This document shows, piece by piece, positions 1 to 64,000 of a stretch of DNA of 64,000 bases; positions within the stretch are counted from its first letter, which is position 1, and each line of letters begins with the position of its first letter. Where the stretch lies: assembly GCA_918797485.1 (NCBI GenBank), contig CAKKNE010000003.1, positions 2,480,001-2,544,000 of the forward strand. The letters run 5' to 3'. The notes below the pieces were generated by a model. The model made no database searches. It was not told the DNA's origin and saw only the letters and a program-made list of their open reading frames with translations. Both the position numbers and the translations under genes were made by a program. This DNA comes from Pelagomonas calceolata. Its lineage: Eukaryota.

Positions 1-6
1 GACACG

Positions 7-1936
7 ATGGATTGCTCGAAGGTGCTCCTGCCCTGCGTCGCGCTCTTAGCCATTGGAGGGTTCCTCACGTCGCAGCAAAAAATCCGCGAGGCCGCCGCGA
101 CCGATATAGAATACGTGCGCCACGAGATTAGGGAGGAGGTCCACGGCCTCGAGTCGTGGTTAAGGCACCCGCACTCGAAGCACCACCCCGCGGCTGTGGA
201 TGACGCGGGGCCCGCGGCCTGGCGCGACCTGGGGCGAGATGTCGACCTGTTCCTGAAGCGCGTCGAACGGTTGGAGGCTTCCAACCTGGAGACGCTCAAA
301 ACTCAAATCAAGCAAGACGAGAAAAAGCTGCGAGTAGCAGAACACCGGGACCAGACGACCCATAAGACGCACACCCGCCACAACGCCAAGCCCGGCAAAC
401 TTATTTGTGATGGCAAATCGATCCAGCACGAGATCATCTACTGGAAGGACGTCCCGGGGGACATGACGTATGAATCTCCGATCACGCCGCACCACGCAAA
501 TCACGATCAAAAATACTTGACGTTCGAGTATGACGCGGGCGGCTGGAATAATGTTAGGATGGGCGTCGAATGCGTCGTCGTGTTTGCCCATGCGACGGGA
601 CGGACTCTTGTAGCCCCCCCGGCCCAGAACTTGTACTTGCTCGGGGCGCCGAACCCGCACTCGCAGAAGCGCAAGTTGGGATTCAACGACTTCTTCGTCA
701 CGGACCGTCAGTGCTCAGAGTCGTCGACGGCGCCTTCACGGGACCGCGGCGCCTCGACGGCGTGGTCGCGTCGATGGCGTCGACGCGATGCCACGCCGCC
801 TCGACGCCGTCGACGCGGCCGCATGAGAGTCTACGCGTCTCGCGAGAGAGTCGCCATCGACGCGGCCGCATGCGAGTGTCGCGACGGTATCAAACACAGG
901 CCTCGAAGCCCAAGAAGGCATGCACATGATTTCCATGGAGGAGTTTCTGAAAAGACAGCAGTCGGAAGTGGAGATCTGGCGAAGGCCCAACGCGACGGAC
1001 TTCTGGGGCCAGAAGCTCTGGAGATATCTCAAAAAAAGTGCGGACGTCAAGCCGGAGTACTCCGGGCAAGTCGTGGCCATGGGCCGCTTAAATCCGACAG
1101 CCGAGACGAAGGCCAAGGACGCGGAAGCGCTCAAGAAGCAAGCCGCGGGTCGGAAAGTGGCCGCATATGATTCGAAAGCCCAAAACGCGCGGCACGTTCA
1201 CTTTCCCGCTGGTGGGAAGCATCGCCTGCTGAACCACTTTTATGCGTTCGGTTTTTTTGGAGATCCGCAGCAGCGCAGCTTCTATCGGCGACTCATACGA
1301 GACAGCATGAGATACAGGGACGAGATCCAGTGCGCCGGGGCGCGAGTCGTGGATGCTGTGAGAGCACACTCTAGAAGATTAGGCAATGATGGCACGTTCT
1401 ACGCCCTACATATAAGAAGGGGCGACTTCCAGTTCAAGGCTGTCAAAATTTCTGCGGGCGAGATCGTCGAGAACCTGCGCGGGAATAGTATCATCCCGAG
1501 AGGCGCCTTGGTGTATCTGGCTACCGACGACCCCGACGGCGTCTGCAAGGGCTGCTGGGCGAACAAGAAACCTTGTAAAGATCAACTCGGAGTCGAGGGC
1601 TGTCCCAAGGACGCGTCGTGGGACGCCTTTGTGAGGAACGGGTGGCACGTTACGGTACTCAGAAACTACACGGAAGCTACCCACGGCACGAATCCGAACT
1701 ACTTCGGCATGGTCGATAGCATCGTGTGTGCCCGGGCCGCCGTCTTCGCCGGGACTTGGTTTAGCACCTTTACGGGCTATATTCACCGCTTGAGAGGGTA
1801 TCATGGGTTGGGCGAGGAGACATATTATCATTCTACCGGCAAGGTCGACCTGGCGCGGTCGCCCAAAAGTATAGGGTCGGGCTACTCGCGCGAGTGGCGG
1901 ATCGGCTGGACGGACGACGGCGGGGCGAATATCTAA
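7..1936 (+). CDS. GDP-fucose protein O-fucosyltransferase-like protein, 2 exons (7-706, 900-1936)
   Basis: N-terminal membrane anchor; motifs YDAGGWNNVRM, ALHIRRGDF, VYLATD, GTWFSTFTGYI; intron 707-899 (GTCAGT...CACAG) joins the two ORFs in frame (VTD-R-LEAQEGMH). Confidence 0.85.
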
Positions 1937-2083
1937 GGTTACTAGGTGTGGTTTTGTTTGGCGCGGCGATAGCGCCTGGCATCAGGCTTACTGGAGGGGT
2001 ACAGCCTCGTAAATGCAAGTGAGTGCAGATGGTTACTCATGGGCGCGCGGGGCGGGGCGACGGGTGGCAGAGTCCATTGGGGC

Positions 2084-2424
2084 TCAAGGAAGCGAATCAC
2101 TCACACCAAGCAGCTCGGGGTCTTTCTCGGTGGTGGCCTTCTTTTCTTCCTTGATTTTAATTCCAGCCGCGACATAATCGAATTTGTCGTCGTCCTTCAT
2201 TTCCTTAATAATTTCCTTGTAGATGTCATCGGCCATCTTCTTCGCGTTAAGAGGCAGACCCAGGGGCCACCACAGGTGCGACGTGATCTTTTCGTTTGCT
2301 TTCGCCCATGCAATCCGCTCGATGTGAAATGGGAGCGCCCCCAACTCGCAATCAGTCCGCTCCTTTGCCATCCTTGCTCCTTGATCTGCTCAACTTGTTG
2401 GCCTGGGCACCCATCATTACTCAT
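2084..2424 (-). pseudogene. Possible degraded PWWP-like gene remnant
   Basis: AT-richer patch; short ORF contains IAWAK...LWWP, resembling a PWWP start; the upstream ATG ORF is in another frame. Confidence 0.25.
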
Positions 2425-2635
2425 GCAGATCGATCGACTCCGCTAAGGTTTTCCAGCGCGGATGCGTTGAGTGGAATACGCCGCCCAGTCACGCGCCACC
2501 GCGCCTTAAATCGCCCAAGGCCGAGCTCGTGCTCGGCAAAAAAATATGTGATAAAACCCGCGCATAGCGACGCGCGCCGGGAATGACCGGACCCCGAAGT
2601 ACTCCATGGCCAAGTACAGATACCCACGAAAAATA

Positions 2636-5509
2636 TTAACTATCCGCCGAGTCGACGGCGGCGGCGGCGGCAGCGGCGGCGGAGTCGTCCACCACCTCCA
2701 CGTCCGCCGGCTCGACCAAATCCATGTTCGTCGACTGCGACCCGAAGTCGACCGCACACGACGAGTCGTCGCGCACGCGCTCCTCGCGCGCCTTGAGCGC
2801 GTTGAACCCCGCCTCGCTCACGTCGGGGTCGTCGTCGCCGGCGAGGCGCTGGACGACGCCGTCGCCGGCCTGGATCGGCTCGGCCAGTAACAATGCAGCG
2901 TCCATGCGCACTAATGGCAAATCGTCCGTCGCGAGGACGTCGGCGAGCGCCGCGGCGTCCTCGCGGCACTTTTCCCTATCTGCCGGGGCGAAGGACGACG
3001 ACGCATCTACTAAGCTTCGAGCAAGTAATAACCCGGTGCGCCGCTGCCGCGAACTTTCTGATGCGCCCAGCCTCGACACCTCCTTGAGGGGCGCGTCGAC
3101 CCAGAAGCCGTCGTTTCTCCTAGATGCTGCGGCAGCACAAGCGCACGCGCACGCGCAGGCGTTGCTGCGCACCTCGGCGACGACATCGTCCAAAGCCTTC
3201 GCGACCACTTCAGCCAGCGCTCTCCGTCTCTCCTCGTCGTCGCAGGCCGGCGCCAATGCTGGAGCGACCCTACCAGCACAACATCGCACGCGCCAGTGGC
3301 GCGACGTCGACAGGTTCGCCAGCGAGTTCGTGAGGGCGTCGACATGTCGAGGCGCCAAGACGCGAGCCAGACCCGCGCCGCAGTCCGCCAAACCCCTAAG
3401 AGCCGTGCACGCGACAGAAGGAGCCTCGTCGTTCACGAGAATCAGCAAAAGCGGAAACAGGGCCCGATCCAAAGGAGCAACGCTGTCTTCTCCTTCTCTG
3501 GCTTTCAAGGCCGCATCAGGATCATTTCCTAGAGCTTGCAACAGCAGCCCGCTCGTCTTCGCCAGCGACGCTCGACAGTCGGGCGACTCGTCGGACGCCA
3601 GCGCCGCGGCAGCCGGCGTTAAGGCAGATGTCAGTTTTTCGCACACGTCTTCGTCCGACAATTCGGCGATCCTGGGAATCGCCTCGCAGGCCGCGGACCT
3701 TACATTAGTATCATCATCTTCAAGTAAAGCCCTTGCTTCGTCCGCGACGACCAGTCTTTGCTTCTCGAAAACATGACATAAAGCTCCTGCTCTTCGAGCG
3801 AAGGCCGCCCTTACTTCAGCAGAAGCGTCGGTAGCCAACTGCAGCGCGATGGGAATCAACGAAGCCAATAGTAAGTGGAGGAACTCCTCGCGCGAGAACG
3901 TGTGCGACTCGTCGTCGTCCTCGAGCGTCTTGGGTAGACCCGCCGCGAGCGTTAAACAAGCGTCCAAAGCAGCTCTACGCACGCAAGGCAAGGCATCTCG
4001 CGCGAACTTGCCGCACTGTCTTGCTAAAAACTTCGCGACCGGTCGCGTGATGACGCCACCACAGAAGCCACCGACGCATCGCGCAAAACAAGCTCGGGCT
4101 TGCGCGTCCGCCGCGTCGCGCGCGCCCTTGCTTACACATGCTCTCGCAAAGGCGTCGTAGCGCGGTCTAGCGCACGACCTAAGAGTAGGCGCCAGCGCCG
4201 CGCAGGCTCGAGCGCACCTTTGGGCAATCAAGTTGCTCGCAGGCGCGTCGCCGCACGCCAGAGCTGATAATCTCGCTAACCTCTTGATTGTACCAGAGGC
4301 GGCGTTGGGTCTCTTTCTCTGCAACGCGGCGATCCTACACAATAGTCTAGCAGCGGACAGGGCCGACGACGCCGCAGCCGTATTTGCTTGTAGAGGCAAA
4401 GCAGACGCCGAGGCCCAGCGGCACGGCGCGAAACCATCTCCATCGGACGCCTGCTTCGCGTAGGCCGATGATGATGCTGCTAACTCTTCATCGTCGTCCT
4501 CGAGCGGTAAAGTGAACGTCCGCCGCGGTTGATCGAACGGCCCTTGGTTGGCGCCACCTTCAATAACTTTACAGAGGGCCGGCGCTAGTGTTGCTTCGTG
4601 TTTGCGTAACGACGCTCTAGCTCGGCGGCCGCCCGTCGTCGGCCTGCTACACAACTCGTCGAGCGCCGCGAGTTGTGACGCGAGCTCCGCCATAGAATCG
4701 GGCTTCGACGGCGTGCCGGGGATTGGAGGCGCCGCGCCGGGCAGGCAGCCGGCTCTACGTAAAGCGCGTACCGCACTTTCTAAGACGGGGTCCGTGATCT
4801 CACTCGTTGTAGAGGTGGGCGGCTGCCTCGCTGCTAATGCTAAGCCTCTCGCTTCCTTCCGTCGTCGCGCCAAAGTTACGGCGTCCAAGTCCTGCACTTT
4901 CAGGGTCAAGGGCCGGTCCGGCGTCCGCAACAGCGTGATGACCTCGTCGTGCAAGAGACCCCGCGTCGTCTCGCCATTGACACTGACCACCAAGACGTCG
5001 GCCACGAGACCGGCCTGCTTCGCCGCGCCGTCCTCATCCACATCATGGACGACCGTCGCCTCGAGGACGTTTTCCAGCGTCAGACCCAGGCGCGCCGCGT
5101 GGAGCTGCACATCTCTGAAAGTTCCCGGAACTTTCCCAATATCCTCCGGGTCGTCACTGATGTCGTCGTCCGACGACAACGCAACGTCGGAGGCGTCCGA
5201 GCGCCCGTCGTCGAACTGGTCCTCGTCGTCAAAAGCTTCGCGCGTTTGGGAGGAAAAGACGGAGCGCGTCGGCGACGCTGCTGAATAGTAGGATGAGGTA
5301 GGAGAAGCCGCGGGCGGTGGCGGCGGCGGCGCCTCGATCGGCGACGTGGGGGCGTCGCTCCAGGGGGCCGGTTCGTCCATCAGCGACGGGCTCGACGGCG
5401 CGGGCGCGGGCGCGGGCCCGGGAGCCGGCGCTGGTGCTTCCGCGTACGGTGTGGGTGGCGCGGGCGCCTCCGCTGCGGGGACGAGCGTGTCGAGCGTTAA
5501 AGCCGCCAT
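2636..5509 (-). CDS. PDZ + HEAT-repeat protein (PP2A-A/PP4R1-like scaffold)
   Basis: Pro-rich N-terminus; PDZ (LGLTL...GAAKQAGL...VSVNGE...HDEVITLL); repeated HEAT units (D.S.EVRAA, HWRVR, DVVAEVRSNA). Confidence 0.75.
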   Translation of the reverse strand: MAALTLDTLVPAAEAPAPPTPYAEAPAPAPGPAPAPAPSSPSLMDEPAPWSDAPTSPIEAPPPPPPAASPTSSYYSAASPTRSVFSSQTREAFDDEDQFDDGRSDASDVALSSDDDISDDPEDIGKVPGTFRDVQLHAARLGLTLENVLEATVVHDVDEDGAAKQAGLVADVLVVSVNGETTRGLLHDEVITLLRTPDRPLTLKVQDLDAVTLARRRKEARGLALAARQPPTSTTSEITDPVLESAVRALRRAGCLPGAAPPIPGTPSKPDSMAELASQLAALDELCSRPTTGGRRARASLRKHEATLAPALCKVIEGGANQGPFDQPRRTFTLPLEDDDEELAASSSAYAKQASDGDGFAPCRWASASALPLQANTAAASSALSAARLLCRIAALQRKRPNAASGTIKRLARLSALACGDAPASNLIAQRCARACAALAPTLRSCARPRYDAFARACVSKGARDAADAQARACFARCVGGFCGGVITRPVAKFLARQCGKFARDALPCVRRAALDACLTLAAGLPKTLEDDDESHTFSREEFLHLLLASLIPIALQLATDASAEVRAAFARRAGALCHVFEKQRLVVADEARALLEDDDTNVRSAACEAIPRIAELSDEDVCEKLTSALTPAAAALASDESPDCRASLAKTSGLLLQALGNDPDAALKAREGEDSVAPLDRALFPLLLILVNDEAPSVACTALRGLADCGAGLARVLAPRHVDALTNSLANLSTSRHWRVRCCAGRVAPALAPACDDEERRRALAEVVAKALDDVVAEVRSNACACACACAAAASRRNDGFWVDAPLKEVSRLGASESSRQRRTGLLLARSLVDASSSFAPADREKCREDAAALADVLATDDLPLVRMDAALLLAEPIQAGDGVVQRLAGDDDPDVSEAGFNALKAREERVRDDSSCAVDFGSQSTNMDLVEPADVEVVDDSAAAAAAAAVDSADS

Positions 5510-5961
5510 CGCTGCTGTCGCCGCGGTCACGGTTGGCTGTGCTGCTTTGTCCTGGCCAAGCTCTTCAGCGGTGCCACGGTTTTGAGCGCGGACAAGCAGC
5601 AGTCGTTACCGGCGTTCGACGAGTTCTTTGAAAGCCGTATTCCTTTGCAACGAACCGCGCTCGGCGTGGCGGATTGGCCGCGGATAAGATGAAAATGGCA
5701 GGCCTGGGTGCTGGGACCGGTCGTTCGACAGTGCCAAGAGGCTTCCGAAGCCTGGCGGAACACGCCTGTGCCGCGCGAACGATGCCGCAAAACCCGATCC
5801 CTTGCATTGAAGAGATTTGGAGCCGCTCTGCGTGTCGGCGGTGGTGGCCGCAACAAGCTGACGCGGTGACGGAACAACTCGTCTTATTGCTGCTTTTCAG
5901 CGGCGCGCAGTTCCAGTTGCACTAGCGCATTGCAGCGGCATCAACCACCGGAGCAGCAGCC

Positions 5962-8000
5962 ATGATGCGCCGCGCTGTCGCTCTCGCGGCCGTAGCCAGC
6001 GCCTTCCGCGCGCCGGCGCCGCAGCCGCGTTCCACATCTCTCAGATCAAGCACGGAAGAAGCGGTACCAAGAACAAATAAGCCGAGCGCCGCGATGCCCG
6101 AGATCCCCGCGGGGCTCGCCGAGCCGGGTTTGAAAGTCCCCCAGACGGCCTGGAAGTGGCCGCGGCAGTGGCCCTACGGGAGAGATGGGTTTAAAAAACC
6201 GGAGGGTGAGGAGGAGAAGATTGTCGACGGTTCGAAGGTCTTCGACGAGAACGCCGAAAAGACTTTCAGGGCCCATTTAGTCACGCATCTGGAATCCGGG
6301 GCGGGCTCCGTGCTCGAGGTCGACGGCACGTGTTCGGGCCAGACGTACATTCCCACGGAAAGTGGCGAGGAATTGTGGAGTCCGCCTCAATCTGTCACGA
6401 GGGTCGATGCCTCTGCGTTGTTTGGGGACGCTTCATTACCTTATCCTGATCGTAGTTTCGATGCCGTCGTCCTCGCCTCGGCGGCTGAATTGCTCACGGA
6501 CCCCAGAGGCACGTTCCGAGAGCTCTGGCGCGTCCTGAAGCCTGGTGGCCGAGCTATTGTTGCTTTTTCTTCCGCAAGATTCAGCCCAGCCGCCCACGCC
6601 GCGCAGCAGACGCAGACCTGGAAGGACTATAACGACGCGCAGCGGCTCTGGGTCGTCGGGAGCTACTTCCACTTCTCAGCAGGCGCGCCCGCGGCCGCGA
6701 TGATCGCGGACGGCGAGCAGATCGCGACGACGATGTGGGGTGCGGGGTGGAGGGCATTGCGAGGCTACGACTACCTCGACGCGGCCGAAGATGCGGGCAA
6801 GGACATCGCGACGAAGGTCGGCGACATGGCCAAAAAAGCTACTTCGTCCGAGACGCCGTTGTTTGTGGTGCAAGCAGATAGAGCCTACGACGTGTCGTCT
6901 TCCGCCAGTGCGGGCGCGCGCATGGACGCGGCCCTCTGGAACGCGGCGTCGATGGATGAAGACGACAAGCGTGCGTGCCAGCGTCTCGTACTTCAATTTT
7001 TGGTGTGTCGTGGTCTACGCGGTCGAGGGTATCTCTCGGAGATCGTGTCCGAGTTTGGGCCGAAACCAGGGCCGCGGTGCCGAGAAGTGAGGAACGCGTC
7101 GCGTCGATGGCGTGGAGGGCTCGACGACGCTCCCAGACGCCGTCGACGCGAAGATAAGCTGACTCACCGGTCGATGTCCGCGCAGGCATGTGCGCGACGC
7201 GGCTCATGGAGTGCCTCGAGCGCTACGAGCCGAACGACGAGATGCGGCGGGCGGCGCTCGGTGCGAAGGCGGCGGCCAATCTGCCGCCGCTCTACGAGAC
7301 GCTGAAGCCGATGGCCGTCGTCATTGCTTCTCCTTTGTTAGCGCAATTTGCCGCGAATGTAGCGCCGAAGTACGATCCGAGTTGTGGCGCCCAAAGGTAC
7401 GCTTTACGCGAAGGTCTGGGCATCGCGGCTCCCAGAGAAGGCTTCTGGAAGCCCCTGGGCAACGTCACGGGTTCTCTATCCATCGACGACAAGCTCTGGT
7501 TGCTGCTGGACTGCCTGCCGCACTACCTGGGCCGGGGCGAGGACATTGATTACGTGCCTCCCGCGCTGGCGGCGTTGTTACGGTCGTCGGGCGATAGTGG
7601 CTGGGACGAGACCGGTGTCTTGCCTCGCGCCATCGCCGTGGTCAAGGAGAAATTGCCCGACCTCGTCGAGGAGCGGGAGACCCAGGTCCTCGCGACCGAT
7701 TTAGCGTGCCGAGATTTTCTCGCGGACGCGCTTGGTAGTGCTACTCTGTCCGAAGCCGCGGCCAAGGGCGACGCGTTCATCTCGTGGATGGAATCTCAAG
7801 ATAAATTTGCTCTGAAAGAATTCCTGGAGGAGCGGAAGGAGTACCGGGAGCGCGCCGAGGAACAGGCCGACGCCGCGAAGCTGGATCCGGAGGCGGCGGC
7901 CAAGGCCAAGGAGGAGAAGCGCGCGGCCGGCGAGGTCGAGGCCATGCTCAACGCGATCATGGCGGCGAAGGACGCGAAGGACGCGGAAGAGAAGAAGTAG
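5962..8000 (+). CDS. Plastid-targeted class I SAM-methyltransferase-like protein, 2 exons (5962-6970, 7186-8000)
   Basis: Signal peptide with ASA-F motif; LPYPDRSFDAV...RELWRVLKPGG; intron 6971-7185 (GTGCGT...CGCAG) restores the frame. Confidence 0.8.
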
Positions 8001-8045
8001 GGCGTAAGGTGAGGTTTCGTCGATACTGTTACGGTGCTACTAGGT

Positions 8046-8369
8046 CTAGCTCGAGTTCGCGATCGTCGTGCGCGTCGTGATCGGCGCGCGGCAATTCGGG
8101 CACTCCTGGAGGGCGGCGGCGCACGAGGCGCAGGCGAGGAAGTGGTCGCACGGCCCGAAGACGACGGCCCGCGGCGCGTCGGCCTCCATGCAGATCGTGC
8201 ACAGGAGGCGGTCCTCGAGCGCCTCCTTCTCTTGCTTGACCTGGGCGAGCACGTCCTGCTGGGCCTTCTCGCGCTGGAGGCCGGAAGGGGGCGGTGCCGC
8301 GTCGGCGTCCTCGCGCGCGCGCTTTGGCGGTCTCTCGCGCGTCTCCGCGCCGGTCTCCGCGTTGATCAC
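8046..8369 (-). pseudogene. Coiled-coil + C3HC4 (IAP-type) RING fragment without an in-frame ATG
   Basis: CTIC...PCDHFLACASC...CPNCR; in-frame TGA just upstream and no ATG. Confidence 0.55.
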
Positions 8370-8470
8370 GGGGACGGTCGTAGAATAACTTGAACCGAGT
8401 CACTGGCAGGCTTCGGATAAATGAATCGGCGAAAATACGCCATCGCCGCGAATAAGTACCTCTAGTACAA

Positions 8471-10471
8471 CTAATTTACCCCCGGAATACTCCCGGGCGG
8501 CCCGCGGCCAGCGTTCTTCAGCAAGGGAGATTTCTGAGATATCCCGAGGCGTGAGGCCCGCCGCGCGATCGCCTCCCGGATGTCGTAGGGCGTCTCCGCC
8601 CGCTCAGGAACCTCCTCTTCTTCCTGAGAGGGCGGCCTCGTCGCGCCGAGATCCCGCAGCGCCTGGTCGCGATAAAAACTGGACCGGCTCAGTCGCTTCT
8701 CATCCCTCGAGTCCCGGGACGTGCGCTTGAGGTGGCGTGCGACAACCGCCGTGTAGTCCGACGGCAGCACGACCTCCTCGACCGGCTCGGGCAGGAGCGA
8801 CACACGTTTCAGGGCGGGGCGCCGCTTCAGAGCCTTGGGGTTCGGGACGAGGGCCCCCCGTCTTCCCTTCGCGTCGCGCTTCACGATGTGCGAGAGATAT
8901 AACGCCGCGACGGGCTCGTTCTGCGTGTCGTAGGCTTCAGTCCAGAGCTCCGTGACCGTCTCCATGAGCGTCTTCTCGGGCAGGAAGGCCGTGTAGAGCA
9001 TCATCACGGACTTTTTCGACGCTAGGCAGTGGGGGTCCACGAGGTCGTCGGCGACGAGCGGTTTGACTTTTACTTTCGTGTTGTGTAACCCTAGGATCTT
9101 GTTGGCATCCGCCATCGTAAACTCTCGGGGGAGGCCAACAGTGACGCCGGACTTCTTGCGGAGCGCCGGACCCTTACCGCCGCCGCGCGATTGGTGCCGA
9201 AGACAAACCTCGTGGAACAAGTCCTCCAAGGCCGCATCCCGCAACACCGCAGGGACACGAGAAACTTCGACCGTCTCCGATACCTGGCACACCGGTCCAT
9301 GCGAGACCCCTAGCTCGTGCTGCCGCCTTCGCATCTTGTCGAAATCCTCCTCCAGGTCCCGAAACACGAGCGCCATGTCCTCGACCTCCTCTTGTAAATT
9401 AGGCGCGCGCCACTTCTTGCGTGCCGTCCGCTTCGGCTCGCCGAGGCGTTTCATTTTTTTCGCGCCGATTTCCGTCCGCGCGGCCGCCTCGACCTCCTCC
9501 CAGACCTGCGTGCGTGGCGCGTCGATGGCGTACGGCGCCAGCACGCCATCGGCGCGCCACGTCGATGGCGTCGATCGATCGCGGTTGCTACACTGGAAAC
9601 GAACGGTCCGCAGGAACGCCATCCGCCGCTTCCTCACCCTGACCCAGTCCCGCACGAGCCGCTGGGCGTAGCGCACGCGCTGCTGGAAGACGAGGATCGC
9701 TCTACCGCCCTGCATCTTTGCTGTTTGTTTCAAAAAGTCGCGCACGACGTTTCTAGCGTTGTAGCGCCGCCAACACCTTAGACCTAAAGAACAGCGCCAC
9801 CTATTCCGCCGCATGAGCCCGGCGAAGCGCGCGACCTGCTGCCAGTGCTGGCCGTTGAGGTCCTTGAGTAGCTTCGAGCGCACGGCTTTTTGAATAACCG
9901 ACGCCGTCGCGCTTAGTTTGCGCAACTGCTCTTTACGAATCTCATTCTCCTTCCTAGCCTTGTCCGCGTCTTCGAAGACCGACACAACTTTGCTATAGAT
10001 CGCTCTATGTACTAAAACGTCCAGCCACTTTTGCGCGACTTTTCGGCGCTGGTGCTTTATTTTCAACAATTCCACGCGGCGCTCGTGCTCCTTGATCAGG
10101 CGCAACGTCCGGCGCTCCTTCGCCAGAGCGAGGCGCCGTCGCCGCTTCTTGACTTGACTCCGATGACTGCGCCTTAGATAGGACCGGATCGCCATCTTCT
10201 CCGACGTAATCGGATAGTCGGCATGCGACGGCGTCGCCCACAAGTTGTGCGGGTAGCTCTTCATCGAGTTGACGCTCCCGCACTCGGTGAGGAAGCTCTG
10301 GCCGTCGTCCAGGCTCAGGAAGCTCATGTCATCTAGAGCTGGAGGCGCACTCGCACTATCCAGCAGCGGTGGTAATGGTGGAGACGCGAAGCGGAAGGGC
10401 TGGCCGAGGGGGCGGCGGCGCCCTTTCACTTCCGGGCTCAGCTGGCTGGGGCTGAGGGCTGGTGCGCTCAT
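8471..10471 (-). CDS. Basic coiled-coil hypothetical protein with IQ-like stretches; probable in-frame intron 9506-9604
   Basis: Long ORF; 99-nt GTTCGT...CGCAG segment carrying the CGCCATCGACGC intron motif. Confidence 0.65.
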   Translation of the reverse strand: MSAPALSPSQLSPEVKGRRRPLGQPFRFASPPLPPLLDSASAPPALDDMSFLSLDDGQSFLTECGSVNSMKSYPHNLWATPSHADYPITSEKMAIRSYLRRSHRSQVKKRRRRLALAKERRTLRLIKEHERRVELLKIKHQRRKVAQKWLDVLVHRAIYSKVVSVFEDADKARKENEIRKEQLRKLSATASVIQKAVRSKLLKDLNGQHWQQVARFAGLMRRNRWRCSLGLRCWRRYNARNVVRDFLKQTAKMQGGRAILVFQQRVRYAQRLVRDWVRVRKRRMAFLRTVRFQCSNRDRSTPSTWRADGVLAPYAIDAPRTQVWEEVEAAARTEIGAKKMKRLGEPKRTARKKWRAPNLQEEVEDMALVFRDLEEDFDKMRRRQHELGVSHGPVCQVSETVEVSRVPAVLRDAALEDLFHEVCLRHQSRGGGKGPALRKKSGVTVGLPREFTMADANKILGLHNTKVKVKPLVADDLVDPHCLASKKSVMMLYTAFLPEKTLMETVTELWTEAYDTQNEPVAALYLSHIVKRDAKGRRGALVPNPKALKRRPALKRVSLLPEPVEEVVLPSDYTAVVARHLKRTSRDSRDEKRLSRSSFYRDQALRDLGATRPPSQEEEEVPERAETPYDIREAIARRASRLGISQKSPLLKNAGRGPPGSIPGVN

Positions 10472-10830
10472 TGTTGATTGCCTGTGGCGTTGTTTGTTGT
10501 TGGTTCGGGCTGCTAGCGTTCCATCGCGGCGTCGGCGCTGAGGCTGATGGGCAGCCTCCGCTTCATGCTCTCTGGCCAAGCAGTCGTTACGTCGAGTGAC
10601 GCTAGGGGCGCGAGGAGTGCGGTAGCCGCCCAGACCGGTCCGGAGAGGAGTAATGGCGAGGCGGAGAGGTCAAATCGGCGCGTGCAATCAACTCGTGCCC
10701 TCCTACTCAGGATGATGCAGCACTGCTACGCCCGGACGCAGACGCCCCGCAGACGCCCCCAGCGATCGCCGGAGCGCTTGCAAACTCACCTCTGGGCCCC
10801 AGCGATCACACCTATTGATTCCGGCTCGCG

Positions 10831-12459
10831 ATGGCGGCGCCAGCGAGGATAAAGGGAACTTGCCTTAGCGGCCGGCGAAGACGCCGCGCCACGCTGGCGG
10901 CGGCCCCGGCGCTCGCCGCGGTGTTATTAGCGGCCCCCTGCGTCGGTTTGGTGCAGAACCACGCCCTGAACCACGCGAAGCCCGCGCGCGCCGCCGTATC
11001 GAGATCCTCGGCGCGGCCGGCGCGGCGCGCGCCGTGCATGACGGCCACCCGCCTACCGAGCCTGGCCTCGAACGTCCTGAAACTCAAGGACGAGGTCCTC
11101 AACCCCAAGCCCGACGCGAATGGCTGGTGTCTAGGGCGAGAGTCCGTAGAAAAGGCCCTCGAGGAAATGCGGAACGGCCGGCCCGTGGTCGTCACGGACG
11201 ATGGCGATAGAGAAAACGAGGGCGATTTGATCTTTGCGGCGGAGACCGTGTCCCAGCAGACGATGGCCTTTGTGGTCAGGCACACGTCGGGTGTCATATG
11301 CACGGCGATGTACGGTGAAGACTTGGACAGGCTCAAGCTGGGGCCGATGGTGTCGAAGAACGAAGATCCGAAGGGCACGGCCTTTGCGGTCACGGTCGAC
11401 CTTAAAGATGGTGTGACGACGGGTATTTCCGCCGGCGACCGAGCGAGGACGATCCGAGCTCTAGCCGACCCCTCAAGCAAACCGGGCCACTTCTGCCGCC
11501 CGGGCCACATCTTTCCGCTGAGAGCGCGGCCGGGCGGTGTCCTCGAGAGGGGTGGCCACACGGAGGCCGCCGTCGACATGGCCCGTTTGGCGGGCCTGCA
11601 CCCCGCGGGCGGGCTCTGCGAGATCGTACGGGATGAAGACGGCGAGATGTCCAGGTGGGATGATCTAGAAGTCTTCGCCAAGGAGCACGACCTAGCCTTT
11701 ACTACTATACAAGACTTGCGGACGTATCGGGAACAGGTACTTGGTGAGGCCGTGGAGGAACACGTGTTGAACGAGGCCCACGACGCCGTGGCTGAACGAC
11801 GCGTCGAACTAGGGAAGGCGACGAGGATGCCGACGTCCGCCGGCTTGTTCGATGCCGTCTGCGCGACCGACCGCGAGACCGGCCTCGAGCACATTGCCAT
11901 GCTCAAGGGCTATACGACCGATGCCTACTCCTACCTCCAGCGGGCCGACGCGGCGATGCCCGTCGACGGCGACTCCGGTGCTGCTGCTGAAGCTCCATTA
12001 GTGAGGTTACATAGCGAATGCGCGACCGGAGATATTTTTGGCAGTAGAAGGTGCGACTGCGGCGAGCAGCTGAAGGCGGGCTTGGAGGCTATTCAGGCCG
12101 CGGAAGCCGGCGTGCTCATTTATCTGCGGGGGCATGAGGGGCGAGGCATCGGCTTAGGTGCCAAATTAGAAGCTTACACGTTGCAGGACGAGGGTAGAGA
12201 TACGATCGAGGCGAACGAGGACCTGGGTCACCCCGTCGACGCGCGCGACTACGAGGCGGGTGCGGCGATCTTGCGGGACCTGGGCGTGTCGCGCGTGCGA
12301 TTACTGACGAACAACCCGGCGAAGTGCGAAGCCTTGGAGGAACTGGGCATCAAGGTCGTCGAGCGCATCCCGGTCGTGACGGAGCCGAACGAGGAGAACT
12401 ACAAGTACCTTTTGACCAAACAGAAGCGCATGGGGCATTTGCTTGGATTGACGCCCTAG
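10831..12459 (+). CDS. ribBA: Bifunctional DHBP synthase / GTP cyclohydrolase II with an N-terminal targeting leader
   Basis: DRENEGDL, TTGISAGDR, RPGHIFPL, GHTEA, then RLHSECATGD...RCDC, HEGRGIG, LLTNNP. Confidence 0.95.
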   Translation: MAAPARIKGTCLSGRRRRRATLAAAPALAAVLLAAPCVGLVQNHALNHAKPARAAVSRSSARPARRAPCMTATRLPSLASNVLKLKDEVLNPKPDANGWCLGRESVEKALEEMRNGRPVVVTDDGDRENEGDLIFAAETVSQQTMAFVVRHTSGVICTAMYGEDLDRLKLGPMVSKNEDPKGTAFAVTVDLKDGVTTGISAGDRARTIRALADPSSKPGHFCRPGHIFPLRARPGGVLERGGHTEAAVDMARLAGLHPAGGLCEIVRDEDGEMSRWDDLEVFAKEHDLAFTTIQDLRTYREQVLGEAVEEHVLNEAHDAVAERRVELGKATRMPTSAGLFDAVCATDRETGLEHIAMLKGYTTDAYSYLQRADAAMPVDGDSGAAAEAPLVRLHSECATGDIFGSRRCDCGEQLKAGLEAIQAAEAGVLIYLRGHEGRGIGLGAKLEAYTLQDEGRDTIEANEDLGHPVDARDYEAGAAILRDLGVSRVRLLTNNPAKCEALEELGIKVVERIPVVTEPNEENYKYLLTKQKRMGHLLGLTP

Positions 12460-12592
12460 ACTCCCTCCCCACTTATTGGTGTAAAAATCTTTCGTTACTT
12501 GCGGCTACTGCGCTCACAACATTGCGCCGATGGCGTATAGGGGGTAGATCACGTTCGAGGATTCCATTCGGCCATCGCGTGGTAGAAGTCCC

Positions 12593-13261
12593 TCAATACA
12601 AAAAGCATTCCCCGCCGTCGGCGTAGCATCTGCCGTGCGGCGCGACCTGCCACCACACCGGTTTGGCGAGGCACGTGCGCGCGTCTTTTTGCTTCCGCGC
12701 GAGGCCGAGGAAGAGGCGCGAGAGCTGGATGCAGTGGTCGAGCGACGCGGTCGCGAAGTGGTTGCAGCCCAGTTGTTTGTGGAGCGGCGCGGCGACGGCG
12801 TGCACCAGCGAGACTACTCCGGTCACGACCGCAATCCGCGCGTAGCAGAGGGCGTTCACGGCCTGGTGGCGCCATCGCGCCAGCAATTCGTGCGTCGGCG
12901 CGGCGGCGACGTCTCGGTATCTGTGACGGGCTGGGGCGACGCTCTTCGGCGTCGCAGCGACTTGCATGGACTCGTCCGCTCGGCGCACCCTGGGGCGCCG
13001 TCGTATCGAGGGCCGCGTCGGCAGCGTCGGAGCGATCTTGCGCGAAAACTGGCTGGCGCCAGCGCGTGCGCCGTTCGAGACTGGGGTCGGCGTCGCAACC
13101 GCAGTCGCTGCGCCGAGATCCACTGGAGTTCGCGACCGCTGCGGTCGTTGGGAGTGCAGCAAACCAAAGGCTGGCAGGCTCGGCGGCCCTTGGAAGGCTG
13201 ACACCGTCATGGCAAGGAGACACACGACGCGTCGGATGGTGCGGGTCATCGAACGCTGCAT
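12593..13261 (-). CDS. Hypothetical protein with a signal-peptide/VSA-F leader
   Basis: 222-aa ORF with VVCLLAMTVSAFQ leader; no recognised domain. Confidence 0.45.
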   Translation of the reverse strand: MQRSMTRTIRRVVCLLAMTVSAFQGPPSLPAFGLLHSQRPQRSRTPVDLGAATAVATPTPVSNGARAGASQFSRKIAPTLPTRPSIRRRPRVRRADESMQVAATPKSVAPARHRYRDVAAAPTHELLARWRHQAVNALCYARIAVVTGVVSLVHAVAAPLHKQLGCNHFATASLDHCIQLSRLFLGLARKQKDARTCLAKPVWWQVAPHGRCYADGGECFLY

Positions 13262-13668
13262 TCTTGGTTGTTGCGCTGATGGGCAGCGCTTTTTGCAAGT
13301 CCAACTTTTTTACAAGAGAGATGCTCTGCCTGCCAGGTGTCGCCCTAGCCACACGACTCAGCGTGTATCCTAGCCGTTAGAGAGTAGTCTGACGAGTAGG
13401 ATGCGCCCTACGGACGTGTCTCGTCGACTCGCGGTCTCAGCCTCCGTGTCTGCAGCCTGCTTTGTTGATGCCGGCGTACGCGACGTCCAGCAACGAACAA
13501 CTTGAAAGCAGCAATCGTGCAGGATCACCGTAGCACTCAAAGTCCAAATACGAAGCGATATCTGCAGCCATCGTGCAAGCAGTGAGATCGACAGCATTGC
13601 AGCCACTGTATCACCAAGCAGCCGCACGCCATCGCCGCATTGGTGCGCCAGCAAGCAATACATAAAAG

Positions 13669-14358
13669 ATGTGCACCCCACCAAAAGCGCCCGTCGTCGT
13701 CGAGGCCCCGAAGGACGCGGTCGAGCGCCGCGTGACCCCACCATTGTCCCCGAGGAGCCGCCTGCGCGTCACACGCGGCGAAGAAACAAGGATGCCGACG
13801 GCCCACGGCGACTTCGACGCGGTCTGCTACACGGAAACGAATTCGGGCCTCGAGCACCTCGTGCTGACGAGGGGCGACGTGAGCACTGCCCAAGCACCTT
13901 TAGCAAGGGTCCACAGCGAGTGCGCGACGGGTGATATATTTGGGAGCCGTCGATGTGATTGTGGGGAACAATTACAAAAGTCGCTCCAGTTAATTGCCGC
14001 GGCGGACGCGGGCGTCTTGATCTACCTGCGGGGCCAGGAGGGCCGGGGCATCGGTTTGAATGCGAAACTCACAGCCTACGCCTTACAAGATCAAGGTAGG
14101 GACACGATCGAGGCGAACGAGGACCAGGGTTTGCCGGTGGACGCGCGGCGCTACGACGCCGTCGCGCACATTTTGTCAGATCTGCGCGTCGATGCGGTTC
14201 GCTTGCTCACGAACAACCCGGCGAAGTGCGAGGCGCTCGAGGCGTTGGGGGTGCGGGTGCAGGAGCGCGTGCCCGTGCTCACGGCGCCGACGCCGGAGAA
14301 CTACAAATACCTGCGCACGAAGCAGGACCGCATGGGCCATCGGTTGGAGCTCGATTAA
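13669..14358 (+). CDS. ribA: Stand-alone GTP cyclohydrolase II
   Basis: RVHSECATGDIFGSRRCDCG, QEGRGIG, LLTNNP; closely similar to the C-terminal half of the adjacent ribBA. Confidence 0.93.
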   Translation: MCTPPKAPVVVEAPKDAVERRVTPPLSPRSRLRVTRGEETRMPTAHGDFDAVCYTETNSGLEHLVLTRGDVSTAQAPLARVHSECATGDIFGSRRCDCGEQLQKSLQLIAAADAGVLIYLRGQEGRGIGLNAKLTAYALQDQGRDTIEANEDQGLPVDARRYDAVAHILSDLRVDAVRLLTNNPAKCEALEALGVRVQERVPVLTAPTPENYKYLRTKQDRMGHRLELD

Positions 14359-14486
14359 TGTTCTAGACTAGATTTCGACGCCGCCGCCGCGACGCGATGG
14401 GAGTGTTTGTGTCGGGTCGCGGCGATGGCGTATGGGTGGCGCCAGATCGACGTCGGGACTCAGGCTAATATATTATGGACAACTAG

Positions 14487-15511
14487 CTAGAGCCCCTCGA
14501 CGAGCAGCTTCACGAGCAGCGCCTTCTGCGCGTGCAGTCTGTTTTCCGCCTGGTCGAAGACGATGGATTGAGGACCATCAATAACACTGGCAAGTTGCTC
14601 CTCGCCTCGGACCGCGGGCAGGCAGTTCATGAAGCTCGCACTGGTAGATGCTTTGCTCATCAACTCCGGCGTGACCTGGAAGGGCATGAGCGCCTTCATC
14701 CTACGGTCCCGTTCGGCCCCCTTGATGCCGTACGACATCCACGAGTCCGCATACACGATATCCGCGCCAGCTACGGCCTCTTCCGCCGTTTTGAGCACCG
14801 TGACCGTGCCGCCGTGCTCCTTCGTCAGAGCCGCGCATTCCTCGAGCACCGAAGGCTCGATCTCCCACTCGAAGCCCGTCGGGCCCGCGATGCGCACGTC
14901 CAGGCCCATCAGCGCGCCGGACCGCATCAAATCGTAGGTCACGTTGTTCTGGCAGTCGCCCACAAACGCCAGAGACTTGCCCGTCAATCCTTCGACGTCT
15001 CCATCGCACTTGTGCTCGACGATCGTCTGTAGGTCCGCGAGCATCTGCATCGGGTGCGCATAATCATCAAGCGCGTTGATGATCGGGATCGTCGAGTTCT
15101 CCGCGAGGCCCGTGACCTGCTCCCGCGACTTGACGCGCGCCGTAACGGCGTCGCACATCCGGGAGAGGACCGCGCCCGTGTCTTCGTAGGACTCCTTCTC
15201 GCCCACCGGCGAGTCGCCGGTCATGTACGCGATGCCGTGCCCGCCCAGCGACGTCATGCCTGTGTGAATCGAGCACGTCGATGGCGTGGGGCGTCCGAGT
15301 TTTGATTTCCACACGGAGTCGCGCCCGCCTCGAGCGAGACGCGCGTGCGCAGCGAAGGCTTCTCGAAGAACATGAGCAGCGTCCGCCGCTTGAGCGCGTC
15401 CCAGTAGTCCGCCGGCCGGGCCTTCATCTCGAGGGCAAGCTTGAGGACGCCCTTGATCTCCTTGGGGGAGAGGCTGGAGATCTTGGTGACATGGCGCAGG
15501 GCGGGGGTCAT
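14487..15511 (-). CDS. argF: Ornithine carbamoyltransferase, 2 exons (15511-15325, 15259-14487)
   Basis: FEKPSLRTR, HPMQMLAD, NNV, D.WMS, CLP, QAENRLH; 65-nt GC-AG intron joins the frames. Confidence 0.93.
15260..15324 (-). mobile_element. Introner-type intron (GC-AG), degenerate
   Basis: TIR remnants CCGTGTGGAAATC / GATTCACACAG; flanking 8-mers GCGCGACT vs GCATGACG (5/8). Confidence 0.75.
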
Positions 15512-15624
15512 CTTGCGGCGCCGGTCTCAGGTGGCTGTGCAATGCTTTTTCTGCACGAATTGGAGCTTCTCGTCGCGGATCCCTTGAAGCAAAACGTACC
15601 AAGTCTGCGAGTGAGATGACGCTT

Positions 15625-15644
15625 GCTAGTGTCTCACAGCTAGC
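15625..15644 (+). promoter_or_regulatory. CTAG dyad element copy 1
   Basis: GCTAGTGTCTCACAGCTAGC in a divergent intergenic region. Confidence 0.6.
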
Positions 15645-15902
15645 TCCGAGGATCATTTTCAGAACTTTGAAGAACTCTCTTGCACCCGCGAGACCCTTTA
15701 CGGCAGGTACAAGGTCACCGCGTGCGAGCCCCTCGAAGCCCTGTTCAGAGAGCTTGGCTTTCAAAGCTAATTTACTACACCCTTGGCGCGTGATACCACG
15801 CAAGGATTGGTGGTTGAAAAGCAGTCCCGCTGTCCTATCAAGCTGTGCCATTCAAAGCTCGGCGTGATTTCGCGGCAGTGTGCCAAACACAGCATTCATA
15901 TC

Positions 15903-16951
15903 ATGGGCTGGATTTTAAACCTGTGGTGCGCGCTCGCATTCATCAGCAGTGCCGCCGCCCTGTCAGTGACGCGCGACGCCGCCGTCGTCGTCCCAGGATT
16001 TTTGGAGGGTGCAGCGGAATTCGTCGGCGTCGCGGAGGCGCTGCGGCGGCGCGGCATCGCGGCGACGGTGGCGCCGATCCACCGCTGGCACTGGATTCCG
16101 TGTTTGGGCGGCCGGTCCGTGCGACCGATCCTCGCGCGTATTGATCACGCTTGTGCTTACGCGACGACGGCCGAGGAATTGGACGTCGTCGCGCCATTTC
16201 CCGATTACTCGGCGGCAGATCTCGTCAGCGACTTCGTGAACAATCCCGGAGGCGTTTTGAAGGCCGGCGGCTCGGCAGATCCGGACGAGTTCCCGTACGT
16301 CGAGCCGCGCGGGAGCTTCGGCGCCTTCAACGGCCGCGAGCGGCGGCGCGGCTGCAGCATCGTCGGCCACAGCGCCGCGGGCTGGATCTCGCGCATCTAC
16401 CTGAGCGAGGAGAAGTACGGCGGCCACTCGCACCGCGGGCTGGCCCGGGGCGTCCGACGGCTCGTGACGCTGGGCTCTCCGCACGCCGCTTCGGACGGCG
16501 TCGCGTTTGCCAACGTGGCGTGGGCGCGGCGGCAGCCATCACCCGTCAAAGCTCTCGCGGTCGCGGGCGCCGGCTTTCGAGGCGACGACTCCGGATCATT
16601 CACGCGGGACTCGTACGAGTGAGTGACGCGGCGTCCATGCGACATGTCTTCTTGAGGCCATCAACGCGGCGCCATCGACGCGAGGCCATCGACGCGGCGC
16701 TATAGACGCGACGCCACCGCAGGTTCTGCGGCCTTTCCAAAGCAGAAGCGGCAACGGCCGACGGTGACGGCGTCACGCCGCTCAGCTCCGCCCTGGACTT
16801 CGAGGGCGCGGAACGGCTCACCCTCGCCGGAACGACGATCCACGCTGCGAAGCTGCCGTCGTTCCTGTCGCCCGAGCTCGCCGAATCCGACGCGCAGTGG
16901 TACGGCGACGAGGCGAGGATAGACGAGTGGGCTAGGTTTCTTGTGGACTAA
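15903..16951 (+). CDS. Alpha/beta hydrolase (PGAP1/lipase-like), 2 exons (15903-16618, 16723-16951)
   Basis: Signal peptide, VPGFL, GHSAAG, LVTLGSPH, GDGVTP; intron 16619-16722 GTGAGT...CGCAG. Confidence 0.85.
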
Positions 16952-16966
16952 TCATTTCACAAATTC

Positions 16967-18112
16967 TTAGAACACGACATAGCTCCCCGGATGACCCCAA
17001 TATTCGACGATGATGTCGCCGATCTCCGCGGGAACACGATGACCGACGATGCGCTGGACGATGGTCGTGAGAGCGCGCAGCTGGTCGCGCTCGTATTCCT
17101 CGTATGCAGCAAATCTGCAAGCACCGCGGCTCACTAATTTACCGCATTCTGCGCATCGCTTGCGGTGCTTGCTGATTTGCGGCTCACTAGTAATCAGGGC
17201 GTCGACTGAGCGAGCAAAACGATCGCGATCCTCGGAGGCAGTCTCGCCCGGGCGCACGAAAAACTGCGCGTCAACAGCTGCTTTGCGGATTCGGTTGAGA
17301 TATTCGACGTTGATGCACAGGGCGTCTCGGTCTATCGAGTAGAATGCCCAGTGCACACAGCACGGTTCGGCGCGGAACAACAAATGGAGCCCTCGGGGGC
17401 TCCCTTCGCACATCGCAGCCTCAACAACATCGCTAGTCAATTCTGCGCCCGCGGCGAGGAGGGTCTCGATGCATTTGGGGGTCTTGTTCTCCGCAGCGAA
17501 TTCCAGCGGCGCACAATCTTCGTTGTCTTTAGCATTAACGTCGCTACCGGCTGCGATGAGTAATTTACAGATGGCTACATTGTTATGGCGCGCCGCGTGG
17601 TGAAGTGCCGTCATGCCCTCGGCACTTTTCGCGTTCGGGTCGGCACCATGTTCTAGCAAGCTCGTCACCACGCTCGCACCGTGCTTAACATTTTCGACTG
17701 TGGCGTGGAACAGCGGCGTCCAATCGAGCCATTTGGACCGCGCATTTGGATCGGCGCCCGCCTCGAGCAACGCCACGACGAAGTCTAGGCGATCAGGAAC
17801 AGCATAATGCAACAGCGCACCGCGAGTCCGGCCTTCGCTCGCCGAGGCGATGCCTGGCCGTAAACGTAGCATATGTTTGAGCGCCTTGCGTCCGCGTGGC
17901 CATATTGACAACATTTCAATACATCTGCCATACTCTTGGTCGTCGAATTCTCTCAGGGCGCATCGCGCCAATCCCTGCATCGTCCGGCGGTCGTCCAATC
18001 CCCGCGGCGTCCAATCCCTGTTTTTGCGAATCTTATCCTTCAGAAATCTAACAATTGCTAAGCCTTTATTCTGCGAAATTTTCCGCCATTTATCCTTGAG
18101 AGAGCTCACCAT
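16967..18112 (-). CDS. Ankyrin-repeat protein
   Basis: LLEAGADPNA, TPLFHA, TALHHAA, LIAAGSDVNAKD repeats. Confidence 0.8.
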   Translation of the reverse strand: MVSSLKDKWRKISQNKGLAIVRFLKDKIRKNRDWTPRGLDDRRTMQGLARCALREFDDQEYGRCIEMLSIWPRGRKALKHMLRLRPGIASASEGRTRGALLHYAVPDRLDFVVALLEAGADPNARSKWLDWTPLFHATVENVKHGASVVTSLLEHGADPNAKSAEGMTALHHAARHNNVAICKLLIAAGSDVNAKDNEDCAPLEFAAENKTPKCIETLLAAGAELTSDVVEAAMCEGSPRGLHLLFRAEPCCVHWAFYSIDRDALCINVEYLNRIRKAAVDAQFFVRPGETASEDRDRFARSVDALITSEPQISKHRKRCAECGKLVSRGACRFAAYEEYERDQLRALTTIVQRIVGHRVPAEIGDIIVEYWGHPGSYVVF

Positions 18113-18263
18113 GGTCTCACAGCTTGTCCACCACAAACATCCGGCAGACGAGCCGAAGCGATGGAATTGATGCTCAGCTGGATTGCTGCGGCGCTGTAGA
18201 CCGCCCGAAAGACGGAAACACGCGGCAGCAAGCAAGCTGCGTCGCAAACCGCGGAGCGAGCTA

Positions 18264-18285
18264 GCTAGTGTACACAGATACTAGC
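18264..18285 (+). promoter_or_regulatory. CTAG dyad element copy 2
   Basis: GCTAGTGTACACAGATACTAGC, divergent intergenic. Confidence 0.6.
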
Positions 18286-18514
18286 GCAGCGCTCCGCGCT
18301 TGCAATTATTGTTAGCCGCAAAAGAGCTCAGTGACGGGCCTCGGGGCGCGTGGTTACTCGCATTTATATAATTGAATAACCAGTCGTCGCTTCCACGTCT
18401 CGGGCGTGCTGCCACATACCCGGGACAGCGCCACAGCAGTGCTCCAGCGCCAAGAAGAAGCCGTGCTCCCGGAGACCGCCGTAGGGAGACGGGACCGTAC
18501 CGCAGTGCCGGTGA

Positions 18515-19357
18515 ATGGGCTGCACCACCTCGACCATGGGCAACGACGTAGCCAAGATGGCCGGCCTCGGCCCGCCGACCAACAAGACGGGCTCGAGCGT
18601 CGTGCGGAAGAAGGTCGAGCGCGCGTCCAAGACTGGTGTCCTATCCCTGACGGAGCACAAGCTCGAGGCCGTGCCGAAGATCGTCTGCGAGCAGCTCGGC
18701 GGGAGTGCCTCGCGACTGCGAACTTTGGACCTGTCTCGCAACAAACTTGATAAGCTACCGGAGCAGTGGAATTTTCCCAAACTCACAACCTGCAACCTCT
18801 CGCAGAACCGATTGACGCGCCTCCCGGAACTTGGTCAAGCTCTAAAAAAGCTCGACGCGAGTGAAAACCGCCTGACGGACGTCGTCAGTTGTTTGACGAA
18901 CGCGGAGGCGCACCTTGAAGAATTATCATTGTCGAAGAATCCGTCCCTGGGCACGGGCAACCTCTGGCCCGCCGTCGCGCTGCTCACGCGGTTGACTTTG
19001 TTGGATGTGTGCGGCTGCGGCCTCCGCTCTCTGTTAGATGGCTCCTTCTCCCTCCCTGAATTAGTTGACCTGCGGGCCGACGACAACCTCATCGAGGCGG
19101 TCGATATTGCGACGAAGGCGCCTGCATTACGACGGTTATCCCTCGCGCGGAATCGTTTGCAAGCACAGGGCATCGCGACGTCACTATTACGCCTATCAAG
19201 TTTATCGCACCTGGACCTGCAGGGCAACCCTCTCACAAAAAGGCAGTTCCTCGACGTGCCGGGCTGCGACGACTTTTTGAAACGAAGAGAAGAGCACCGG
19301 AAGAAGCAGGGCGGCGAATTTGCCGAAATGGGCGTCTGCGGCCTCGACGACCAGTAA
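18515..19357 (+). CDS. Leucine-rich repeat protein, LRRC57-like
   Basis: ERASKTGVLSL, LRTLDLSRNKL, LDLQGNP, C-terminal basic tail; MG start. Confidence 0.8.
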   Translation: MGCTTSTMGNDVAKMAGLGPPTNKTGSSVVRKKVERASKTGVLSLTEHKLEAVPKIVCEQLGGSASRLRTLDLSRNKLDKLPEQWNFPKLTTCNLSQNRLTRLPELGQALKKLDASENRLTDVVSCLTNAEAHLEELSLSKNPSLGTGNLWPAVALLTRLTLLDVCGCGLRSLLDGSFSLPELVDLRADDNLIEAVDIATKAPALRRLSLARNRLQAQGIATSLLRLSSLSHLDLQGNPLTKRQFLDVPGCDDFLKRREEHRKKQGGEFAEMGVCGLDDQ

Positions 19358-19816
19358 GTAGCTAGTGTTTTAATCGCGGCGGCGCAGGCGGTGTTCGTGG
19401 CTCGCGTCGCGGCGACGGCGTCGGGGCGGCGAGAGAGACGCGGCGACGGCGTCCAGAGGGCGTCATCCGATGTAGTAATGCCAGTGGATGAAGAAACATC
19501 AATTACGTCAAGGGGGGAAGGTAGTATAACCAGAATAGCAGGAAAGGAGAGGAAGGTATGTTCGCGCACCACTAGAGGTGCCACAGCAGCGGCCCGTGGC
19601 CGTGGATCGCCCGGCGCCCCGCATGGCCGACGTCCCTCGAAATGTCCTTCGCGAAGTGGCCGTCGGCGTTGAAGATGCGCAGGCGGCTCCACTCCGAGTC
19701 CACATCTAAATTCTGCCAGTCGACGTTCGCCAGCTTCTTCCGGAAGTAGGCGCTCAGGTCGCACTTTTGGTTTTTGCAGTCGCGCTCGTAACCCTGAAAT
19801 GTAGGTCGACTCACTT

Positions 19817-19840
19817 GCTAGTGTCTTACAGACCGCTAGC
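19817..19840 (+). promoter_or_regulatory. CTAG dyad element copy 3
   Basis: GCTAGTGTCTTACAGACCGCTAGC. Confidence 0.65.
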
Positions 19841-19983
19841 GAACGTGATGGCGCGCATCGATCGACTCATGCGAGCACCCAGGCGCGCGCGCGCGCGCGC
19901 GACTTTAACGCTCCGCGCGCGGGGCCCGGACGCGACGGCCCCGTAGTACGCCATCGCCGCGAAGCTACCTACAAAAACCAATC

Positions 19984-21162
19984 TTAGAGCGTGAACGCCG
20001 GCACCTCCTCGCCCCGCTCCCGAGCCTTATCCTCGGCCGCCGTCGAGAACGCACTGAGGGCATTCAACGCCTTGGCCGCCGTCCGCACCGGTTTTAATTT
20101 TCTACGAGTAATCTCCGCCAGCCGTTGATCATAATACTCCTGCTTTTCATTTTGTTCTCGATCAAAAGAGTTCAACAAAGCCAGTCGCGCATTATCCAAA
20201 TTCACGCGCCGGCCCTCGGTGGGCATGTGTAGGTGAAGCGTGCGAGCAGCCAGAATCTTTTTCAATTTGTCGGCCCAGGCTTCATAGGCTTCGGCTGACG
20301 TTAACGACGACCCTTCACTGACCACCCTCGATAAAGAGGGCAATGTCACCACACCGCGCTGCACCGCCCAGCGCGTAATTATGACAGACGGCTCCACGTC
20401 CATTTCTGATTGTAACTCTCTAAATTTCCCCACCTCCTCAGTACTTATCTTGTGCTCCGACGTATCTAACATACCAAGCAACTCGATGCCGTGCGCCTGG
20501 CACCACGTGACCGTCCTCGTCTTTGGCGCGGAGATGTCCATCTCTATGAGATTGAAGACCGGCCGCTCATGTTCCGAGACGTCCTCCACGACCCTTTCGA
20601 GCTGCCAGGCATCGAGCAACTCCGTGCCGAGCCATCGAACTCGATCAGGAACTAGTTTCTTATGTAGTGCTTTCCAGGTCCTCAAGAATAGCTTCTTCTG
20701 TCGTCGGCAGTCGGGCCCCGTGTGGTTCGGATCGTGAGGCGCGTCCTCCGACGCTTCGGGCCACGGCACACATAGACCATCCAATTTTTCGACCCCGAGA
20801 TGATCCATGATTCTTGTGGTCTCTAGTATTGCCCGATCGGAACCTCTATGACAATCATCGGACAACCTCGCCACCAGTATCAATTCTGAGCGAGATGGAG
20901 GCGGCGGCCGATTCGCCAATGGACTATCGGCAGGCACATCCCGCTCTTCCGGATGCAACACATGCCGCACGGCACCCTCGGCGCCGCGGTCAATCAAGAC
21001 CAACCTATATCGACATTCATCCGACAGCGCCAATCGCAGCGCCTCGGCGACGGCCGCCTCGGACTGTTTTGCGTGTACTCTGCCCGGCGCCTCGGCGCGG
21101 AAGCCCACTCTCGCGTGCTCCGTGAAGCGCGATCGTTTGGAAGTGAAGCCCATGGCCCACAT
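19984..21162 (-). CDS. Divergent aldo/keto reductase-like protein
   Basis: HLGVEKLDGLCVPWP, TWKAL, VRWLG, ITRWAVQRGVVTLP resemble the AKR barrel; start uncertain. Confidence 0.6.
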   Translation of the reverse strand: MWAMGFTSKRSRFTEHARVGFRAEAPGRVHAKQSEAAVAEALRLALSDECRYRLVLIDRGAEGAVRHVLHPEERDVPADSPLANRPPPPSRSELILVARLSDDCHRGSDRAILETTRIMDHLGVEKLDGLCVPWPEASEDAPHDPNHTGPDCRRQKKLFLRTWKALHKKLVPDRVRWLGTELLDAWQLERVVEDVSEHERPVFNLIEMDISAPKTRTVTWCQAHGIELLGMLDTSEHKISTEEVGKFRELQSEMDVEPSVIITRWAVQRGVVTLPSLSRVVSEGSSLTSAEAYEAWADKLKKILAARTLHLHMPTEGRRVNLDNARLALLNSFDREQNEKQEYYDQRLAEITRRKLKPVRTAAKALNALSAFSTAAEDKARERGEEVPAFTL

Positions 21163-21349
21163 GGTTTTGGTGCCGTCTCCTGCGGCGCGTCGATGGCGTC
21201 TGGCTACTCCCACACGGCAGCCTGTAAGGGAGCCGGCGCGTCGCGGCCCACAAGGCGAAAGTGCTCCGGCCTTGGTCTGGATCTACCGGTGGGCTGCCCT
21301 ATCTATCGTTTCGTAGTCGTGCAACGCCCGGTTTGGCAGCCCCAAAAGT

Positions 21350-21373
21350 GCTAGTGTGTGTCGATACGCTAGC
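21350..21373 (+). promoter_or_regulatory. CTAG dyad element copy 4
   Basis: GCTAGTGTGTGTCGATACGCTAGC, divergent intergenic. Confidence 0.65.
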
Positions 21374-21617
21374 TACCTAAAACAGCATCGCAAAAGTCGG
21401 TCGCTGCTATTGTCCCTGTGGCGCGCGCACGTTGGGTGGGCTGATTGATTACTGCTGCGAGTCTGCCGCCCAACAGTTAGAGCGCTTCGCCGCCGCCCGC
21501 CGACAAATAACACCTTGCCACAGCACGCCGCCGAGCAGCACGCCGCCGCAGCTGTCGCAGTCGTTGGAAAAGCACCCGCGCAGTCGTAAGATCCATCGCT
21601 GCGGGCGCGCAAGACCG

Positions 21618-23504
21618 ATGGCCGGCTCCCCCGAGCGGCGCACGCGTGCGACGGTCCGCTGGGAGACCGCTGTAAGGGAGGAAAAGGAGCTCGATTCAAG
21701 CATAGTGACGACGTTAGATAGCGGATGCACAGTGTTCATTGTGGACACGAAAACGCTGGCGAGCGGCCGCGAGCGCTGTAAGATAGACGAGCCGGTGCGG
21801 GGCTGGGTGTCGCGGCTACTCTTGGAGGAGGCCGTCGAAAGCGATGATGATGAGGAGGAGAGCGTCTCGCCAGAACCTTCGAAGAAGCGAGCGACGGGAC
21901 TCTCATCAAATGAGAGGGTGGCCGTCATTTCACTGCGCGGCAACGACCGCTGCTTTCATTGTTTTGCGCGGATTGAGGGGTTGTGGTGTGTCGACGGCGA
22001 GCGCGCCTATGGGTGTGCATCAACAGGTATCGTCGCGTGCAGCGCGTGCGGCATCAGCAGAAACTATTGGTCCCTCGAGGACGACGCGTGGGCGCCGCAC
22101 CACGTCGCGGCCCTGTGTCTGGGCGGCAACGGCCGGTTACGGCACCACCTCGAGAGCGTGGGCGCGTCGGACCCGGCGGTGTCCGCGCCGTACGTTTCTG
22201 CTTATGCGGAGCATTTGGCGGTGGCCGCCTGCGACGCCGTCAAGGCTTCCTTGGATTATGAGGCCCACTGGCTCGACGACGAGGAGTCATCTATAAGGAA
22301 CAGGAGGGACGCCTGCGTCAAACTCGTAGCTTCCAGTATAGAATCGCGCGACGTGACACCTGATCAAGACGAGCGCGCCGTGGAGCTGCGTACGAATGAA
22401 GGTAAATTAGGATTGGAGCTCGCCGAGGTCCATGGTGGGAGGTGCGCCGTTATCAAGTGCTCGGCGTGGACGGAGGCGGTCCAGCCCGGAGACTACGTTG
22501 TTGGTGTGGGCGAGAGGCGCTGCTGGCGCTACGCTCCGGTCGTGAAAGCTATTGCAAAGGCGAAGAAGCGCGGCATTGTAAAGCTGTTATTAAGGCGCGT
22601 CGACGTCGCGCAGCCGGAGCTCGATCAAAAAGAAGCGCCTCCGACGTCGGCGACGAACGAAGCGTGGACGGCGCAGAAGCAGGACGGCTCGCAGTCCAAG
22701 GTCCAGAGCTACTGGGACACGCGTGCCTCGAAGTCCTTCGACAGCGAGGACGGCGAAGTCGCTGCAATAACCAACACGATGCGACCCGTGCCCCCAAAAC
22801 CGGAGCTCGTCGCCGCCGTCGTGCCCGCGGGCGCGCCCCTTGGCTCGAAGATGACGCGCGACGCGGACTTCGCTCTGGTAGACGGCGCGCGCGTCGTCGG
22901 CGTCAATGGTGACCGCGACCGCGTGTCCTACGACCGCGTCGTCGAGGCCCTGGCGACGGCCGCGCGGCCGTTGCTGGTGCTGCTCGCGTCCGTGCCGCAA
23001 GAGGCGACGCCGACGAAGGAGAAGAAGGTCGTGCGCCTGCCGGAGGGCCCGCTCGGGCTGCGCCTCGCCGACGCGAGATTGAAGGACGGCGCGCCCGTGG
23101 CGCGCGTCGCGCGCGTCGCGCCGGGCGGACGCGCGTGGAAGGGCGGCGTCGTCGTGGGCGACGTGCTGACGGTTGTGGATGGAGACAACGTCGCGGGCTA
23201 CGCGCACGCCCTGGCGCTGCTCGCGGACCGGCGGCCGTGCGCGGCGACGTTCGAGTTCTGCGGGGACGCTCTTGATGTTGTCGCGGAGGCGCCGGCGGCG
23301 CCGGCGTCGTTGTTTGAGAAATTGAAAGCGCCGGCCGCGGAACTGGCGCGGAATCTGGCCGCGGACCTGGAGACGCTGAAGGCGGACCTGACGCCGTCGA
23401 AGGAGGAGCCGCCGCCGCCTCCACCGGTGCTGCCGCAGGTGAGCTCTGGGTCGCTCTCGTCGCCCCCTTCTGCGGATGGCAAGGAGGTTTATTTGTTTTC
23501 GTGA
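21618..23504 (+). CDS. SH3-like + divergent ArfGAP zinc finger + PDZ domain protein
   Basis: VRGWVS; NDRCFHC...CSAC...LGGN; KLGLEL...VQPGDYVV; GPLGL...VGDVLTVVDG. Confidence 0.65.
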   Translation: MAGSPERRTRATVRWETAVREEKELDSSIVTTLDSGCTVFIVDTKTLASGRERCKIDEPVRGWVSRLLLEEAVESDDDEEESVSPEPSKKRATGLSSNERVAVISLRGNDRCFHCFARIEGLWCVDGERAYGCASTGIVACSACGISRNYWSLEDDAWAPHHVAALCLGGNGRLRHHLESVGASDPAVSAPYVSAYAEHLAVAACDAVKASLDYEAHWLDDEESSIRNRRDACVKLVASSIESRDVTPDQDERAVELRTNEGKLGLELAEVHGGRCAVIKCSAWTEAVQPGDYVVGVGERRCWRYAPVVKAIAKAKKRGIVKLLLRRVDVAQPELDQKEAPPTSATNEAWTAQKQDGSQSKVQSYWDTRASKSFDSEDGEVAAITNTMRPVPPKPELVAAVVPAGAPLGSKMTRDADFALVDGARVVGVNGDRDRVSYDRVVEALATAARPLLVLLASVPQEATPTKEKKVVRLPEGPLGLRLADARLKDGAPVARVARVAPGGRAWKGGVVVGDVLTVVDGDNVAGYAHALALLADRRPCAATFEFCGDALDVVAEAPAAPASLFEKLKAPAAELARNLAADLETLKADLTPSKEEPPPPPPVLPQVSSGSLSSPPSADGKEVYLFS

Positions 23505-24143
23505 TAAGTTTCTATGTGTGATATCCCCGCGCGGCGGCGCCGCGTCCGACCATCACATCTACTTGACGACGCCGTGCAAAGCCATAATCACCATCAGACC
23601 TCTCCGACAGAGCCAGGAACGTTGCGGGCCTGAAACCTTGCGCGTTGGCGCGTCTGGCCTATATGGCCCGGTAGGGGGTCAAACAAAGTGCAGCATTTCG
23701 TGAAGTGCCCATCAGCTCGACGTGAACACGCTCAACTCGCCGCAAGTATCAGTGTCGAATTCTTCACTAAACGCCAATCGTCCCTTCAGCATGGTTGTCG
23801 CGAGTCGCGTAAATTGTAATTGCTTGCAATAGCATTGCAAATGCGTGCGCACGTGCTTCCGTCAAACCGGTCGCGCCGCGCATTTCCAATCGAGAGCTTC
23901 AGCCACCGCGCCCGACGGCAAAGGATTGGCTGCATAGCTCGCGCATTTTGGCCACCGCGCGCCGCGCGTCGTCGTTCGTCGAAGTACCCCGCTCGACCCT
24001 ACGTCGGGCGGGCAGGCACGGAGGCCTTCTCTGGTCATCCGTAGCACATCCCCATCCCCATCGACCCATCCCCACATCGCGTAAAAAGTACTTAGTACAA
24101 AAAACACTCAGAGCTCAGCTCACGACAAGCAGCCCTATAGCAG

Positions 24144-24165
24144 GCTAGCGTATCGACACACTAGC
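24144..24165 (-). promoter_or_regulatory. CTAG dyad element copy 5
   Basis: Reverse complement GCTAGTGTGTCGATACGCTAGC, upstream of ARPC5. Confidence 0.65.
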
Positions 24166-24356
24166 TCACTTTCAGGCTTTTGCTCGAGGAGCGCCTAGCT
24201 GCAGCGAGACCGCCCGCTGCAGAGAAGTTGCGCACTCGGTACTACTCCAACAGCTGCGCGCCGCAACGACACTTATCCACGCCGCCTCAGCTCCTGTCAA
24301 AAGGACCTATAGCGCTGCGCACACTCACACCCGGCCCAGGGACGCGCGGCCGAAGC

Positions 24357-24656
24357 ATGGCCGACCTCGACACGCTACTAGCCACGGCGCCCGCCGGCTC
24401 CAAGGACGCTTCACAAAAACAAACACACGCGGACCAGGTCTTCGCCGCGCTCGACAAGATCGCCGACTCGAAAATCGACGTCACGATCGACGCGATGACG
24501 CCCGATCATGGTGATGTGCTCCTCAAGTACGTCTACAAGGGCCTGGAGACGCCGTCGGACCGCACGGCGAAGCTCTTTATGTGGCAGGCGAAGCTCGCGG
24601 AGAAGTTCGGCGTCGGGTCCATAGTAAGGGTGCTCTCGGACCGGAAGACTGTGTAA
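24357..24656 (+). CDS. ARPC5: Arp2/3 complex subunit 5 (p16-Arc)
   Basis: DVLLKYVYKGL...W...GVGSIVRVLSDRKTV. Confidence 0.9.
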   Translation: MADLDTLLATAPAGSKDASQKQTHADQVFAALDKIADSKIDVTIDAMTPDHGDVLLKYVYKGLETPSDRTAKLFMWQAKLAEKFGVGSIVRVLSDRKTV

Positions 24657-24718
24657 GTATGACTAATGGAGTAGTACCTCGCCGACGGCGCGATGAGGGC
24701 CTACAGCAGTAGATGAAT

Positions 24719-26236
24719 TTAGAGCCCCGCCTCCAGCCTAGGAGAGTCGTCATCCCCGGGCTCGTAGCAGCAGTCCCGCGCATCTAATGAAGAGAACGCG
24801 GCGCCGTTGAAGCACGCCAGGTGGTCGTCCCGACCGGCGAAGGCGCACCGCCGCAGCACCGCACTCGACTTGTCCTCGGAGAGCGCCACGCCGTGCTCCC
24901 CGTTCTTCGAGAACGTCGCATCCGACACGTCGCAAGACGCGCCCGACTGGACCCAGACCCCGCACCTCCGGTTCCGCGACAGGTCCGCCCTCCGCAGCTT
25001 CGATGAAGACCCGGGGTCGGAAACAAACACCCCAAACAACGCGTTGTGCGCGCAGCGCAGCCGCAGCGCGTCGTCGACGCGCGCCGCGTCCTGAATTTCC
25101 AGGCCGTGCGCGCCGTTCTCCGAGAGGTCGCATCTTTCCAGAGTCGCCGTCGTCCCCGCGCCGCTCAACAAGACGCCCGTGTGGCGGCAGTTCGCGCCAG
25201 TAACTCGTAATAGGGAAAGCGTTGCGCCGCGCTGCGCGTTGACCCCTGATAATGCGGAAGCACTCCCGACGGCGCACGACTCGAGGGCCAGGCGGCCGCC
25301 CTTGACGCCGACGGCCGCGCAGGGCCTCGCTAACTCATTCACTTCGGTCGAGCACCGCCACGCGATGCCTCGCGCCGTACACGAGCCCGCAGCTGTCACT
25401 AATAAAGCCCGTGAACCTGGCGCCGGCGCCTCGACGGTGACCGTCGTTAACGGCGCGCCGACGCCTTCGTCGTCACTCGTAGTTTCGGCCGCTTCGAGTT
25501 TTATTGGTCTTGCAACGACCAATGCCTCGCGATACAATCCAGGCGCGATAATAACTAGTCCATCATCTTCCGCGGCGTCGATCGCCGCCTGGATCGTCGC
25601 GAAGTCGTCTGGTATCCTTGATATAGATGGAGGCTCCTGATCTTGGTACGAGGCGTAGGCCGCGACCAACGCATCTTCCTCGACGACCGGTTGCTTCTTT
25701 AGAGGAGAAAGAGCAGCCAACCGGTCAGATAACGACTTCTTCCTCTCCCTCTGTAAAGGAGGCGACGCCTCCGCGTGCTTCTGCGCTTGTTGAGCCGCGA
25801 CCTCTGCCCGTGCCGCGGCCTCTCGAGCTGCTTTCACCGCATCTAGACAAGTTTTCGTCGGCTGGTTCTCGACCAGTTTCACCATCATCGTCTTCATCTC
25901 GGTGCAGCGCGCGTCCAACGCGTCTAAGCGTGATGCTACTACTGCTTCTACTCTAGCACATCGTCTTTCCACTCTTTCAACAGCAGCTCGGAGAGCTCTC
26001 CGAGCAGCTACCGTGGACGCCGGTTCGCGCTTGTCGGCCGACGTCGGTGTTCTAGGAGGCGAGGGCGGCGTGACACTTGTAGGTTTGAAGACCGTGGCCG
26101 GCGGCGCGTTCTGCTTGGACGGCGGAACAGGAGAGGAAAACGGGTCGGCCGCCGCGTAGTCCTCGTGGACCTTGGCGTGGGCCATCGTCGCGTGGGCGTC
26201 CGACAGTGCCGAGGCTAATGCGGAGGCGAGGGCCAT
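24719..26236 (-). CDS. Right-handed beta-helix (pectin-lyase fold) protein
   Basis: IPDDFATIQAAIDAA...PGLYRE followed by N..G repeats. Confidence 0.75.
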   Translation of the reverse strand: MALASALASALSDAHATMAHAKVHEDYAAADPFSSPVPPSKQNAPPATVFKPTSVTPPSPPRTPTSADKREPASTVAARRALRAAVERVERRCARVEAVVASRLDALDARCTEMKTMMVKLVENQPTKTCLDAVKAAREAAARAEVAAQQAQKHAEASPPLQRERKKSLSDRLAALSPLKKQPVVEEDALVAAYASYQDQEPPSISRIPDDFATIQAAIDAAEDDGLVIIAPGLYREALVVARPIKLEAAETTSDDEGVGAPLTTVTVEAPAPGSRALLVTAAGSCTARGIAWRCSTEVNELARPCAAVGVKGGRLALESCAVGSASALSGVNAQRGATLSLLRVTGANCRHTGVLLSGAGTTATLERCDLSENGAHGLEIQDAARVDDALRLRCAHNALFGVFVSDPGSSSKLRRADLSRNRRCGVWVQSGASCDVSDATFSKNGEHGVALSEDKSSAVLRRCAFAGRDDHLACFNGAAFSSLDARDCCYEPGDDDSPRLEAGL

Positions 26237-26479
26237 GATTGGTGGTGCTGGGAGTGGTGCTCCGGGAGCCGGGGCAGCAGCGGGGGCGGAGTTGGATACG
26301 CCGCCGCGCCAGTCCGATTGATCGATGGCTGCCTCGGCGCGCGCGCGAGTGTGGCACGCTGCCCCTGCCCACTGTTTTGCCTTTCAGTTTTTTTTCCCTG
26401 TGCTCTCAGAAGGGACGAGCTCCTTCCCCGCTCTGACGAGGTCTGTGGGCCGTGCTTGAAGCCTTGCATTGGTACTTGA

Positions 26480-26501
26480 GCTAGCGGACTGAGACACTAG
26501 C
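26480..26501 (-). promoter_or_regulatory. CTAG dyad element copy 6
   Basis: GCTAGCGGACTGAGACACTAGC, divergent intergenic. Confidence 0.65.
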
Positions 26502-26726
26502 AAGCATGCAAAAAAAAAGTGTGTGTGCAAATCGAGTCGCGGTTGCCTACCGCGTTTCACCATTGCAGTCACCCTAATTACTTAAGAATTGCTGCCAGCG
26601 ATAAATCGTGCGAGCCCTCGAGCTGCCGCGCTGCGTTGGCTGCGCCAAGTGACCGCAGTGCGAGCTTTGACGCCGCGCGCGCAGTGCGCGAAGGCCTGCA
26701 CGCCGCCGCGGCGCCACAAAAAAACG

Positions 26727-27737
26727 ATGGGCCTCGCCGCCGCGACGCTCGACGCCTTCCTCGCGACCTGCTTCACCTGGGCCGTGACGGCCGCCGGCGC
26801 CGCTTTAGTTTTTGTGCTCCCACCGGACGAGGCGACGCAGCGGCAATTACTAAGACCGATGCTGGGGTTTGCGGGCGGTGTGATGACCTCCGCCAGCTTC
26901 TTCTCGCTGCTCGCGCCGGCCTTGGAGCTCGCCGAGGACCAGCTGGGCCGGAGGTGGTCCTTCGTCCCTGTTGCCGTTGGTTTCTTCTTGGGCGGCGCGT
27001 TCCTCTATTTATGTGATGTCTACATGGAAACGCAACAGATCCACGACCCGCTCGCGCTCATGCAGGACGCCGTGCTCGGGCGGAAGGCGAAGGCGAAGGC
27101 GGACTCGCCGTTGCGGCGGTCGCCGCGGAGCAGCAGCAACCCCTACGCGACGCCGTCGAACGCGCGACTTAGGAGACCGGACGCGCTGCCGCGCGTGCCG
27201 TCTTCCTTAGAAGGTGGGCGCGGGCCGCCACAGCCGGACGACGACTCCACCGCAAAAAAGGCCGCGGCGGCGCGGCGGGCCGTCGCGCTATTAGTGTTTG
27301 CGATCACGCTGCACAACTTCCCCGAGGGCCTGGCTGTGGGAGTTGGGTTTGGCGGCGCCGCCGCGGGCCTCGCGGGCCAATCTAGAGCGAAGGCCATGAA
27401 CCTCGCTCTGGGCATCGGGCTGCAGAATTTCCCCGAGGGCCTCGCCGTGTCGATGCCGCTCAAACGGGCGGGACTGTCGTCGTACAAAGCGTTCTTGTTT
27501 GGGCAGCTGTCTGGTGTCGTCGAGCCGGTCGGTGGTATAATGGGTGCGGCGCTCGTAACGCTTGTGACACCGATCCTGCCTTACGCCTTAGCCTTCGCCG
27601 CCGGCGCGATGATCTACGTCGTCGTCGACCAGCTGATCCCCGAGTCGCTCGCGGGCCCGTCTCAGAACAAGCAGCAGACGCTCGCGTTCATGGGCGGATT
27701 CGGGCTGATGATGGTGATGGACGTGGCTCTCGGTTAG
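26727..27737 (+). CDS. ZIP (GufA/ZIP11-like) zinc/iron transporter
   Basis: ITLHNFPEGLAVG, IGLQNFPEGLAVS, SGVVEP, AFAAGAMIYVVVDQLIPE. Confidence 0.92.
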   Translation: MGLAAATLDAFLATCFTWAVTAAGAALVFVLPPDEATQRQLLRPMLGFAGGVMTSASFFSLLAPALELAEDQLGRRWSFVPVAVGFFLGGAFLYLCDVYMETQQIHDPLALMQDAVLGRKAKAKADSPLRRSPRSSSNPYATPSNARLRRPDALPRVPSSLEGGRGPPQPDDDSTAKKAAAARRAVALLVFAITLHNFPEGLAVGVGFGGAAAGLAGQSRAKAMNLALGIGLQNFPEGLAVSMPLKRAGLSSYKAFLFGQLSGVVEPVGGIMGAALVTLVTPILPYALAFAAGAMIYVVVDQLIPESLAGPSQNKQQTLAFMGGFGLMMVMDVALG

Positions 27738-27801
27738 ACGGCGCCTCTTCTTCTAAGGTATACTATGTGTCTTACTGATCTATCCCCGAGAAATCGCGAC
27801 T

Positions 27802-27825
27802 GCTAGTGTCTTACCGACCGCTAGC
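27802..27825 (+). promoter_or_regulatory. CTAG dyad element copy 7
   Basis: GCTAGTGTCTTACCGACCGCTAGC. Confidence 0.65.
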
Positions 27826-27954
27826 ACGATGTAATTAGTTTTTTTAGCTCTTTGCCGCTGTGCGGGTGTAGAAATCCCGCTCTTATTATCCACATCGCAG
27901 CAGACGCATCTCGTTACTGTTCTGCGCACGACTTTGCCTTTCCTTCGCATCTCT

Positions 27955-28728
27955 ATGGCTACAGTGCCCGCAGTCCAAGAGGCTCCAAAGGCGCGGCCGA
28001 CGCACTGTCCGCCGACGAGGCCGAAGACGAAGCGCCCGCGCACGCTCGCCGACGTGCCGCAGGCTGTGCTACACAAAGAGATTTTCAGGTTCGACGCGCT
28101 CCAAAGGGAGAACGAACACCTACGGTCCGAGGTCGCGCGCCTCCGCAAAATACTAACCCAACCCTACTACGAAGCCTCGTTGGAGCTCATCAAGCGCCAA
28201 GCAGCAATGGGCCAGATAGAGGCCGACCTCTTCACCGACGACCTCGTAGAAGCCTATGCGGACAGCGACGAACCGCTGACGCTGGCGGATCAATGGCCGC
28301 AGCTGACGACGGAGGACAAGTGTTCCATCGTGCCGCAGCTCGTCGCCCGGGGGTTTTGCGTGGAGACGCTCGTTGGAGCCAACGTGGCCGCCCCGATTTC
28401 CGTGTATTTTAAATACGAATGGGACGACGCGGACCGGGCTGGGAGCGGCAAGATGCACCGTTTCCATGCGCCGCCGACGCCGCGCTTCAAGGTCGGGGAC
28501 GCGATCCTCTGCAAGACGGGGCCCGCGGCGGACGCGTGGGAGCCAGGCAGCATCGTCAAGATCGGTTGGGCGGAATCGGTGTTGGAGCTCGAGAAGGATT
28601 ACGTGGCCGCGTACCAGATACAGCTCGCCAATTCGGAGGATCTGGTATATGCGCCGAACGACACCGACGAGTATGTCCGCCCTTATGTCGACTCACCCCC
28701 CGCGAAGAGACGGAAGCTAGACAAGTAG
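27955..28728 (+). CDS. Hypothetical protein with a C-terminal SH3/Tudor-like beta domain and NLS
   Basis: RFKVGD..LC...WEPG.IV..GW...YQIQL...YAPNDTDEYVR; PPAKRRK. Confidence 0.65.
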   Translation: MATVPAVQEAPKARPTHCPPTRPKTKRPRTLADVPQAVLHKEIFRFDALQRENEHLRSEVARLRKILTQPYYEASLELIKRQAAMGQIEADLFTDDLVEAYADSDEPLTLADQWPQLTTEDKCSIVPQLVARGFCVETLVGANVAAPISVYFKYEWDDADRAGSGKMHRFHAPPTPRFKVGDAILCKTGPAADAWEPGSIVKIGWAESVLELEKDYVAAYQIQLANSEDLVYAPNDTDEYVRPYVDSPPAKRRKLDK

Positions 28729-28926
28729 TAAGTTTTGTGATTGAGTTTACAACATACTATGCCTCCACAGCTTGCGGTCCAGACTGCTACAAAAACGGGT
28801 TTTCCAAGTCATTTTTTTGCCCGCATATCGCTTTGGGTGTCTAGCTTGTAGCTGAGAGCACTCGAGCATTCGAGCTTTCACGCATAGATCGAAGCTCGCA
28901 TCAAGTTTCGCATTTGGAGTCCTTGA

Positions 28927-29340
28927 GAGCTGAATATCAATAATCATGTCATTGGCCTCGCCGTCCACGACAAAGGCGGCCCTGAGGTCGAGTGCGCGCT
29001 CGGGGAGGGAGACGAGGGTTGGGTGCCGTGTGAAGTGGTTCAGATCGGATGGGGAGAGACGTTCGGTGACATGGGGCCGGTGCCTGACGGGGGATACGAC
29101 TATATTTGCCCCTACCAGGTCAAGACGAATTCGGGCCGCCTCGCGATGGCGCCGTACGACACCGACGAGTTCATCCGCTTGAGGCCCAAGCCGCTCGCGC
29201 CGGCTGCGCACGGGCTCCTGCAGGCCGTCAAGGACGCCGGCGTGAGCGACGACAAGCTGCTGGACACCGCGTTGAAGGCGGTGGACAAGCTCGCCGACGC
29301 ATTTGAGGTGAAGGATGGGAACATCGACGATTGCTTTTAG
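28927..29340 (+). pseudogene. Start-less paralogous copy of the upstream gene's C-terminal domain
   Basis: EVEC...WVPCEVVQIGW...PYQVK...MAPYDTDEFIR; in-frame TGA at 28924-28926 and no in-frame ATG before the domain. Confidence 0.5.
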
Positions 29341-29368
29341 GGGGACTAAGAATACCACTAATCATAAC

Positions 29369-32300
29369 TTACGTTGCCGCCGCCCAAGGGGGCGCCGGAC
29401 TCTCCACCACCGTAGAAGACTGCTGCGCCAGCCGCTCGGCCTGCTGCTTCTCGACGGCCTCCTTGAACTCATCAGACGCCCCGAGCAGCGCCGGCGGCCA
29501 CGGCAGACTGAACTGCGCCTCGCCCCGATCTTCTTTAGCTAGAGCAGCTAAAGTTTCGGGCGTGTCCTCGTCATCCGAGACTTCGTCGCCGAACGCCACA
29601 AACTCACGAATCGGCGGCGTCTCCTCATTCGCCCGAGCAGCTCTACACTTGCTACAAACAAACTCGTCCGCCGCCTTCTCGTCGGCCTCCTCGACGCCCA
29701 CGCACCGCCCGTGGAACCACTCGTCCCCACAAGCCGACCCATCGTTGCAGCCGAGCATGAACGCGCCGTCCGACGGCCCCCGACAAAAGCAGTAGCGCTT
29801 GCCCCCATCATCAATTATCGCGGCACACCTTCTCCTCAACGTTTCTAGGCGCAAGGGGATGTGCCGCGACGCTTCGAGGACCGCTTTGACCGCCGTGACG
29901 TCGACTTTCCGTTCCTTGCCTCGCGACGACGACGTCTTTACTTCTGCCTCTTCCGGAGGCTCCTCTTCTTGAGGCGGCTCCTCTTCCGCAACGGGCTGCT
30001 CCGTGGGCTTGGGCTTGGGCTTCGGCCGAGATCTAGGTTCTGGTCGGCGACATAACTGCGCCAATCTACGTCTTAACACAGCACCTCTTTCCAAACAACC
30101 AGAAAAGTGCTGCAAGGGCAGATCGGGAATGCCCAATGACGGCGCCGCACTCGTAATAGGTATGACATCTCTACAGCGAGGCGGCGCCCGTAGCAACGCC
30201 GCCGCGGCGTAGGCCCAGGCCAACCTCCTAAGCGGCTGGGCCGTCTCCGGCGGGCACTGCTTCACCAGATCATCCACGGAACGCATCAATTGCGGCGGAT
30301 CTTTAGGTGCTTTTGAGACACATCGCACCGCCGCCAGCGCCAGCGTGTCTCCAGAAGGTCTTGCAACGATATTTCGCACGCCATCCACCCAGGCGCCGAT
30401 GTTGTTCTCCAGGGTCCGTTCCGTCGCCTCCCTCTCGGAAGATGCGAACCGCTCCAGGACACACCTCGCACACGTGAACGGCTCCGTCGACACATTGCTC
30501 ACAGATTTATAACGAGTTTCTGGATCCTCATCTATTGCAGGAGGATTCAGCGCGTCCAACGCATCTTGGGCCGCTTTTGCTGCGGCTTGCCGGTCCTGAT
30601 CCAGTAACCGAGCCTTCTTCTTGGCCGCGGCATTGAGCGGCTGCGGTCGTTTTTTGGACACCAACGGTTCTAGATCAGGGCCGCCCCGCCCGACACATCT
30701 AGCATGAAATTGCATCGCACAGGACTCGCACTGCAGCATCTGGCCGTCTGCTGGTGAGGCACACAAACAAACTTGCAATGACGCCTGCTTGACGACGTCG
30801 ACGTCTCCGGAAATGTCTACTCGTATCTTCGCCGCTTCCGGCAGTAGAGCTCGCAACTCGCTAATAGACGCTTCTCCCCTCTCAATCCCCGTGCGCTTGA
30901 CCTTGGCGAACCACGCTCTAGCGGCTCGCGCGGCGCTTCGCAACGCGCGCGCGTCTTCACAATCGCCGAGGCCGACCTTCGTGGCCTCGCGCGCGAGGGC
31001 GTCGACGGCCTTCAGTTTCCTCTTGGGACCGCTCCGCAACGCGTCCCTGGCGTCGAAGATCCACTTCTTTCTACGACGTAGAGAGTCACAAGCGTCCATG
31101 ATGCCGCGTCGGTCCCTTCTGGAAGTCATCTTCTGTTGGAGAGCGGCGCCTCGACTTAACAAGTCTTCTAAGACACTGACGAGGGGAGCGTCTCGCCGCT
31201 CCAGAGCCTTCCTGGCTTCATCCCTCCACCCGTGCAACTGGCCGAATTTGTCGCGCAGCGCCGCAATCCTGAGCGACCAGTATTTGTGGAGCTGCTCCCA
31301 GGGCACCAAACATCGTATATCTTCTGGTTGATCATTGGCGTCCCGGGCCTGCAAGCCATGCCATAGTAACTGGCGGTCTCGGTCGATGCCTGACAGCTCA
31401 TCTGCGTCGACGGCCTCGCCCCGGTCGGCCCGGTCTGCCAGCTCCGCCGCTTCTCGCGAGAGTCGTAGTTGACCGTCGCGCATCTCGTCGGTCACGTGTT
31501 CCGCCTCGCGCAAGGACTGCAACGCTTTCTGGGCCCGGTCCTTCGCCTCAAAAGCGCGCTCCTCCCGCGCCTGCGCCGCACAAGCGACGGCGGTAATACG
31601 CCTAGCGGCAGCACACCACGCTAATATGTCTAAACAGCGTTCCAGTCTCCTTTCGTCGGCCGTCCGCACTCTAGGTGCTTTAGCCAAAGCAGCCTCAACT
31701 TCCCGTTTCAAAACCAGTTCCGCTCGCAGCACGCCGCGCCCGCGGTCGTCGTCCTCCGGGAGAGCGTCCCTCTCCAACTCGTCGCGATCGAGCCGCTCCT
31801 GCCGCGACAGCTTCTTCGGTCTAGGTTTTGGTGGAGGCTTCTTGTCGACAGCAGTGTCGACGTCCATCGGTTGTACAACGGGCGCCGGCCGCGGCACGAG
31901 GGGCGCGTCGTCACTGTCCTCACTGTCGGAGTCCTCACTGTCACTATCGCCGGTCTCGAGGCGAGCTAGTCGAGCCGTATGATTTGGCAGCAATCCGACA
32001 CACCGCTCTCCCACATCACTCAACAAAGTACGGACTTCACTCTTGAGCTCCGAGGCCGCGGTTAATCTATCTGCGAGAGCCTGCCTCTCGACCTCCATGT
32101 CCAGAGGTAGGGTGTTTAATGCGGCATCTAACGTTCTCAACACCTCAGGAGTGGGCTTGGCGTCACCAGTGCACGCGCCAATTGTTAAGTAGACGGGTCT
32201 CCGTTTCTCCGCCTTGCTCGGTTCTCGGACGTTGGCGCGAGCAGCCTCCTCTTCGGCCAGCTGGCGGGCCTTCTCCGAGGCTTTGGATCTTGTACTACTC

Positions 32301-35300
32301 TTCTGCGGCTGGTCGTCGATCAGCGTACTCCGACGGGGGCAGAGCTCCCGGTGTCTCGCGCGCCACGCGTCGACGCGACTACCGAGCTGTCGTAGCTGCG
32401 CCAGCTCGTCGACCTTCGCGCCCAACCGCCGAGCTTGCGCGAGACACGACGATAATTGAAGAGCCGTGACACCTGACTCGTCCTCGTCGCCCGACTCCTG
32501 CTTCACCACCGCGTCGCTGTCGTCGCTGTCACTATCATTTGTGGTCGTGACCCAGAGTTTCACGTCGGTCGTCGCTTCGAGGTTGAGCTTCCGACGGACA
32601 TCTCGCGAGTTGTGGAGCCAGGCGCCGGCTTGCCTCGAGGCCGTCCGCAGCGGTCGTAGTTGGATCGTGCAGTCAATCGCCAACGCCTCGCCCTGGTCAA
32701 CTAGCTTCTTGAGCTGTGCGAGAGTAGGTGCCGCCATGAGCTTCTCGTGGGGGATCTCCGTCAGCCCGCCGGCACAAGTTGCCGGCTTGAGAGCTTTAGC
32801 ACGAGCGGCCCAGCTTTCAGCTTTCGCGAGTATTTCCCGCAATTGCGACTCTTCCTCGGACACGTGAGTGGCGTCCCGCGCCGCCTTCCGTATGGTCAAC
32901 GCCGTTAATTTCCGCCTTTGATTCTGATTCACATCTTCACTGTCAGAGTAATCTTCGGAAGACGAATCCGTATCCTCCGGAGGGGGAGGCTTCTTCTCAG
33001 CTAAGCGAGCCTTCTCCTCCTCCTGCTTGCGCTTCGCTTCGAGCAGGGCCTCCTTGCGGGCGTTCGACGCGGCCCGCCGGTCTTCCCCTTTTTGCACAGG
33101 GTCGACCTCCTCGACCTCGCCCCGCTTCTCCGGGTTTAAAATGACTTGAGGGTCCTCGTGCTGCTTCCGCGCGAGTTTGGCCAAGTCGTCCGTGGCACCC
33201 TTCCGCAGCTCGTCGAGCGACTCGAGGTGGTCCTTCGCGTCTTGAATACCTGTGTGTGGAAACGCGTCGCGCGCCGGCGAGGGAGCGTCGAGCGAGGTTT
33301 CGAGCCGTTTCGGACCACGCGACTCGTACGCCATCGACGCGACTCGCCAGAGGACACAGACAACATACCGGGCCGGATCACCTCGTCGTGGTCGCCCGGC
33401 TCCCGCACGGAACACGCCACGAGCGCGCCGCGCGCCTCCCGGACCCACTGCAGGAAGCGATGGCGCCGACTACAGGCCGTCAGGGCTCTTCTAGGAGCTG
33501 GTACATCTTCTGCGGCATCCACGAGTCGACCCAATGATGCGTAGTCATCAGCATCACCCTCATAGACGCTAAGAGCTTGCTCCGTCCACTTGTCGGCCTT
33601 GGCGACCTGTTCTTGCAAGGTGACACCCATGGGTCCCACACCACATTTTATTTCTGTCAATTGCGCCAACAAACGTCTTGCCTTCGTCGGGGCCTTTTTC
33701 GCATGAGGATCGGTCAAGATACGTCGGGCATCCTTCGCCCACTGCTCCGCGGCATCACAAAGGGAATCGAGCTCTCTCCGAGCTTCTAACTTAACACCAA
33801 CGAAGTCCCGGCACCGTTCTCGTAACTCTTTCAAAGTTTGGAGGTTAGGTGTGGTCACGCCATCTAAAGCTCTAGAAAGCTCCCTATCTAGGTCACGCGC
33901 GTCTTGCGCCCGCTCCTCGAGCTGCTCACACAACTCACCTTCAACGAACGGCATCGCGCGGCCCCGCTGCGCCAATCCGAGTAACTGCCCCGGCGCGATC
34001 TGCCGCGCGGGCGCGCCCTGGCCCTCTAACGAATCATGAGCTTTCCGTCGCCAGGCCGACGCCGCTCGCAAACAAGCCGCTAAAGGCCTTAAAGCATCGT
34101 CATCTCGTATACAATGCTGCTTCAACTGCCGCAGACACGCCTCGGCGTCCTCGAGGGGCAGCGTCGGCTCCCGTTCCGACATGGCGCCCAGCCCCGCAAC
34201 GACGTCCTCTTCAGGCTCTTCTTCTACTGCGGAGCCAGTAGACAGGCCGCGCGCGCCGCTCCGAGACACGCCGACGCCCGCGGCCACGATCTCGTTCGCC
34301 GTCTGCTTGGGCGTGCCGTCGGCGTTCGTGCGAGCGTAGACGGAATACCCAAATCCTCGAGCGTCATACGCGGCCGAGGCCTCGTCCGCACTCCCGCGAG
34401 CCACACAATCTCTAGCTCTCGCTGATAATAAGCGACATCTAGCCACATGCCTCCAAATTTCATCCAGTCTTTCCTTCAGCAGCGACACGGGATCCTCGCC
34501 GGTACCACCGATCGACGGCGGACAGTCCGGCAGGTCTTCCGCCTCCCTCAAGATAGCGACACATTCGGCCAAAGTCGGCCGTTGATCATTCTTCGCGACC
34601 GGCACAACATCGTCATCATCATCCGAACTTTCCTGGGCCTTCTTCCGGCGCTTCTTGGACGGCGGTTCCTTCGCGGGTTCCTTTTCCGCTTTCGGCTGGT
34701 GCCGCTGCGCGCGCTGGCAGAGCTGGTCGGCCTTCTGTTCTAAGTCGCGCCAGCGCTGGGCCGCGTCGGCCCGGCCCAGGCCGCGGCCTCGCCGTTCTAA
34801 GCGTCGTCGACCCTCCTGCTCTTGTTCGTCGTCACTACTGGAGTCTTTCTTGTCCTCCTCTTCATTATTGCCGTTCTCGGCGCGTTGTTGAGCTTCGGCA
34901 GCTTTCCGGGCCTCCTCGTCGGCCTTGAGCTTGGCCTCGCGCTCCCTGCGCTTGAACTCCTCGACCCGAGCTTGCCCCGCGGCGACGCCCGACTTTCTTT
35001 TCGTTAAATCGGGGGGCACCATATAACGTCGAGATCGCTTCGACCTCGGTTTTGTACTAACGCCGGCCATGAAGCCGGGGAGTGCCGCGAACAATCTAGT
35101 TTCTCGGGTAGGGGGTCTCGCGGGATCGAACAGTTGCGCCGCCAAGGGCCGAGACCCGACGCAGGACGGTGTCGCTCCCTGGGCCGCGGCTCGCAACACG
35201 AGCTTTCGTTGCTGGTCGAAGCGCTTGCGAGCACCGGCTTCGGCAGCAGCACCCAAGCCAGACGTCATCGCGTAGGCGGCCCGTCGCGCGTTGCCGCCAT

Positions 35301-35811
35301 GAGCTTGAATTAATGCGAGTACTTGTTCATCACTTTCTAACGGAACGGGCTGGCCGTCGACGCCCAACCACGAAAAGGGCTCTCGCGGCGCGATGGCCTC
35401 GTGCACATCATCTCTCCGTCGCGGCGGCCAGCCTTCCGGATGGCCTTCATCCAGCGCGTGCCTCGCGGCTAGGATGAGATCGCCGCAGGGCCCGCCCTTG
35501 TTCCCATCCGGATGAGGCTTCCAGTTGCCGGCCTGCCACGCGAGTCTCCCGTCCGCCACGTTGGAGGCTTTTGCATCTCGGCCTCTTCGCGGGCCTCGGG
35601 CCCTCCTCGTAGGAGCGTCGGGGATCTCGGCCTGGTGGGCCTCGCCAATTTGTGGCGCGACGACCCAGCCGGCCGCGTGGCCTTTGCGCATCAACGGCTT
35701 GTCTTTTCTAGGTTCCGGCGCCTTTTGTTGCTCGCGCGGCTCTTCTTTCGGTGCGGTCTCGCCGCGCTCGGCCGCCTTCTCCGCCTGGAGCTTGCGGAAG
35801 GCGGCGTCCAT
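29369..35811 (-). CDS. Large chromatin protein: ELM2-like + PLU-1-like helical repeats + 2 PHD fingers, 2 exons (35811-33369, 33249-29369)
   Basis: IGEAHQAEIP; A..W..A repeats; CLC...QCESC..QFH..C and YCFC...CGDEWFHGRC...CSKC; intron 33250-33368 GTATGT...CACAG joins the frames. Confidence 0.8.
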
Positions 35812-36245
35812 CGTCGTCGCGTCTCGCTTTCTTGCGCGGCGGAGTCTCTCTGAACCGCGACGCGGTTCTCGTCTCTGGGCGCAGCGCGTCGCCCTCCAAG
35901 TGCCGGTTTCGCTGCGCCGGCTGGTCAGGCACCCCTAAGGCTTGCCACCGTGAGCTGCGCAGGCAGATCTAGCAGCTTGCGGAGCCTCTGCACCTCAATT
36001 TTGCGACCAAGAAAACCCGTGACCAAAATAGAAGAGCGACGGCTCCGTCGCTACGGGGTCTTCGGCGAATGAGGACTACCCAGGCTTCGTCCTGAGCCCC
36101 CTACGAGCTCCATTTAGGTGCGCAAACCCGCAGCGTCTCCCGCAGCTAAAGAGAGCAAAAAGCGCACGCACGCGCTGGGTAGACGAGCCCAAGAGCTCGT
36201 GAGGCCTTCCGAGCCGCAGGCAAGCCTTCGACAGATTGATTCAGC

Positions 36246-36785
36246 ATGCGGTATCCTTACGTAGCGCTCTGCTGCGCCGTGGTGGCGCATGGCTTTGTGT
36301 TTGCTCCTCTGCCCAGCCAGGGCCGGGCGCCGCCGAGGACAGTAAGGAGGGCCGAGGACGACTCCAAAAGCGACGAGAAGAATAACGGTGACCGCCTCGC
36401 GCCCGTCGAGGAGACGCTCTCGGCCTTCGTCGTTGGCGCGGTCGCCGCGGCCGGCGCCGGCGTCGAGATCCTAGACGCCGGTGCGGTCTCATCAGCGTTA
36501 CTGGCCGGCGCTCTGGTGGGCTTCGCGGCGGAGAACGAGAACCAGTACGGGTTTGGGATGTTGGCCCGCGGGCTCGGGAAAGTGGGCTATTCCGCCTTCA
36601 AGGCAGCAACGGAAGAAAAGCCGCCGGCGGAGGAGCCGGACCTGCTGAAGCCCGCGGATTTTGAAAAAAGATTGCGGGACGTGCGTGCAGCTAGGGAAGA
36701 GGACCTCCGGGCGGTCGCGAATGCGGAGCCTGCGAAGGAGGACTCGCTCTCCGAGTTGGGGGCGGACCTGTCGTCGAAGGTCTAA
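36246..36785 (+). CDS. Putative plastid-targeted small membrane protein
   Basis: Signal peptide ending AHG-F; hydrophobic hairpin. Confidence 0.65.
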   Translation: MRYPYVALCCAVVAHGFVFAPLPSQGRAPPRTVRRAEDDSKSDEKNNGDRLAPVEETLSAFVVGAVAAAGAGVEILDAGAVSSALLAGALVGFAAENENQYGFGMLARGLGKVGYSAFKAATEEKPPAEEPDLLKPADFEKRLRDVRAAREEDLRAVANAEPAKEDSLSELGADLSSKV

Positions 36786-37028
36786 GGGGCTCTTGTTTTA
36801 TCTTTGCGTCTCGCGTCGTCGTCGTGCGGGTGCGCTGCGCCCAAATTCGAGCTCGACTCGGAGCGCTGTGGCTGCCCGGCCGCCATTCCGGCACCAAGTC
36901 GCACGCGCAGTGCGCACGAAGGTTCCACATAAACATTCTTGCGCCTCACTGACGCCTCGACAGCACAAGCTATCTGCACAAGCTTTGGGGCAGCCTGTAC
37001 CACAAAACAATTGCCCACACAGTGAGAA

Positions 37029-37643
37029 ATGGGCCAAGCCGCCTCCTCCGGGACGAAGACGCTCCCGACGGCGAATGATGTCAGGGCGCTGCTCTTCGGC
37101 GGCAAAGACAAGGCGCTCCAGCGCCAGCGCACGCTCATCACTCCTACCACACAAACATCCGACCTGATCTTCGACGGCACGGTCCAGCAGCTCCAGGGCG
37201 AACTCGCGCTGACCTACAAGGTCGGGAAGGAGCTGTCCCAGCGACCACCTACGTTAATAAAGAGACGGAAGCAGCTCGCGATGGACGACGACGCCGAGGA
37301 ATTGCTGGTTGTGGCGGCGACCTGCTCCTTAGGTGATGATAAACTGAAAGTCTTGGAGGACGAGCCCATGTGCGCCTGCATCGACGTCTTCGACGACGAC
37401 GTGCGCATCCATTTCGTCTCTCCCACGAATCCCGAGCTCGGCGGCGTTGTCTTGATTGCGACGCGCGACGCGAGAGGAGCCATCTCGTTGCGGGGCGGCG
37501 ACGAGTACTGGTGGGACGGCTACCCGCCGATCATCCACGCGCGCGAGAAGGGTGCTGCGTCGAAGGCGCCGCCGCGGCCGGCGTTCGCGGGGAGCTTCTT
37601 CGAGAAGGACGTGGCCGTGCGGGGCCTGCAGGGGGGCGCGTAA
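37029..37643 (+). CDS. Hypothetical protein
   Basis: 204-aa ORF with host-like codon usage; MG start. Confidence 0.55.
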   Translation: MGQAASSGTKTLPTANDVRALLFGGKDKALQRQRTLITPTTQTSDLIFDGTVQQLQGELALTYKVGKELSQRPPTLIKRRKQLAMDDDAEELLVVAATCSLGDDKLKVLEDEPMCACIDVFDDDVRIHFVSPTNPELGGVVLIATRDARGAISLRGGDEYWWDGYPPIIHAREKGAASKAPPRPAFAGSFFEKDVAVRGLQGGA

Positions 37644-37756
37644 GAATGAACTGCGGTCTTCTGCGCGGGGTTTTCACCTAGCTAGTTCGGCAATGGACCA
37701 GTTTGAGGGGTAACCGGCCCGGGACGCGGTATCCAGGGCTCCGCTGAAAAATCCGG

Positions 37757-37780
37757 GCTAGCGTCCAGAAAGACACTAGC
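37757..37780 (-). promoter_or_regulatory. CTAG dyad element copy 8
   Basis: GCTAGCGTCCAGAAAGACACTAGC. Confidence 0.65.
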
Positions 37781-37955
37781 AAGCAAGCAGCGTAACAAAG
37801 TGATCAATAACTCTGCCGCCGCAGCCTATTGGGGGGTGCGCAGACGCGCGTTAATACGTTATCGACCCGCGCTGCAAGCGATTAAAGTCTTGGTTGAATC
37901 CGCATCGCTGCACGGGCGATCAGCGCTGCCCATACTCAACGCCATCGCTGCGACA

Positions 37956-39548
37956 ATGAGTGTACGCGATAGAGCAACAATGAGCGGCGAGTTTCCCAAG
38001 AGCCCGCCGGGCCAGGCGTTGAGGGATCGACTCGAGGCGGGTAGGCGCATCGCGCAGTCCTGCGTCACGAACGTGTTTGGGGACAGCGCGAACAACGCGG
38101 CCATGGCGACGTCTCTTGGGACTGTACTAGCTATTGGAGTTTATGAAGGTGCTTTGTTGACGAGACCCGGAGCGCTCGGCCGAGCGAGGTTCTGCTTTCG
38201 GTACGGCGCGGCCCAAGTGCTACCGTCGGTCATATGGCTGACGAAGCCGGCCAGGACGTGTTGCGAAGCGTGGCGCGTCGAGGCGAAACCTTTGCTCAGA
38301 GAGGTCAGTCCACGCAGAGAACTGAAGGTTTTAGGAGCCCAGACGCTGCGGAGCATCGTGGCGGGCTTCCTAGGTATAGCGCAAGTGATGAGGTTAGTCG
38401 ACTCGTCGGCTGCTGCGGCGTCCGACTATGACGAGCGCGTAAGGAATGGCCACGAGCCGTTGTTCGAGACGGGCGTGCAAGAGCGAGTTGTTAGACTCGC
38501 TGGTAGAGAAAGCGACGTCACGGAGCTTTCTGTGAGAAGATTCGGCGCGCACATCGTGCCCGTTTTTGAAGATTTCTCCCTGCCTTCGGTACGCAGAACA
38601 TTAGCAGCAGCTAGAACCGCAGGAAGTGGTGTGGACACGCCCTTTGGCTGGCACGTGCCCGACGGCGCGTATTCCAAAATGGAGAGCTGGGGCGTGCCCC
38701 CGCCGACGGTCGATCGCGACGGCGACGGCACGGCGGACTATGATTTGTCTCGGGCCGCATTTCGCGTGAAAAGGGAGTGGCTCCTGCCGAACGGTCCTAA
38801 CAGAAGAGCTCTGGTGGTGGAGGCTGATAGCTCAGTAGGCGAGCAGGCTTTAGCTTTAGGAGCGGAAGGCGCCGACGACCTCACGCTCCAGGAGTGCTCC
38901 CAGGGCTTTCGGTTGGTCGAACGATTGGCGACCGAACAAAAAGCTTTACAAGCGGACGACGCGGTGATTAGAGTCATGCTCGCCGACGCATCTAGACAAA
39001 TCAGATCAGGAGGCGGCGCAGCTATGAGTTTGAGGGCGCTCGTCGAGGAGCACGACGAGGCCGACATAATTATTGATGCGAGCGCGCCGCTCATCCACTC
39101 GATCGTGGCGTGGGCCGAGACGACGGGAAGTGGACGCTATTTACTCTTCAAGACCGAGAACAGCGAGTACTACGCGTCCGTGCGCAGTTCGCTGAAGGCG
39201 CGCGGCTGGCGCGTCGCCGACTTCGAGGGGGCCTCCACCAAGCAGCGGAAGTCGTTACCCGTGTTGGTGTATGAAGAGACGACGGAGGATTCCGTGAATT
39301 CCATCGAAAGTTTGCTGCGGAAGAACGAGGTCAATTCATCAATGGTTTGTGCTTTGTTGGACAGCGTGTCGGGCGTCGACGAATTGAGGCGGCTCGGGTC
39401 TCGGTTGCCTCCAGCTCGATCGGTGTCGCACGTCTGCAGTGCCGAGATCTACTGCGACTGCTTTACGCGCGTGCGCCACGCTATTCGAGCGGGGACGCCT
39501 ACGCAGACCATACAAAGGGAGCTCGACGACGCGTTCGCTCCGCACTAG
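37956..39548 (+). CDS. Hypothetical protein
   Basis: About 530-aa uninterrupted ORF; no recognised family. Confidence 0.6.
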   Translation: MSVRDRATMSGEFPKSPPGQALRDRLEAGRRIAQSCVTNVFGDSANNAAMATSLGTVLAIGVYEGALLTRPGALGRARFCFRYGAAQVLPSVIWLTKPARTCCEAWRVEAKPLLREVSPRRELKVLGAQTLRSIVAGFLGIAQVMRLVDSSAAAASDYDERVRNGHEPLFETGVQERVVRLAGRESDVTELSVRRFGAHIVPVFEDFSLPSVRRTLAAARTAGSGVDTPFGWHVPDGAYSKMESWGVPPPTVDRDGDGTADYDLSRAAFRVKREWLLPNGPNRRALVVEADSSVGEQALALGAEGADDLTLQECSQGFRLVERLATEQKALQADDAVIRVMLADASRQIRSGGGAAMSLRALVEEHDEADIIIDASAPLIHSIVAWAETTGSGRYLLFKTENSEYYASVRSSLKARGWRVADFEGASTKQRKSLPVLVYEETTEDSVNSIESLLRKNEVNSSMVCALLDSVSGVDELRRLGSRLPPARSVSHVCSAEIYCDCFTRVRHAIRAGTPTQTIQRELDDAFAPH

Positions 39549-39563
39549 TAATTTTAACAAGTT

Positions 39564-40483
39564 TTATTCCCCACCGGTGGGCGACTTCTTCTTCTTTTTC
39601 TTCTTCTTCTTTTCGGAACCAGTCGGCGACAGCGCGTCGCCCGCGTCGCCCTTGGACCTCTTCTTTTTCTTCTTTTTCTTCTCGGAACCCGTCGCATCGC
39701 TCTTCCGCTTCTTCGTCGGCGCGGAAGTCACGACGCCCGGCGGCGCGGAGCCGTCGCGCGGCTCGCGCGTGGCGTTGGGAAAGAAGCGCGCCCTGATGTC
39801 CCGCGGCTGGAGCTTGCCGTTGTAGGCACTCCGCGACCTGTGTGGAAATCAACCAGTGAGTTAGGTTACTCCACGTCATCGATCTGCCGCAGTTATTTGG
39901 ACGACGTCGCGTCGATGGCGTAGAAACTCCACGCCATCGAGCAGATGCCATTACCAGGGCGACGTCCCGTCGATGGCGGGGGGCGTCCGAAATTTGATCT
40001 CCACACAGCCCGCGACCAGATCGGGTGCACGTAGCCCGTCTTCTCGGCGAAGTCCTTGCCGAGCAATTCCTCGCCGATCGGATCCTGGGACCAGACGCTC
40101 TCGACGGCCGGTGCGACGATGCTAGGGACGTATTTCGCGGCGTCCATTTCCGTCGTGGCCGGGTCGTGCTCCACCGCTAATGATAATTGCCTTGATACGG
40201 GCACGCCCGCACACCTCAAAGAGCCGCTCCGCGTCTTCACGAGGGGCCGCATGTCGTCCGCGAGCGCGGACTCCTCCCGAATCACGATGTCGCCGCCGAA
40301 GGCGCGGCCCACGGGCCCGCCGTGGTCTCGGGCCGCGCCCGGCGCCCTCGCTACAACATCACCGACGTTGCCCTGCTCCTTCGCGATCGGGAGGTTGTTG
40401 ACCGCATCGAGTGAGATGCTCGACGGGACGCGGAGGAGCCAGATCTCCTTGTTCGGGTCTTCGATCGTCTTTTGTTTGACCAT
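39564..40483 (-). CDS. RNA polymerase I subunit RPA34/PAF49-like, 2 exons (40483-40017, 39837-39564)
   Basis: KEIWLLRVP near the N-terminus and a poly-Lys C-terminus (two TGSEKKKK repeats); intron removal restores the frame. Confidence 0.6.
39838..40016 (-). mobile_element. Introner intron (TIR + 8-bp TSD)
   Basis: CTGTGTGGAGATCAA...TTGATTTCCACACAG; TSD GTCGCGGG/GTCGCGGA; CTAAC branch-point candidate. Confidence 0.9.
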
Positions 40484-40713
40484 GGTGCTCGCAGCGCTTC
40501 GGCGACTCGCGAACCGTCGGCGGCGTGATCAGTGGTCGCGCGCCGGCGTGCTGCAGTAAGGCGCTTGCAGCTCAGTGCAGCGGTGTTATTGCGCACGCGC
40601 GTGCAGCACAAATGCCCCAGCGGTTCACTGCTATAAATGCAATATTTTAAGCAGGTGGTGCTGGTGGTTAAGCAGCTCCTCGCCTTCTTAGCCAGCTTCA
40701 GCCTCAGCCGCTT

Positions 40714-40737
40714 TCTAGTGTCTTACTTGACGCTAGC
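40714..40737 (+). promoter_or_regulatory. CTAG dyad element copy 9
   Basis: TCTAGTGTCTTACTTGACGCTAGC, divergent intergenic. Confidence 0.65.
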
Positions 40738-40805
40738 AATCGCAAAGGTGACATATATATCACTTAGACTCGACGTTTTATAATCACAAATCAAGGTAGC
40801 GCATC

Positions 40806-41309
40806 ATGGGTGGTCAGTACGACAAGAACTTCGCCCGCCGCGCCGTCCAGTTCATGGGTTTCGCCTCGCTCTTCGCTCTGAGAGCTGCAGTCACCTCTCT
40901 CCGCCAAAATGGCCACGGCGTGATGTGGCCCGCGCCGCCGATCAACGCGACGCTCGCCACCAACCCCTACCTGGGCCCGTGGGCGCCGCAAGTACCGGGC
41001 ATGATGGGTCCGTGGGGCTCGGCCCCGTCTCAGCAGATCATCGCCTCCGTCGACGCGATGCCGCTCATCATGGCGCAACACACGCGGCGCTTCCCCGACA
41101 TGCCTCGGTCGCAATGGAACCACCCGCTCAACCAGCGTGGCGACCTGAGTCAATTCAACAATGTCCGCGTGGACCGCTCGACGTCAACGACCGCCAACGG
41201 CCTCACCGCCGCCCGGCAGCTCCTGGACGACTGGTGCGCGATGACGGACCTGGAGCGCGAGGAAGCCATCGCGTTCTGCGACTGGTACTCGCCGAACATC
41301 CAGCCCTAG
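40806..41309 (+). CDS. Hypothetical protein
   Basis: 167-aa ORF with strong C/G third-position bias. Confidence 0.55.
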   Translation: MGGQYDKNFARRAVQFMGFASLFALRAAVTSLRQNGHGVMWPAPPINATLATNPYLGPWAPQVPGMMGPWGSAPSQQIIASVDAMPLIMAQHTRRFPDMPRSQWNHPLNQRGDLSQFNNVRVDRSTSTTANGLTAARQLLDDWCAMTDLEREEAIAFCDWYSPNIQP

Positions 41310-42075
41310 GCTAGATGTTAAGTTTCTTTATATTCACTAGTGCCTCTGTGCCGGGAGACGCGCCGCGACTTCCACGGTGTCGTCTGCGGGTCGTCGCCTT
41401 AAAAAGTCGGCGTTTGACGGTGGAGGTGGCCGCGGACGCCTGGCCGTCTCGCGCTGCGGCCGCCCGTAGCTATTTGCAGGACCGCGATGGCTACAAATCC
41501 GCAACGCGAAGACCACATGACTCGCAGGTCGTATTGTGCACGCAGAGAGCACCTAGCGTAGTCTAATCGATTCCGGAAGTGGGACGCGTAGACTGCCTCT
41601 TCCAGATCGGCTGATGAGAGACCGCGGTCAACGAATACTCGAGTGTCCGGTTTCACTAGGGAAGCAAGGATACCAACCACACACGCGGGCCGCGCGTTCG
41701 CCTCGGTTTCATACCGCTCGGTGCCGGCGACGAATCTACTCGTCCTGCGCCTCGCTGAGGGTGGAGTTGTGGCCAGGAGCCGTCCCGCTATCTAGGGGCC
41801 GCCGCGCGCGCCGCGCAGTACGTCGCAGTGGAGCTCGCCAGCAATCGTTGCGCTGTCGCGGCCCATCGGCCGCGGCTTCCTTCATGAGTGCTGTCGCCGC
41901 CGCGCCCGCCGCGTCGCTGCGCTGGTGAGGTGGGCAAGAGGTGCGCTGCTTTTAGCTTTGGCAGCGCTGAGCCATCGCAGAAATGCTGCTGTTGTGCAAA
42001 ATCAATCGAAACCAAGGCGCCTCGTAATACTGCGCCTCGGATGCGGCCAAACTCCGCGTAGCACCGTACCGTGGA

Positions 42076-42099
42076 GCTAGCGTCATGTGAGACACTAGA
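42076..42099 (-). promoter_or_regulatory. CTAG dyad element copy 10
   Basis: GCTAGCGTCATGTGAGACACTAGA. Confidence 0.65.
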
Positions 42100-42187
42100 A
42101 AGCCCAGCCAAGTGGCTTGGCGGCCGACGTACGAGCCGCATTGGTGCTGCTGCGTTGGTGCTCGTTCGGAAAATAGCTCGCTGCTGC

Positions 42188-44273
42188 ATGCGCGGCAGCC
42201 TCCTCTTCTGCTTGGCGGGCGCCGCGACCTCCTTCGTGCGGGAGCCGCGCCGGCTGGCCTTGCTGCAAGCGATGCCGACGGGCAAGCAACGTATTGCAGA
42301 GCTAGAGGCGCGGCCGCTCTCTGGCCACACGCCGCCGGGAGAAGACTCGGTGGAGTGGACGCCGGAGCAGCTCGCGGAGCACTTCGGTTTGCCGGGCTGC
42401 CGCGTCTGGTGCGCGTGGCACAAAACAAGAGGGTATACCCTAAACGACGTCAAAGTCGTCGTGCCCTGGGACGACAAGAAGCCTCTTTCGCTCGCCAGAG
42501 CCAAGGAGGAGTTTCGTGCGAGGGCCTTACTCGATGAGGAGGACGACTCTGGTGCTGGAGGGCTCTCAGCCGCTGCTCGCAGTGCCGCGTCGACGCATGA
42601 GCCGAACGCCAAGAAATCGGCGGCCGGCAGGGCGCAGCGCCTGAGAGAAGTCGAGATCGAGGCGGAGGCGAAGAAGTGGTCCGGTACCCCTCAAGAGCGC
42701 CAGCTCACGCTTATGGGGGGCACTGCCCTGGTGCCGCACCGCTCCGTCTCGGTCGCCGACTGGCAGTACTGGAAGGGAGAGGGCGCCTATCCGACGACGC
42801 CGGGCGTGCCGGGCTTCGAGCCGTCGTTTTTCTATGCGCGGAAGCACTCGGCGATGAACCGAGTCCTCGAGCGCGAGGCGGATGAAGGGATGACGTGCCA
42901 CGAATGGGAGCTCGAGCTCTTTCGAGGGGCGGATAAGGAGCTGACCATCAACCGCGGCGACATGGCCCAGTCCTGCCAGTGCCTCGCCACGGCTGGCGTT
43001 ATTACTAATGATCAGATCGGCCAGCAGGTGCGCACGCGGCGTTTTTTCAATCAGCTCGAGGCGCCTTCAAAATTTGAGAGTGGCCTCGGCGGTAGCCGCG
43101 TTTTTGACGGTCGTTGTCGCACAGGCCATCGAGTGGGGCTTCGGCTGGCCGTTGTTCCGCAACGGCGAGGTCGTCAAGATCGACGGCGCCGCCGCCCACG
43201 CCCAGGCCAACGCCTGGTTCAACTTTTGTGAGGACAACCAGCTCGACTTGTGGGCGAAGGAGATTAGTAGAGACGGCGACGGCTTCACCGTGCGCCCCAG
43301 CAACAAGGGCGACGCCAAGTACGCCTACGAGCGCTGCGGCCGGTCGAAGTGGGACAAGACGTGCTTCGCCGACCTCATCGTCAAGAACTCGTGGGCCGGG
43401 CGGCCCGACGACCTGCCGCGCCTGGACACGCGGCCGCTCGATGAGAACAACTTCCAGCTCGCGAAGATCCAGAAGGGCGCCGCCGACGAGAACGGCCACT
43501 TCACGGTCACGACCCTCTGCTACATCGAGCGCGCCGGGCGGAACGCGGTCGTGCATCTGCCGGCGACGCGCCACGGCCTGCTGCCGCTCAAGCGCATCAC
43601 GGAGGAGGAGCGCATCGAGACCTTGGGGCGTTTCCGGGAGTTCGCCGAGGCGCGGAACGACGACGCGAAGCTGAAGCAGTTGGCGCGCGGCGTGATGGTC
43701 CACCCTTCACGCGTTAATCAGAAGCGCGGCCGCGGCCCGGGCCAGAACTACGGCATCATCGTGACGAGGGACTCGCCCGAGAGCGTCGCCCGGGCCCTCT
43801 GGACGAACATGTTCAACCCGGAGGGCGCGCGCGCGACGAAGATCATCCAGGACTTCCTGGACGACATCTACGCGCTGATGGCGGAGTTCTTCCCGGCGGC
43901 GCACCACGCGGCGCTGCGCCGCGACCCCAAGTTCGTGGAGATGGCGCTGCGCGGCGTCATCGACGACGAGAGCGAGTACGAGCCGAACTACGACGAGCTG
44001 CCGACGATCCTCAAGTCGCTCACGTTCAACGACGACGTCGCGAAGAGCTTCACTGCGTTCGGCAAGGTCCTGCGCGACCGGTGCATCACGCTCAGGAAGG
44101 AGCACCCGGGCTGCATCACGTGGCCGCCCGGGCCGACGCCGCCGGGACCGGGGCCGGGGCCGGGCGGTGGCGGCGGCGGCGGCGGCGTCGGCGGCGACCC
44201 TCTCGACGGCATCGACGCCGGTGACATCCACCCCGGGCACGACATGTCGCCGGACGAGGTGTGGAATTTCTAG
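42188..44273 (+). CDS. Hypothetical protein with a signal/ATS-F leader and Pro/Gly-rich tail, 2 exons (42188-43027, 43125-44273)
   Basis: Phase-0 intron 43028-43124 (CAG|GTGCGC...CACAG) joins the two long ORFs. Confidence 0.7.
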
Positions 44274-44349
44274 GAAGCTTGTGCTTGTGCTTAAGTATTA
44301 GCCTATTATAGCGCACACCACCGCCGTGATTATATGTATACAACTTTAC

Positions 44350-46293
44350 TTACGAGGTGAGCCGCACGGGAGCGTGTACCACAGGCGAGCCCTTCCCTTG
44401 CGGCGCCGCCTGGGCGTGCGACGGCACGCGCGCCGGGAACGCTACGGGCGACGGGACGCCGTGCTCGGAGACCTGTGTGGACGACGACCGGTGAGTCGCG
44501 CGGAACGACGCAGACGCCGAGTCGGTGCCTCCTCGTCGTCGGGCAATAATATATGCGTCCGCACCTGCGTCCCGTGCGGCGTCGGCGTCAATTCCAAGAC
44601 GGCGCCCGCCGGCAACGGTAAATAAGGGATAGCCTCGGCGTCGGTACCCGTAAAATAAGAATACAAGCACCTTTGGACGGCCAGATGCGTCACCAGTAGT
44701 ACAGATTTGCGTTGGCGCTCCAATTCAATGAGGATAGGTCTCAACCTGTTGATGACGTCCAGGTACGACTCCCCACCGGCGCCCGGGTATCGGAACCGCA
44801 GCTTGTCGGCCATGCGTCGGTGCCAGACCGCCGGGTACCTATCTTGAATCTCCTTGACGCTCAGTCCATCAAAGTCGCCGCCACACAACTCATTTAATAG
44901 AGACGACGTCGACACGCGCGGCGCCGCCTCGAACGCTAGAGGATCGGCCAGCAGCGGCTTTATCGTTTGAGAATGGATGGGCGCATTACCGGTCAAGACG
45001 ACGATCTCGGGGTCCGTATCTACATGCTCTTCTCGGAAGGAAGCATGCGCGTCTTTCACGAAAGAAGCTAATCTTCTGGCAAAACACCGCCCGCGCGGCG
45101 TGAGGTGCCCCGTAGCGGCGCCGACTCTTCTAGACTCTACTTGCAGCTGACTTTCACCATGTAATGCCAACCAAATCCGCCTCGGCTGGATGTGCACGTT
45201 GCCCAGGTAGAAGCCCAACTGAGAAGTGAGATAACCGCCGCACCGTCTTGTTATAACTTTATCACCGACATTCACGAGCTTGATGTAGGCGCACTCCTCG
45301 GCATCATCTACCGGTTCATACCTAGCTTCATACTGCTTCACGCGTTCCATGAAGTCGGCCATGGCCTTCTTCGGGTCCGTGCCCCGGTAGTCGGCCTGCG
45401 GGGGACCGCGGTGGCGGCGCGGCGGTGGGCGTACTCTCGCGGCGAGGCGTCTCGTGCCACCCCATACGCTATCGCCGCGACCCGACACGCACACGCAACA
45501 GAGTTGACGGCCGCGCGACGCGACGAGGACGCCGCGCGCGCACGTTCTGAAGCTTCATCTCGTAGTTCCGCGAGAGCACCTTCGGGTCGTCGCAGATGCT
45601 CTCCACAAACACTATACTCACATCGTTGCCACTTTCATCACTCTCGGCCTTGCATCTCTCTGTTAACAAGTGTCGCCGATGTCGCGTCGTATTGGTAGCG
45701 TCGAAGATGGCCACACAAGCGCCCTTCTGGGCCCGCAGCCAGTCGTACATCTCCTCCTGGCACTGCAGCGCGAGGCCCTCTCGGACGGCCATCGCCTCTG
45801 GCGTGTCGGCGAAGTACTCGGCCTTGGCGCCGGCCTGGCCCTGCTTTCGTCGTAGTTCGCCCACATTAAATATTTTCGTGGGGAAGCCGACCCAACTCAG
45901 ATATCTTACTAACATTTTGACGAGATAACTTTTACCTCTAGCTGGTAGGCCGACCATGGCCACGACCAATTTGACTCTACTACCTAAAGTGCCGCCCGCA
46001 TAATCCGTGGTCGACGCTTGTGCGAGGGCCTTGGACTCGACCATCAACCTTAAAGATCGCTCGCTCTTTTCTCGATCCATGCTTCTCGCTTCATGTCTTG
46101 TGGCTAACGAAGAAGGCGTAATGCCGTAGAAGCTAGACGCCGTGCTCTCGTCGAGCTTCGTGCTGTCGTCCAGGCTCTTCGGCGTTTCGTCTTCGTCGTT
46201 GCTGAGGTACTTGCTGGTTGTTTTATAAGCGACGGCGAAGGCGGCGCCGGCCAGGGCCGCTACCGTTACTGTTTTTGCCGGCTGCGCGGCCAT
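44350..46293 (-). CDS. PFKFB: 6-phosphofructo-2-kinase/fructose-2,6-bisphosphatase; intron 45396-45543 and a probable second intron ending at 44473
   Basis: MVGLPARGKS, IFDATNTT, FVESIC, LHGES, GGESYLD; the donor of the last intron is ambiguous (44564 GT or 44528 GC). Confidence 0.9.
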
Positions 46294-46549
46294 GGCGTGC
46301 CGTGGCTTTTTAGATGCTGATTCTGGTCGTATGGCGCCCCGCGTGCGCGCTTGTGAGCACCCCGGCGGCGTGCGCGCTTGTGTTGCGCTCAAGTGCCCTA
46401 GAGAGCAGTGGCCCTGCCGGCAAGTTGCGCGCGGGAGCAAAGGTTGCTCTCGGTTCACACGCGCTGCGGCGATCTTATGGCGGCTGCAGTTTATCAATTC
46501 AGCTCGCGAGTAGCCGTGCGCCGTGCATCAAATGATGGAGCCCGTGCTT

Positions 46550-46573
46550 GCTAGTGTGTTACAGACCGCTAGC
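46550..46573 (+). promoter_or_regulatory. CTAG dyad element copy 11
   Basis: GCTAGTGTGTTACAGACCGCTAGC, divergent intergenic. Confidence 0.65.
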
Positions 46574-46803
46574 TCTGGCTTTGCTCCTTGCCACTTTGTG
46601 CATAGTTACGCCTACCAGACGGGCTACATCGCCGCCTGTGAATCCAGGACAGGCCCTCGGCTGCTCCCTCCATCGCTGCTGCCAATACAACACGCTTACG
46701 TGCCGTACACAACCGGAGAGCATATTGGCTCTCACCCTGCTGCCGGCCGCGCAGAGCTGTAACGCAAGGTGCCGAGCGAAAGACAAGCATCAGGGAGACG
46801 TCT

Positions 46804-47526
46804 ATGCTCCTCACGTCGCTGCTCCGGCGACACCTCCTCGGCATGGGACTGACCGCATCCGCCCTCTCTACCGCCCCCGCGGCCAAGGGCGCTATTCGCT
46901 ATCGGCAGCTCTGGGTAAGTGCCGACGGCGTTACTCATATCGACGAGCACGAATGCGGTAAACTAGAGACGAAGGACTTCACGTCGACGGGCGGCGACGC
47001 CGCGCTGCCCGAATCGGCGTCCTTTCGGCCCCCACGCCAGCGACGCGACGCGTGCCTCACACAGGCAATACGTGCGCGCCTTCTCTGACTCCGACGATTT
47101 CGCTCTCACGGGCTTAGTGGTCACGCAACAAGTAGGAGAAAACCCGTGGCACTTCTGCCCTTCGCCGCAGTTCGTCGTGACGCTCAAGGGCAGCTGGTAC
47201 ATCCGGACGAGCGACGGCAAGACCACAACATTTAAACCGGGCGACGTCTTGTACCGTGTGGAAATCAAATTTCGGAGGCCCCACGTCGACGTAGCTGCAT
47301 CTGCTCGATGGCGTTCAGGTTGGATAACCTAACTTACTGGTCGATTTCCACACAGGTCTTATATCAAGACAACTCCGCGGAACACCCATTGGCCAAACTC
47401 GGAGCGAGAGGCCAGGCCCCGAGCGGCGCGCAGCACTGGTCCGGAGCCAACGGCGGGCCCTGCAACCAGCTCGTCCTCGGCGTGAAGCCCAAGATATTCC
47501 CTGCATCAAAACCCGGAACTTGGTAA
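46804..47526 (+). CDS. Cupin-fold protein, 3 exons (intron 1 ends at 47064, intron 2 47246-47355)
   Basis: DGVTH; PWHFCPSPQFVVTLKG...TSDG...FKPGDVLYQDN...HWS. Confidence 0.75.
47246..47355 (+). mobile_element. Introner intron (TIR + 8-bp TSD)
   Basis: GTCTTGTA-CCGTGTGGAAATCAA...TCGATTTCCACACAG-GTCTTATA. Confidence 0.9.
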
Positions 47527-47549
47527 GTATATGTTTTATTACTAGCTAG

Positions 47550-49451
47550 CTAGCAGCCGCACGGCGGCACCGACGACGCCGCCGCGAGCGCCTCGACGTC
47601 CAGCTCTAGCGCCGACGTCGGGTTCGCCACGCCAAAGTTCTTCAATACTTCAGGATGGACGACGCCGAAAATACCGACAGATGTCTTCGAACCTGATTCT
47701 TCAATCATCACGCGCGCACACCGCCCGGGGAAGTACGTAGGGTCGTCAATAGGTTCGACGGAGTACATCCTACTTCCAGAGCTACCCGTGTAGCCCTTCA
47801 AGGAATTCCCCGCATATGCTTTAGTAGGTGCTATTTGAGCACACGTCATGACCCGATCCACTAACCCATGAATGACCTCGAACCCGGCCGTCATGCCCGT
47901 ATAAGTAGCAACGAGATGCCTTCTATTGAGAGCCCCGACATCTTCATTATCATCACGGTGGACCACATCATTCACTTCAAACAGCTTCAGGCCTTCCTTG
48001 ACGGAGTGCGCCTTGGCGCATTCGAGGGTTTTGAGAGCACCCACCAGTAACGAAGTGCGGACGATCTCGAACTCCTCGGAAGCCGGGTTGGACAGGACCA
48101 CGGCCTTCTCCTTGCCGTCGTCGTGTCGTAGCTTGTCGAATTGCTCGTCTAACCGACAGAGGCCATGGGTCAGTACTTCGACGTAACCGGCTCGCGCGAC
48201 CTCATCTCTCAGTAAGTCACTAAACCCATTCAATCGTGTCGGTCGTCCCGTCGTAGTCGTACGTGGCAACGTCTCGGGGATGTTGTTGTAGCCGTACGCA
48301 ATTCCGATGTCTTCGGCGACGTCTACTGCATGTAAAATATCAGACCGCGTCACCGGGACGGAGACAGACACTTCGTCCTTGGTCGCATCGTACCTCGCTG
48401 GAGCGAGCTGCATCTTCTCCGCCAGTTGACACGCAGCTTCGGGTGTCAACTCATTATCTGTTAATCCAACAACACCTCGGACATCTCGTAAAGGCGCGGT
48501 CATCGTCCTCGCTGCTAATACTGGAGTCGTCTCCGTCCTCGTGATGACACCGTTCTTGACGTACTCGACGTCGACCGGTTCTACTCTAAACCCACAGTAC
48601 TCGGCGAACATGGCTACGACGGTGCTACAAACCACATTAGCTTTGGTTTCATCGGTCGCCGTGCACTCAATGAAGACATTCTTCGTCGAAGGCTGGATCC
48701 TCGAGTGCCGGCCGTTGATGATTGGTGGGAGCGACAGTACTTGTCCGGTAGAATCGCGGATCACGGGGTAGTTCGGAGAATCATATATGATACCCGTATA
48801 GGGCTTTAAATGTTTGCATTCTGGTGCCGTGCGGTAGTGGTCTAGGAGCTTGCGACCGGTCCAGGACTTCTCCGTTTCCGTGAGTGGTACGAAATCGATC
48901 GAATCCCTCGGTTCCGCTCGGTAAGTGAACTGAGGTTGTAGAGTATCCAAGTCGTGGGTCCCGATGGCCACTAACGTCCGTCTTCGACAGATGTTTTGAT
49001 GTAACTTATCTTGTAAATCGATGAAGGAGTTGTACACGCGCGGATCTTCAAAGGAAACGCCTCGGAGAACGGCACAGACGCAGAACGGCCTGATGGCATC
49101 CGTGCTATCACTTTCCACGGTCATTTTTAATCGCTTAGCAGGCTCGACCAGCGTAAACGACGGCGTCTTCTCCAGCCCCAGAAAAATGCGCAAAGCGCGC
49201 GCCATGCCTTCCATACAAAGTAAATCGTATCTATTGGCCGGCACGTCGATGGCGTACTCCACACTTTGATCGTACTTCTCGAGCTCTTTCGCGGTCAAAT
49301 TCTTGTTCATGTCCTTGGCCCTCTGGTACGCGCTCGTCACGTCGTCGAGCTCGACGCCGAACTCGAAACAAAGTAACTCGAACTCCTCCTGCGTGTAGGT
49401 CTTTCCTAGTCTCTCGTAGAGGTGGTCGCGGTCTAACGTGACGGTCGGCAT
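47550..49451 (-). CDS. FARSB: Phenylalanyl-tRNA synthetase beta subunit (cytosolic)
   Basis: MPTV, LCFEFGVELD, PANRYDLLC.EG, LQDKLHQNICRRRTLVAIGTHD, SLPPIIN, TRSDILH. Confidence 0.96.
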   Translation of the reverse strand: MPTVTLDRDHLYERLGKTYTQEEFELLCFEFGVELDDVTSAYQRAKDMNKNLTAKELEKYDQSVEYAIDVPANRYDLLCMEGMARALRIFLGLEKTPSFTLVEPAKRLKMTVESDSTDAIRPFCVCAVLRGVSFEDPRVYNSFIDLQDKLHQNICRRRTLVAIGTHDLDTLQPQFTYRAEPRDSIDFVPLTETEKSWTGRKLLDHYRTAPECKHLKPYTGIIYDSPNYPVIRDSTGQVLSLPPIINGRHSRIQPSTKNVFIECTATDETKANVVCSTVVAMFAEYCGFRVEPVDVEYVKNGVITRTETTPVLAARTMTAPLRDVRGVVGLTDNELTPEAACQLAEKMQLAPARYDATKDEVSVSVPVTRSDILHAVDVAEDIGIAYGYNNIPETLPRTTTTGRPTRLNGFSDLLRDEVARAGYVEVLTHGLCRLDEQFDKLRHDDGKEKAVVLSNPASEEFEIVRTSLLVGALKTLECAKAHSVKEGLKLFEVNDVVHRDDNEDVGALNRRHLVATYTGMTAGFEVIHGLVDRVMTCAQIAPTKAYAGNSLKGYTGSSGSRMYSVEPIDDPTYFPGRCARVMIEESGSKTSVGIFGVVHPEVLKNFGVANPTSALELDVEALAAASSVPPCGC

Positions 49452-49741
49452 CTTTTGCTGTGATTTATCTTTTGGAGAGCAGCAATGTGCTTGTGAGAGC
49501 GAGCGGTGTGTTGTGTGGTTGCCAAGCGCTGTTGCGGTTGCAGTGCGAGTAATGTGTGTGCTCTCGCTGCGGCGAGCGTCACTACACCACCACTGGTCGC
49601 GCTTGCTGGCGTTTTTGCAGCTTCGCCACAGGCTCGAGCTGCGATTTTTGGTTGGTTGCAAGACGGCTGGAAAGGACTCCATGCGCCAGCCGATGGCTCC
49701 TGTTTGCGAAAACCGAAGGGTGTTAGGATAATCGTGTTTCT

Positions 49742-49764
49742 GCTAGTGTGCTAATGTCGCTAGC
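49742..49764 (+). promoter_or_regulatory. CTAG dyad element copy 12
   Basis: GCTAGTGTGCTAATGTCGCTAGC, divergent intergenic. Confidence 0.65.
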
Positions 49765-49962
49765 TCAGTTTCTCCTTGCGTGACCACAGCCGTATTGAGC
49801 GCGCTACTCACTATTGGTGGGCGACGCGAGAGAATATCTGCATTTCGTCGGGGCAGATTCGCTGCACCACCGAAACGCTGCCATTCGCAACTCCTGTGGC
49901 TGCTCTCCCGCCTCCCAGCTTCTCAGAGCCCAAGCGCGGTCGCTGTTCAGGATTATACAACA

Positions 49963-50367
49963 ATGACGCTCACGCACGTCGTCCTGCTGAAGTGGAAGCC
50001 CGGCACACCGGACAGCGCCGTCGAGCCGGGCCTGAAGAAGCTCGAGCAAATACCGCTCACCGAGACGTACATTTTGAGCTACCGCATCGGCAAGGACTTG
50101 TGTGTAGGCAGGACGAAGATGAATCATGATGTGGCGGTGGTCGCCGAGTTCGCGACGGAGGACGACTACCACCGCTACGCGACTGCTGGAAAACACCTCG
50201 ACGCCGTGGACTTGCTCAAGCCGCACCTGATGCATCGCCACGCGGTGCAGACGCACGCGAGGGAGTGGGCGACGCCCTGCTCGCAGCGGACGACGCCGTC
50301 CAATAAACGCGTCTTCGCCGCGCTGGTGTGCGGCGTCGTGCTCGGGCGCTTGCTCGCGCGCCGGTGA
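49963..50367 (+). CDS. Dabb (stress-responsive A/B barrel) protein with a C-terminal anchor
   Basis: HVVLLKWK...G.D...HD.AVVAEF...DY..Y....H. Confidence 0.8.
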   Translation: MTLTHVVLLKWKPGTPDSAVEPGLKKLEQIPLTETYILSYRIGKDLCVGRTKMNHDVAVVAEFATEDDYHRYATAGKHLDAVDLLKPHLMHRHAVQTHAREWATPCSQRTTPSNKRVFAALVCGVVLGRLLARR

Positions 50368-50462
50368 CAGCGCGACCTTTATGCAACCCGCACGGAACCG
50401 GGCAGGCTTCACTCCGTTCAACTTGGCCGGGTTTTCCCCCTCCGTGCACACTAACACTAAAT

Positions 50463-52338
50463 TTAATCTCCTCCACCCCACGGCCGGGGCACGGGCATGC
50501 CGTCGGCGTCGATCTCGTTCATGCGCCTTACACCAGCAAGGCCCGCGTCGATTATCGCCTTGTTCACCGCGAGCGCGGCGGCCTCCTGATCATCAAAATA
50601 GCCGATGTGGCGCTTGACGGTGTTCGCATCATTATAAGTCGCCCGCCACTGCTTGCTCTGCTTGCGCGCCCAGGTCACGCCCCAGTACTTGGACTGTTGG
50701 GCCGCCGTCGGATCTCTGAGAGGGGGCTTCAGGGCCAGTTTCCCGTCGACGACCGGATTCACCTTGCGCACGCCTTCCAAGCCCGCCTCGCGAATCGCAT
50801 CATTATAGGCGTAGGCCGCCTCCTCCTCGTTCCCATAACGACCTACGCTCTTTCTTTTCCCATCACCATCGGTATACTGCGCCCGCCAGACCCTTCCTTT
50901 TCTATCCCACGTGACGCCCCAGTACTTGCTGACACCGTATTTCGTCACCGCGAGGGGATCAGGCGCTATGACCGACGCCTTGGCCCGCCGATGCGGCGCG
51001 CCCGGCGGCACGAGCACACCATGCTCGTCCACCGCATTCATCCGACGTCTACCCTCCAGGCCCGCGTCGAGCACCGCCTTGTTACGCGCGTAGGCCGCCT
51101 CGCGCTCGTCGTCGTACCGACCTATGGTTCGATCCTTGCCATCTAACTCGTTGAGAGTGACTTTCCACTTCCTCCTTTTTTCATCCCAGGCCACGCCCAC
51201 GAAACGACTCACCCTTTTAGCCCAGTCCTCGATGTCGTCTGAAGTGGCTTCTGAAGGCTCCTCCACGTCCTCCTCTTGAAGGGCCTCCGCGAGCTCCCGC
51301 CGTAACCGATCGACTTCCGATTCTACGACAGGGTCGCACCGTTGTGCGATGTATTGCGCAGATTCTGAGAGGGCGTCCTCGGCCTCCCTGTGTGGCACGG
51401 ACACCGTCGCGAAACTGTCTCCGTGCACTCGCGAGCGATGCGGCATCGCGACGGACGCTGCGTCAGCACCTGAGGAACTTGGGGAAGAGCATAAAGTCGT
51501 GGAACATCTCCTCGTAGGTTTTGTGTGTGACTTCTGTGCCGGAGGCTTTCGCTGTTAGTGCTAGCGTCAAGGCATCAACATGCAACGTTTCCTGCTCTCC
51601 ACTTAGTATCATCATATCGTCGACGCCGGACGCGGTCAGAGCGAAGGCGTGGCGCGCGTCATTTTGTTCGTCGTTCACGTGTCTTGCCGGTTGTAACGAC
51701 GAAACGTCCAGAAAATCGCCGTCCGAAGATAATGACCGTTGCACATCCTTCGTCGGGTGATGCAGCAGGTAGGGGCACCAGAGCAGCACGCCCGCTGGTT
51801 TACTTGAGAGTTGTTGCGCCGCCCTTAGTGCTAAGTAAGCGCCGGCGGAATCACCAGCTAGCACGATCGGACCGGTCAGTTCATTGTACTGCCCGACGAC
51901 GTCGTTTACTGCATCAGCAATAGTGAACTCGGGCGCTCTTCTATATTTCGGCAATAAAGCCGTACACCCACCGGGCACGCGCGCGATCAGCGAAGCGACG
52001 GCTCCGCGATACGCGTGCGGGCTGCCCGCAAAGAAACCGCCGCCGTGGACAAAACAAATAGTGGCCTTCGATTCACTATCTCTAGGCGCGATGCGCACTC
52101 CACCATAGTCCGTCGTCGTCGCCTCGTGCGTGCTCCCTAAATGGGGGCAGCGCGCGTTGCCCCGTTCCATCAGCTCCTCGAAGAGCGTGCGGTTCCGCTC
52201 GACGTCGCCGCCGGCCCACCAGGGCGTCTTGCGGATGGCGTTTAGCAGTTGTTTTACGACGGGTCTCTGTTGTTTTTGTTCCGGTGGTGCCGTGCTGCTG
52301 CGGCGCAGGCTTTGGGCTAGCGCGCGGCGCAGCATCAT
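50463..52338 (-). CDS. HSL-family alpha/beta hydrolase fused to three AP2 domains, 2 exons (52338-51470, 51387-50463)
   Basis: HGGG, GDSAG, E, MFHDF; predicted intron 51388-51469 supplies the missing helix REAEDALSESAQYI in frame with 3x (Y/F).GV.W...W...G.(Y/F)..E.EAA.A.N. Confidence 0.75.
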
Positions 52339-52598
52339 TGGCTTCAGCAGCAGCGCGTGTGGCAGCACTGATCAGCAATGTGGGTGCTGGATGAATCAGT
52401 CTTCGTCGCGTTCGCCTTACGCGCTGCTGCGAGCCGTCACTGCCAGCACAAGCCCTGGTGCTTTGCTGATGCGAACAGGTTCCCGCGCAGCGCTTCGTTG
52501 GCGCAAGCCAACTCAATAATCAGTCGAATGCAATAGTTAACGTAGGCTCAACGCAACTATGCGAGCCGCTGGGACGAGTTTTGTCGGCTGAAGTGCTT

Positions 52599-52621
52599 GC
52601 TAGTGTGTTTACAACGCTAGC
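52599..52621 (+). promoter_or_regulatory. CTAG dyad element copy 13
   Basis: GCTAGTGTGTTTACAACGCTAGC, divergent intergenic. Confidence 0.65.
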
Positions 52622-52961
52622 GGAAAAAAAAGTGCCGACGACGGCACCGAGCGGCTGGCTCCTCATACCCACAGCGCTTGGATCTGAGAAAGCCCTCGAG
52701 CCACGCAAGGCTGCGCGTCGACGCCGAAGCGCCTCCGACTTGCGCACGGCTGCTGACCGGAACACGCCTGACCACCCGCAGCGGTAAAATAGCCGCGCGG
52801 AGAGCGCGCCATCGACGCGGGCCTCGAGGGCCGTCGTAGACTAAACGCCGTCGACGCCCGGGGTAGAATAAACGCCGTCGACGCGCGCGCATCGCCGCGC
52901 CGAGTCGCCGGTCGCAACCATTTGGCCCCGCACGCGCCAGCGAAGGGCGTTAAGCGCCGAC

Positions 52962-55391
52962 ATGTCCGAGCCCTACGCGCGCAAGGGCGGCGGCACGGCC
53001 CATGGCCGGACGCCCTACCGCCAAGTTTCGCAAGATGACACTGATGGTAGTGGCGTCAGAAGAGCAAGGCTCGCGACGTGGTCCAAGCTCCCCGAATCCC
53101 TCAACTTCACCACAGAAGAAAATGAAGTCTGGCGCACGAAGCACGCCCAGCTCCAGTACACGAACCGAAATAGGTGGTGGACGTCGCACAACGCCGTCGT
53201 GTTCAAACGGTGGGTCCTGACGTTTATTATTGGCGTCCTGGCTGGCTTAGTTGGTACATTTATTACGTTCTTCACTCGTAAACTAACCGACTACAAGTTC
53301 GAGAAAGTGCGACGCGTCATGGATGCGGAGGACGAGGGTACCTACCGAGGCTCTTCGTTCTTCTGCTACCTCGGCTTTAACTTATTATACGTCTCTGTCG
53401 CTATACTATGTGTATATATAGAACCGGTATCCGCCGGCTCAGGAATCCCGGAGGTGAAATGTTACCTTAATGGTATAAATGTACCTCGTATAGTACGAGT
53501 ACGCACCTTGTTCTGCAAGGCCTTTGGCGTACTCTTTAGTGTAGCCGCAGCGCTACCCGTGGGCAAGGAGGGCCCCATGATCCACTCTGGGAGTGTTATT
53601 GGTGCTTCACTGGCCCAAGGCACTAGAGGCCTGTTCGGTACATTGGGTGATACGCGAGTCTTAGAGTTTCGCAGTGACCCGGAAAAGCGGGACTTCGTCG
53701 CTTGTGGGGCCGCAGCAGGCGTCGCCACGGCCTTTGGGGCGCCGATTGGGGGTGTTCTGTTCGCCCTGGAGGAAGGCGCAAGCTTCTGGTCGACACAACT
53801 AACGTGGCGCGCGTTTTTTTGTGGCATGATCACGATCTATACGTTATATGTCGTACGGACATCGGAGGACCTGTGGGGCAGCGCCGACTCGACGAAGATG
53901 TTTTCCTTTGGCGAGTTCACTTATAAAACGTCAGACGGCAAGGCCAATTTCAGTGTGTGGGAGTTGTTGCTGTTCACGGCGCTGGGGGCGCTGGGCGGCC
54001 TGGCCGGGGCGCTGTTCAACCATTTGAACAAGCGACTGACGCAGTGGCGCATGCGGCACTGCGCGTCGAAGGCGCTGCGAGCTTTGGAAGCCTGGGCCGT
54101 CTGCGTCGTCTGCAGCACGGTCATGTACGTCGTGCCCTGCCTCTGGCGGCGGTGCACCCCCAAGCCGCTCGTACAAGTCACGTGGACGCAGTTCGAGAAA
54201 AACTTGGTCGAAGATTTAGTTCCGTTTGGCTGTCCCGCGGATTCCTACAACGAGGTGGCTTCGTTGTTTTTCACGGACTCCGACACGGCCATCAAGCAGC
54301 TGTTCCACTTTCGGGAGTCGGGCGTCTTCAATCAGGACGTCCAGACTTTTAGTTCATTAGCCATTGCTACCTTCTATGTACCTTATTTCTTGTGCGCGTG
54401 CCTGACGTATGGCATCGCCGTGCCCTCGGGCTTATTCGTACCTTCACTGTTGGGAGGAGCTGCTCTAGGTAGACTCGTCGGGCACCTCCTCCACCGATTA
54501 GACGCGCAGTCGGGCACCTTCGCGGACGCCGGCACGTATGCGCTCGTGGGAGCCGCCGCGGGCCTCGGCGGCATGGCGCGGATGACCATATCATTATGTG
54601 TTATTTTGCTCGAAGCGACGGGCAACATCTCGAACCTATTGCCATTAATGCTGGCGCTGATGGCGGCGCGCTGGGTCGGCAACGTTTTTAATGAAGGGTT
54701 GTATGATGTACATATCCACTTGAAGAAGATGCCGATTCTTGAGGAGGAGGTACCTGCTGCCGCTGCAGAGAGAACCGCGCACGCGGCCCAGGTCATGGCA
54801 GCGGACCCGGTCTGCTTCGCGCCTCTGGTCACGGTGGGCGACGCGTACGACGTCCTACGAAGCTGTCGGCACGCGTGCTTTCCCGTCGTCGCCGGCGGTG
54901 GCTCGACACAGCTCGCTGGTACGGTTTTACGTTCAACAATATGCATGCTCATCCAGCACCGGGCCTTCGGCGCGCCGGGCGACGACCCTACCTCGAGAAA
55001 TGACTTACGAACAAGAGCTCTCTCCCCGTTACTCTCGTCCGCGGTCTTCGAGCGGGCCTATCCGAGGTTCCCGACCGTCGATGAGTTAGACGTCTCGGAG
55101 ACCGATAGAGGGTGCTGGCTCGACTTGCGACCTTATGCCGACACGGGACCGGTGACGATCCAAGACTGCGCGTCGATACAGCGCACATATAGAGTCTTCC
55201 GCACGCTGGGGCTGCGCCATTTAGTCGTCGTCGACGCGGGCAATAAAGTGCGCGGCATCATCACGCGCAAGGACCTCGACCACCACACGCTTGAAGAAAG
55301 ATTAGCGTGGGCCGCGAACGAGGCCGAGAACCTCGAGAGCTTCTCGGTGGAAGCGCACCCGTCGACGATGGCGCGCTTCAGCGTCGCGTGA
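52962..55391 (+). CDS. CLC chloride/proton antiporter (CLC-6/7-like) with CBS domains
   Basis: GSGIPE, GKEGP, GLFVP, RMTIS, C-terminal CBS (GLRHL.VV...GIITRKDL). Confidence 0.95.
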   Translation: MSEPYARKGGGTAHGRTPYRQVSQDDTDGSGVRRARLATWSKLPESLNFTTEENEVWRTKHAQLQYTNRNRWWTSHNAVVFKRWVLTFIIGVLAGLVGTFITFFTRKLTDYKFEKVRRVMDAEDEGTYRGSSFFCYLGFNLLYVSVAILCVYIEPVSAGSGIPEVKCYLNGINVPRIVRVRTLFCKAFGVLFSVAAALPVGKEGPMIHSGSVIGASLAQGTRGLFGTLGDTRVLEFRSDPEKRDFVACGAAAGVATAFGAPIGGVLFALEEGASFWSTQLTWRAFFCGMITIYTLYVVRTSEDLWGSADSTKMFSFGEFTYKTSDGKANFSVWELLLFTALGALGGLAGALFNHLNKRLTQWRMRHCASKALRALEAWAVCVVCSTVMYVVPCLWRRCTPKPLVQVTWTQFEKNLVEDLVPFGCPADSYNEVASLFFTDSDTAIKQLFHFRESGVFNQDVQTFSSLAIATFYVPYFLCACLTYGIAVPSGLFVPSLLGGAALGRLVGHLLHRLDAQSGTFADAGTYALVGAAAGLGGMARMTISLCVILLEATGNISNLLPLMLALMAARWVGNVFNEGLYDVHIHLKKMPILEEEVPAAAAERTAHAAQVMAADPVCFAPLVTVGDAYDVLRSCRHACFPVVAGGGSTQLAGTVLRSTICMLIQHRAFGAPGDDPTSRNDLRTRALSPLLSSAVFERAYPRFPTVDELDVSETDRGCWLDLRPYADTGPVTIQDCASIQRTYRVFRTLGLRHLVVVDAGNKVRGIITRKDLDHHTLEERLAWAANEAENLESFSVEAHPSTMARFSVA

Positions 55392-55492
55392 GGAGTAAGG
55401 GGCTATCTATGTGAATTTCTAGAGTGGGTACCTAGTCACGGTGTGGAAAACTTACTGCGCTCCACAGGGGTAAACAAAAGCATGGAGGAGGT

Positions 55493-57357
55493 CTAGTATA
55501 GTTGCTGCTGCATCGAAAGGGCCGCGCGCGCAGATTGGTGCACGACGGTGGTGGTGTGATGATGGTGGTGGTGCACGACTATGGGGGCGGGCGGGGCGCT
55601 CGGCGGCGCCGTCACGATCTCTTTCACGTACTCGTACCGGCGCCGCTGGCAGATGGAATCGAGCCACACGCGGAAGGGCCAGGTGAGCAGCAGCAGGTTC
55701 GCGACCCAGTACCAGCCCGTCGAGGCGTATTTCGGCTTCGCCCCCGGGTACATCTCGACCTGTGTGGAAAACAAGTGAGTCAGGTTATCCAGTGACAACG
55801 TCGCCTCGATGGCGTGGACATCGCACAGACGCAACTACGGAAGCACGTCGCGTCGATGGCGTGGGGCGCCCTATATTTGATTTCCACACACATTCCTACC
55901 AAAAGCCGCTCCCGGAACTCGGGGAGCTCGAAATCTTGGGAGAAGTCGAAGTGTCGGTCCCGCCGATGGTGGCGGATGAAGCGCCGCTTGTACATGCCAA
56001 AATGCTGGCGCGTATAGTCGTCGCCGAACGTCCAGCGCTTGCCGAACTCGACCTTGGCGAGCAGCGTCGCCGGCCAGCGGTTGTAGGCGTCGCCGCCGCT
56101 GTCACGCACCCAGGAGTACTGGTACACGTGCGACGCCGCGTGCGTGTTCACGCGCACCTCCTTCGACCGCCGCACGCGCCGCTCGCGCCCGTGCTGGTCC
56201 TTAACTGTTTCCCACCAGTGATGCGTCTCGAAGTGGTAGCACTGGATTTTGAGCTTGATGATCGGGCGCGAGCGTTTCACCTGTTCGATGTGAGGCTTCA
56301 GCGCAGAGTCGCGCGTGAGGTTCCACAGGAATTTATGCGTGTCGGAGAAGCACAGGCACTCGGCGACGTAACAGACCAGCAGGATCCAGAACGCGTTATC
56401 CGACGCGTCTTCCTCGCGGCCATAGCTTCTCATGTTCCAAAAGTCAGCGCATTTCCCTTGGTACAGCCACGTCGCATTGCAGAAGGGCAGCGGCACGACT
56501 ATGATGAGTATGAGCACTGTCAGGGTGAGCGACTTCAAATGCGGGCTTTGGCCGCAACCGGGGCCACAACCGGCGCCTTGTTCGACTTGCTCCGCGACGG
56601 CCACGGCTTCGGCGGGCTGGCCCTCCGGGACGAGTGCTGGCTGCTCCACGTAGGCGGGCGGCGCGTCGTCGGCGGGTTTTCCGACACCGACGCCCGGCTC
56701 CACCACCATGCCCTCAGGCGTTGCGTCCTCGTCTTCCGTATTGAGGAACGCCGGTGTCGCGTAGGCGAACGCCTCTGTATCCGTAAACATCGGCTCCCAC
56801 GGGGGCGCGGACGGCGTCGGCGCCGGCTCGGGCGCCGGCGGCGCGCTCGGCGTTTCTGCAGGTAGCAAGGGATTGGCAATGGTAGTAGTGGCCTCGATGT
56901 CGGAAACAACAGGGACGGCGTCTGGCGCTTCGGCCAAGGTCCGGCCCGCCCAATGGCCGCTCTCCTTCGCGCAGACGCAGCCGACGATGCCGACCATCGC
57001 CGAGCACACGAGGTATATAATTATGAGCGTGCACAGGCCATCATATTCGTCCATGTACGTCGCCTCCGTGGATCCCGGGGCATAGCAGCAGCCCGTCACC
57101 ATAGTCACTCCCGGCCCACACTTATCCGGTGCGCTACACGCCCACGCCAGGTCGGTCTCGTAGGAGAATCCGTCGCTGCAATAGCCGGTGCCGGGGCACG
57201 CGCAGCAGATGCTCTGGCCTTTGCTGCTCTGGCCTTGCGCCCGGCACGCCTGGTCGTCGCGCTCGCGCGTGGGGTCGCAGCGGTCGTCTGTGAGCTTGGT
57301 GTAGGCATTGGCGTAGGCTAGGGACAGCAGGAGCCATAAGGCAGGGGCTGCCTTCAT
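55493..57357 (-). CDS. TMEM151-like membrane protein with a Cys-rich ectodomain, 2 exons (57357-55900, 55759-55493)
   Basis: Signal peptide; IQCYHFE...VNTH...; WYW...LLLLTWPFR; intron removal joins the frames. Confidence 0.75.
55760..55899 (-). mobile_element. Introner intron (degenerate TSD)
   Basis: GTAGGAAT-GTGTGTGGAAATCAA...TTGTTTTCCACACAG-GTCGAGAT. Confidence 0.85.
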
Positions 57358-57635
57358 CGTGAAGATTCGATACTCTTGATGGATGGAACAAGGAGCTGCG
57401 GCTGCCCAACGTTCGGAGGCAGCCCAAGCATGCGTCCTGCGGCCGGAGAGATTATGCTGAGTGCGTGCGGGGTCGGCGCGCCGGGTTTTCTCTGCGAAAG
57501 AGCGAGACCTCTCACGGCACTCCCTCCGCCGCAACAAGAGGACGCATGCTGTAGCTCCGCTGCTTGCCCTCATCGAGCGGCAGTGCATACAGGACGCGGC
57601 TAATTGAGCACGGGCGCGTACGAGTAGGACGGACC

Positions 57636-58777
57636 ATGGGTGCGATTCAGCGTGCTCAAAATAATCGAGCGAGACGCCGGAAGCGCTGCGCGGGGACGTC
57701 CGCCGGCCGTTCAGCAGGAATCCGCCAAATAGCAGCACCTAGACGACATCGGCGCGCGCGCAGGTCCTCCGCTGTTTTCCAAGATCAATGAAGCGTGTGA
57801 TGACGTACGCACCAGTGTCCTGTCGCCACGGTACCGCGCGGCGCGCCGACTACGCAGCGCGCCGGCCACCGCCGGCCGCCGTCAGAGCGTGGCAAAAAAA
57901 ACTCACGCCACGGCCGCCACGCAAGGACGCTGTCGTGCCGCCGACCCGGCGCGCCGTCGGAACGCGTCAGAGAGACCGCGCCCGCACACACAACACCCAC
58001 CCTCACACCACACAGCTCATCGGCGACGACTACACGTCCAAAACCACCCTCAAAGTGAAGTGCGCCCCGAAGAGCGGCCCGCCCATCTCCTACACCATCG
58101 AGGACGAGGTCAAGCCCGACGGCGTCGCCGGCAAGCTCACGCTGAAATACGTCGAGCCGTCGACGGGCATCTCCTTCGACAAGGTCACGCTGAAGGGTAG
58201 CGCGTACGGCGTCGAGGCGTCGAAGACCGTGTCCGGCGTCAAGTGCAAGGCGAAGCTCGACCCGTTTGATGTCGGTACGCTGTCGGGCTCCGCGGAGCTC
58301 AAGGAGTCGAACTTCACGGCGACCTGCGGCGCGGACTCGAAGAAGATCGTGGGGAGTGCTACTGCAAGCCCTTTCGCTGGTGGTGTACTAGGCTTCAGCT
58401 TCGAGTACCCGACGGGCGGCGGCGCGCTGGCGCTGTCCGCGGGCGGCTCGGCGACGGTCCAGGGCGTCTTCGCGAGCTGCATCTACACGTCCAAGAAGGT
58501 CTTCAACTTCGGCTTGATGTTCGACGCGACCCCGGACATCACGGTCGCGGCGACGGGCGACAGCACGGGCCAGGACAGCGCCTGCGTCGGCCTCAAGTGG
58601 ATGTGCGGCTCGGCGCTGGCGGGCGTCACGTCGCTCGGCGTGAAGACGACGACGGCGGCGCTCAGCTTGGTCGCCGTCAAAAAGTTCGGCAAGGACGCGA
58701 CGCTGGCGGTCTCGGCCTCCTCGAAGTACGACGCGCCGGGCGCGCCGGCGTACGGCGCCCAGCTCACGATCGGGTGA
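57636..58777 (+). CDS. VDAC: Mitochondrial porin (VDAC), 3 exons (57636-57639, 57764-57804, 58016-58777)
   Basis: Spliced N-terminus MGPPLFSKINEACDDLIGDDY, amphipathic beta-strands, C-terminal YGAQLTIG. Confidence 0.8.
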
Positions 58778-58833
58778 GCGCTGTTTTCCCCCTTTGCCGA
58801 CCGTCCCCCCTCCCCGCGGTCTAACGATGCAAA

Positions 58834-59754
58834 CTAGTCTCTATAAAAACTGAAGAAGGAGATGTCGCCGCCGAGCCAGTAGAGCGCCGCGACGCATGGC
58901 GCGATGGCGAGAGCGAAGCAGACCACCACAAAGGCCGGCACGATCTGCGCAAAGGGCGCGCAGCCCGCCTTGCCGACGCGGTGCGCGACCATCGACGCCT
59001 CCGTCGCGAAGAGCGCAAACAAGCTCGTCGAGGACTCGAGCGTCTGCTGCGACGGGTGGAGCGCGCTGACTCTATCCCACCACGCACTGCTCCCCAGTCC
59101 GAACGCCACGCAGTCGGGGATGAAAATAGCACCCAACGTGCCGATCGCCACGAGCCCCGTGGCGCGCAGGGTTTCCGTTTCCGAGAGCTCGGGCCGCTCC
59201 GAGCCGTAGAGGCCGAGCAGCGTCAGCACGGGCGCGACCGCACCGTAGGCGAAGACGAGCACCGCCAGCGCCGCGCAGGGCGCGTCGTAGTCCGACAATC
59301 CGGGCGGGCACGCGGTGGAAGCACGTAAAGCGAGCCACGAGACCGCCAGGCTGTAGGCGCCCGCGAAGGCCGTCACCGTGGCATCATCAATAATGCCGCG
59401 CCGCTCGTTCGGCGAGATGTTGTATTTGGAAACGAGCTGCGCGACGGCCGCCGCGGCGGAGGCGGCGCCGAGCGCGACCGCCCAGCGCTCGGCGTCGACG
59501 TATGTCGTGTCGTATGCGCCGACGACGTTCGCGAGCGAGATGCGCCCGCCGACGGCCAGCAGTGCCATCGCTAACGCATCTCTCGGATTTGCGAGGGCTT
59601 CTGTGAGTGGTGGTCGGTTCGAGAGGTCGGCGGAGTCGGTGATGAGGTAGTCTGGTTGGGTTCGCAGAGGTGCGAGTCGTGGTCGGTCGAGTGAGAGTGG
59701 TCGTTGGTAGGCGTGGGCCGCGCAGGCGATCAGTGCGACTGAGAAACGGCCCAT
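58834..59754 (-). CDS. Multi-pass membrane protein, probably plastid-targeted
   Basis: Signal peptide ending AHA-Y; several hydrophobic helices. Confidence 0.65.
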   Translation of the reverse strand: MGRFSVALIACAAHAYQRPLSLDRPRLAPLRTQPDYLITDSADLSNRPPLTEALANPRDALAMALLAVGGRISLANVVGAYDTTYVDAERWAVALGAASAAAAVAQLVSKYNISPNERRGIIDDATVTAFAGAYSLAVSWLALRASTACPPGLSDYDAPCAALAVLVFAYGAVAPVLTLLGLYGSERPELSETETLRATGLVAIGTLGAIFIPDCVAFGLGSSAWWDRVSALHPSQQTLESSTSLFALFATEASMVAHRVGKAGCAPFAQIVPAFVVVCFALAIAPCVAALYWLGGDISFFSFYRD

Positions 59755-59955
59755 GGTGTTTCCGGTTCGCATAGCTTTGGAGCGCTTGGCTGCCGTGTCC
59801 TCTGTGCACGCTGTGCAGGGTTGGCAAATGCTCGCACGAGTGCCAAAGTCGATACGGACTGGAGCCCAGGGCACAACCGCTAGTCGAATCAACCTCTCTA
59901 CTGGCACAATTGCTGCAATCCGGCTGAGCAATAGCCAAGTTTGCGCATGAGGCGA

Positions 59956-59979
59956 GCTAGCGTCCAGTAAGACACTAGG
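59956..59979 (-). promoter_or_regulatory. CTAG dyad element copy 14
   Basis: GCTAGCGTCCAGTAAGACACTAGG, divergent intergenic. Confidence 0.65.
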
Positions 59980-60173
59980 CATCGGCCAGCAGCATCGGGC
60001 ACCAGGCCGTAGACGCGAACTGTGCCGCCTCACGTACCGAGCAGCGCTCCACACGTCGGCCTTTGTCGTGCCTGCCGAAATTCAGACGCGAGACGCCCCT
60101 CAAAAGCCGCGCCGCCTCAGCAGTCCGCAGCGGCAGCCGCGCGAGCGCGAGACGCCGCCGTCGCGAAGCCGCC

Positions 60174-61250
60174 ATGGCGTCGACAGACGCCCTCGCGACG
60201 ACGACACAAACAAATGACGACCCGCCCCTCGACGACGACGCCGTCGAGGCCGCGCACATCGCGCCGTCCACCCTCGCGACGAAGCCGAAGCCGCCGCAAC
60301 CACAGAAGACGCGCGGCGCCACGGGCTGCCTCGTCATGGCGCCGCCGCCGCCGCGCCCGCCGGCGCGAAAGAAAATCGTCCTCGAGGAGGAGGAGTACGT
60401 CGACGAACTACGTCGAATCATCCAGCGCGACTACTTCCCGGACGGCGCTTCACGAGATGACGTCGCGGCGCTGGATATGAGTTTAGACGCCTTCGCGGCG
60501 AAGCACACGTCCGAGGACAACGCGTCGTTCGAGGAGGCGCTGGAGCGAGCCAGGAACGCGCACGTGCGCAAGTACTGGTGGTGCTACGACGCCGAGCGGT
60601 TGAAGGCCGCTGGTATTGAGGTGCCGGACACGTCGTCGTTGGGTACTCATTTATTATCGGACGGGACGCGCATTTCCGAAGAACGGCGGTTGAAGGCGGA
60701 CGCCGCGGCCGACAACGCACCGATGGCCGCGGATGACTCGCAACGCTTACTAGATTTCGCGCCGCACGAGCCGCGGAACGCTTTGTTGTTTCCGCCGGCC
60801 TACGAGGGTGCCCAGAAAAGGCCGGTGGTCAAGGCGATCCAGCGCGCGAACACACGGTTTCGTCCCGAGGAGCCGCGCGCGCGCTCAAATACGACAAGCA
60901 GCTATCCGGACCTGTCCTCGGTGTCGTCGGAGACGACCTCTGCTGCTGCTGACGAGGGCCTCGTGCCCATGACGCCTAGGATCCTGCCGGGCGGCGACGA
61001 GTCGCCGCTGATGACGTGGGGCGCCGTCGCGGCTACGCCGCGATTGCTGGAGAGGGACGACCGGCGCCAGGAGCTCGGCCGGGCCCTCGACGCGCGGGCG
61101 AAGCGGCGGCGGACAGCGCTGCCGGCGCCCTCGCCGCTGCGGGCGGCGCTGGACGCGCGGCGGGCGGCGTCGCGGCGGCCGTCGTCGTCGCGGCCGAGCC
61201 GCAGCGCGCGGACGCCTGGAAGGAGTCCTGCGCCGCCTCGTCCGCACTGA
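60174..61250 (+). CDS. ESS2: Splicing factor ESS2/DGCR14 homologue
   Basis: VLEEEEY...IIQRDYFPD, SLDAF...TSEDNASFEE, SPLMTWG. Confidence 0.88.
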   Translation: MASTDALATTTQTNDDPPLDDDAVEAAHIAPSTLATKPKPPQPQKTRGATGCLVMAPPPPRPPARKKIVLEEEEYVDELRRIIQRDYFPDGASRDDVAALDMSLDAFAAKHTSEDNASFEEALERARNAHVRKYWWCYDAERLKAAGIEVPDTSSLGTHLLSDGTRISEERRLKADAAADNAPMAADDSQRLLDFAPHEPRNALLFPPAYEGAQKRPVVKAIQRANTRFRPEEPRARSNTTSSYPDLSSVSSETTSAAADEGLVPMTPRILPGGDESPLMTWGAVAATPRLLERDDRRQELGRALDARAKRRRTALPAPSPLRAALDARRAASRRPSSSRPSRSARTPGRSPAPPRPH

Positions 61251-61356
61251 TGTGTAAGTTGGTTATGTACCTGCGGGTTCAGGTTGCTTTTTTTCCTGTG
61301 AACTCGCGACCGATTCCAGTGAATTAGCGGCGTGTTTCGCTACAAGAGATCGCTAG

Positions 61357-62144
61357 CTACGTACTCAACGTCAATTTGTTCCCGCCGCGATTTGCAAGGG
61401 CGCGGCGAGGCGTTTCGAGTGCGTTTTTGTTGCTGCACATAGATACAACGGCGCCGGCTGGGACGATGACGGATTTAGATTCGACGATAGCTACTGCAAT
61501 AATGATCGAACGTATTACCTCTGCGAGGCGTGCCCGGCGGGGCGGTCCAAGCTCGCGGGTTTCGAAGTCGGCGGGTACGGAACGGACAATTACTACTGTA
61601 AGCTTTGCGCCGCGGGCAAGTTCTCGGTCCCGGGCCAACGTACGTGCACGCCCTGCGAGAAGGGCAGGCACGCCAGTGGCCAGGAGAACACAAACTGTGC
61701 GCTCTGCGCGCCGGGCAAGATCGCCAAAAACTCGCAGACTTCGGACTGTGAAGATTGCCCCAAGGGCCAGGAGTCGAACGCAGGTCACGATGGCTGCAAG
61801 CCTTGCGACGACGGCTACAAATCATCGAGCGCTGGCACTATGTGCACCGCGTGCGACGCGGGCCAGGAGTCGAACACAGGTCGCGATGGCTGCAAGCCTT
61901 GCGACGACGGCTACAAATCATCGAGCGCGGGCACTACGTGCACCGCGTGCGACGCTGGCCGACCCGCGTACCTACGCGCGGATCGACGCCCGGACCAACG
62001 GCGCCTACGGCCGCGCCTACGACTGGGCCGACGGCAGCGCCGACTGTAGGATCTACAACGCCCGGACCGACGCCTGGGCCGACGTCCGTGCCTACATCCA
62101 CGCCGAGCGCCGGGCCTACGTCGTCGCCGACGCCAGCGCCGTAG
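61357..62144 (+). pseudogene. Cys-rich (CxxCPxG repeat) + PT-repeat surface-protein fragment
   Basis: Frame open from 61357 with no ATG before the Cys repeats; frameshift near 61960 into PTAAPT repeats. Confidence 0.6.
61765..61956 (+). repeat. Two near-identical 96-bp tandem units
   Basis: GGCCAGGAGTCGAAC...GCGTGCGACGC at 61765 and 61861. Confidence 0.9.
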
Positions 62145-62440
62145 TGGTGCATGGCGAAGGCGTTACGGCGTCGTAGACGCGCGCCCCAAAAGAAGGCGTC
62201 TACAACAACGGCAACGCCGCCCTTGCTACATGACCGCCCGATCTCCGGACGCGAACAAGCGCGCGTTGACGCCCCCATCCCTTCTCGGCCGCTCGACGGA
62301 CGACGCAACGACGCTAGCGACGGTACGTGCTCACGAAGGAGCGCGGATCACGCGTCGTCCTCCCCTGTTCAGACGTTCCACCTTTCCTTGCGAATGTGTA
62401 ACGTATCTTGATGGGAACAACTAGTATATTTTCAAATTTC

Positions 62441-63928
62441 TTAGTCTGTCAGGTTCAGCAAGGCTGCAACCCCAGCCAACACCCACGTGTCGGGGTCGAC
62501 GGCGGTAGGCAGCTCCACCGCCACCACGAAGTTCGTCGACATACCTGTCGTCGACAATACACCTTTCCGGACCGCCGTCTTGTAGATGGGGCAGGCGTAC
62601 GACGTCGGCGCGATGACGTGGCCGACCGCCGGGATGAAGTGCACGATCGGCAGCGGCGTGTACATCTCACCCAAGACCGAATCGACGACCATCGCCGCAT
62701 CGGGATCCCACTTCGCGCCCTCGAGCATCATGCCACTACACAACACGCCGTCCTCGGGGTGTTCCTGGGGCTCCTCGAAGCCGCAGATCCCAAACTTGAA
62801 CGACAACGTATCAATTGCCACCATGTACTTGCGCGCGAAGGTCTGCAAAGTGCCGGTCATGAACCCTTGCGGGAAGAAGAAGACGGGCAGCGGGAAGCTC
62901 ACGGGCAGGCCGTTGACGAGCCAGGTGCGCATGAACTCGATGCGCGACAGGGCGTCCTTCATCCACGACCCGAGCGTCTTCATCGTCGCGAAACTTACTT
63001 TCTCCCAGATGGGCGGCAGCTGGTTGTTCATCAACCCGACGTACATGTCGTCTAGGTCTGAAGACATGATGGCCAGCCCCCCGATCGCTCGTCTCAACAA
63101 ACTAAGGGACGAAGACATGTTCGTCATGAGTCGGTTGAACTTGACCATTTCCTGCATCAATACGGTGTCCAGCGACGTCAACAAGCCGTTGTCCTGGATC
63201 ACGAAGGTCGTGGGGCCTTTATCATCTTCATCCAACCTGTGTGGAAATCAAAATTTTACGGCGCGTTCGTGCTGAATCGTCGCGTCGTCCTCCACGCCAT
63301 CGGCGCGACGCCTGCTCGACGGCGTGGCGATGCCGGCGCCCCACCGCTCGACCGAGCCAGGATGGCCGCGTCGTCGCCGAGAAATGACTTAGCACCCGAC
63401 GCACTGGTTGATTTCCACACAGCATCCAACAGCGCGGGCATGCGCTCCTCAGCATCGTCAATAACATCAATAACGATCTCATCTGAAGATTTCCCGCCGC
63501 CGCCACCGCCTTCGCGCGGTTGTAGCGCCAGAATCGAGGACATGAGCGTACTGCTTTCCGCGCGATTGAAAGTTATATTGGCATTTTCATGCATGCCAAA
63601 TATTTCAGGTTCATCTATTTGTGGCAAGGAGGAAAAATAATCCGTGTGTTCCTGCAAGGGTCCGACTGAAGCGGGCTTGTACAGTCCCGACCGCGAGAAA
63701 CTATGAGGCTTGTACGCGCCGTCCTCCTGGACCATGATCGCCTCATTAAAGTATATACTGAGGATAGTGACGATACATCTCCTATCCCAATCATCTGTAA
63801 CTCTACCACCGTAGTTGATATGCCCCGTAATAAATCGCAGCGCGTCCCACGGTATCGACTCCTGCTCGTCCAAGAACCTCCTCATGACATTTATAGACGT
63901 CTCCAGATCGCTCTCGTCGAAGGCATAC
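62441..63928 (-). CDS. Dynein heavy chain (axonemal-type) 3' end; continues beyond the window; introns 63237-63430 and 63929->64000
   Basis: INYGGRVTDDWDRR, PEIFGMHENA, FFFPQGF.TG.LQ, Y.CPIYKT..R.G.LSTTG.STNFV. Confidence 0.95.
63237..63430 (-). mobile_element. Intact introner intron: perfect 15-bp TIR, perfect 8-bp TSD
   Basis: CATCCAAC-CTGTGTGGAAATCAA...TTGATTTCCACACAG-CATCCAAC on the + strand. Confidence 0.95.
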
Positions 63929-64000
63929 CTGCGCGGAGCATCGACGCGGTCCGAACAGCCTCAAGATGGACACGAGTCGCGTCGACGGCGTGAAACGGGA

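Follow-up and report, generated by a model that had tools for sequence, protein, structure and literature searches.

Target site duplications as donors and terminal inverted repeats as acceptors in introns of Pelagomonas calceolata

How can an element inserted into a coding sequence leave the mRNA at its original length? The question is raised by a 64,000-nucleotide stretch of the Pelagomonas calceolata genome (the window), in which five introns share a terminal inverted repeat (TIR). All five lie where a preliminary description of the sequence had placed them. As described there, the donor GT or GC precedes the TIR on the donor side by exactly 8 nt in 5/5 copies, at the first base of the target site duplication (TSD), and the intron 3′ end is the AG of the TIR, again in 5/5. 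The 15-mer TIR had 9 matches in the window at no more than 2 mismatches (shuffled sequences: mean 0.06, maximum 2). The TIR is not identical among the copies: the tenth TIR end, on the 3′ side of copy 1, has decayed to 8/15 matching positions, and the donor side begins CC in copies 1 and 3 and GT in copy 4.

Copy 1 is a 65-nt GC-AG intron in the ornithine carbamoyltransferase (OTC) gene on the minus strand (15260..15324; element 15260-15316, intronic TSD 15317-15324, exonic TSD 15252-15259, 5/8 identical). Copy 2, also on the minus strand, is a 179-nt GT-AG intron (39838..40016; element 39838-40008, TSD 40009-40016 and 39830-39837, 7/8) in a gene whose Pfam match to RPA34.5 is weak and sub-threshold. 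Copy 3 lies on the plus strand in a small uncharacterised gene and is a 110-nt GT-AG intron (47246..47355; TSD 47246-47253 and 47356-47363, 7/8; element 47254-47355). The 140-nt GT-AG intron of copy 4, on the minus strand (55760..55899; element 55760-55891, TSD 55892-55899 and 55752-55759, 5/8), is in a gene with no Pfam match. Copy 5 is a predicted 194-nt GT-AG intron of a dynein heavy chain gene on the minus strand (63237..63430). Its element (63237-63422) is reversed relative to the branch-point end and is flanked by a perfect TSD (63423-63430 and 63229-63236). Copy 5 is a deletion derivative of a 203-bp type and matches 12 metagenome loci at 88-97%. An 8-bp TSD, claimed earlier for all five copies, is well supported in copies 2, 3 and 5 and weak in copies 1 and 4. 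Since two random 8-mers that start with GT or GC (GY) match at 7 or more positions with a probability of 0.005 but at 5 or more with a probability of 0.14, copies 1 and 4 are no proof of a TSD by themselves. All five intron lengths are of the form 3n+2; this was taken as chance, because 58 full elements split 10/26/22 over 3n, 3n+1 and 3n+2.

Splicing was examined in poly(A) reads from four runs of one sample, which cover copies 1 to 4. Skips of 65, 179, 110 and 140 nt were observed at copies 1 to 4, with 236, 48, 92 and 116 reads, respectively; for copies 2 to 4 the joints were judged from the best 15 of 72. Exactly one TSD plus the element was removed in 4/4 RNA-tested copies, leaving mRNA length unchanged, which supports the predicted junctions at these copies. 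Homologs of OTC and dynein likewise need no added residues. The spacing at the copy 1 site was unchanged in 114/120 OTC homologs, the remaining 6 being without the upstream motif, and the distance across copy 5 was +0 in six close dyneins. This homolog spacing fits removal of copy 5 without added residues.

These data also bear on a different donor, the GT at TIR positions 5 and 6. With that donor, both splice sites would lie in the element and 12 nt would stay in the mRNA (8 from the TSD and 4 from the TIR, or four residues). Such a donor exists in 5/5 copies and is in frame in every one, so the reading frame cannot separate it from the TSD donor, and the pattern is known in a related alga, Aureococcus sp. 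(Gozashti 2022, Fig. 2F, PMC9860276). However, it predicts skips of 53, 167, 98 and 128 nt, 12 nt short of those observed (at copies 2 to 4, among the best 15 of 72 joints). At copy 1, no 53-nt skip occurs in the complete table of 11 joints, and 0/114 OTC homologs carry extra residues at the site. A generally usable TIR donor would also make GY in the duplications needless, and GY was found in all of the well-preserved duplications described below. The TIR-internal donor is refuted as the main form at copies 1 to 4, and as a general account it is very improbable; minor use of an alternative donor may occur at copies 2 to 4.

The element family was present at unrelated sites in 61/120 metagenome loci, and these loci overlap the window only within the element, not in its host genes; no empty site was seen among them. 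Among 58 full elements, flanking identity peaked sharply at a duplication length of 8 bp (mean, 0.81, versus 0.18 to 0.34 at other lengths from 2 to 12), and the 8-bp duplication was perfect in 26. At least 7/8 positions agreed in 35/53 metagenome elements, and all 35 duplications were distinct. GY stood at one end of the duplication in 35/35 (background, 0.304; p = 8e-19), in the forward sense only in 15, in the reverse sense only in 13 and in both in 7. Together with the reversed copy 5, the 15 forward-only and 13 reverse-only metagenome copies suggest that introns are made in both orientations. The modal element length was 203 bp (13/58), about one nucleosome repeat.

Two further readings concern what these duplications mean. 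The GY rule could be a target preference of the transposase rather than the result of selection by splicing. GY at both ends in 7/35 duplications would suit such a preference, and no clearly intergenic copy was seen for comparison; against it, GY is at one end only in 28/35. In these 28 metagenome copies, moreover, the GY end predicts which TIR keeps its AG: the AG at the acceptor end was intact in 28/28, versus 19/28 at the other end, where the equivalent T of the donor side was changed in 9/28 (Fisher p = 0.002). This association fits sense-strand splicing as the filter, although the asymmetry could partly come from master elements with unequal ends, and we regard a target preference as unlikely. 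Spread as RNA via reverse splicing, a route put forward for fungal introner-like elements, might be suggested by poly(A) RNA rich in TIR-bearing reads from other loci (in run X21, coverage at 39841 is about 1,400 reads and the loose ends are mixed). However, the first 8 nt of the intron are locus specific and recur in the exon that follows, which means that the unit being copied is not the intron RNA. These locus-specific duplications and the occurrence of both orientations exclude reverse splicing, to which we give next to no probability.

Insertion as DNA, with splicing from the TSD GT or GC to the TIR AG, is thus the preferred reading. The copies are almost certainly short TIR elements with 8-bp duplications. 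Splicing of this kind was seen in four of the five, and the copies are likely non-autonomous DNA transposons whose transposase is encoded elsewhere, since about 203 bp is too short for a transposase. The absence of a transposase from the window, noted previously, was upheld, as all 132 open frames 140 aa or longer lacked a match to a Pfam transposase family. Nor was a transposase found in 120 of 350 frames from loci carrying the family or in the part of the published annotation table examined. The long TIR-bounded, transposase-encoding element suggested as a follow-up did not emerge: none up to 6 kb with a duplication was found among the matches listed for 120 metagenome loci, many of them short. 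In viral contigs, the element was present in 0/120 loci bearing the 15-mer, and neither of two longer end patterns had a match. The single match in prokaryote genomes is terminal on a MAG contig of 2.7 kb and is probably eukaryotic carry-over.

The hAT consensus for the TIR start has A as its second base and G as its fifth, and 8-bp duplications, a hAT trait present here, are also made by other superfamilies. The TIR consensus starts CTGTG and thus lacks the A at position 2; CAGTG was found on the donor side in 2/28 copies. A search of the literature on "hATv" gave nothing relevant among the matches listed. A hAT assignment is not made from the evidence here; the label comes from the published fam2 table (PMC12130899).

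The window also contains a likely sixth, decayed copy that the preliminary description had missed. This 119-nt GT-AG intron on the minus strand (33250..33368) has TIR remnants at both ends and the internal motif, and it connects two PLU-1/PHD frames. Other introns resemble the element in part. A 56-nt GC-AG intron on the minus strand (44473..44528) has a 3′ end like the element's branch-point end (11/15), its TSD being gone. Possible eroded copies with the internal motif are a 58-nt GC-AG intron in copy 3's host gene (47007..47064, plus strand) and GT-AG introns of 215 nt (6971..7185, plus strand, with an element-like 3′ end, 11/15), 193 nt (707..899, plus strand, motif four times), 99 nt (9506..9604, minus strand, three times) and 104 nt (16619..16722, plus strand, twice). 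These introns hint that many ordinary introns of the window are eroded element copies. That most Pelagomonas introns, beyond recognisable introners, derive from earlier waves of the same TIR lineage is a tentative idea that we hold to be rather doubtful. If true, every stage of decay would be on view in the window, from an intact copy to an intron of ordinary appearance, and selection would have favoured changes in the first two bases of the donor-side TIR, which free the acceptor AG from pairing within the TIR hairpin. In a hand count, donor-side TIR position 2 was changed in 6/20, versus 6/60 at other T positions (p = 0.06); the raw excess was inflated because the search pattern allowed C there, and the excess is a lead only. 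For the intronic TSD copy, "donor maturation" was unsupported (better in 7 cases, worse in 3 and equal in 13; p = 0.34).

We propose that a cut-and-paste transposase, most likely hAT-like, would insert the element of about 203 bp or a deletion derivative and duplicate 8 bp. The sequence shows that the TIR is symmetric and so supplies an AG at the element's 3′ end in either orientation. The spliceosome then takes out one duplicate with the element and brings back the pre-insertion mRNA length, as the RNA shows for four copies. Exonic insertions whose sense-strand target lacks an initial GT or GC would be purged, which would account for the GY rule. Later, the intronic duplicate and donor-side TIR erode while the acceptor AG stays, as the pattern among copies shows. 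The window offers a clean, RNA-checked case of the one-step conversion of a DNA transposon into a harmless intron, and such conversion is the leading account of recent algal intron gain. Gene predictors can be misled by the OTC GC donor and the in-frame decoy donor within the TIR.

The mechanism, with a TSD donor and a TIR acceptor, is already published for P. calceolata and relatives, and because both it and the P. calceolata elements are in print, the value of the present analysis is confirmatory, with small additions in the sixth decayed copy and the hint of eroded copies among ordinary introns. The earlier statement that non-autonomous TIR/TSD introners are known in pelagophytes was correct but understated, the same architecture having been catalogued in P. 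calceolata itself. Guerin et al. (2022, PMC9481584, Supplementary Note 3) listed 956 putative introner elements with GT and GC donors, an AG acceptor and a TIR, and the intron length peak near 210 bp corresponds to 203 + 8. In Gozashti et al. (2025, PMC12130899, file sd07), fam2 of P. calceolata comprises 340 copies of 202 bp, described as "co-opt 5′, carry 3′", with 281 GT and 42 GC donors and the label TIR DNA / hAT. The window copies show no difference of substance from these elements. They are identified with fam2, as probable members, from the species (the OTC protein of the window is that of P. calceolata), the length and the mechanism; fam1 and fam5 of the same table may hold copies of the same TIR too. 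No occurrence of the TIR string was found in the published supplements searched, which include part of those of PMC12130899.

Comparable elements occur in other algae. Aureococcus sp. family 4 (Gozashti et al. 2022, PMC9860276, Fig. 2F) shares with the window copies a pelagophyte host, a TIR and an 8-bp TSD, but both of its splice sites lie in the element and 12 nt are added to the mRNA, whereas the RNA-tested window copies add none. Classes 6, 8 and 10 of the introner-like elements (ILEs) of Polarella glacialis (10.1101/2020.10.14.339549) also take the donor from an 8-nt TSD in both orientations; the host is a dinoflagellate, GA donors are allowed, and the likeness is one of architecture. Metagenome locus L045 is Aureococcus-like (its nitrate reductase is 93-100% identical to A. 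anophagefferens models in long ungapped blocks) and has the same TIR, 8-bp duplication and length (203-207 bp), although in their interior the Aureococcus-type copies belong to another subfamily than the window's. As described in 10.1101/2020.10.14.339549 and PMC10228655, the A. anophagefferens introners of Huff, Zilberman and Roy (2016) carry one splice site, take the other from the TSD and occur in either orientation, and in all three respects the window copies are like them.

All five introns of the preliminary description (copies 1 to 5: 15260-15324, 39838-40016, 47246-47355, 55760-55899, and 63237-63430; only copy 3 lies on the forward strand) were present in the window sequence. The 15-base terminal inverted repeat (TIR) matched nine sites in the window with at most two mismatches (0.06 expected), and a tenth TIR end, on the 3′ side of copy 1, is eroded. 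As proposed, each copy, read on the gene strand, starts with GT or GC and carries the TIR from base 9; its last bases are the AG of the opposite TIR. An 8-bp target site duplication (TSD) had been claimed for all five. Comparison of the first 8 intron bases with the next-exon start gave 5, 7, 7, 5, and 8 matches for copies 1 to 5, respectively; seven or more matches, as in copies 2, 3, and 5, are rare by chance (0.005), and five or more, as in copies 1 and 4, are compatible with chance (0.14). Excision of each interval left an open frame. Copy 1 interrupts an ornithine carbamoyltransferase (OTC) gene and copy 5 a dynein heavy chain gene; no Pfam family scored above the cutoff in the hosts of copies 2 to 4. 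The element has a branch-point-like end, located at the 3′ end in copies 1 to 4 and reversed in copy 5. In folding of copies 2 to 5 the two TIRs paired, which would bury the acceptor.

The TIR contains a GT of its own at positions 5 and 6 in all five copies. Splicing from this donor would leave 12 nt (8 + 4) in the mRNA, the pattern depicted in Fig. 2F of Gozashti 2022. This +12 form is equally in frame, so that reading frame does not separate it from splicing at the TSD donor, which leaves mRNA length unchanged (+0), and the choice between them called for RNA data. For regions 1-17000 and 39000-57000, which hold copies 1 to 4, these came from four stranded poly(A) runs of a single sample. Reads skipped 65 nt at copy 1 (236 reads), 179 nt at copy 2 (48 reads), 110 nt at copy 3 (92 reads), and 140 nt at copy 4 (116 reads). 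Each of these skips corresponds to the duplication plus the element, confirming exact restoration and the predicted junctions at four of the five sites. For copy 1, with the weaker GC donor, the complete joint table (11 rows) contains no 53-nt skip. Minor use of an alternative donor is possible at copies 2 to 4, for which 15 of 72 joints were listed. The TIRs were also covered by poly(A) reads from many other loci with mixed flanks, showing that the family is genome-wide, although copy number is not derivable from this pile-up. At 39858-39929, 441 to 521 first-mate-plus reads per run derive from another locus with a TIR-bearing copy abundant in poly(A) RNA, suggesting that the copy is retained, or sits in an untranslated region, in a gene with high expression.

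Protein homologs were compared at copies 1 and 5. The OTC exon downstream of copy 1 is 100% identical to a protein labeled Pelagomonas calceolata, and 114 of 120 homologs have the spacing of the spliced form with no extra residue; the upstream motif is missing in the other 6. For dynein, aligning both exons to one PDB chain gives the +0 distance between them, and this holds for six close chains (8j07_g5, 9fqr_Xz, 9d2f_T, 8glv_Fm, 9y6s_7C, and 9e5c_6c). In two further chains, 9y6s_6t and 8glv_Kg, the distance falls 4 residues short of +0, and neither therefore favors insertion. The dynein result gives the pre-insertion spacing and not the in vivo junction of copy 5. Two metagenome OTC proteins with 96 to 98% identity to that of the window (P0002 and P0004) open with the first methionine downstream of copy 1, the start that a shared intron would predict; their source may be DNA or RNA. 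A third (P0003, 91%) continues across the site.

A metagenome scan for the TIR returned at least 120 loci; by profile search, the family was present in 61 of the 120 listed and in none of 120 viral loci. In a set of 58 full elements (53 from metagenomes and 5 from the window), the flanking duplication peaked at 8 bp and modal length was 203 bp. At least 7 of 8 duplication positions matched in 35 of the 53 metagenome elements, and the 18 with weaker duplications were excluded from the following count. The 35 duplications were all distinct. Against a background of 0.304, GT or GC stood at one end of every duplication, in the forward direction only for 15, in the reverse only for 13, and in both for 7. 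The predicted acceptor AG was intact in all 28 orientable copies, and the same position on the donor side was altered in 9 (P = 0.002). In the window, donor-side TIR base 1 or 2 was changed in three of five copies; a bias-corrected test for excess change at donor-side TIR position 2 was not significant (P = 0.06). At two metagenome loci (L067, 414-421, and L084, element 301-383), the TIR is preceded by identical 8 bases that are not duplicated, and a GT lies one base further in; the donor may be shifted, or the element may extend further. A second interior type of element was found mostly on contigs of about 0.7 GC. One such locus, L045, encodes a nitrate reductase matching Aureococcus anophagefferens models at 93 to 100% in long ungapped blocks, indicating that the TIR is common to these pelagophytes; the spacing of its homologs also fits removal from the TSD donor.

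The inserts combine a TIR, an 8-bp duplication that provides the donor, a TIR that provides the acceptor, exact restoration at four copies, both DNA orientations, and asymmetric decay. A cut-and-paste transposase supplied in trans would insert the element, and selection would account for the GT or GC at the duplication end. As described, no transposase was found in the window (132 frames), and the 120 frames covered of the 350 at family loci also gave none. The element ends do not fit the terminal consensus of the hAT superfamily. In the available part of the published P. calceolata annotation table, "transposase" appears for one Tc1-like gene only and the hAT dimerization accession has zero occurrences.

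A sixth, decayed copy is predicted at 33250-33368, with TIR remnants at both ends, joining two PLU-1/PHD frames. When scored with a family profile built from metagenome copies only, seven of eight other RNA-confirmed introns (in the 35 kb with RNA) scored above 199 or more of 200 non-intron windows of equal length. The internal motif of the element was present in five of these eight introns, and it occurred 11 times in 1,464 bases of 12 introns (copies 1 to 4 included) versus 3 times in 33,536 other bases. Because scores were low (0 to 11 bits) and the control windows do not share generic splice signals with introns, descent of ordinary introns from the element lineage is a lead and not a result. 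A dispersed motif akin to the internal one (8437, 14396-14432, 19390-19421, 19948, 37939, and 45466) lies mostly near gene ends and once within intron 45396-45543, which has no TIR, no duplication, and no score against the family profile. Another motif, about 28 bases long (GCTAGC ... CACTAG), recurs on both strands, mostly in intergenic DNA or just upstream of genes (21373, 37757, 40737, 42076, 49764, 52621, and 59956; also near 15630, 24144, and 46546); it may be a promoter element or be left over from a different small repeat. Two GTP cyclohydrolase II frames lie near each other (10819-12456 and 13666-14355), one fused to DHBP synthase.

By mode of action and by these tests, the five inserts are real pelagophyte TIR introners; the first interpretation was correct, with RNA confirmation at four of five sites, and such elements are already known. 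Such introners are indeed in print for both P. calceolata and A. anophagefferens. Excerpts of Guerin 2022 (PMC9481584) give an intron length peak near 210 bp in P. calceolata and count 956 putative introner elements there, which have a TIR, donors of both the GT and the GC type, and an AG acceptor. The tabulated data of Gozashti 2025 (PMC12130899) divide the P. calceolata introners into 11 families. One of these, fam2, has 340 copies, a length of 202 bp, the mode "co-opt 5′ carry 3′", and the label hAT, a label that comes from the literature and not from the ends of the window element. For A. anophagefferens introners, one splice site carried and one recruited, in either orientation, is called already reported in sections of 10.1101/2020.10.14.339549, and a passage of the review PMC10228655 credits this pattern to Huff 2016.

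Follow-up and report, generated by a model that had tools for sequence, protein, structure and literature searches.

The window analyzed here (64,000 nucleotides of contig CAKKNE010000003.1 from Pelagomonas calceolata) contains 14 copies of a CTAG-bounded element, nine on the plus strand and five on the minus strand; all 14 copies of the original prediction, and both of its orientations, were recovered. Nine copies lie between divergent genes, as had been claimed. Copy 1 (15625..15644, +), a short form with a CTAG-to-CTAG spacing of 14, separates OTCase (ATG 15511, -) from an ORF (ATG 15903, +), and copy 2 (18264..18285, +), the most degenerate, with a spacing of 16, separates an ankyrin gene (ATG 18112, -) from an LRR gene (ATG 18515, +). 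Copy 4 (21350..21373, +) lies between genes for an aldo-keto reductase-like protein (ATG 21162, -) and a PDZ protein (ATG 21618, +), copy 6 (26480..26501, -) between those for a beta-helix protein (ATG 26236, -) and a ZIP transporter (ATG 26727, +), and copy 9 (40714..40737, +) between an RPA34.5-like gene (ATG 40483, -) and an ORF (ATG 40806, +). The same arrangement is found for copy 11 (46550..46573, +; 6PF2K/FBPase, ATG 46293, -, and an ORF, ATG 46804, +), copy 12 (49742..49764, +; PheRS-beta, ATG 49451, -, and a Dabb protein, ATG 49963, +), copy 13 (52599..52621, +; alpha/beta hydrolase, ATG 52338, -, and a CLC channel, ATG 52962, +), and copy 14 (59956..59979, -; a minus-strand gene and Es2, ATG 60174, +).

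Four copies, rather than the five predicted, lie upstream of a tandem gene or of a gene paired with a fragment. Copy 5 (24144..24165, -) is in tandem position, with the ATG of ARPC5 (p16-Arc; 24357, +) 193 bp downstream; copy 7 (27802..27825, +), also tandem, lies past the ZIP stop codon (27737) and 131 bp before an ATG at 27955 (+); tandem copy 8 (37757..37780, -) lies upstream of a DUF6739 gene (ATG 37956, +); and copy 10 (42076..42099, -) is followed 90 bp downstream by an ATG at 42188 (+), with an uncertain minus-strand fragment opposite. Copy 3 (19817..19840, +) contradicts the claim that convergent regions lack the element: it lies between the convergent LRR gene (+, stop 19357) and aldo-keto reductase-like gene (-, stop 19984), just upstream of nothing but a 180-bp coding-like fragment (19587..19766, -) that has no Met and no Pfam match and is a probable gene relic. 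None of the 14 copies is in coding DNA, and the flanking genes have mixed functions and Pfam families, both as predicted. Of the window's 14 clear divergent pairs, five have no element, three of them in 1-15600. No intergenic region of the window has more than one copy, as claimed, whereas metagenome locus L087 has two, about 80 bp apart. A tiny intron or splice signal (reverse strand GTAAG...CTAG) was rejected because the site lies in promoters in either orientation and no long frame results when copy 3 is spliced.

Scanning the window for CTAGTGT-N6-11-CTAG returned 14 matches, against 0.08, 0.03, and 0.18 expected under Markov models of order 2, 4, and 6 (60 simulations per order; maximum 2). 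The hexamer GCTAGC by itself occurs at chance level (44 versus 36-42 expected), and enrichment is limited to the composite. A metagenome scan revealed 135 further copies at 113 loci; seven loci with a GC content below 0.53, and L073, were left out, and one window copy omitted from the consensus profile as a flank duplicate proved to be an L037 orthologue. Density, derived from the window and the flanks of the fetched metagenome loci, is one copy per 4.6-8.3 kb. Viral contigs yielded 25 matches to the strict pattern, each single and without the consensus middle, which we attribute to chance, and none to the refined pattern. Prokaryote genomes (596 Gb) yielded nine matches, six of them on marine MAG contigs with Pelagomonas-like context, two with clearly eukaryote-like ORFs; we read the six as contamination and the other three as chance. 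Assignment of the high-GC loci to another genus was rejected: the helicase of L057 shares 98-99% identity with large clusters and 55% with Aureococcus, and therefore belongs to the same complex. The lineage-wide occurrence that had been predicted is borne out for several diverged lineages of the Pelagomonas complex. A link to tRNA genes was rejected, as no tRNA was called in the window and two were called in 47 loci. We did not find the element described in the literature searched.

The consensus is a polar, three-module site of about 30 bp, (gc)TTGCTAGTGTCTTACA(G/T)G(C/A)CGCTAGC, with a CTAG-to-CTAG spacing of 16-19 (mode 18) and an overall range of 14-19 when the short-form copy 1 is included. 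The first arm is GCTAGT, and the second carries GCTAGC in about 95% of copies. The spacer was described in the original prediction as variable; instead, the middle is mostly conserved: about 80% of 144 copies have CTTAC directly after the first arm, and no more than two to four bases vary. The imperfect palindrome is borne out as to its CTAG arms and not as a simple palindrome with a free spacer, since the dyad is strictly asymmetric. There are 142 asymmetric T/C forms and no symmetric ones (CTAGTGT..ACACTAG, 0; CTAGCG..CGCTAG, 0), and the spacing is not fixed. Because the site is always asymmetric and built of three modules, the homodimeric factor implied earlier is unlikely. The spacing of 16-19 and the lack of symmetric forms suggest that the putative binder is probably a single protein with several domains or a flexibly linked heterodimer.

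Throughout the loci, none of 144 copies falls in coding-like DNA, which makes up 53% of locus bases. Among the 46 copies with both sides resolved, 20 are head-head, 24 head-tail, and 2 tail-tail, so that 44 face a gene start. Tandem cases show no orientation bias (15 versus 9, p=0.31). The distance from element center to ATG has a median of 222 bp (IQR 185-267, n=104). Composition anchored on the element is structured, with T/A tracts at 15-40 bp, AT-rich sequence at 55-95, a CG peak at 105-125, a CG dip with an outward CA peak at about 138-168, and a second CG peak at 172-200. This profile is the same on both arms, becomes flat when anchored on the ATG, and recurs in a set of 67 arms taken from short loci that had almost no part in the choice of profile windows (0 of 2000 jitter permutations). 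Head arms (n=112) show the CA peak, whereas tail arms (n=38) lack it (p=0.002). A test for element-anchored CG periodicity at nucleosome length (about 180 bp) gave no significant signal (p=0.39). The outward CA peak with its CG dip, at 140-165 bp, would be an initiator-like mark of transcription starts. This geometry of about 150 bp is a preference and not a rule, because 22 of the 104 ATG calls, among them apparently real starts at 80-142 bp in the window, lie less than 175 bp from the element.

The element is retained at all three alignable window promoters in L037 and at the one in L058; the lineages sharing it at orthologous promoters differ at 35-50% of fourfold sites. The site orthologous to copy 8 in L037 retains the element; copy 9 is kept there, T-CTAG variant included, up to a synteny break; and copy 11 is kept in both L037 and L058. 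In seven orthologous comparisons, arm positions match at 88 of 91 and 49 of 49 while flanks match at 51-80% and random pairs at 52%; only the matching copies of the window and L037:3774 are unbiased, as the presence of most orthologous copies outside the window follows by construction from the use of the pattern to retrieve them. Single-base indels in the middle are tolerated among orthologous copies. At the promoter of an orthologous pinin-like gene, the element has the opposite orientation but comparable distances from the gene (205 versus 237 bp).

We consider it reasonably probable that these copies represent a conserved polar promoter site bound by an abundant protein of the general regulatory factor (GRF) type. 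Such a factor would recognize the three modules, keep the promoter nucleosome-free, and act as a barrier, with transcription starting about 150 bp off on whichever side carries a gene. We infer both protein binding and nucleosome depletion from sequence. The original prediction envisaged a (bi)directional core-promoter or chromatin-organizing site. Position, conservation among orthologues, and phased flanks support an orientation-independent promoter or chromatin site; a core-promoter role is unlikely because the element shows no preferred orientation and the inferred start is about 150 bp downstream of it, whereas core elements of the INR or TATA type are strand-specific and overlap the start or lie within about 40 bp of it. 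As in GRF sites, the element is confined to promoter regions of many unrelated genes and, at the level of sequence, would serve either orientation and both sides, given the lack of bias, the matching arms, and the one inversion.

The transposon end or footprint that the original prediction offered as an alternative survives as a possible origin. The site would then be the end of a formerly mobile element that spread by transposition into promoters, became domesticated, and was kept by a transposase-derived or host binder. We regard this as fairly unlikely, though it concerns origin and is compatible with the promoter-organizing explanation. An information content of 32-39 bits, where 13-14 would be needed, together with the near absence of weak copies, is unusual for a single factor and fits descent by copying. 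Sub-families of the middle segment common to unlinked loci and the one in-place inversion or replacement point the same way, as does an extension of about 45 bp on nine copies at eight independent loci, always on the same strand downstream of the second arm, strong matches to which exclusively adjoin the element; a degenerate copy of this module (37722..37747, -; 19/26 match) lies beside copy 8. However, the edges are sharp, with information at background outside -6..+5, and no excess of target-site duplications was found at k=4, 5, 6, and 8 (48, 15, 7, and 1 of 147 versus null means of 43, 14.4, 4.6, and 0.4). No empty orthologous site was seen at the three alignable L037 promoters. Derivation from an LTR-like repeat near some copies was rejected, since eight of nine extension copies score within the null, and the CENP-B/pogo Pfam families PF03221, PF04218, and PF03184 are absent among the matches listed in the P. 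calceolata annotation table. The element resembles Helitron ends, MITEs, and excision footprints in its CTAG termini and in its short inverted repeat, which is imperfect. A Helitron 3' end has CTRR followed by T, a subterminal hairpin, and shared upstream sequence; here the base after CTAG is C in 142 of 149 and 138 of 149 copies, and most copies have unrelated flanks.

An insulator, replication-origin, or roadblock site between the transcription units of a compact genome, with promoter position a by-product, would account for a long polar site with elastic spacing, for the resolved copies that separate a gene end from a gene start (24 of 46) or one gene end from another (2), and for the extension pointing toward the gene end in about five of six resolved cases. 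We find it improbable: nearly no convergent gaps carry the element (none of 12 window gaps, going by segment calls, and 2 of 40 gaps in the loci), the phased signature extends toward gene starts only, and one copy per 4.6-8.3 kb would be dense spacing for origins. Still less credible is a hairpin or cruciform acting in single-stranded DNA or RNA. A 7-bp stem with a single G-U wobble can form between the arms (as RNA from one strand, -11 kcal/mol on average) around a loop of variable length, but pairing at every variable position equals the independence expectation (for example, 59 versus 60.7 and 92 versus 86.5 of 149) and gives no stem covariation, invariant pairs being uninformative in this test. 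Moreover, a T-C mismatch is the commonest state beside the stem, no copy has a perfect stem, the CTTAC loop sequence is conserved, and Rfam searches of the window and of 20 loci found no match. A site through which a single condition-specific transcription factor controls an ordinary regulon would fit the upstream-activator distance and the promoters that have no element, but is very unlikely for an element that serves roughly half of the window's gene starts and whose targets span proteasome, tRNA synthetase, kinetochore, condensin, transporter, metabolic, and orphan genes.

The GRF-type reading bears on organisms whose promoter grammar is almost absent from the literature searched: pelagophytes are major open-ocean primary producers, and Pelagomonas is a very abundant ocean alga. 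Extrapolated to a genome that we take to be about 32 Mb, the density corresponds to some 4,000-7,000 copies. It is tempting to speculate, as a tentative and rather doubtful extension, that thousands of Pelagomonas promoters are built on one long, elastic, polar site and its lineage-specific, multi-domain reader, the two possibly derived from a transposon end and its binder, and that this reader opens chromatin and sets starts about 150 bp away both ways in either orientation, a single master promoter-organizing code. The element would be a direct bait for a protein that may prove to be the first general regulatory factor from a stramenopile alga, would flag gene starts in genome and metagenome annotation, and would offer a compact bidirectional promoter part. 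Two questions also become testable: whether, beyond yeast and animals, a single barrier factor determines a symmetric start-site geometry, and whether GRF-type sites arise from mobile-element ends.

Several known systems resemble the element in part. ZNF143/SBS, BANP/CGCG, DREF/BEAF-32, and M1BP are animal factors of housekeeping or bidirectional promoters whose long or palindromic sites lie at divergent promoters and open chromatin, and the CTCF motif has a variably spaced extension; their sequences and lineages are unrelated to those of the element. The closest stramenopile data, as far as the available portions of the sources extend, come from Phytophthora infestans, for which the promoter elements INR, FPR, DPEP, and a CCAAT box (PMC3599244) and mapped factor sites (PMC11267843) are described. 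Like the element, the CCAAT box is orientation-independent; it lies a median of 83 nt upstream of the INR and is associated with less variable expression (PMC3599244). Those portions of PMC3599244 contain no CTAG motif, the sole CTAG motif in those of PMC11267843 is the HSF site TTCTAGAA, and neither has a long dyad. The GCTAGC of the second arm is also the element bound by Toxoplasma AP2XI-5; there the motif is a lone 6-mer that occurs in 12.3% of promoters, peaks 84 bp upstream of gene starts, and marks a late cell-cycle programme (PMC13734140). At least 17 genes with AP2 domains are listed for P. calceolata (PMC9481584). Unlike the Toxoplasma motif, isolated GCTAGC is not enriched in the window, and AP2-domain proteins are only a lead as candidate binders.

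The yeast GRF sites are a further close parallel, that of Abf1 being bipartite. No sequence likeness is known between them and the element, which is longer, at about 30 bp and 32-39 bits, and has three modules with elastic spacing of 16-19. Sites of Abf1, Reb1, Rap1, and Cbf1, as covered in the sections available, share with the element its restriction to promoters, orientation independence, adjacency to poly(dA:dT), service of divergent starts, and a lineage-specific repertoire (PMC2897762, PMC3875857, PMC8163753). They deplete nucleosomes, act bidirectionally, and phase arrays symmetrically in any orientation (PMC3875857, PMC8163753), as described for arrays around Reb1 sites (PMC2897762, PMC3875857, PMC8163753). 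Divergent starts would lie about 300 bp apart around the element, compared with about 212 bp predicted in yeast in the same sections (PMC2897762, PMC3875857, PMC8163753).

Each of the 14 copies of the element was recovered where the original prediction had placed it in the window. The pattern CTAGTGT-N6-11-CTAG occurs 14 times in this stretch versus 0.03–0.18 expected from Markov models of order 2, 4, and 6 (60 simulations each; maximum 2). With a weight matrix built from outside copies, 13 of the 14 score at least 17 bits and just one further site exceeds 11 bits, which reveals a bimodal distribution of element scores. Density is one element per 4.6 kb in the window and one per 8.3 kb among unselected copies (19 in 158 kb).

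Metagenome contigs were scanned with a strict 16-base pattern that yielded at least 123 stretches, taken as 121 loci; eight were excluded as low-GC or off-pattern chance matches and 113 were kept. After relaxed patterns were applied, these loci and the window contained at least 149 copies (the window's 14 included) with the consensus (t)gcTTGCTAGTGTCTTACA(G/T)G(C/A)CGCTAGC(t). Information reaches background more than 6 bases upstream and more than about 2 bases downstream. Spacing between the CTAGs in 144 copies was 14 bp (1 copy), 16 bp (14), 17 bp (45), 18 bp (81), or 19 bp (3), the strict pattern allowing 16–18 only; the 32 copies not chosen by that pattern gave 14 bp (1), 16 bp (5), 17 bp (5), 18 bp (17), and 19 bp (4). 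The proposed palindrome with a variable spacer has to be abandoned. Asymmetry of the dyad is strict, with 142 T/C forms and 0 symmetric ones, and the middle is not free: the four bases after the first arm are T (97% of copies), T (85%), A (82%), and C (80%). A search for first arms that have their TT and lack the second arm found none. The refined pattern had no match in viral contigs and nine in 596 Gb of prokaryote genomes, six of them on marine MAG contigs in Pelagomonas-like context. The prokaryote MAG contigs L147–L151 and L154, which seemingly contain Pelagomonas-like fragments, are likely chimeric or mis-binned. Another CTAG pair with the same 18-bp spacing and an unrelated middle lies within a 59-bp repeat shared by two metagenome loci (L045 3884–3905; L137 14–35).

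Gene context in the window was assigned with Pfam together with a window-trained coding model. Nine copies lie between divergent genes as predicted; of the five assigned to tandem genes, four precede a tandem gene or a gene plus fragment, and the copy at 19817 sits between two convergent genes with a coding-like fragment lacking Met immediately downstream. Absence from coding DNA was borne out, with 0 of 144 copies in coding-like segments that make up 53% of locus bases. The 46 copies with both sides resolved comprise 20 head-head, 24 head-tail, and 2 tail-tail arrangements (head, gene-start side); in the remaining 98 of 144, one or both sides are unresolved, chiefly in short loci. The ATG lies a median of 222 bp from the element center (IQR 185–267, n = 104 calls), and distances step up at 175 bp, with 22 calls still shorter. 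Both orientations occur, and orientation does not predict the gene side (15 versus 9, p = 0.31); neighboring genes in the window and loci are functionally mixed, as had been claimed. Five clear divergent pairs in the window lack the element. Positions 1–15600 contain no copy despite three divergent pairs (~3.4 expected at mean density), and two element-less divergent promoters at 5599 and 10580 have AAGCAG(CAG)TCGTTAC in common, a candidate alternative promoter site of which no further exact copies were found in the metagenome loci. Within 10831–14358, a gene for a bifunctional DHBP synthase/GTP cyclohydrolase II and a second GTP cyclohydrolase II gene are separated by ~1.2 kb.

The element is real and conserved. 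Two metagenome loci orthologous to parts of window 37–49 kb, L037 and L058, differ from the window by 35–50% at fourfold-degenerate sites and 3–10% in proteins; the element is retained at 3 of 3 alignable promoters in L037 and 1 of 1 in L058. Two more orthologous pairs also retain it, their middles differing by a 1-bp indel. Over seven orthologous comparisons, the arms match at 88/91 and 49/49 positions versus 51–80% in flanks and 52% in random pairs; outside copies in these comparisons were mostly pattern-retrieved, the unbiased ones being the window copies at each matching place and L037:3774, which has the window's variant though the strict pattern misses it. One element retained between the window and L037 directly adjoins a synteny break. 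Immediately past it, gene content diverges: L037 3801–6065 has an alpha-kinase gene and the orthologous window 40742–44326 has other ORFs. The element stands in opposite orientations at the pinin-like genes of L053 and L093 (91/104 identical), its distance to the ATG being 205 and 237 bp, respectively, and the gene beyond it differs. Beside the element in L074 (786–910) and L108 (155–280) is a ~125-bp non-coding block, 94% conserved amid diverging surroundings, for which an Rfam search returned no match.

These lineages may represent either cryptic species or haplotypes that diverged deeply. The high-GC locus L057 was considered as Aureococcus and rejected; it belongs to the same Pelagomonas complex. 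The window itself has 61.6% GC, and its PheRS-beta matches one entry in NCBI and UniRef exactly and is 73% identical to that of Aureococcus and 62–63% to those of Chrysophaeum and CCMP2097. On the minus strand at 50466–52368, an AP2-domain ORF follows directly after an alpha/beta hydrolase ORF; both domains occur in one listed P. calceolata gene model, possibly a merged annotation. A ~186-bp intron of a dynein heavy chain gene (63237–63422) belongs to an introner-like repeat family also found in L033, L041, L062, L063, L070, and L082 (73–87% identity among loci). Further intron-like repeats lie at 761–854, 39839–39948, and 55794–55890. The GC content, the introner-like repeats, and the AP2–hydrolase neighborhood make Pelagomonas calceolata the most likely source of the window.

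Base composition is phased outward from the element center: T and A tracts at 15–40 bp, an AT-rich zone at 55–95 bp, a CG peak at 105–125 bp, a dip in CG at 138–168 bp that coincides with a strand-specific CA peak (TG stays flat), and a second CG peak at 172–200 bp. When these arms are aligned on the ATG instead, composition is flat. Distance windows for CG and CA were picked after viewing gene-facing arms; the contrasts appear in 67 short-locus arms (0 of 2000 jitter permutations each) and also held for the window (28 arms, p = 0.0015) and for long loci (174 arms). The CA peak is present on 112 arms toward gene starts and absent on 38 toward gene ends (p = 0.002; CG p = 0.02). Longer-range CG periodicity near 180 bp around the element was not significant (p = 0.39). 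Our reading of this composition is that the CA peak and CG dip may mark a pyrimidine-purine initiator zone ~150 bp from the site; the yeast initiator consensus is YR, according to the accessible text of PMC3875857. Alternatively, starts may lie near 100–110 bp, behind a TATA-like AT zone.

A transposon end is a possible origin of the element. It contains 39 bits of information (32 in copies not selected by the strict pattern) versus the 13–14 bits needed to locate 4,000–7,000 sites, an estimate that presumes a genome size we took as given. This excess and the scarcity of weak copies suit copying, as does the extension, a ~45-bp GC-rich module with the core GGAGCCCTGG that is found in nine copies at eight independent loci (window 37722–37747; L033, L037, L045, L056, L057 twice, L089, and L116). 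It lies 0–65 bp downstream of the second arm on the same strand, mostly on the gene-end side, and its strong matches exclusively adjoin the element. However, flanks are unrelated in most copies, and neither target-site duplications nor a Helitron-type end was found. A ~98-bp repeat with TGTTA/TAACA bounds and a preceding purine-rich stretch, inferred to be LTR-like, shows no significant likeness to the element near which some of its copies lie (L086 2172–2290; L056 3126–3209; L066, L099, L133, L134, and L138; partial at window 8027). This repeat sits immediately past stop codons, with 6 of 8 copies within 200 bp of an element, a zone that makes up 39% of non-coding bases.

A hairpin signal would be formed by the arms, but these show no covariation. 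A role as insulator or replication origin is made less likely by the near absence of the element from convergent gaps and by the composition signature on gene-facing sides. Position, conservation, and phased flanks instead fit the predicted protein-bound promoter or chromatin-organising site, though not its binding by a homodimer. Strict asymmetry, three modules, and spacing of 16–19 bp make a heterodimer or a multi-domain protein the more likely binder in our view. The second arm contains a nearly invariant CpG, and the P. calceolata annotation table lists a Dnmt5-like gene (SNF2 plus C5-methylase). Decay of this CpG to TG would yield the symmetric form; because no copy has that form, we infer that the CpG is either unmethylated or selected.

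We found no earlier description of the element in the open-access literature searched. Text searches with 11–13-mers of the consensus returned unrelated papers only, and the accessible portions of the promoter and chromatin literature on pelagophytes, Pelagomonas, and Aureococcus do not describe it. The words "motif", "promoter", and "intergenic" are absent from the available main text of the P. calceolata genome paper (PMC9481584), as are "CTAG" and "palindrom" from the searchable parts of its supplements. The portions available of Phytophthora promoter and factor papers contain no comparable site.

On balance, our analysis favors a model in which an abundant sequence-specific protein binds the element and would hold the promoter open, helped by adjacent T/A tracts. 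Once bound, the protein would form a barrier that sets the distance to the first nucleosome and to the start site in both directions. GCTAGC in the second arm resembles the site of Toxoplasma AP2XI-5, as given in the accessible part of PMC13734140. At least 17 AP2 genes are in the P. calceolata annotation table, and GCTAGC by itself is not enriched in the window; an AP2-domain protein is a lead only. In its proposed role of opening promoters and forming a two-sided barrier, the predicted binder resembles yeast Reb1, Abf1, and Rap1, described as promoter-opening barrier factors in the portions available of PMC3875857, PMC8163753, and PMC2897762. Judged by its sequence features, the element behaves like a site for such general regulatory factors and is a candidate member only of this class.

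What the first reader, a model, noticed from the sequence alone, without database searches (positions are those of the whole stretch)
50463..52338. Hidden fusion of an HSL-family esterase to three AP2 DNA-binding repeats
Seen: the hydrolase ORF stops 16 nt before the AP2 ORF and lacks its terminal helix. An 82-nt intron (CAG|GTGCTG at 51469 ... CCACACAG at 51388) gives FPKFL-R-EAEDALSESAQYIAQR, the expected HSL C-terminal helix, and this frame runs on through three AP2-like repeats. HGGG, the GDSAG serine, the acid residue and the His appear intact. The N-terminus (MMLRRALAQSLRRSS) looks like a mitochondrial presequence. Established: the HSL fold was co-opted as a small-molecule receptor in plant GID1. 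Inference: a one-component ligand- or lipid-sensing DNA-binding protein, possibly organellar, or a recent read-through fusion.
Basis: partly seen in the sequence, partly recalled or inferred. Interest (0 to 1): 0.8.

Follow-up and report, generated by a model that had tools for sequence, protein, structure and literature searches.

The report
Esterase fused to three AP2 repeats
In a tiny ocean alga, one spliced gene joins an intact bacterial-type esterase to three AP2 repeats; the join is kept by selection and already sits in the public gene tables, and the protein is predicted to enter mitochondria, where the repeats would likely hold the enzyme on DNA or RNA.

Summary
The 82-nt intron (51469-51388) is spliced in 11 reads from 3 of 4 RNA runs. 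The spliced frame is letter for letter the annotated 597-aa Pelagomonas calceolata protein CAH0371487.1 / Pca_3p14330, already tabulated as PF07859+PF00847, so the fusion is not hidden. It is not a recent read-through either. A wild allele (L003) lacks the intron and reads straight through. A second lineage (hydrolase 72% identical) has the same fusion in one ORF. The AP2 part is under stronger purifying selection (dN/dS 0.02-0.04) than the esterase (0.07-0.10). More distant relatives (45%) are stand-alone esterases ending right after the exon-2 helix, so the AP2 array was added later, from a large, shuffled family of HNH-endonuclease-type AP2 repeats. The triad S164/E250/H280 is intact, unlike GID1, so an active enzyme is likelier than a pure receptor. 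An Arg/Ser-rich presequence-like N-terminus is shared by all lineages with a complete start. Best reading: a mitochondrial esterase tethered to organellar nucleic acid (inferred, about 0.4). Ligand sensing is untested. About half of the junction reads are unspliced, and the AP2 half has 2-7 times the read depth, so a short AP2-only product remains possible.

The parts
51470..52338 (-). Exon 1 coding part: presequence-like leader and HSL-family (Abhydrolase_3) esterase without its last helix; codons 1-289 plus 2 nt of codon 290
52270..52338 (-). Predicted mitochondrial presequence-like leader, aa 1-23 (4 Arg, no Asp/Glu in the first 18 aa); scored by composition only
   Evidence: relaxed dN/dS 0.17-0.53
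52036..52047 (-). HGGG oxyanion-hole motif, aa 98-101
51841..51855 (-). GDSAG motif with nucleophile Ser164
51589..51591 (-). Glu250, aligned with the acid-residue position of solved HSL esterases
   Evidence: alignment to 3k6k and 6y9k; role inferred from the alignment
51499..51501 (-). Catalytic His280
51388..51469 (-). 82-nt GT-AG intron, phase 2, polymorphic among wild alleles, about half spliced; holds the premature TGA (51465-51463) and an in-frame ATG (51446)
50463..51387 (-). Exon 2 coding part: last esterase helix, linker, three AP2 repeats, stop
51336..51386 (-). Terminal helix of the esterase fold, aa 291-307
51222..51332 (-). Linker aa 309-345: helix plus acidic stretch (pI 4.05), 38-40% identical in the second lineage
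51000..51209 (-). AP2 repeat 1, aa 350-419
50721..50930 (-). AP2 repeat 2, aa 443-512
50484..50693 (-). AP2 repeat 3, aa 522-591
50430..52550 (-). Approximate transcribed span (sense reads in all bins except one low-depth bin in X22); ends are approximate

Best explanation
One gene, split by a recently gained 82-nt intron, encodes a 597-aa protein in which an intact HSL-family esterase is joined to three AP2 repeats; it is predicted to be imported into mitochondria, where the repeats would likely tether the probably active enzyme to organellar DNA or RNA. Shown: splicing, the single frame, the two folds (by profile and model), the intact triad, purifying selection on both halves, and a stand-alone state in more distant relatives. 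Inferred history: a stand-alone, presequence-bearing esterase captured a three-repeat array from a lineage-specific, HNH-endonuclease-type AP2 family before Pelagomonas and a sister lineage split; introns were later inserted at several sites. Inferred function: the two halves act as largely independent beads on a flexible acidic linker, the AP2 array giving position and the esterase hydrolysing small acyl esters there, without allosteric sensing. Import, catalysis, nucleic-acid binding and the substrate are untested.
For: Splice reads and identity with the annotated protein. L003, a genomic contig spanning both neighbouring genes, has no junction intron. A second lineage has 7 of 7 listed members with esterase helix, linker and repeats in one ORF, 6 of them full length; identity to P0081 is 72% (hydrolase), 38-40% (linker) and 42-43% (AP2). 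dN/dS against wild loci at dS 0.4-0.9: hydrolase 0.07-0.10 in 7 of 7, AP2 0.02-0.04 in 5 of 5 computed. All 12 of 12 outgroup proteins that reach the His end 30-35 residues after it. Triad intact in 20 of 20 homologues at His and Ser. Model TM 0.82 to EstD11 by target length. Three separate beta3-alpha units with low-confidence spacers and pTM 0.57 for the whole chain. Leaders are Arg/Ser-rich, with no acidic residue in the first 18 aa in 11 of 12 homologues that have a leader, including the stand-alone outgroup. Precedent for mitochondrial AP2 proteins binding RNA: PMC11652630 (passages); Toxoplasma mitoribosome chains rank 3-7 in the fold searches.
Against: No targeting predictor could be run; the leader is short (19-27 aa in Pelagomonas-type alleles) and was scored by composition only. 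In the published table, AP2 domains of this genome pair mostly with nuclear or chromatin domains (MYB, PHD, SET, Tudor, HSF), which favours a nuclear role for the repeat family. The AP2 half has 2.2-6.7 times the read depth of the esterase half and about half of the junction reads are unspliced, so the full-length protein may be the minor product. Repeats 2 and 3 of the two fused lineages are closer to free paralogues (56-66%) than to each other (43-44%), and the repeat tree is unresolved. One fetched protein, P0209, ends 36 residues after the His, shortly after the helix; its DNA could not be seen. RNA evidence comes from one sample, and no read or contig was shown to span the whole transcript.
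Confidence: 0.4

Rival explanations
1. Two products from one locus: a long mitochondrial esterase that merely carries the repeats, and a more abundant short AP2-only protein made from an internal start or the retained intron (ATG at 51446, or Met278/283), which would act in the nucleus. Selection on the repeats would come mostly from the short form.
For: AP2 half 2.2-6.7 times deeper than the esterase half; the three runs with ratios of 5-7 have unspliced reads (5, 6, 2), the run with ratio 2.2 has none. The 327-aa intron-start ORF is in the collection as P0080, sources JGI/IMG and mmetsp. The other AP2 proteins of this genome look nuclear.
Against: Depth rises gradually towards the 3' end in X21-X23, as poly(A) selection would give. 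No pile of read starts lies near the junction (table 6). The intron ATG is missing from the intron-less allele L003 and is not seen in the type-B intron translation. The frame through helix and linker is open in both lineages, and the linker has dN/dS 0.06-0.21.
Confidence: 0.2
2. One-component sensor: substrate or product in the esterase pocket would change DNA binding by the AP2 array and so regulate transcription, in the organelle or, after release, in the nucleus.
For: Input-like and output-like domains lie in one selected chain. Bacterial relatives of the same esterase group carry an N-terminal LysR-type HTH (4 of the 19 longer homologues scanned: P0133, P0138, P0155, P0377), a convergent pairing with a DNA-binding domain. 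Recalled, not from a call: D14/KAI2 receptors keep an intact triad, and E. coli Aes inhibits MalT.
Against: The GID1 hallmark (loss of His) is absent. The model gives no confident packing between the halves (pTM 0.57; aa 332-350 and 402-444 under pLDDT 50). The linker is only 38-40% identical between lineages. The gene was not found in the nitrogen-response supplementary tables of PMC12054182.
Confidence: 0.15
3. The full-length protein is nuclear or cytosolic: the Arg-rich leader is not a presequence, and the AP2 array brings a de-acylating enzyme to chromatin.
For: AP2 domains in this genome accompany chromatin domains, and one accompanies an AlkB-like dioxygenase (Pca_3p11910). The repeats are basic, pI 9.2-9.5.
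Against: The leader character is shared with the AP2-less outgroup, where nuclear import would have no obvious reason, and it evolves like a transit peptide: variable in sequence, constant in composition.
Confidence: 0.17
4. Recent or neutral read-through: the repeats are a passenger tail, or the two ORFs are separate genes joined by a chance intron.
For: Half of the junction reads are unspliced. The repeat family is large and shuffled onto varied N-termini. P0209 ends soon after the helix.
Against: Intron-less fused allele L003, fused second lineage, AP2 dN/dS 0.02-0.04, and the esterase's own last helix lying in exon 2.
Confidence: 0.05

Closest known systems
CAH0371487.1 / UniRef100_A0A8J2SQE6 / Pca_3p14330 (Pelagomonas calceolata annotation)
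   Same: Identical 597-aa sequence, same intron and same neighbours; listed with PF07859 and PF00847.
   Different: Nothing in sequence. It is an unnamed table entry: 'AP2' occurs 0 times in the main text of PMC9481584, and its conservation, selection and history were not found described.
Bacterial HSL-family (family IV) esterases EstE7 (3k6k), Est8 (6y9k), EstD11 (7at0)
   Same: E 1.7e-20 to 4e-16, HGGG, GDSAG, Glu, His and terminal helix aligned; model TM about 0.8.
   Different: About 22-28% identity; they have no leader and no AP2 tail.
AP2 domains of phage HNH-AP2 homing endonucleases; plant tandem-AP2 factor WRINKLED1 (7wq5)
   Same: Three matches to phrog_99 (E 2.8e-25), far better than to Pfam AP2 (7.8e-12). 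WRI1 is the best solved match.
   Different: No HNH nuclease domain; three repeats rather than one or two; attached to an esterase.
Myzozoan mitochondrial AP2 proteins (mtAP2-1 to 4, Toxoplasma mitoribosome)
   Same: AP2 repeats with a mitochondrial leader; they bind RNA rather than act as transcription factors (PMC11652630 passages). Fold-level hits.
   Different: 12-23% identity, no enzyme domain, tied there to fragmented rRNA. At most an analogy.
GID1 gibberellin receptor
   Same: HSL-type fold.
   Different: GID1 lacks the catalytic His (PMC4728528 passages) and, from recall, signals through a separate DELLA protein. Here His280 is kept and the output domain is in the same chain.
Bacterial LysR-HTH + Abhydrolase_3 proteins (P0133, P0138, P0155, P0377)
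   Same: A DNA-binding domain fused to a GDSAG esterase of the same group.
   Different: N-terminal HTH instead of C-terminal AP2; independent origin; no functional study found.

Membership tests
HSL-family (Abhydrolase_3) esterase | PF07859 above the gathering score | tested here: met
   89.9 bits vs 25
HSL-family (Abhydrolase_3) esterase | HGGG oxyanion motif, GDSAG serine, acid residue, His | tested here: met
   H98-G101, S164, E250, H280 aligned to 3k6k and 6y9k; conserved in homologues
HSL-family (Abhydrolase_3) esterase | Complete fold including the terminal helix | tested here: met
   helix 290-307, pLDDT 90-96; TM 0.82 to EstD11; complete only in the spliced form
HSL-family (Abhydrolase_3) esterase | Ester hydrolysis | not testable with these tools
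   needs an assay
GID1-type receptor | Catalytic His replaced (Val/Ile) | tested here: not met
   H280 present in 20 of 20 close homologues; feature from PMC4728528
GID1-type receptor | Closest relatives among plant GID1/CXE proteins | tested here: inconclusive
   no GID1 name among the 42 PDB sequence hits or the listed fold hits; absence from a list does not exclude it
AP2 domain proteins | PF00847 above the gathering score | tested here: met
   42.7 bits vs 33.3 for P0081; 72.3 bits and 3 stretches for P0074
AP2 domain proteins | Three-stranded sheet plus helix in each repeat | tested here: met
   three units modelled at block pLDDT 85-95; Z 7.5 to 2gcc, rmsd 2.7 over 61 residues
AP2 domain proteins | Sequence-specific DNA (or RNA) binding | not testable with these tools
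   basic repeats, pI 9.2-9.5, is only suggestive
HNH-AP2 homing endonuclease | HNH nuclease domain in the same chain | tested here: not met
   PHROG matches cover only about 50-residue AP2 stretches; no HNH Pfam; the rest of the chain is esterase
Myzozoan mtAP2 mitoribosomal proteins | Mitochondrial targeting | tested here: inconclusive
   composition of leaders only
Myzozoan mtAP2 mitoribosomal proteins | Orthology and mitoribosome association | tested here: inconclusive
   fold-level hits at 12-23% identity, below plant AP2 hits; association not testable
One-component signalling protein | Input and output domain in one chain | tested here: met
   architecture; 'input' is an assumption
One-component signalling protein | Ligand-dependent control of the output domain | not testable with these tools
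   model shows no confident inter-domain packing, which is weak evidence either way
Introner element (junction intron) | Presence-absence polymorphism at the site | tested here: met
   type A in window and L004, type B 4 nt downstream in L001, L002, L005 and L007, none in L003
Introner element (junction intron) | Dispersed copies, about 210 bp, terminal inverted repeats | tested here: inconclusive
   82 nt here, 164 nt in L004; no second copy in the window; reads from another locus share the last 31 nt with one mismatch; criteria from PMC9481584

The most novel reading that the evidence does not exclude
A mitochondrial one-component metabolic sensor assembled within pelagophyte algae from a bacterial-type esterase and mobile-element AP2 repeats: acyl-ester turnover in the pocket controls binding of the three repeats to the organellar genome, while incomplete splicing of a recently inserted intron tunes the ratio of the sensor to an AP2-only form.
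Probability: 0.12. Interest if true: 0.8.

Novelty: new variant of a known kind. Interest (0 to 1): 0.42.

Why it matters
Both domains are textbook and the fused gene model is public, so this is not a new sequence discovery. What is new is the evidence that the odd pairing is real, old and selected. It arose inside one algal group, is kept in two lineages, and constrains the AP2 repeats more tightly than the enzyme within Pelagomonas. It is a datable case of an enzyme capturing mobile-element DNA-binding repeats, in an abundant, culturable ocean picoalga. If the protein is mitochondrial, it would be a second, independent recruitment of AP2 domains into mitochondria after the myzozoan mtAP2s, and the first with an enzyme attached that my searches found. 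The gene is also a compact record of intron gain: three states at the junction and three more polymorphic sites.

Tried and rejected
No whole genome was held for this window, so paralogue counts come from the published table (cut when stored) and from metagenomic proteins. Read evidence from independent studies was not obtained, so splicing rests on one sample. A complex prediction of esterase against AP2 array gave no verdict. Viral contigs: 2 pattern matches, 0 confirmed relatives of the AP2 part. L008 is a chance bacterial match and was dropped. The repeat tree (123 rows, 71 columns, quick method) is mostly unresolved; the join of the two lineages' repeat 1 is a long-branch join and is not used as proof. 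ESM Atlas returned only bacterial Abhydrolase_3 clusters at 0.86, none with AP2; it holds only clusters of 50 or more members. The library of 1.84 billion representatives gave 4 proteins under 1e-30, of which P0074 is the only long one; none of the 14 further longer hits from its top 150 that I scanned (with P0236 and 4 earlier hits, 19 in all) had AP2. Literature: 0 papers for AP2 domain + hydrolase + fusion + domain architecture + HNH; 1 irrelevant listing for AP2 + pelagophyte + transcription factor + stramenopile; 0 for AP2 domain + HNH endonuclease + stramenopile + horizontal; 0 for the LysR-HSL fusion terms. These are narrow all-term searches of an open-access library. The gene id was absent from the 3 supplementary files of PMC12054182 and from the main text of 10.64898/2026.09.29.755320 (its supplements were not seen). 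PMC5684705 was not held. Earlier findings of the scan: none in 3 look-ups. Rejected: the intron ATG as a conserved start (absent in L003); a GID1-like dead receptor (His kept); a homing endonuclease (no HNH).

Full report
OBSERVATION. On the minus strand, the hydrolase ORF runs from ATG 52338 to TGA 51465-51463, and an AP2 ORF opens at ATG 51446 and stops at 50465-50463. The proposed intron has donor GTGCTG at 51469 and acceptor CCACACAG at 51388, 82 nt, phase 2. Pfam finds Abhydrolase_3 in the first ORF (92.2 bits) and AP2 in the second (45.8 bits); the neighbours are a Dabb barrel, PheRS beta and a CLC channel.

SPLICING. Stranded poly(A) reads of four runs (one sample, 6-12% of each run read) give one joint only, skipping these 82 nt with GT..AG ends: 4, 3, 0 and 4 reads, plus 3 short-anchored reads in X21. 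At intron position 51403, the reads of this locus number 5, 6, 2 and 0 after removing 17 reads with another letter. Those 17 go with loose ends on both sides of 51387-51417, so they most likely come from another locus sharing the last 31 nt of the intron (inference). Roughly half of the junction-covering molecules are therefore unspliced. Sense coverage runs from about 52550 to about 50430. Mean depth over the AP2 half is 5.3, 6.7, 5.3 and 2.2 times that over the esterase half. This could be poly(A) 3' bias or a second, shorter transcript, and I could not decide between them. No read or contig was shown to span the whole message.

ALREADY ANNOTATED. Cluster 1 contains P0081, 597 aa, CAH0371487.1, Pelagomonas calceolata. 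The spliced window frame equals it letter for letter. Supplementary Data 2 of the genome paper PMC9481584 lists Pca_3p14330 with PF00847;PF07859, between a Dabb gene (3p14320) and a chloride channel (3p14340). 'AP2' has 0 occurrences in that paper's main text (I saw passages and supplement rows, not the whole text; supplementary file 5 could not be read and file 4 is cut). The fusion is thus in the databases but, as far as my searches reach, undiscussed.

THE FUSION IS OLD; THE INTRON IS YOUNG. Seven of the 8 metagenome loci are true relatives; four compared with the window and each other are 83-87% identical over the esterase DNA. Six of the 7 cover the junction. L003 has no intron there and reads FPKFLREAEDAL straight through; it is genomic, because it spans the CLC and Dabb neighbours and keeps another intron. 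L004 has a 164-nt version of the window's intron. L001, L002, L005 and L007 have a different intron of 129-139 nt, 4 nt further downstream. Among fetched proteins, 18 read into the first intron type and 10 into the second. Four Pelagomonas-type proteins besides P0081 are continuous at the junction (P0082, P0209, P0211, P0218); some may derive from transcripts. Three more intron sites in the AP2 part are polymorphic. The genome paper reports 956 putative introner elements, which fits this picture.

A SECOND LINEAGE AND AN OUTGROUP. Searching for longer proteins gave two fused clusters (P0074, P0075) among 5 hits. Their 7 members, on contigs of up to 81 kb, carry helix, linker and three repeats in one ORF; 6 are full length. 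Identity to P0081 is 72% in the esterase, 38-40% in the linker and 42-43% in the repeats. The taxon is not named; a related pelagophyte is my inference. A more distant group (P0125, P0126, P0236 and cluster members; about 45%) is stand-alone: of 17 examined, 12 reach the His and all 12 end 30-35 residues after it, and 5 are N-terminal fragments. These are ORF calls, so a hidden downstream exon is not excluded, but the stop falls where bacterial homologues end (median 29, n = 35). The simplest history is one capture of the AP2 array after that split. Against a tidy story, repeats 2 and 3 are closer to free paralogues (56-66%) than across lineages (43-44%), and the tree is unresolved, so later replacement or fast divergence of repeats is possible. 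P0209 ends 36 residues after the His and is unexplained.

SELECTION. Pairwise counts against the window gave dN/dS 0.068-0.101 for the esterase (7 of 7 loci), 0.062-0.209 for the linker (5) and 0.019-0.041 for the AP2 part (5), with dS 0.35-0.91; the leader gave 0.17-0.53 (5). L006 does not reach the AP2 part and L007's AP2 part fell out of the identity filter; poorly aligned codons were dropped. The AP2 part has fewer replacement changes than the esterase at p = 0.015, 0.024, 0.0001 and 0.06 in the four loci tested (the comparisons share the window sequence and are not independent). The repeats are therefore functional and no passenger.

THE ESTERASE. The best solved relatives are bacterial HSL esterases (3k6k, E 1.7e-20), and the alignment runs through the exon-2 helix to residue 308. 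H98-G101, S164, E250 and H280 are in place. The His and the serine motif are present in 20 of 20 close homologues. The AlphaFold model (52 rows; mean pLDDT 73, pTM 0.57) has helix 290-307 at pLDDT 90-96 and matches EstD11 with TM 0.82. GID1 receptors lack the His (PMC4728528 passages), so this is not GID1-like; activity is inferred, not shown.

THE REPEATS. Each models as three strands and a helix, separated by low-confidence spacers. The best solved matches are WRINKLED1, AtERF1 and TEM1, then Toxoplasma mitoribosome chains. By sequence they fit the AP2 part of phage HNH endonuclease families far better (phrog_99, E 2.8e-25) than Pfam AP2, but no HNH domain is present. PMC4117751 (passages) notes that most non-plant AP2 families are tied to mobile-element endonucleases or integrases. 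About 60 free paralogues of 44-60% identity have two or three such repeats behind varied acidic or shuffled N-termini, one with a U-box. At least 30 genes of this genome carry IPR001471; many of those with a second domain pair it with MYB, RING, PHD, SET, Tudor or HSF. The family is promiscuous, and this gene is one capture that became fixed.

LOCALISATION. Leaders before the conserved start are Arg- and Ser/Thr-rich, with no acidic residue in the first 18 positions in 11 of 12 homologues that have a leader, in both fused lineages and in the stand-alone outgroup. This fits a mitochondrial presequence (established knowledge), but no predictor was available. Mitochondrial AP2 proteins exist in Myzozoa, where they bind rRNA and are not transcription factors (PMC11652630 passages).

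MECHANISM. I commit to a mitochondrial, catalytically active esterase that the AP2 array tethers to organellar DNA or RNA, with the halves acting independently (0.40). That the fused gene is real, spliced and selected I put above 0.9.

VERDICT. Observation confirmed; interpretation partly supported. A new variant of known parts, already present as a gene model, now shown to be conserved and selected. Function open but testable. Interest 0.42.

Noticed in passing
P0133, P0138, P0155, P0377: Bacterial-type proteins fusing an N-terminal LysR-type HTH (PF00126) to a GDSAG Abhydrolase_3 domain: a convergent DNA-binding + HSL pairing. No paper found with my terms.
   Followed up: partly
P0010-P0066: Large, fast-evolving family of two- or three-repeat HNH-type AP2 proteins with shuffled acidic N-termini, one with a U-box; it looks like an ongoing lineage-specific expansion, possibly mobile.
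   Followed up: partly
L001-L005, L007; window sites 51469, 4 nt downstream of it, about 50755, 50740, 50650: Five polymorphic intron sites in this one gene among six wild loci; the window has only one of them. Two different introns sit 4 nt apart at the junction.
   Followed up: partly
L007:1064-1520: After an intron shared with L003, the contig continues into an unrelated Lys/Glu-rich frame instead of AP2 repeat 3: probably a mis-join across a repeated intron, possibly real recombination between introner copies.
   Followed up: partly
window 51387-51417: RNA reads from another locus match the last 31 nt of the intron with one change and have different flanks, so this intron end is repeated elsewhere and is retained in transcripts there too.
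   Followed up: no
window 50500-50950: Low antisense read depth (up to 3.6) over the AP2 exon, possibly read-through from the convergent Dabb gene.
   Followed up: no
P0175, P0177-P0179, P0075: Second-lineage proteins carry a 25-residue VPPTG-type repeat insert after the nucleophile helix that P0074 lacks: a tandem repeat or an in-frame intron.
   Followed up: no
P0209: A Pelagomonas-type protein continuous at the junction but ending 36 residues after the His: a stop allele, an intron read-in or a contig end.
   Followed up: no
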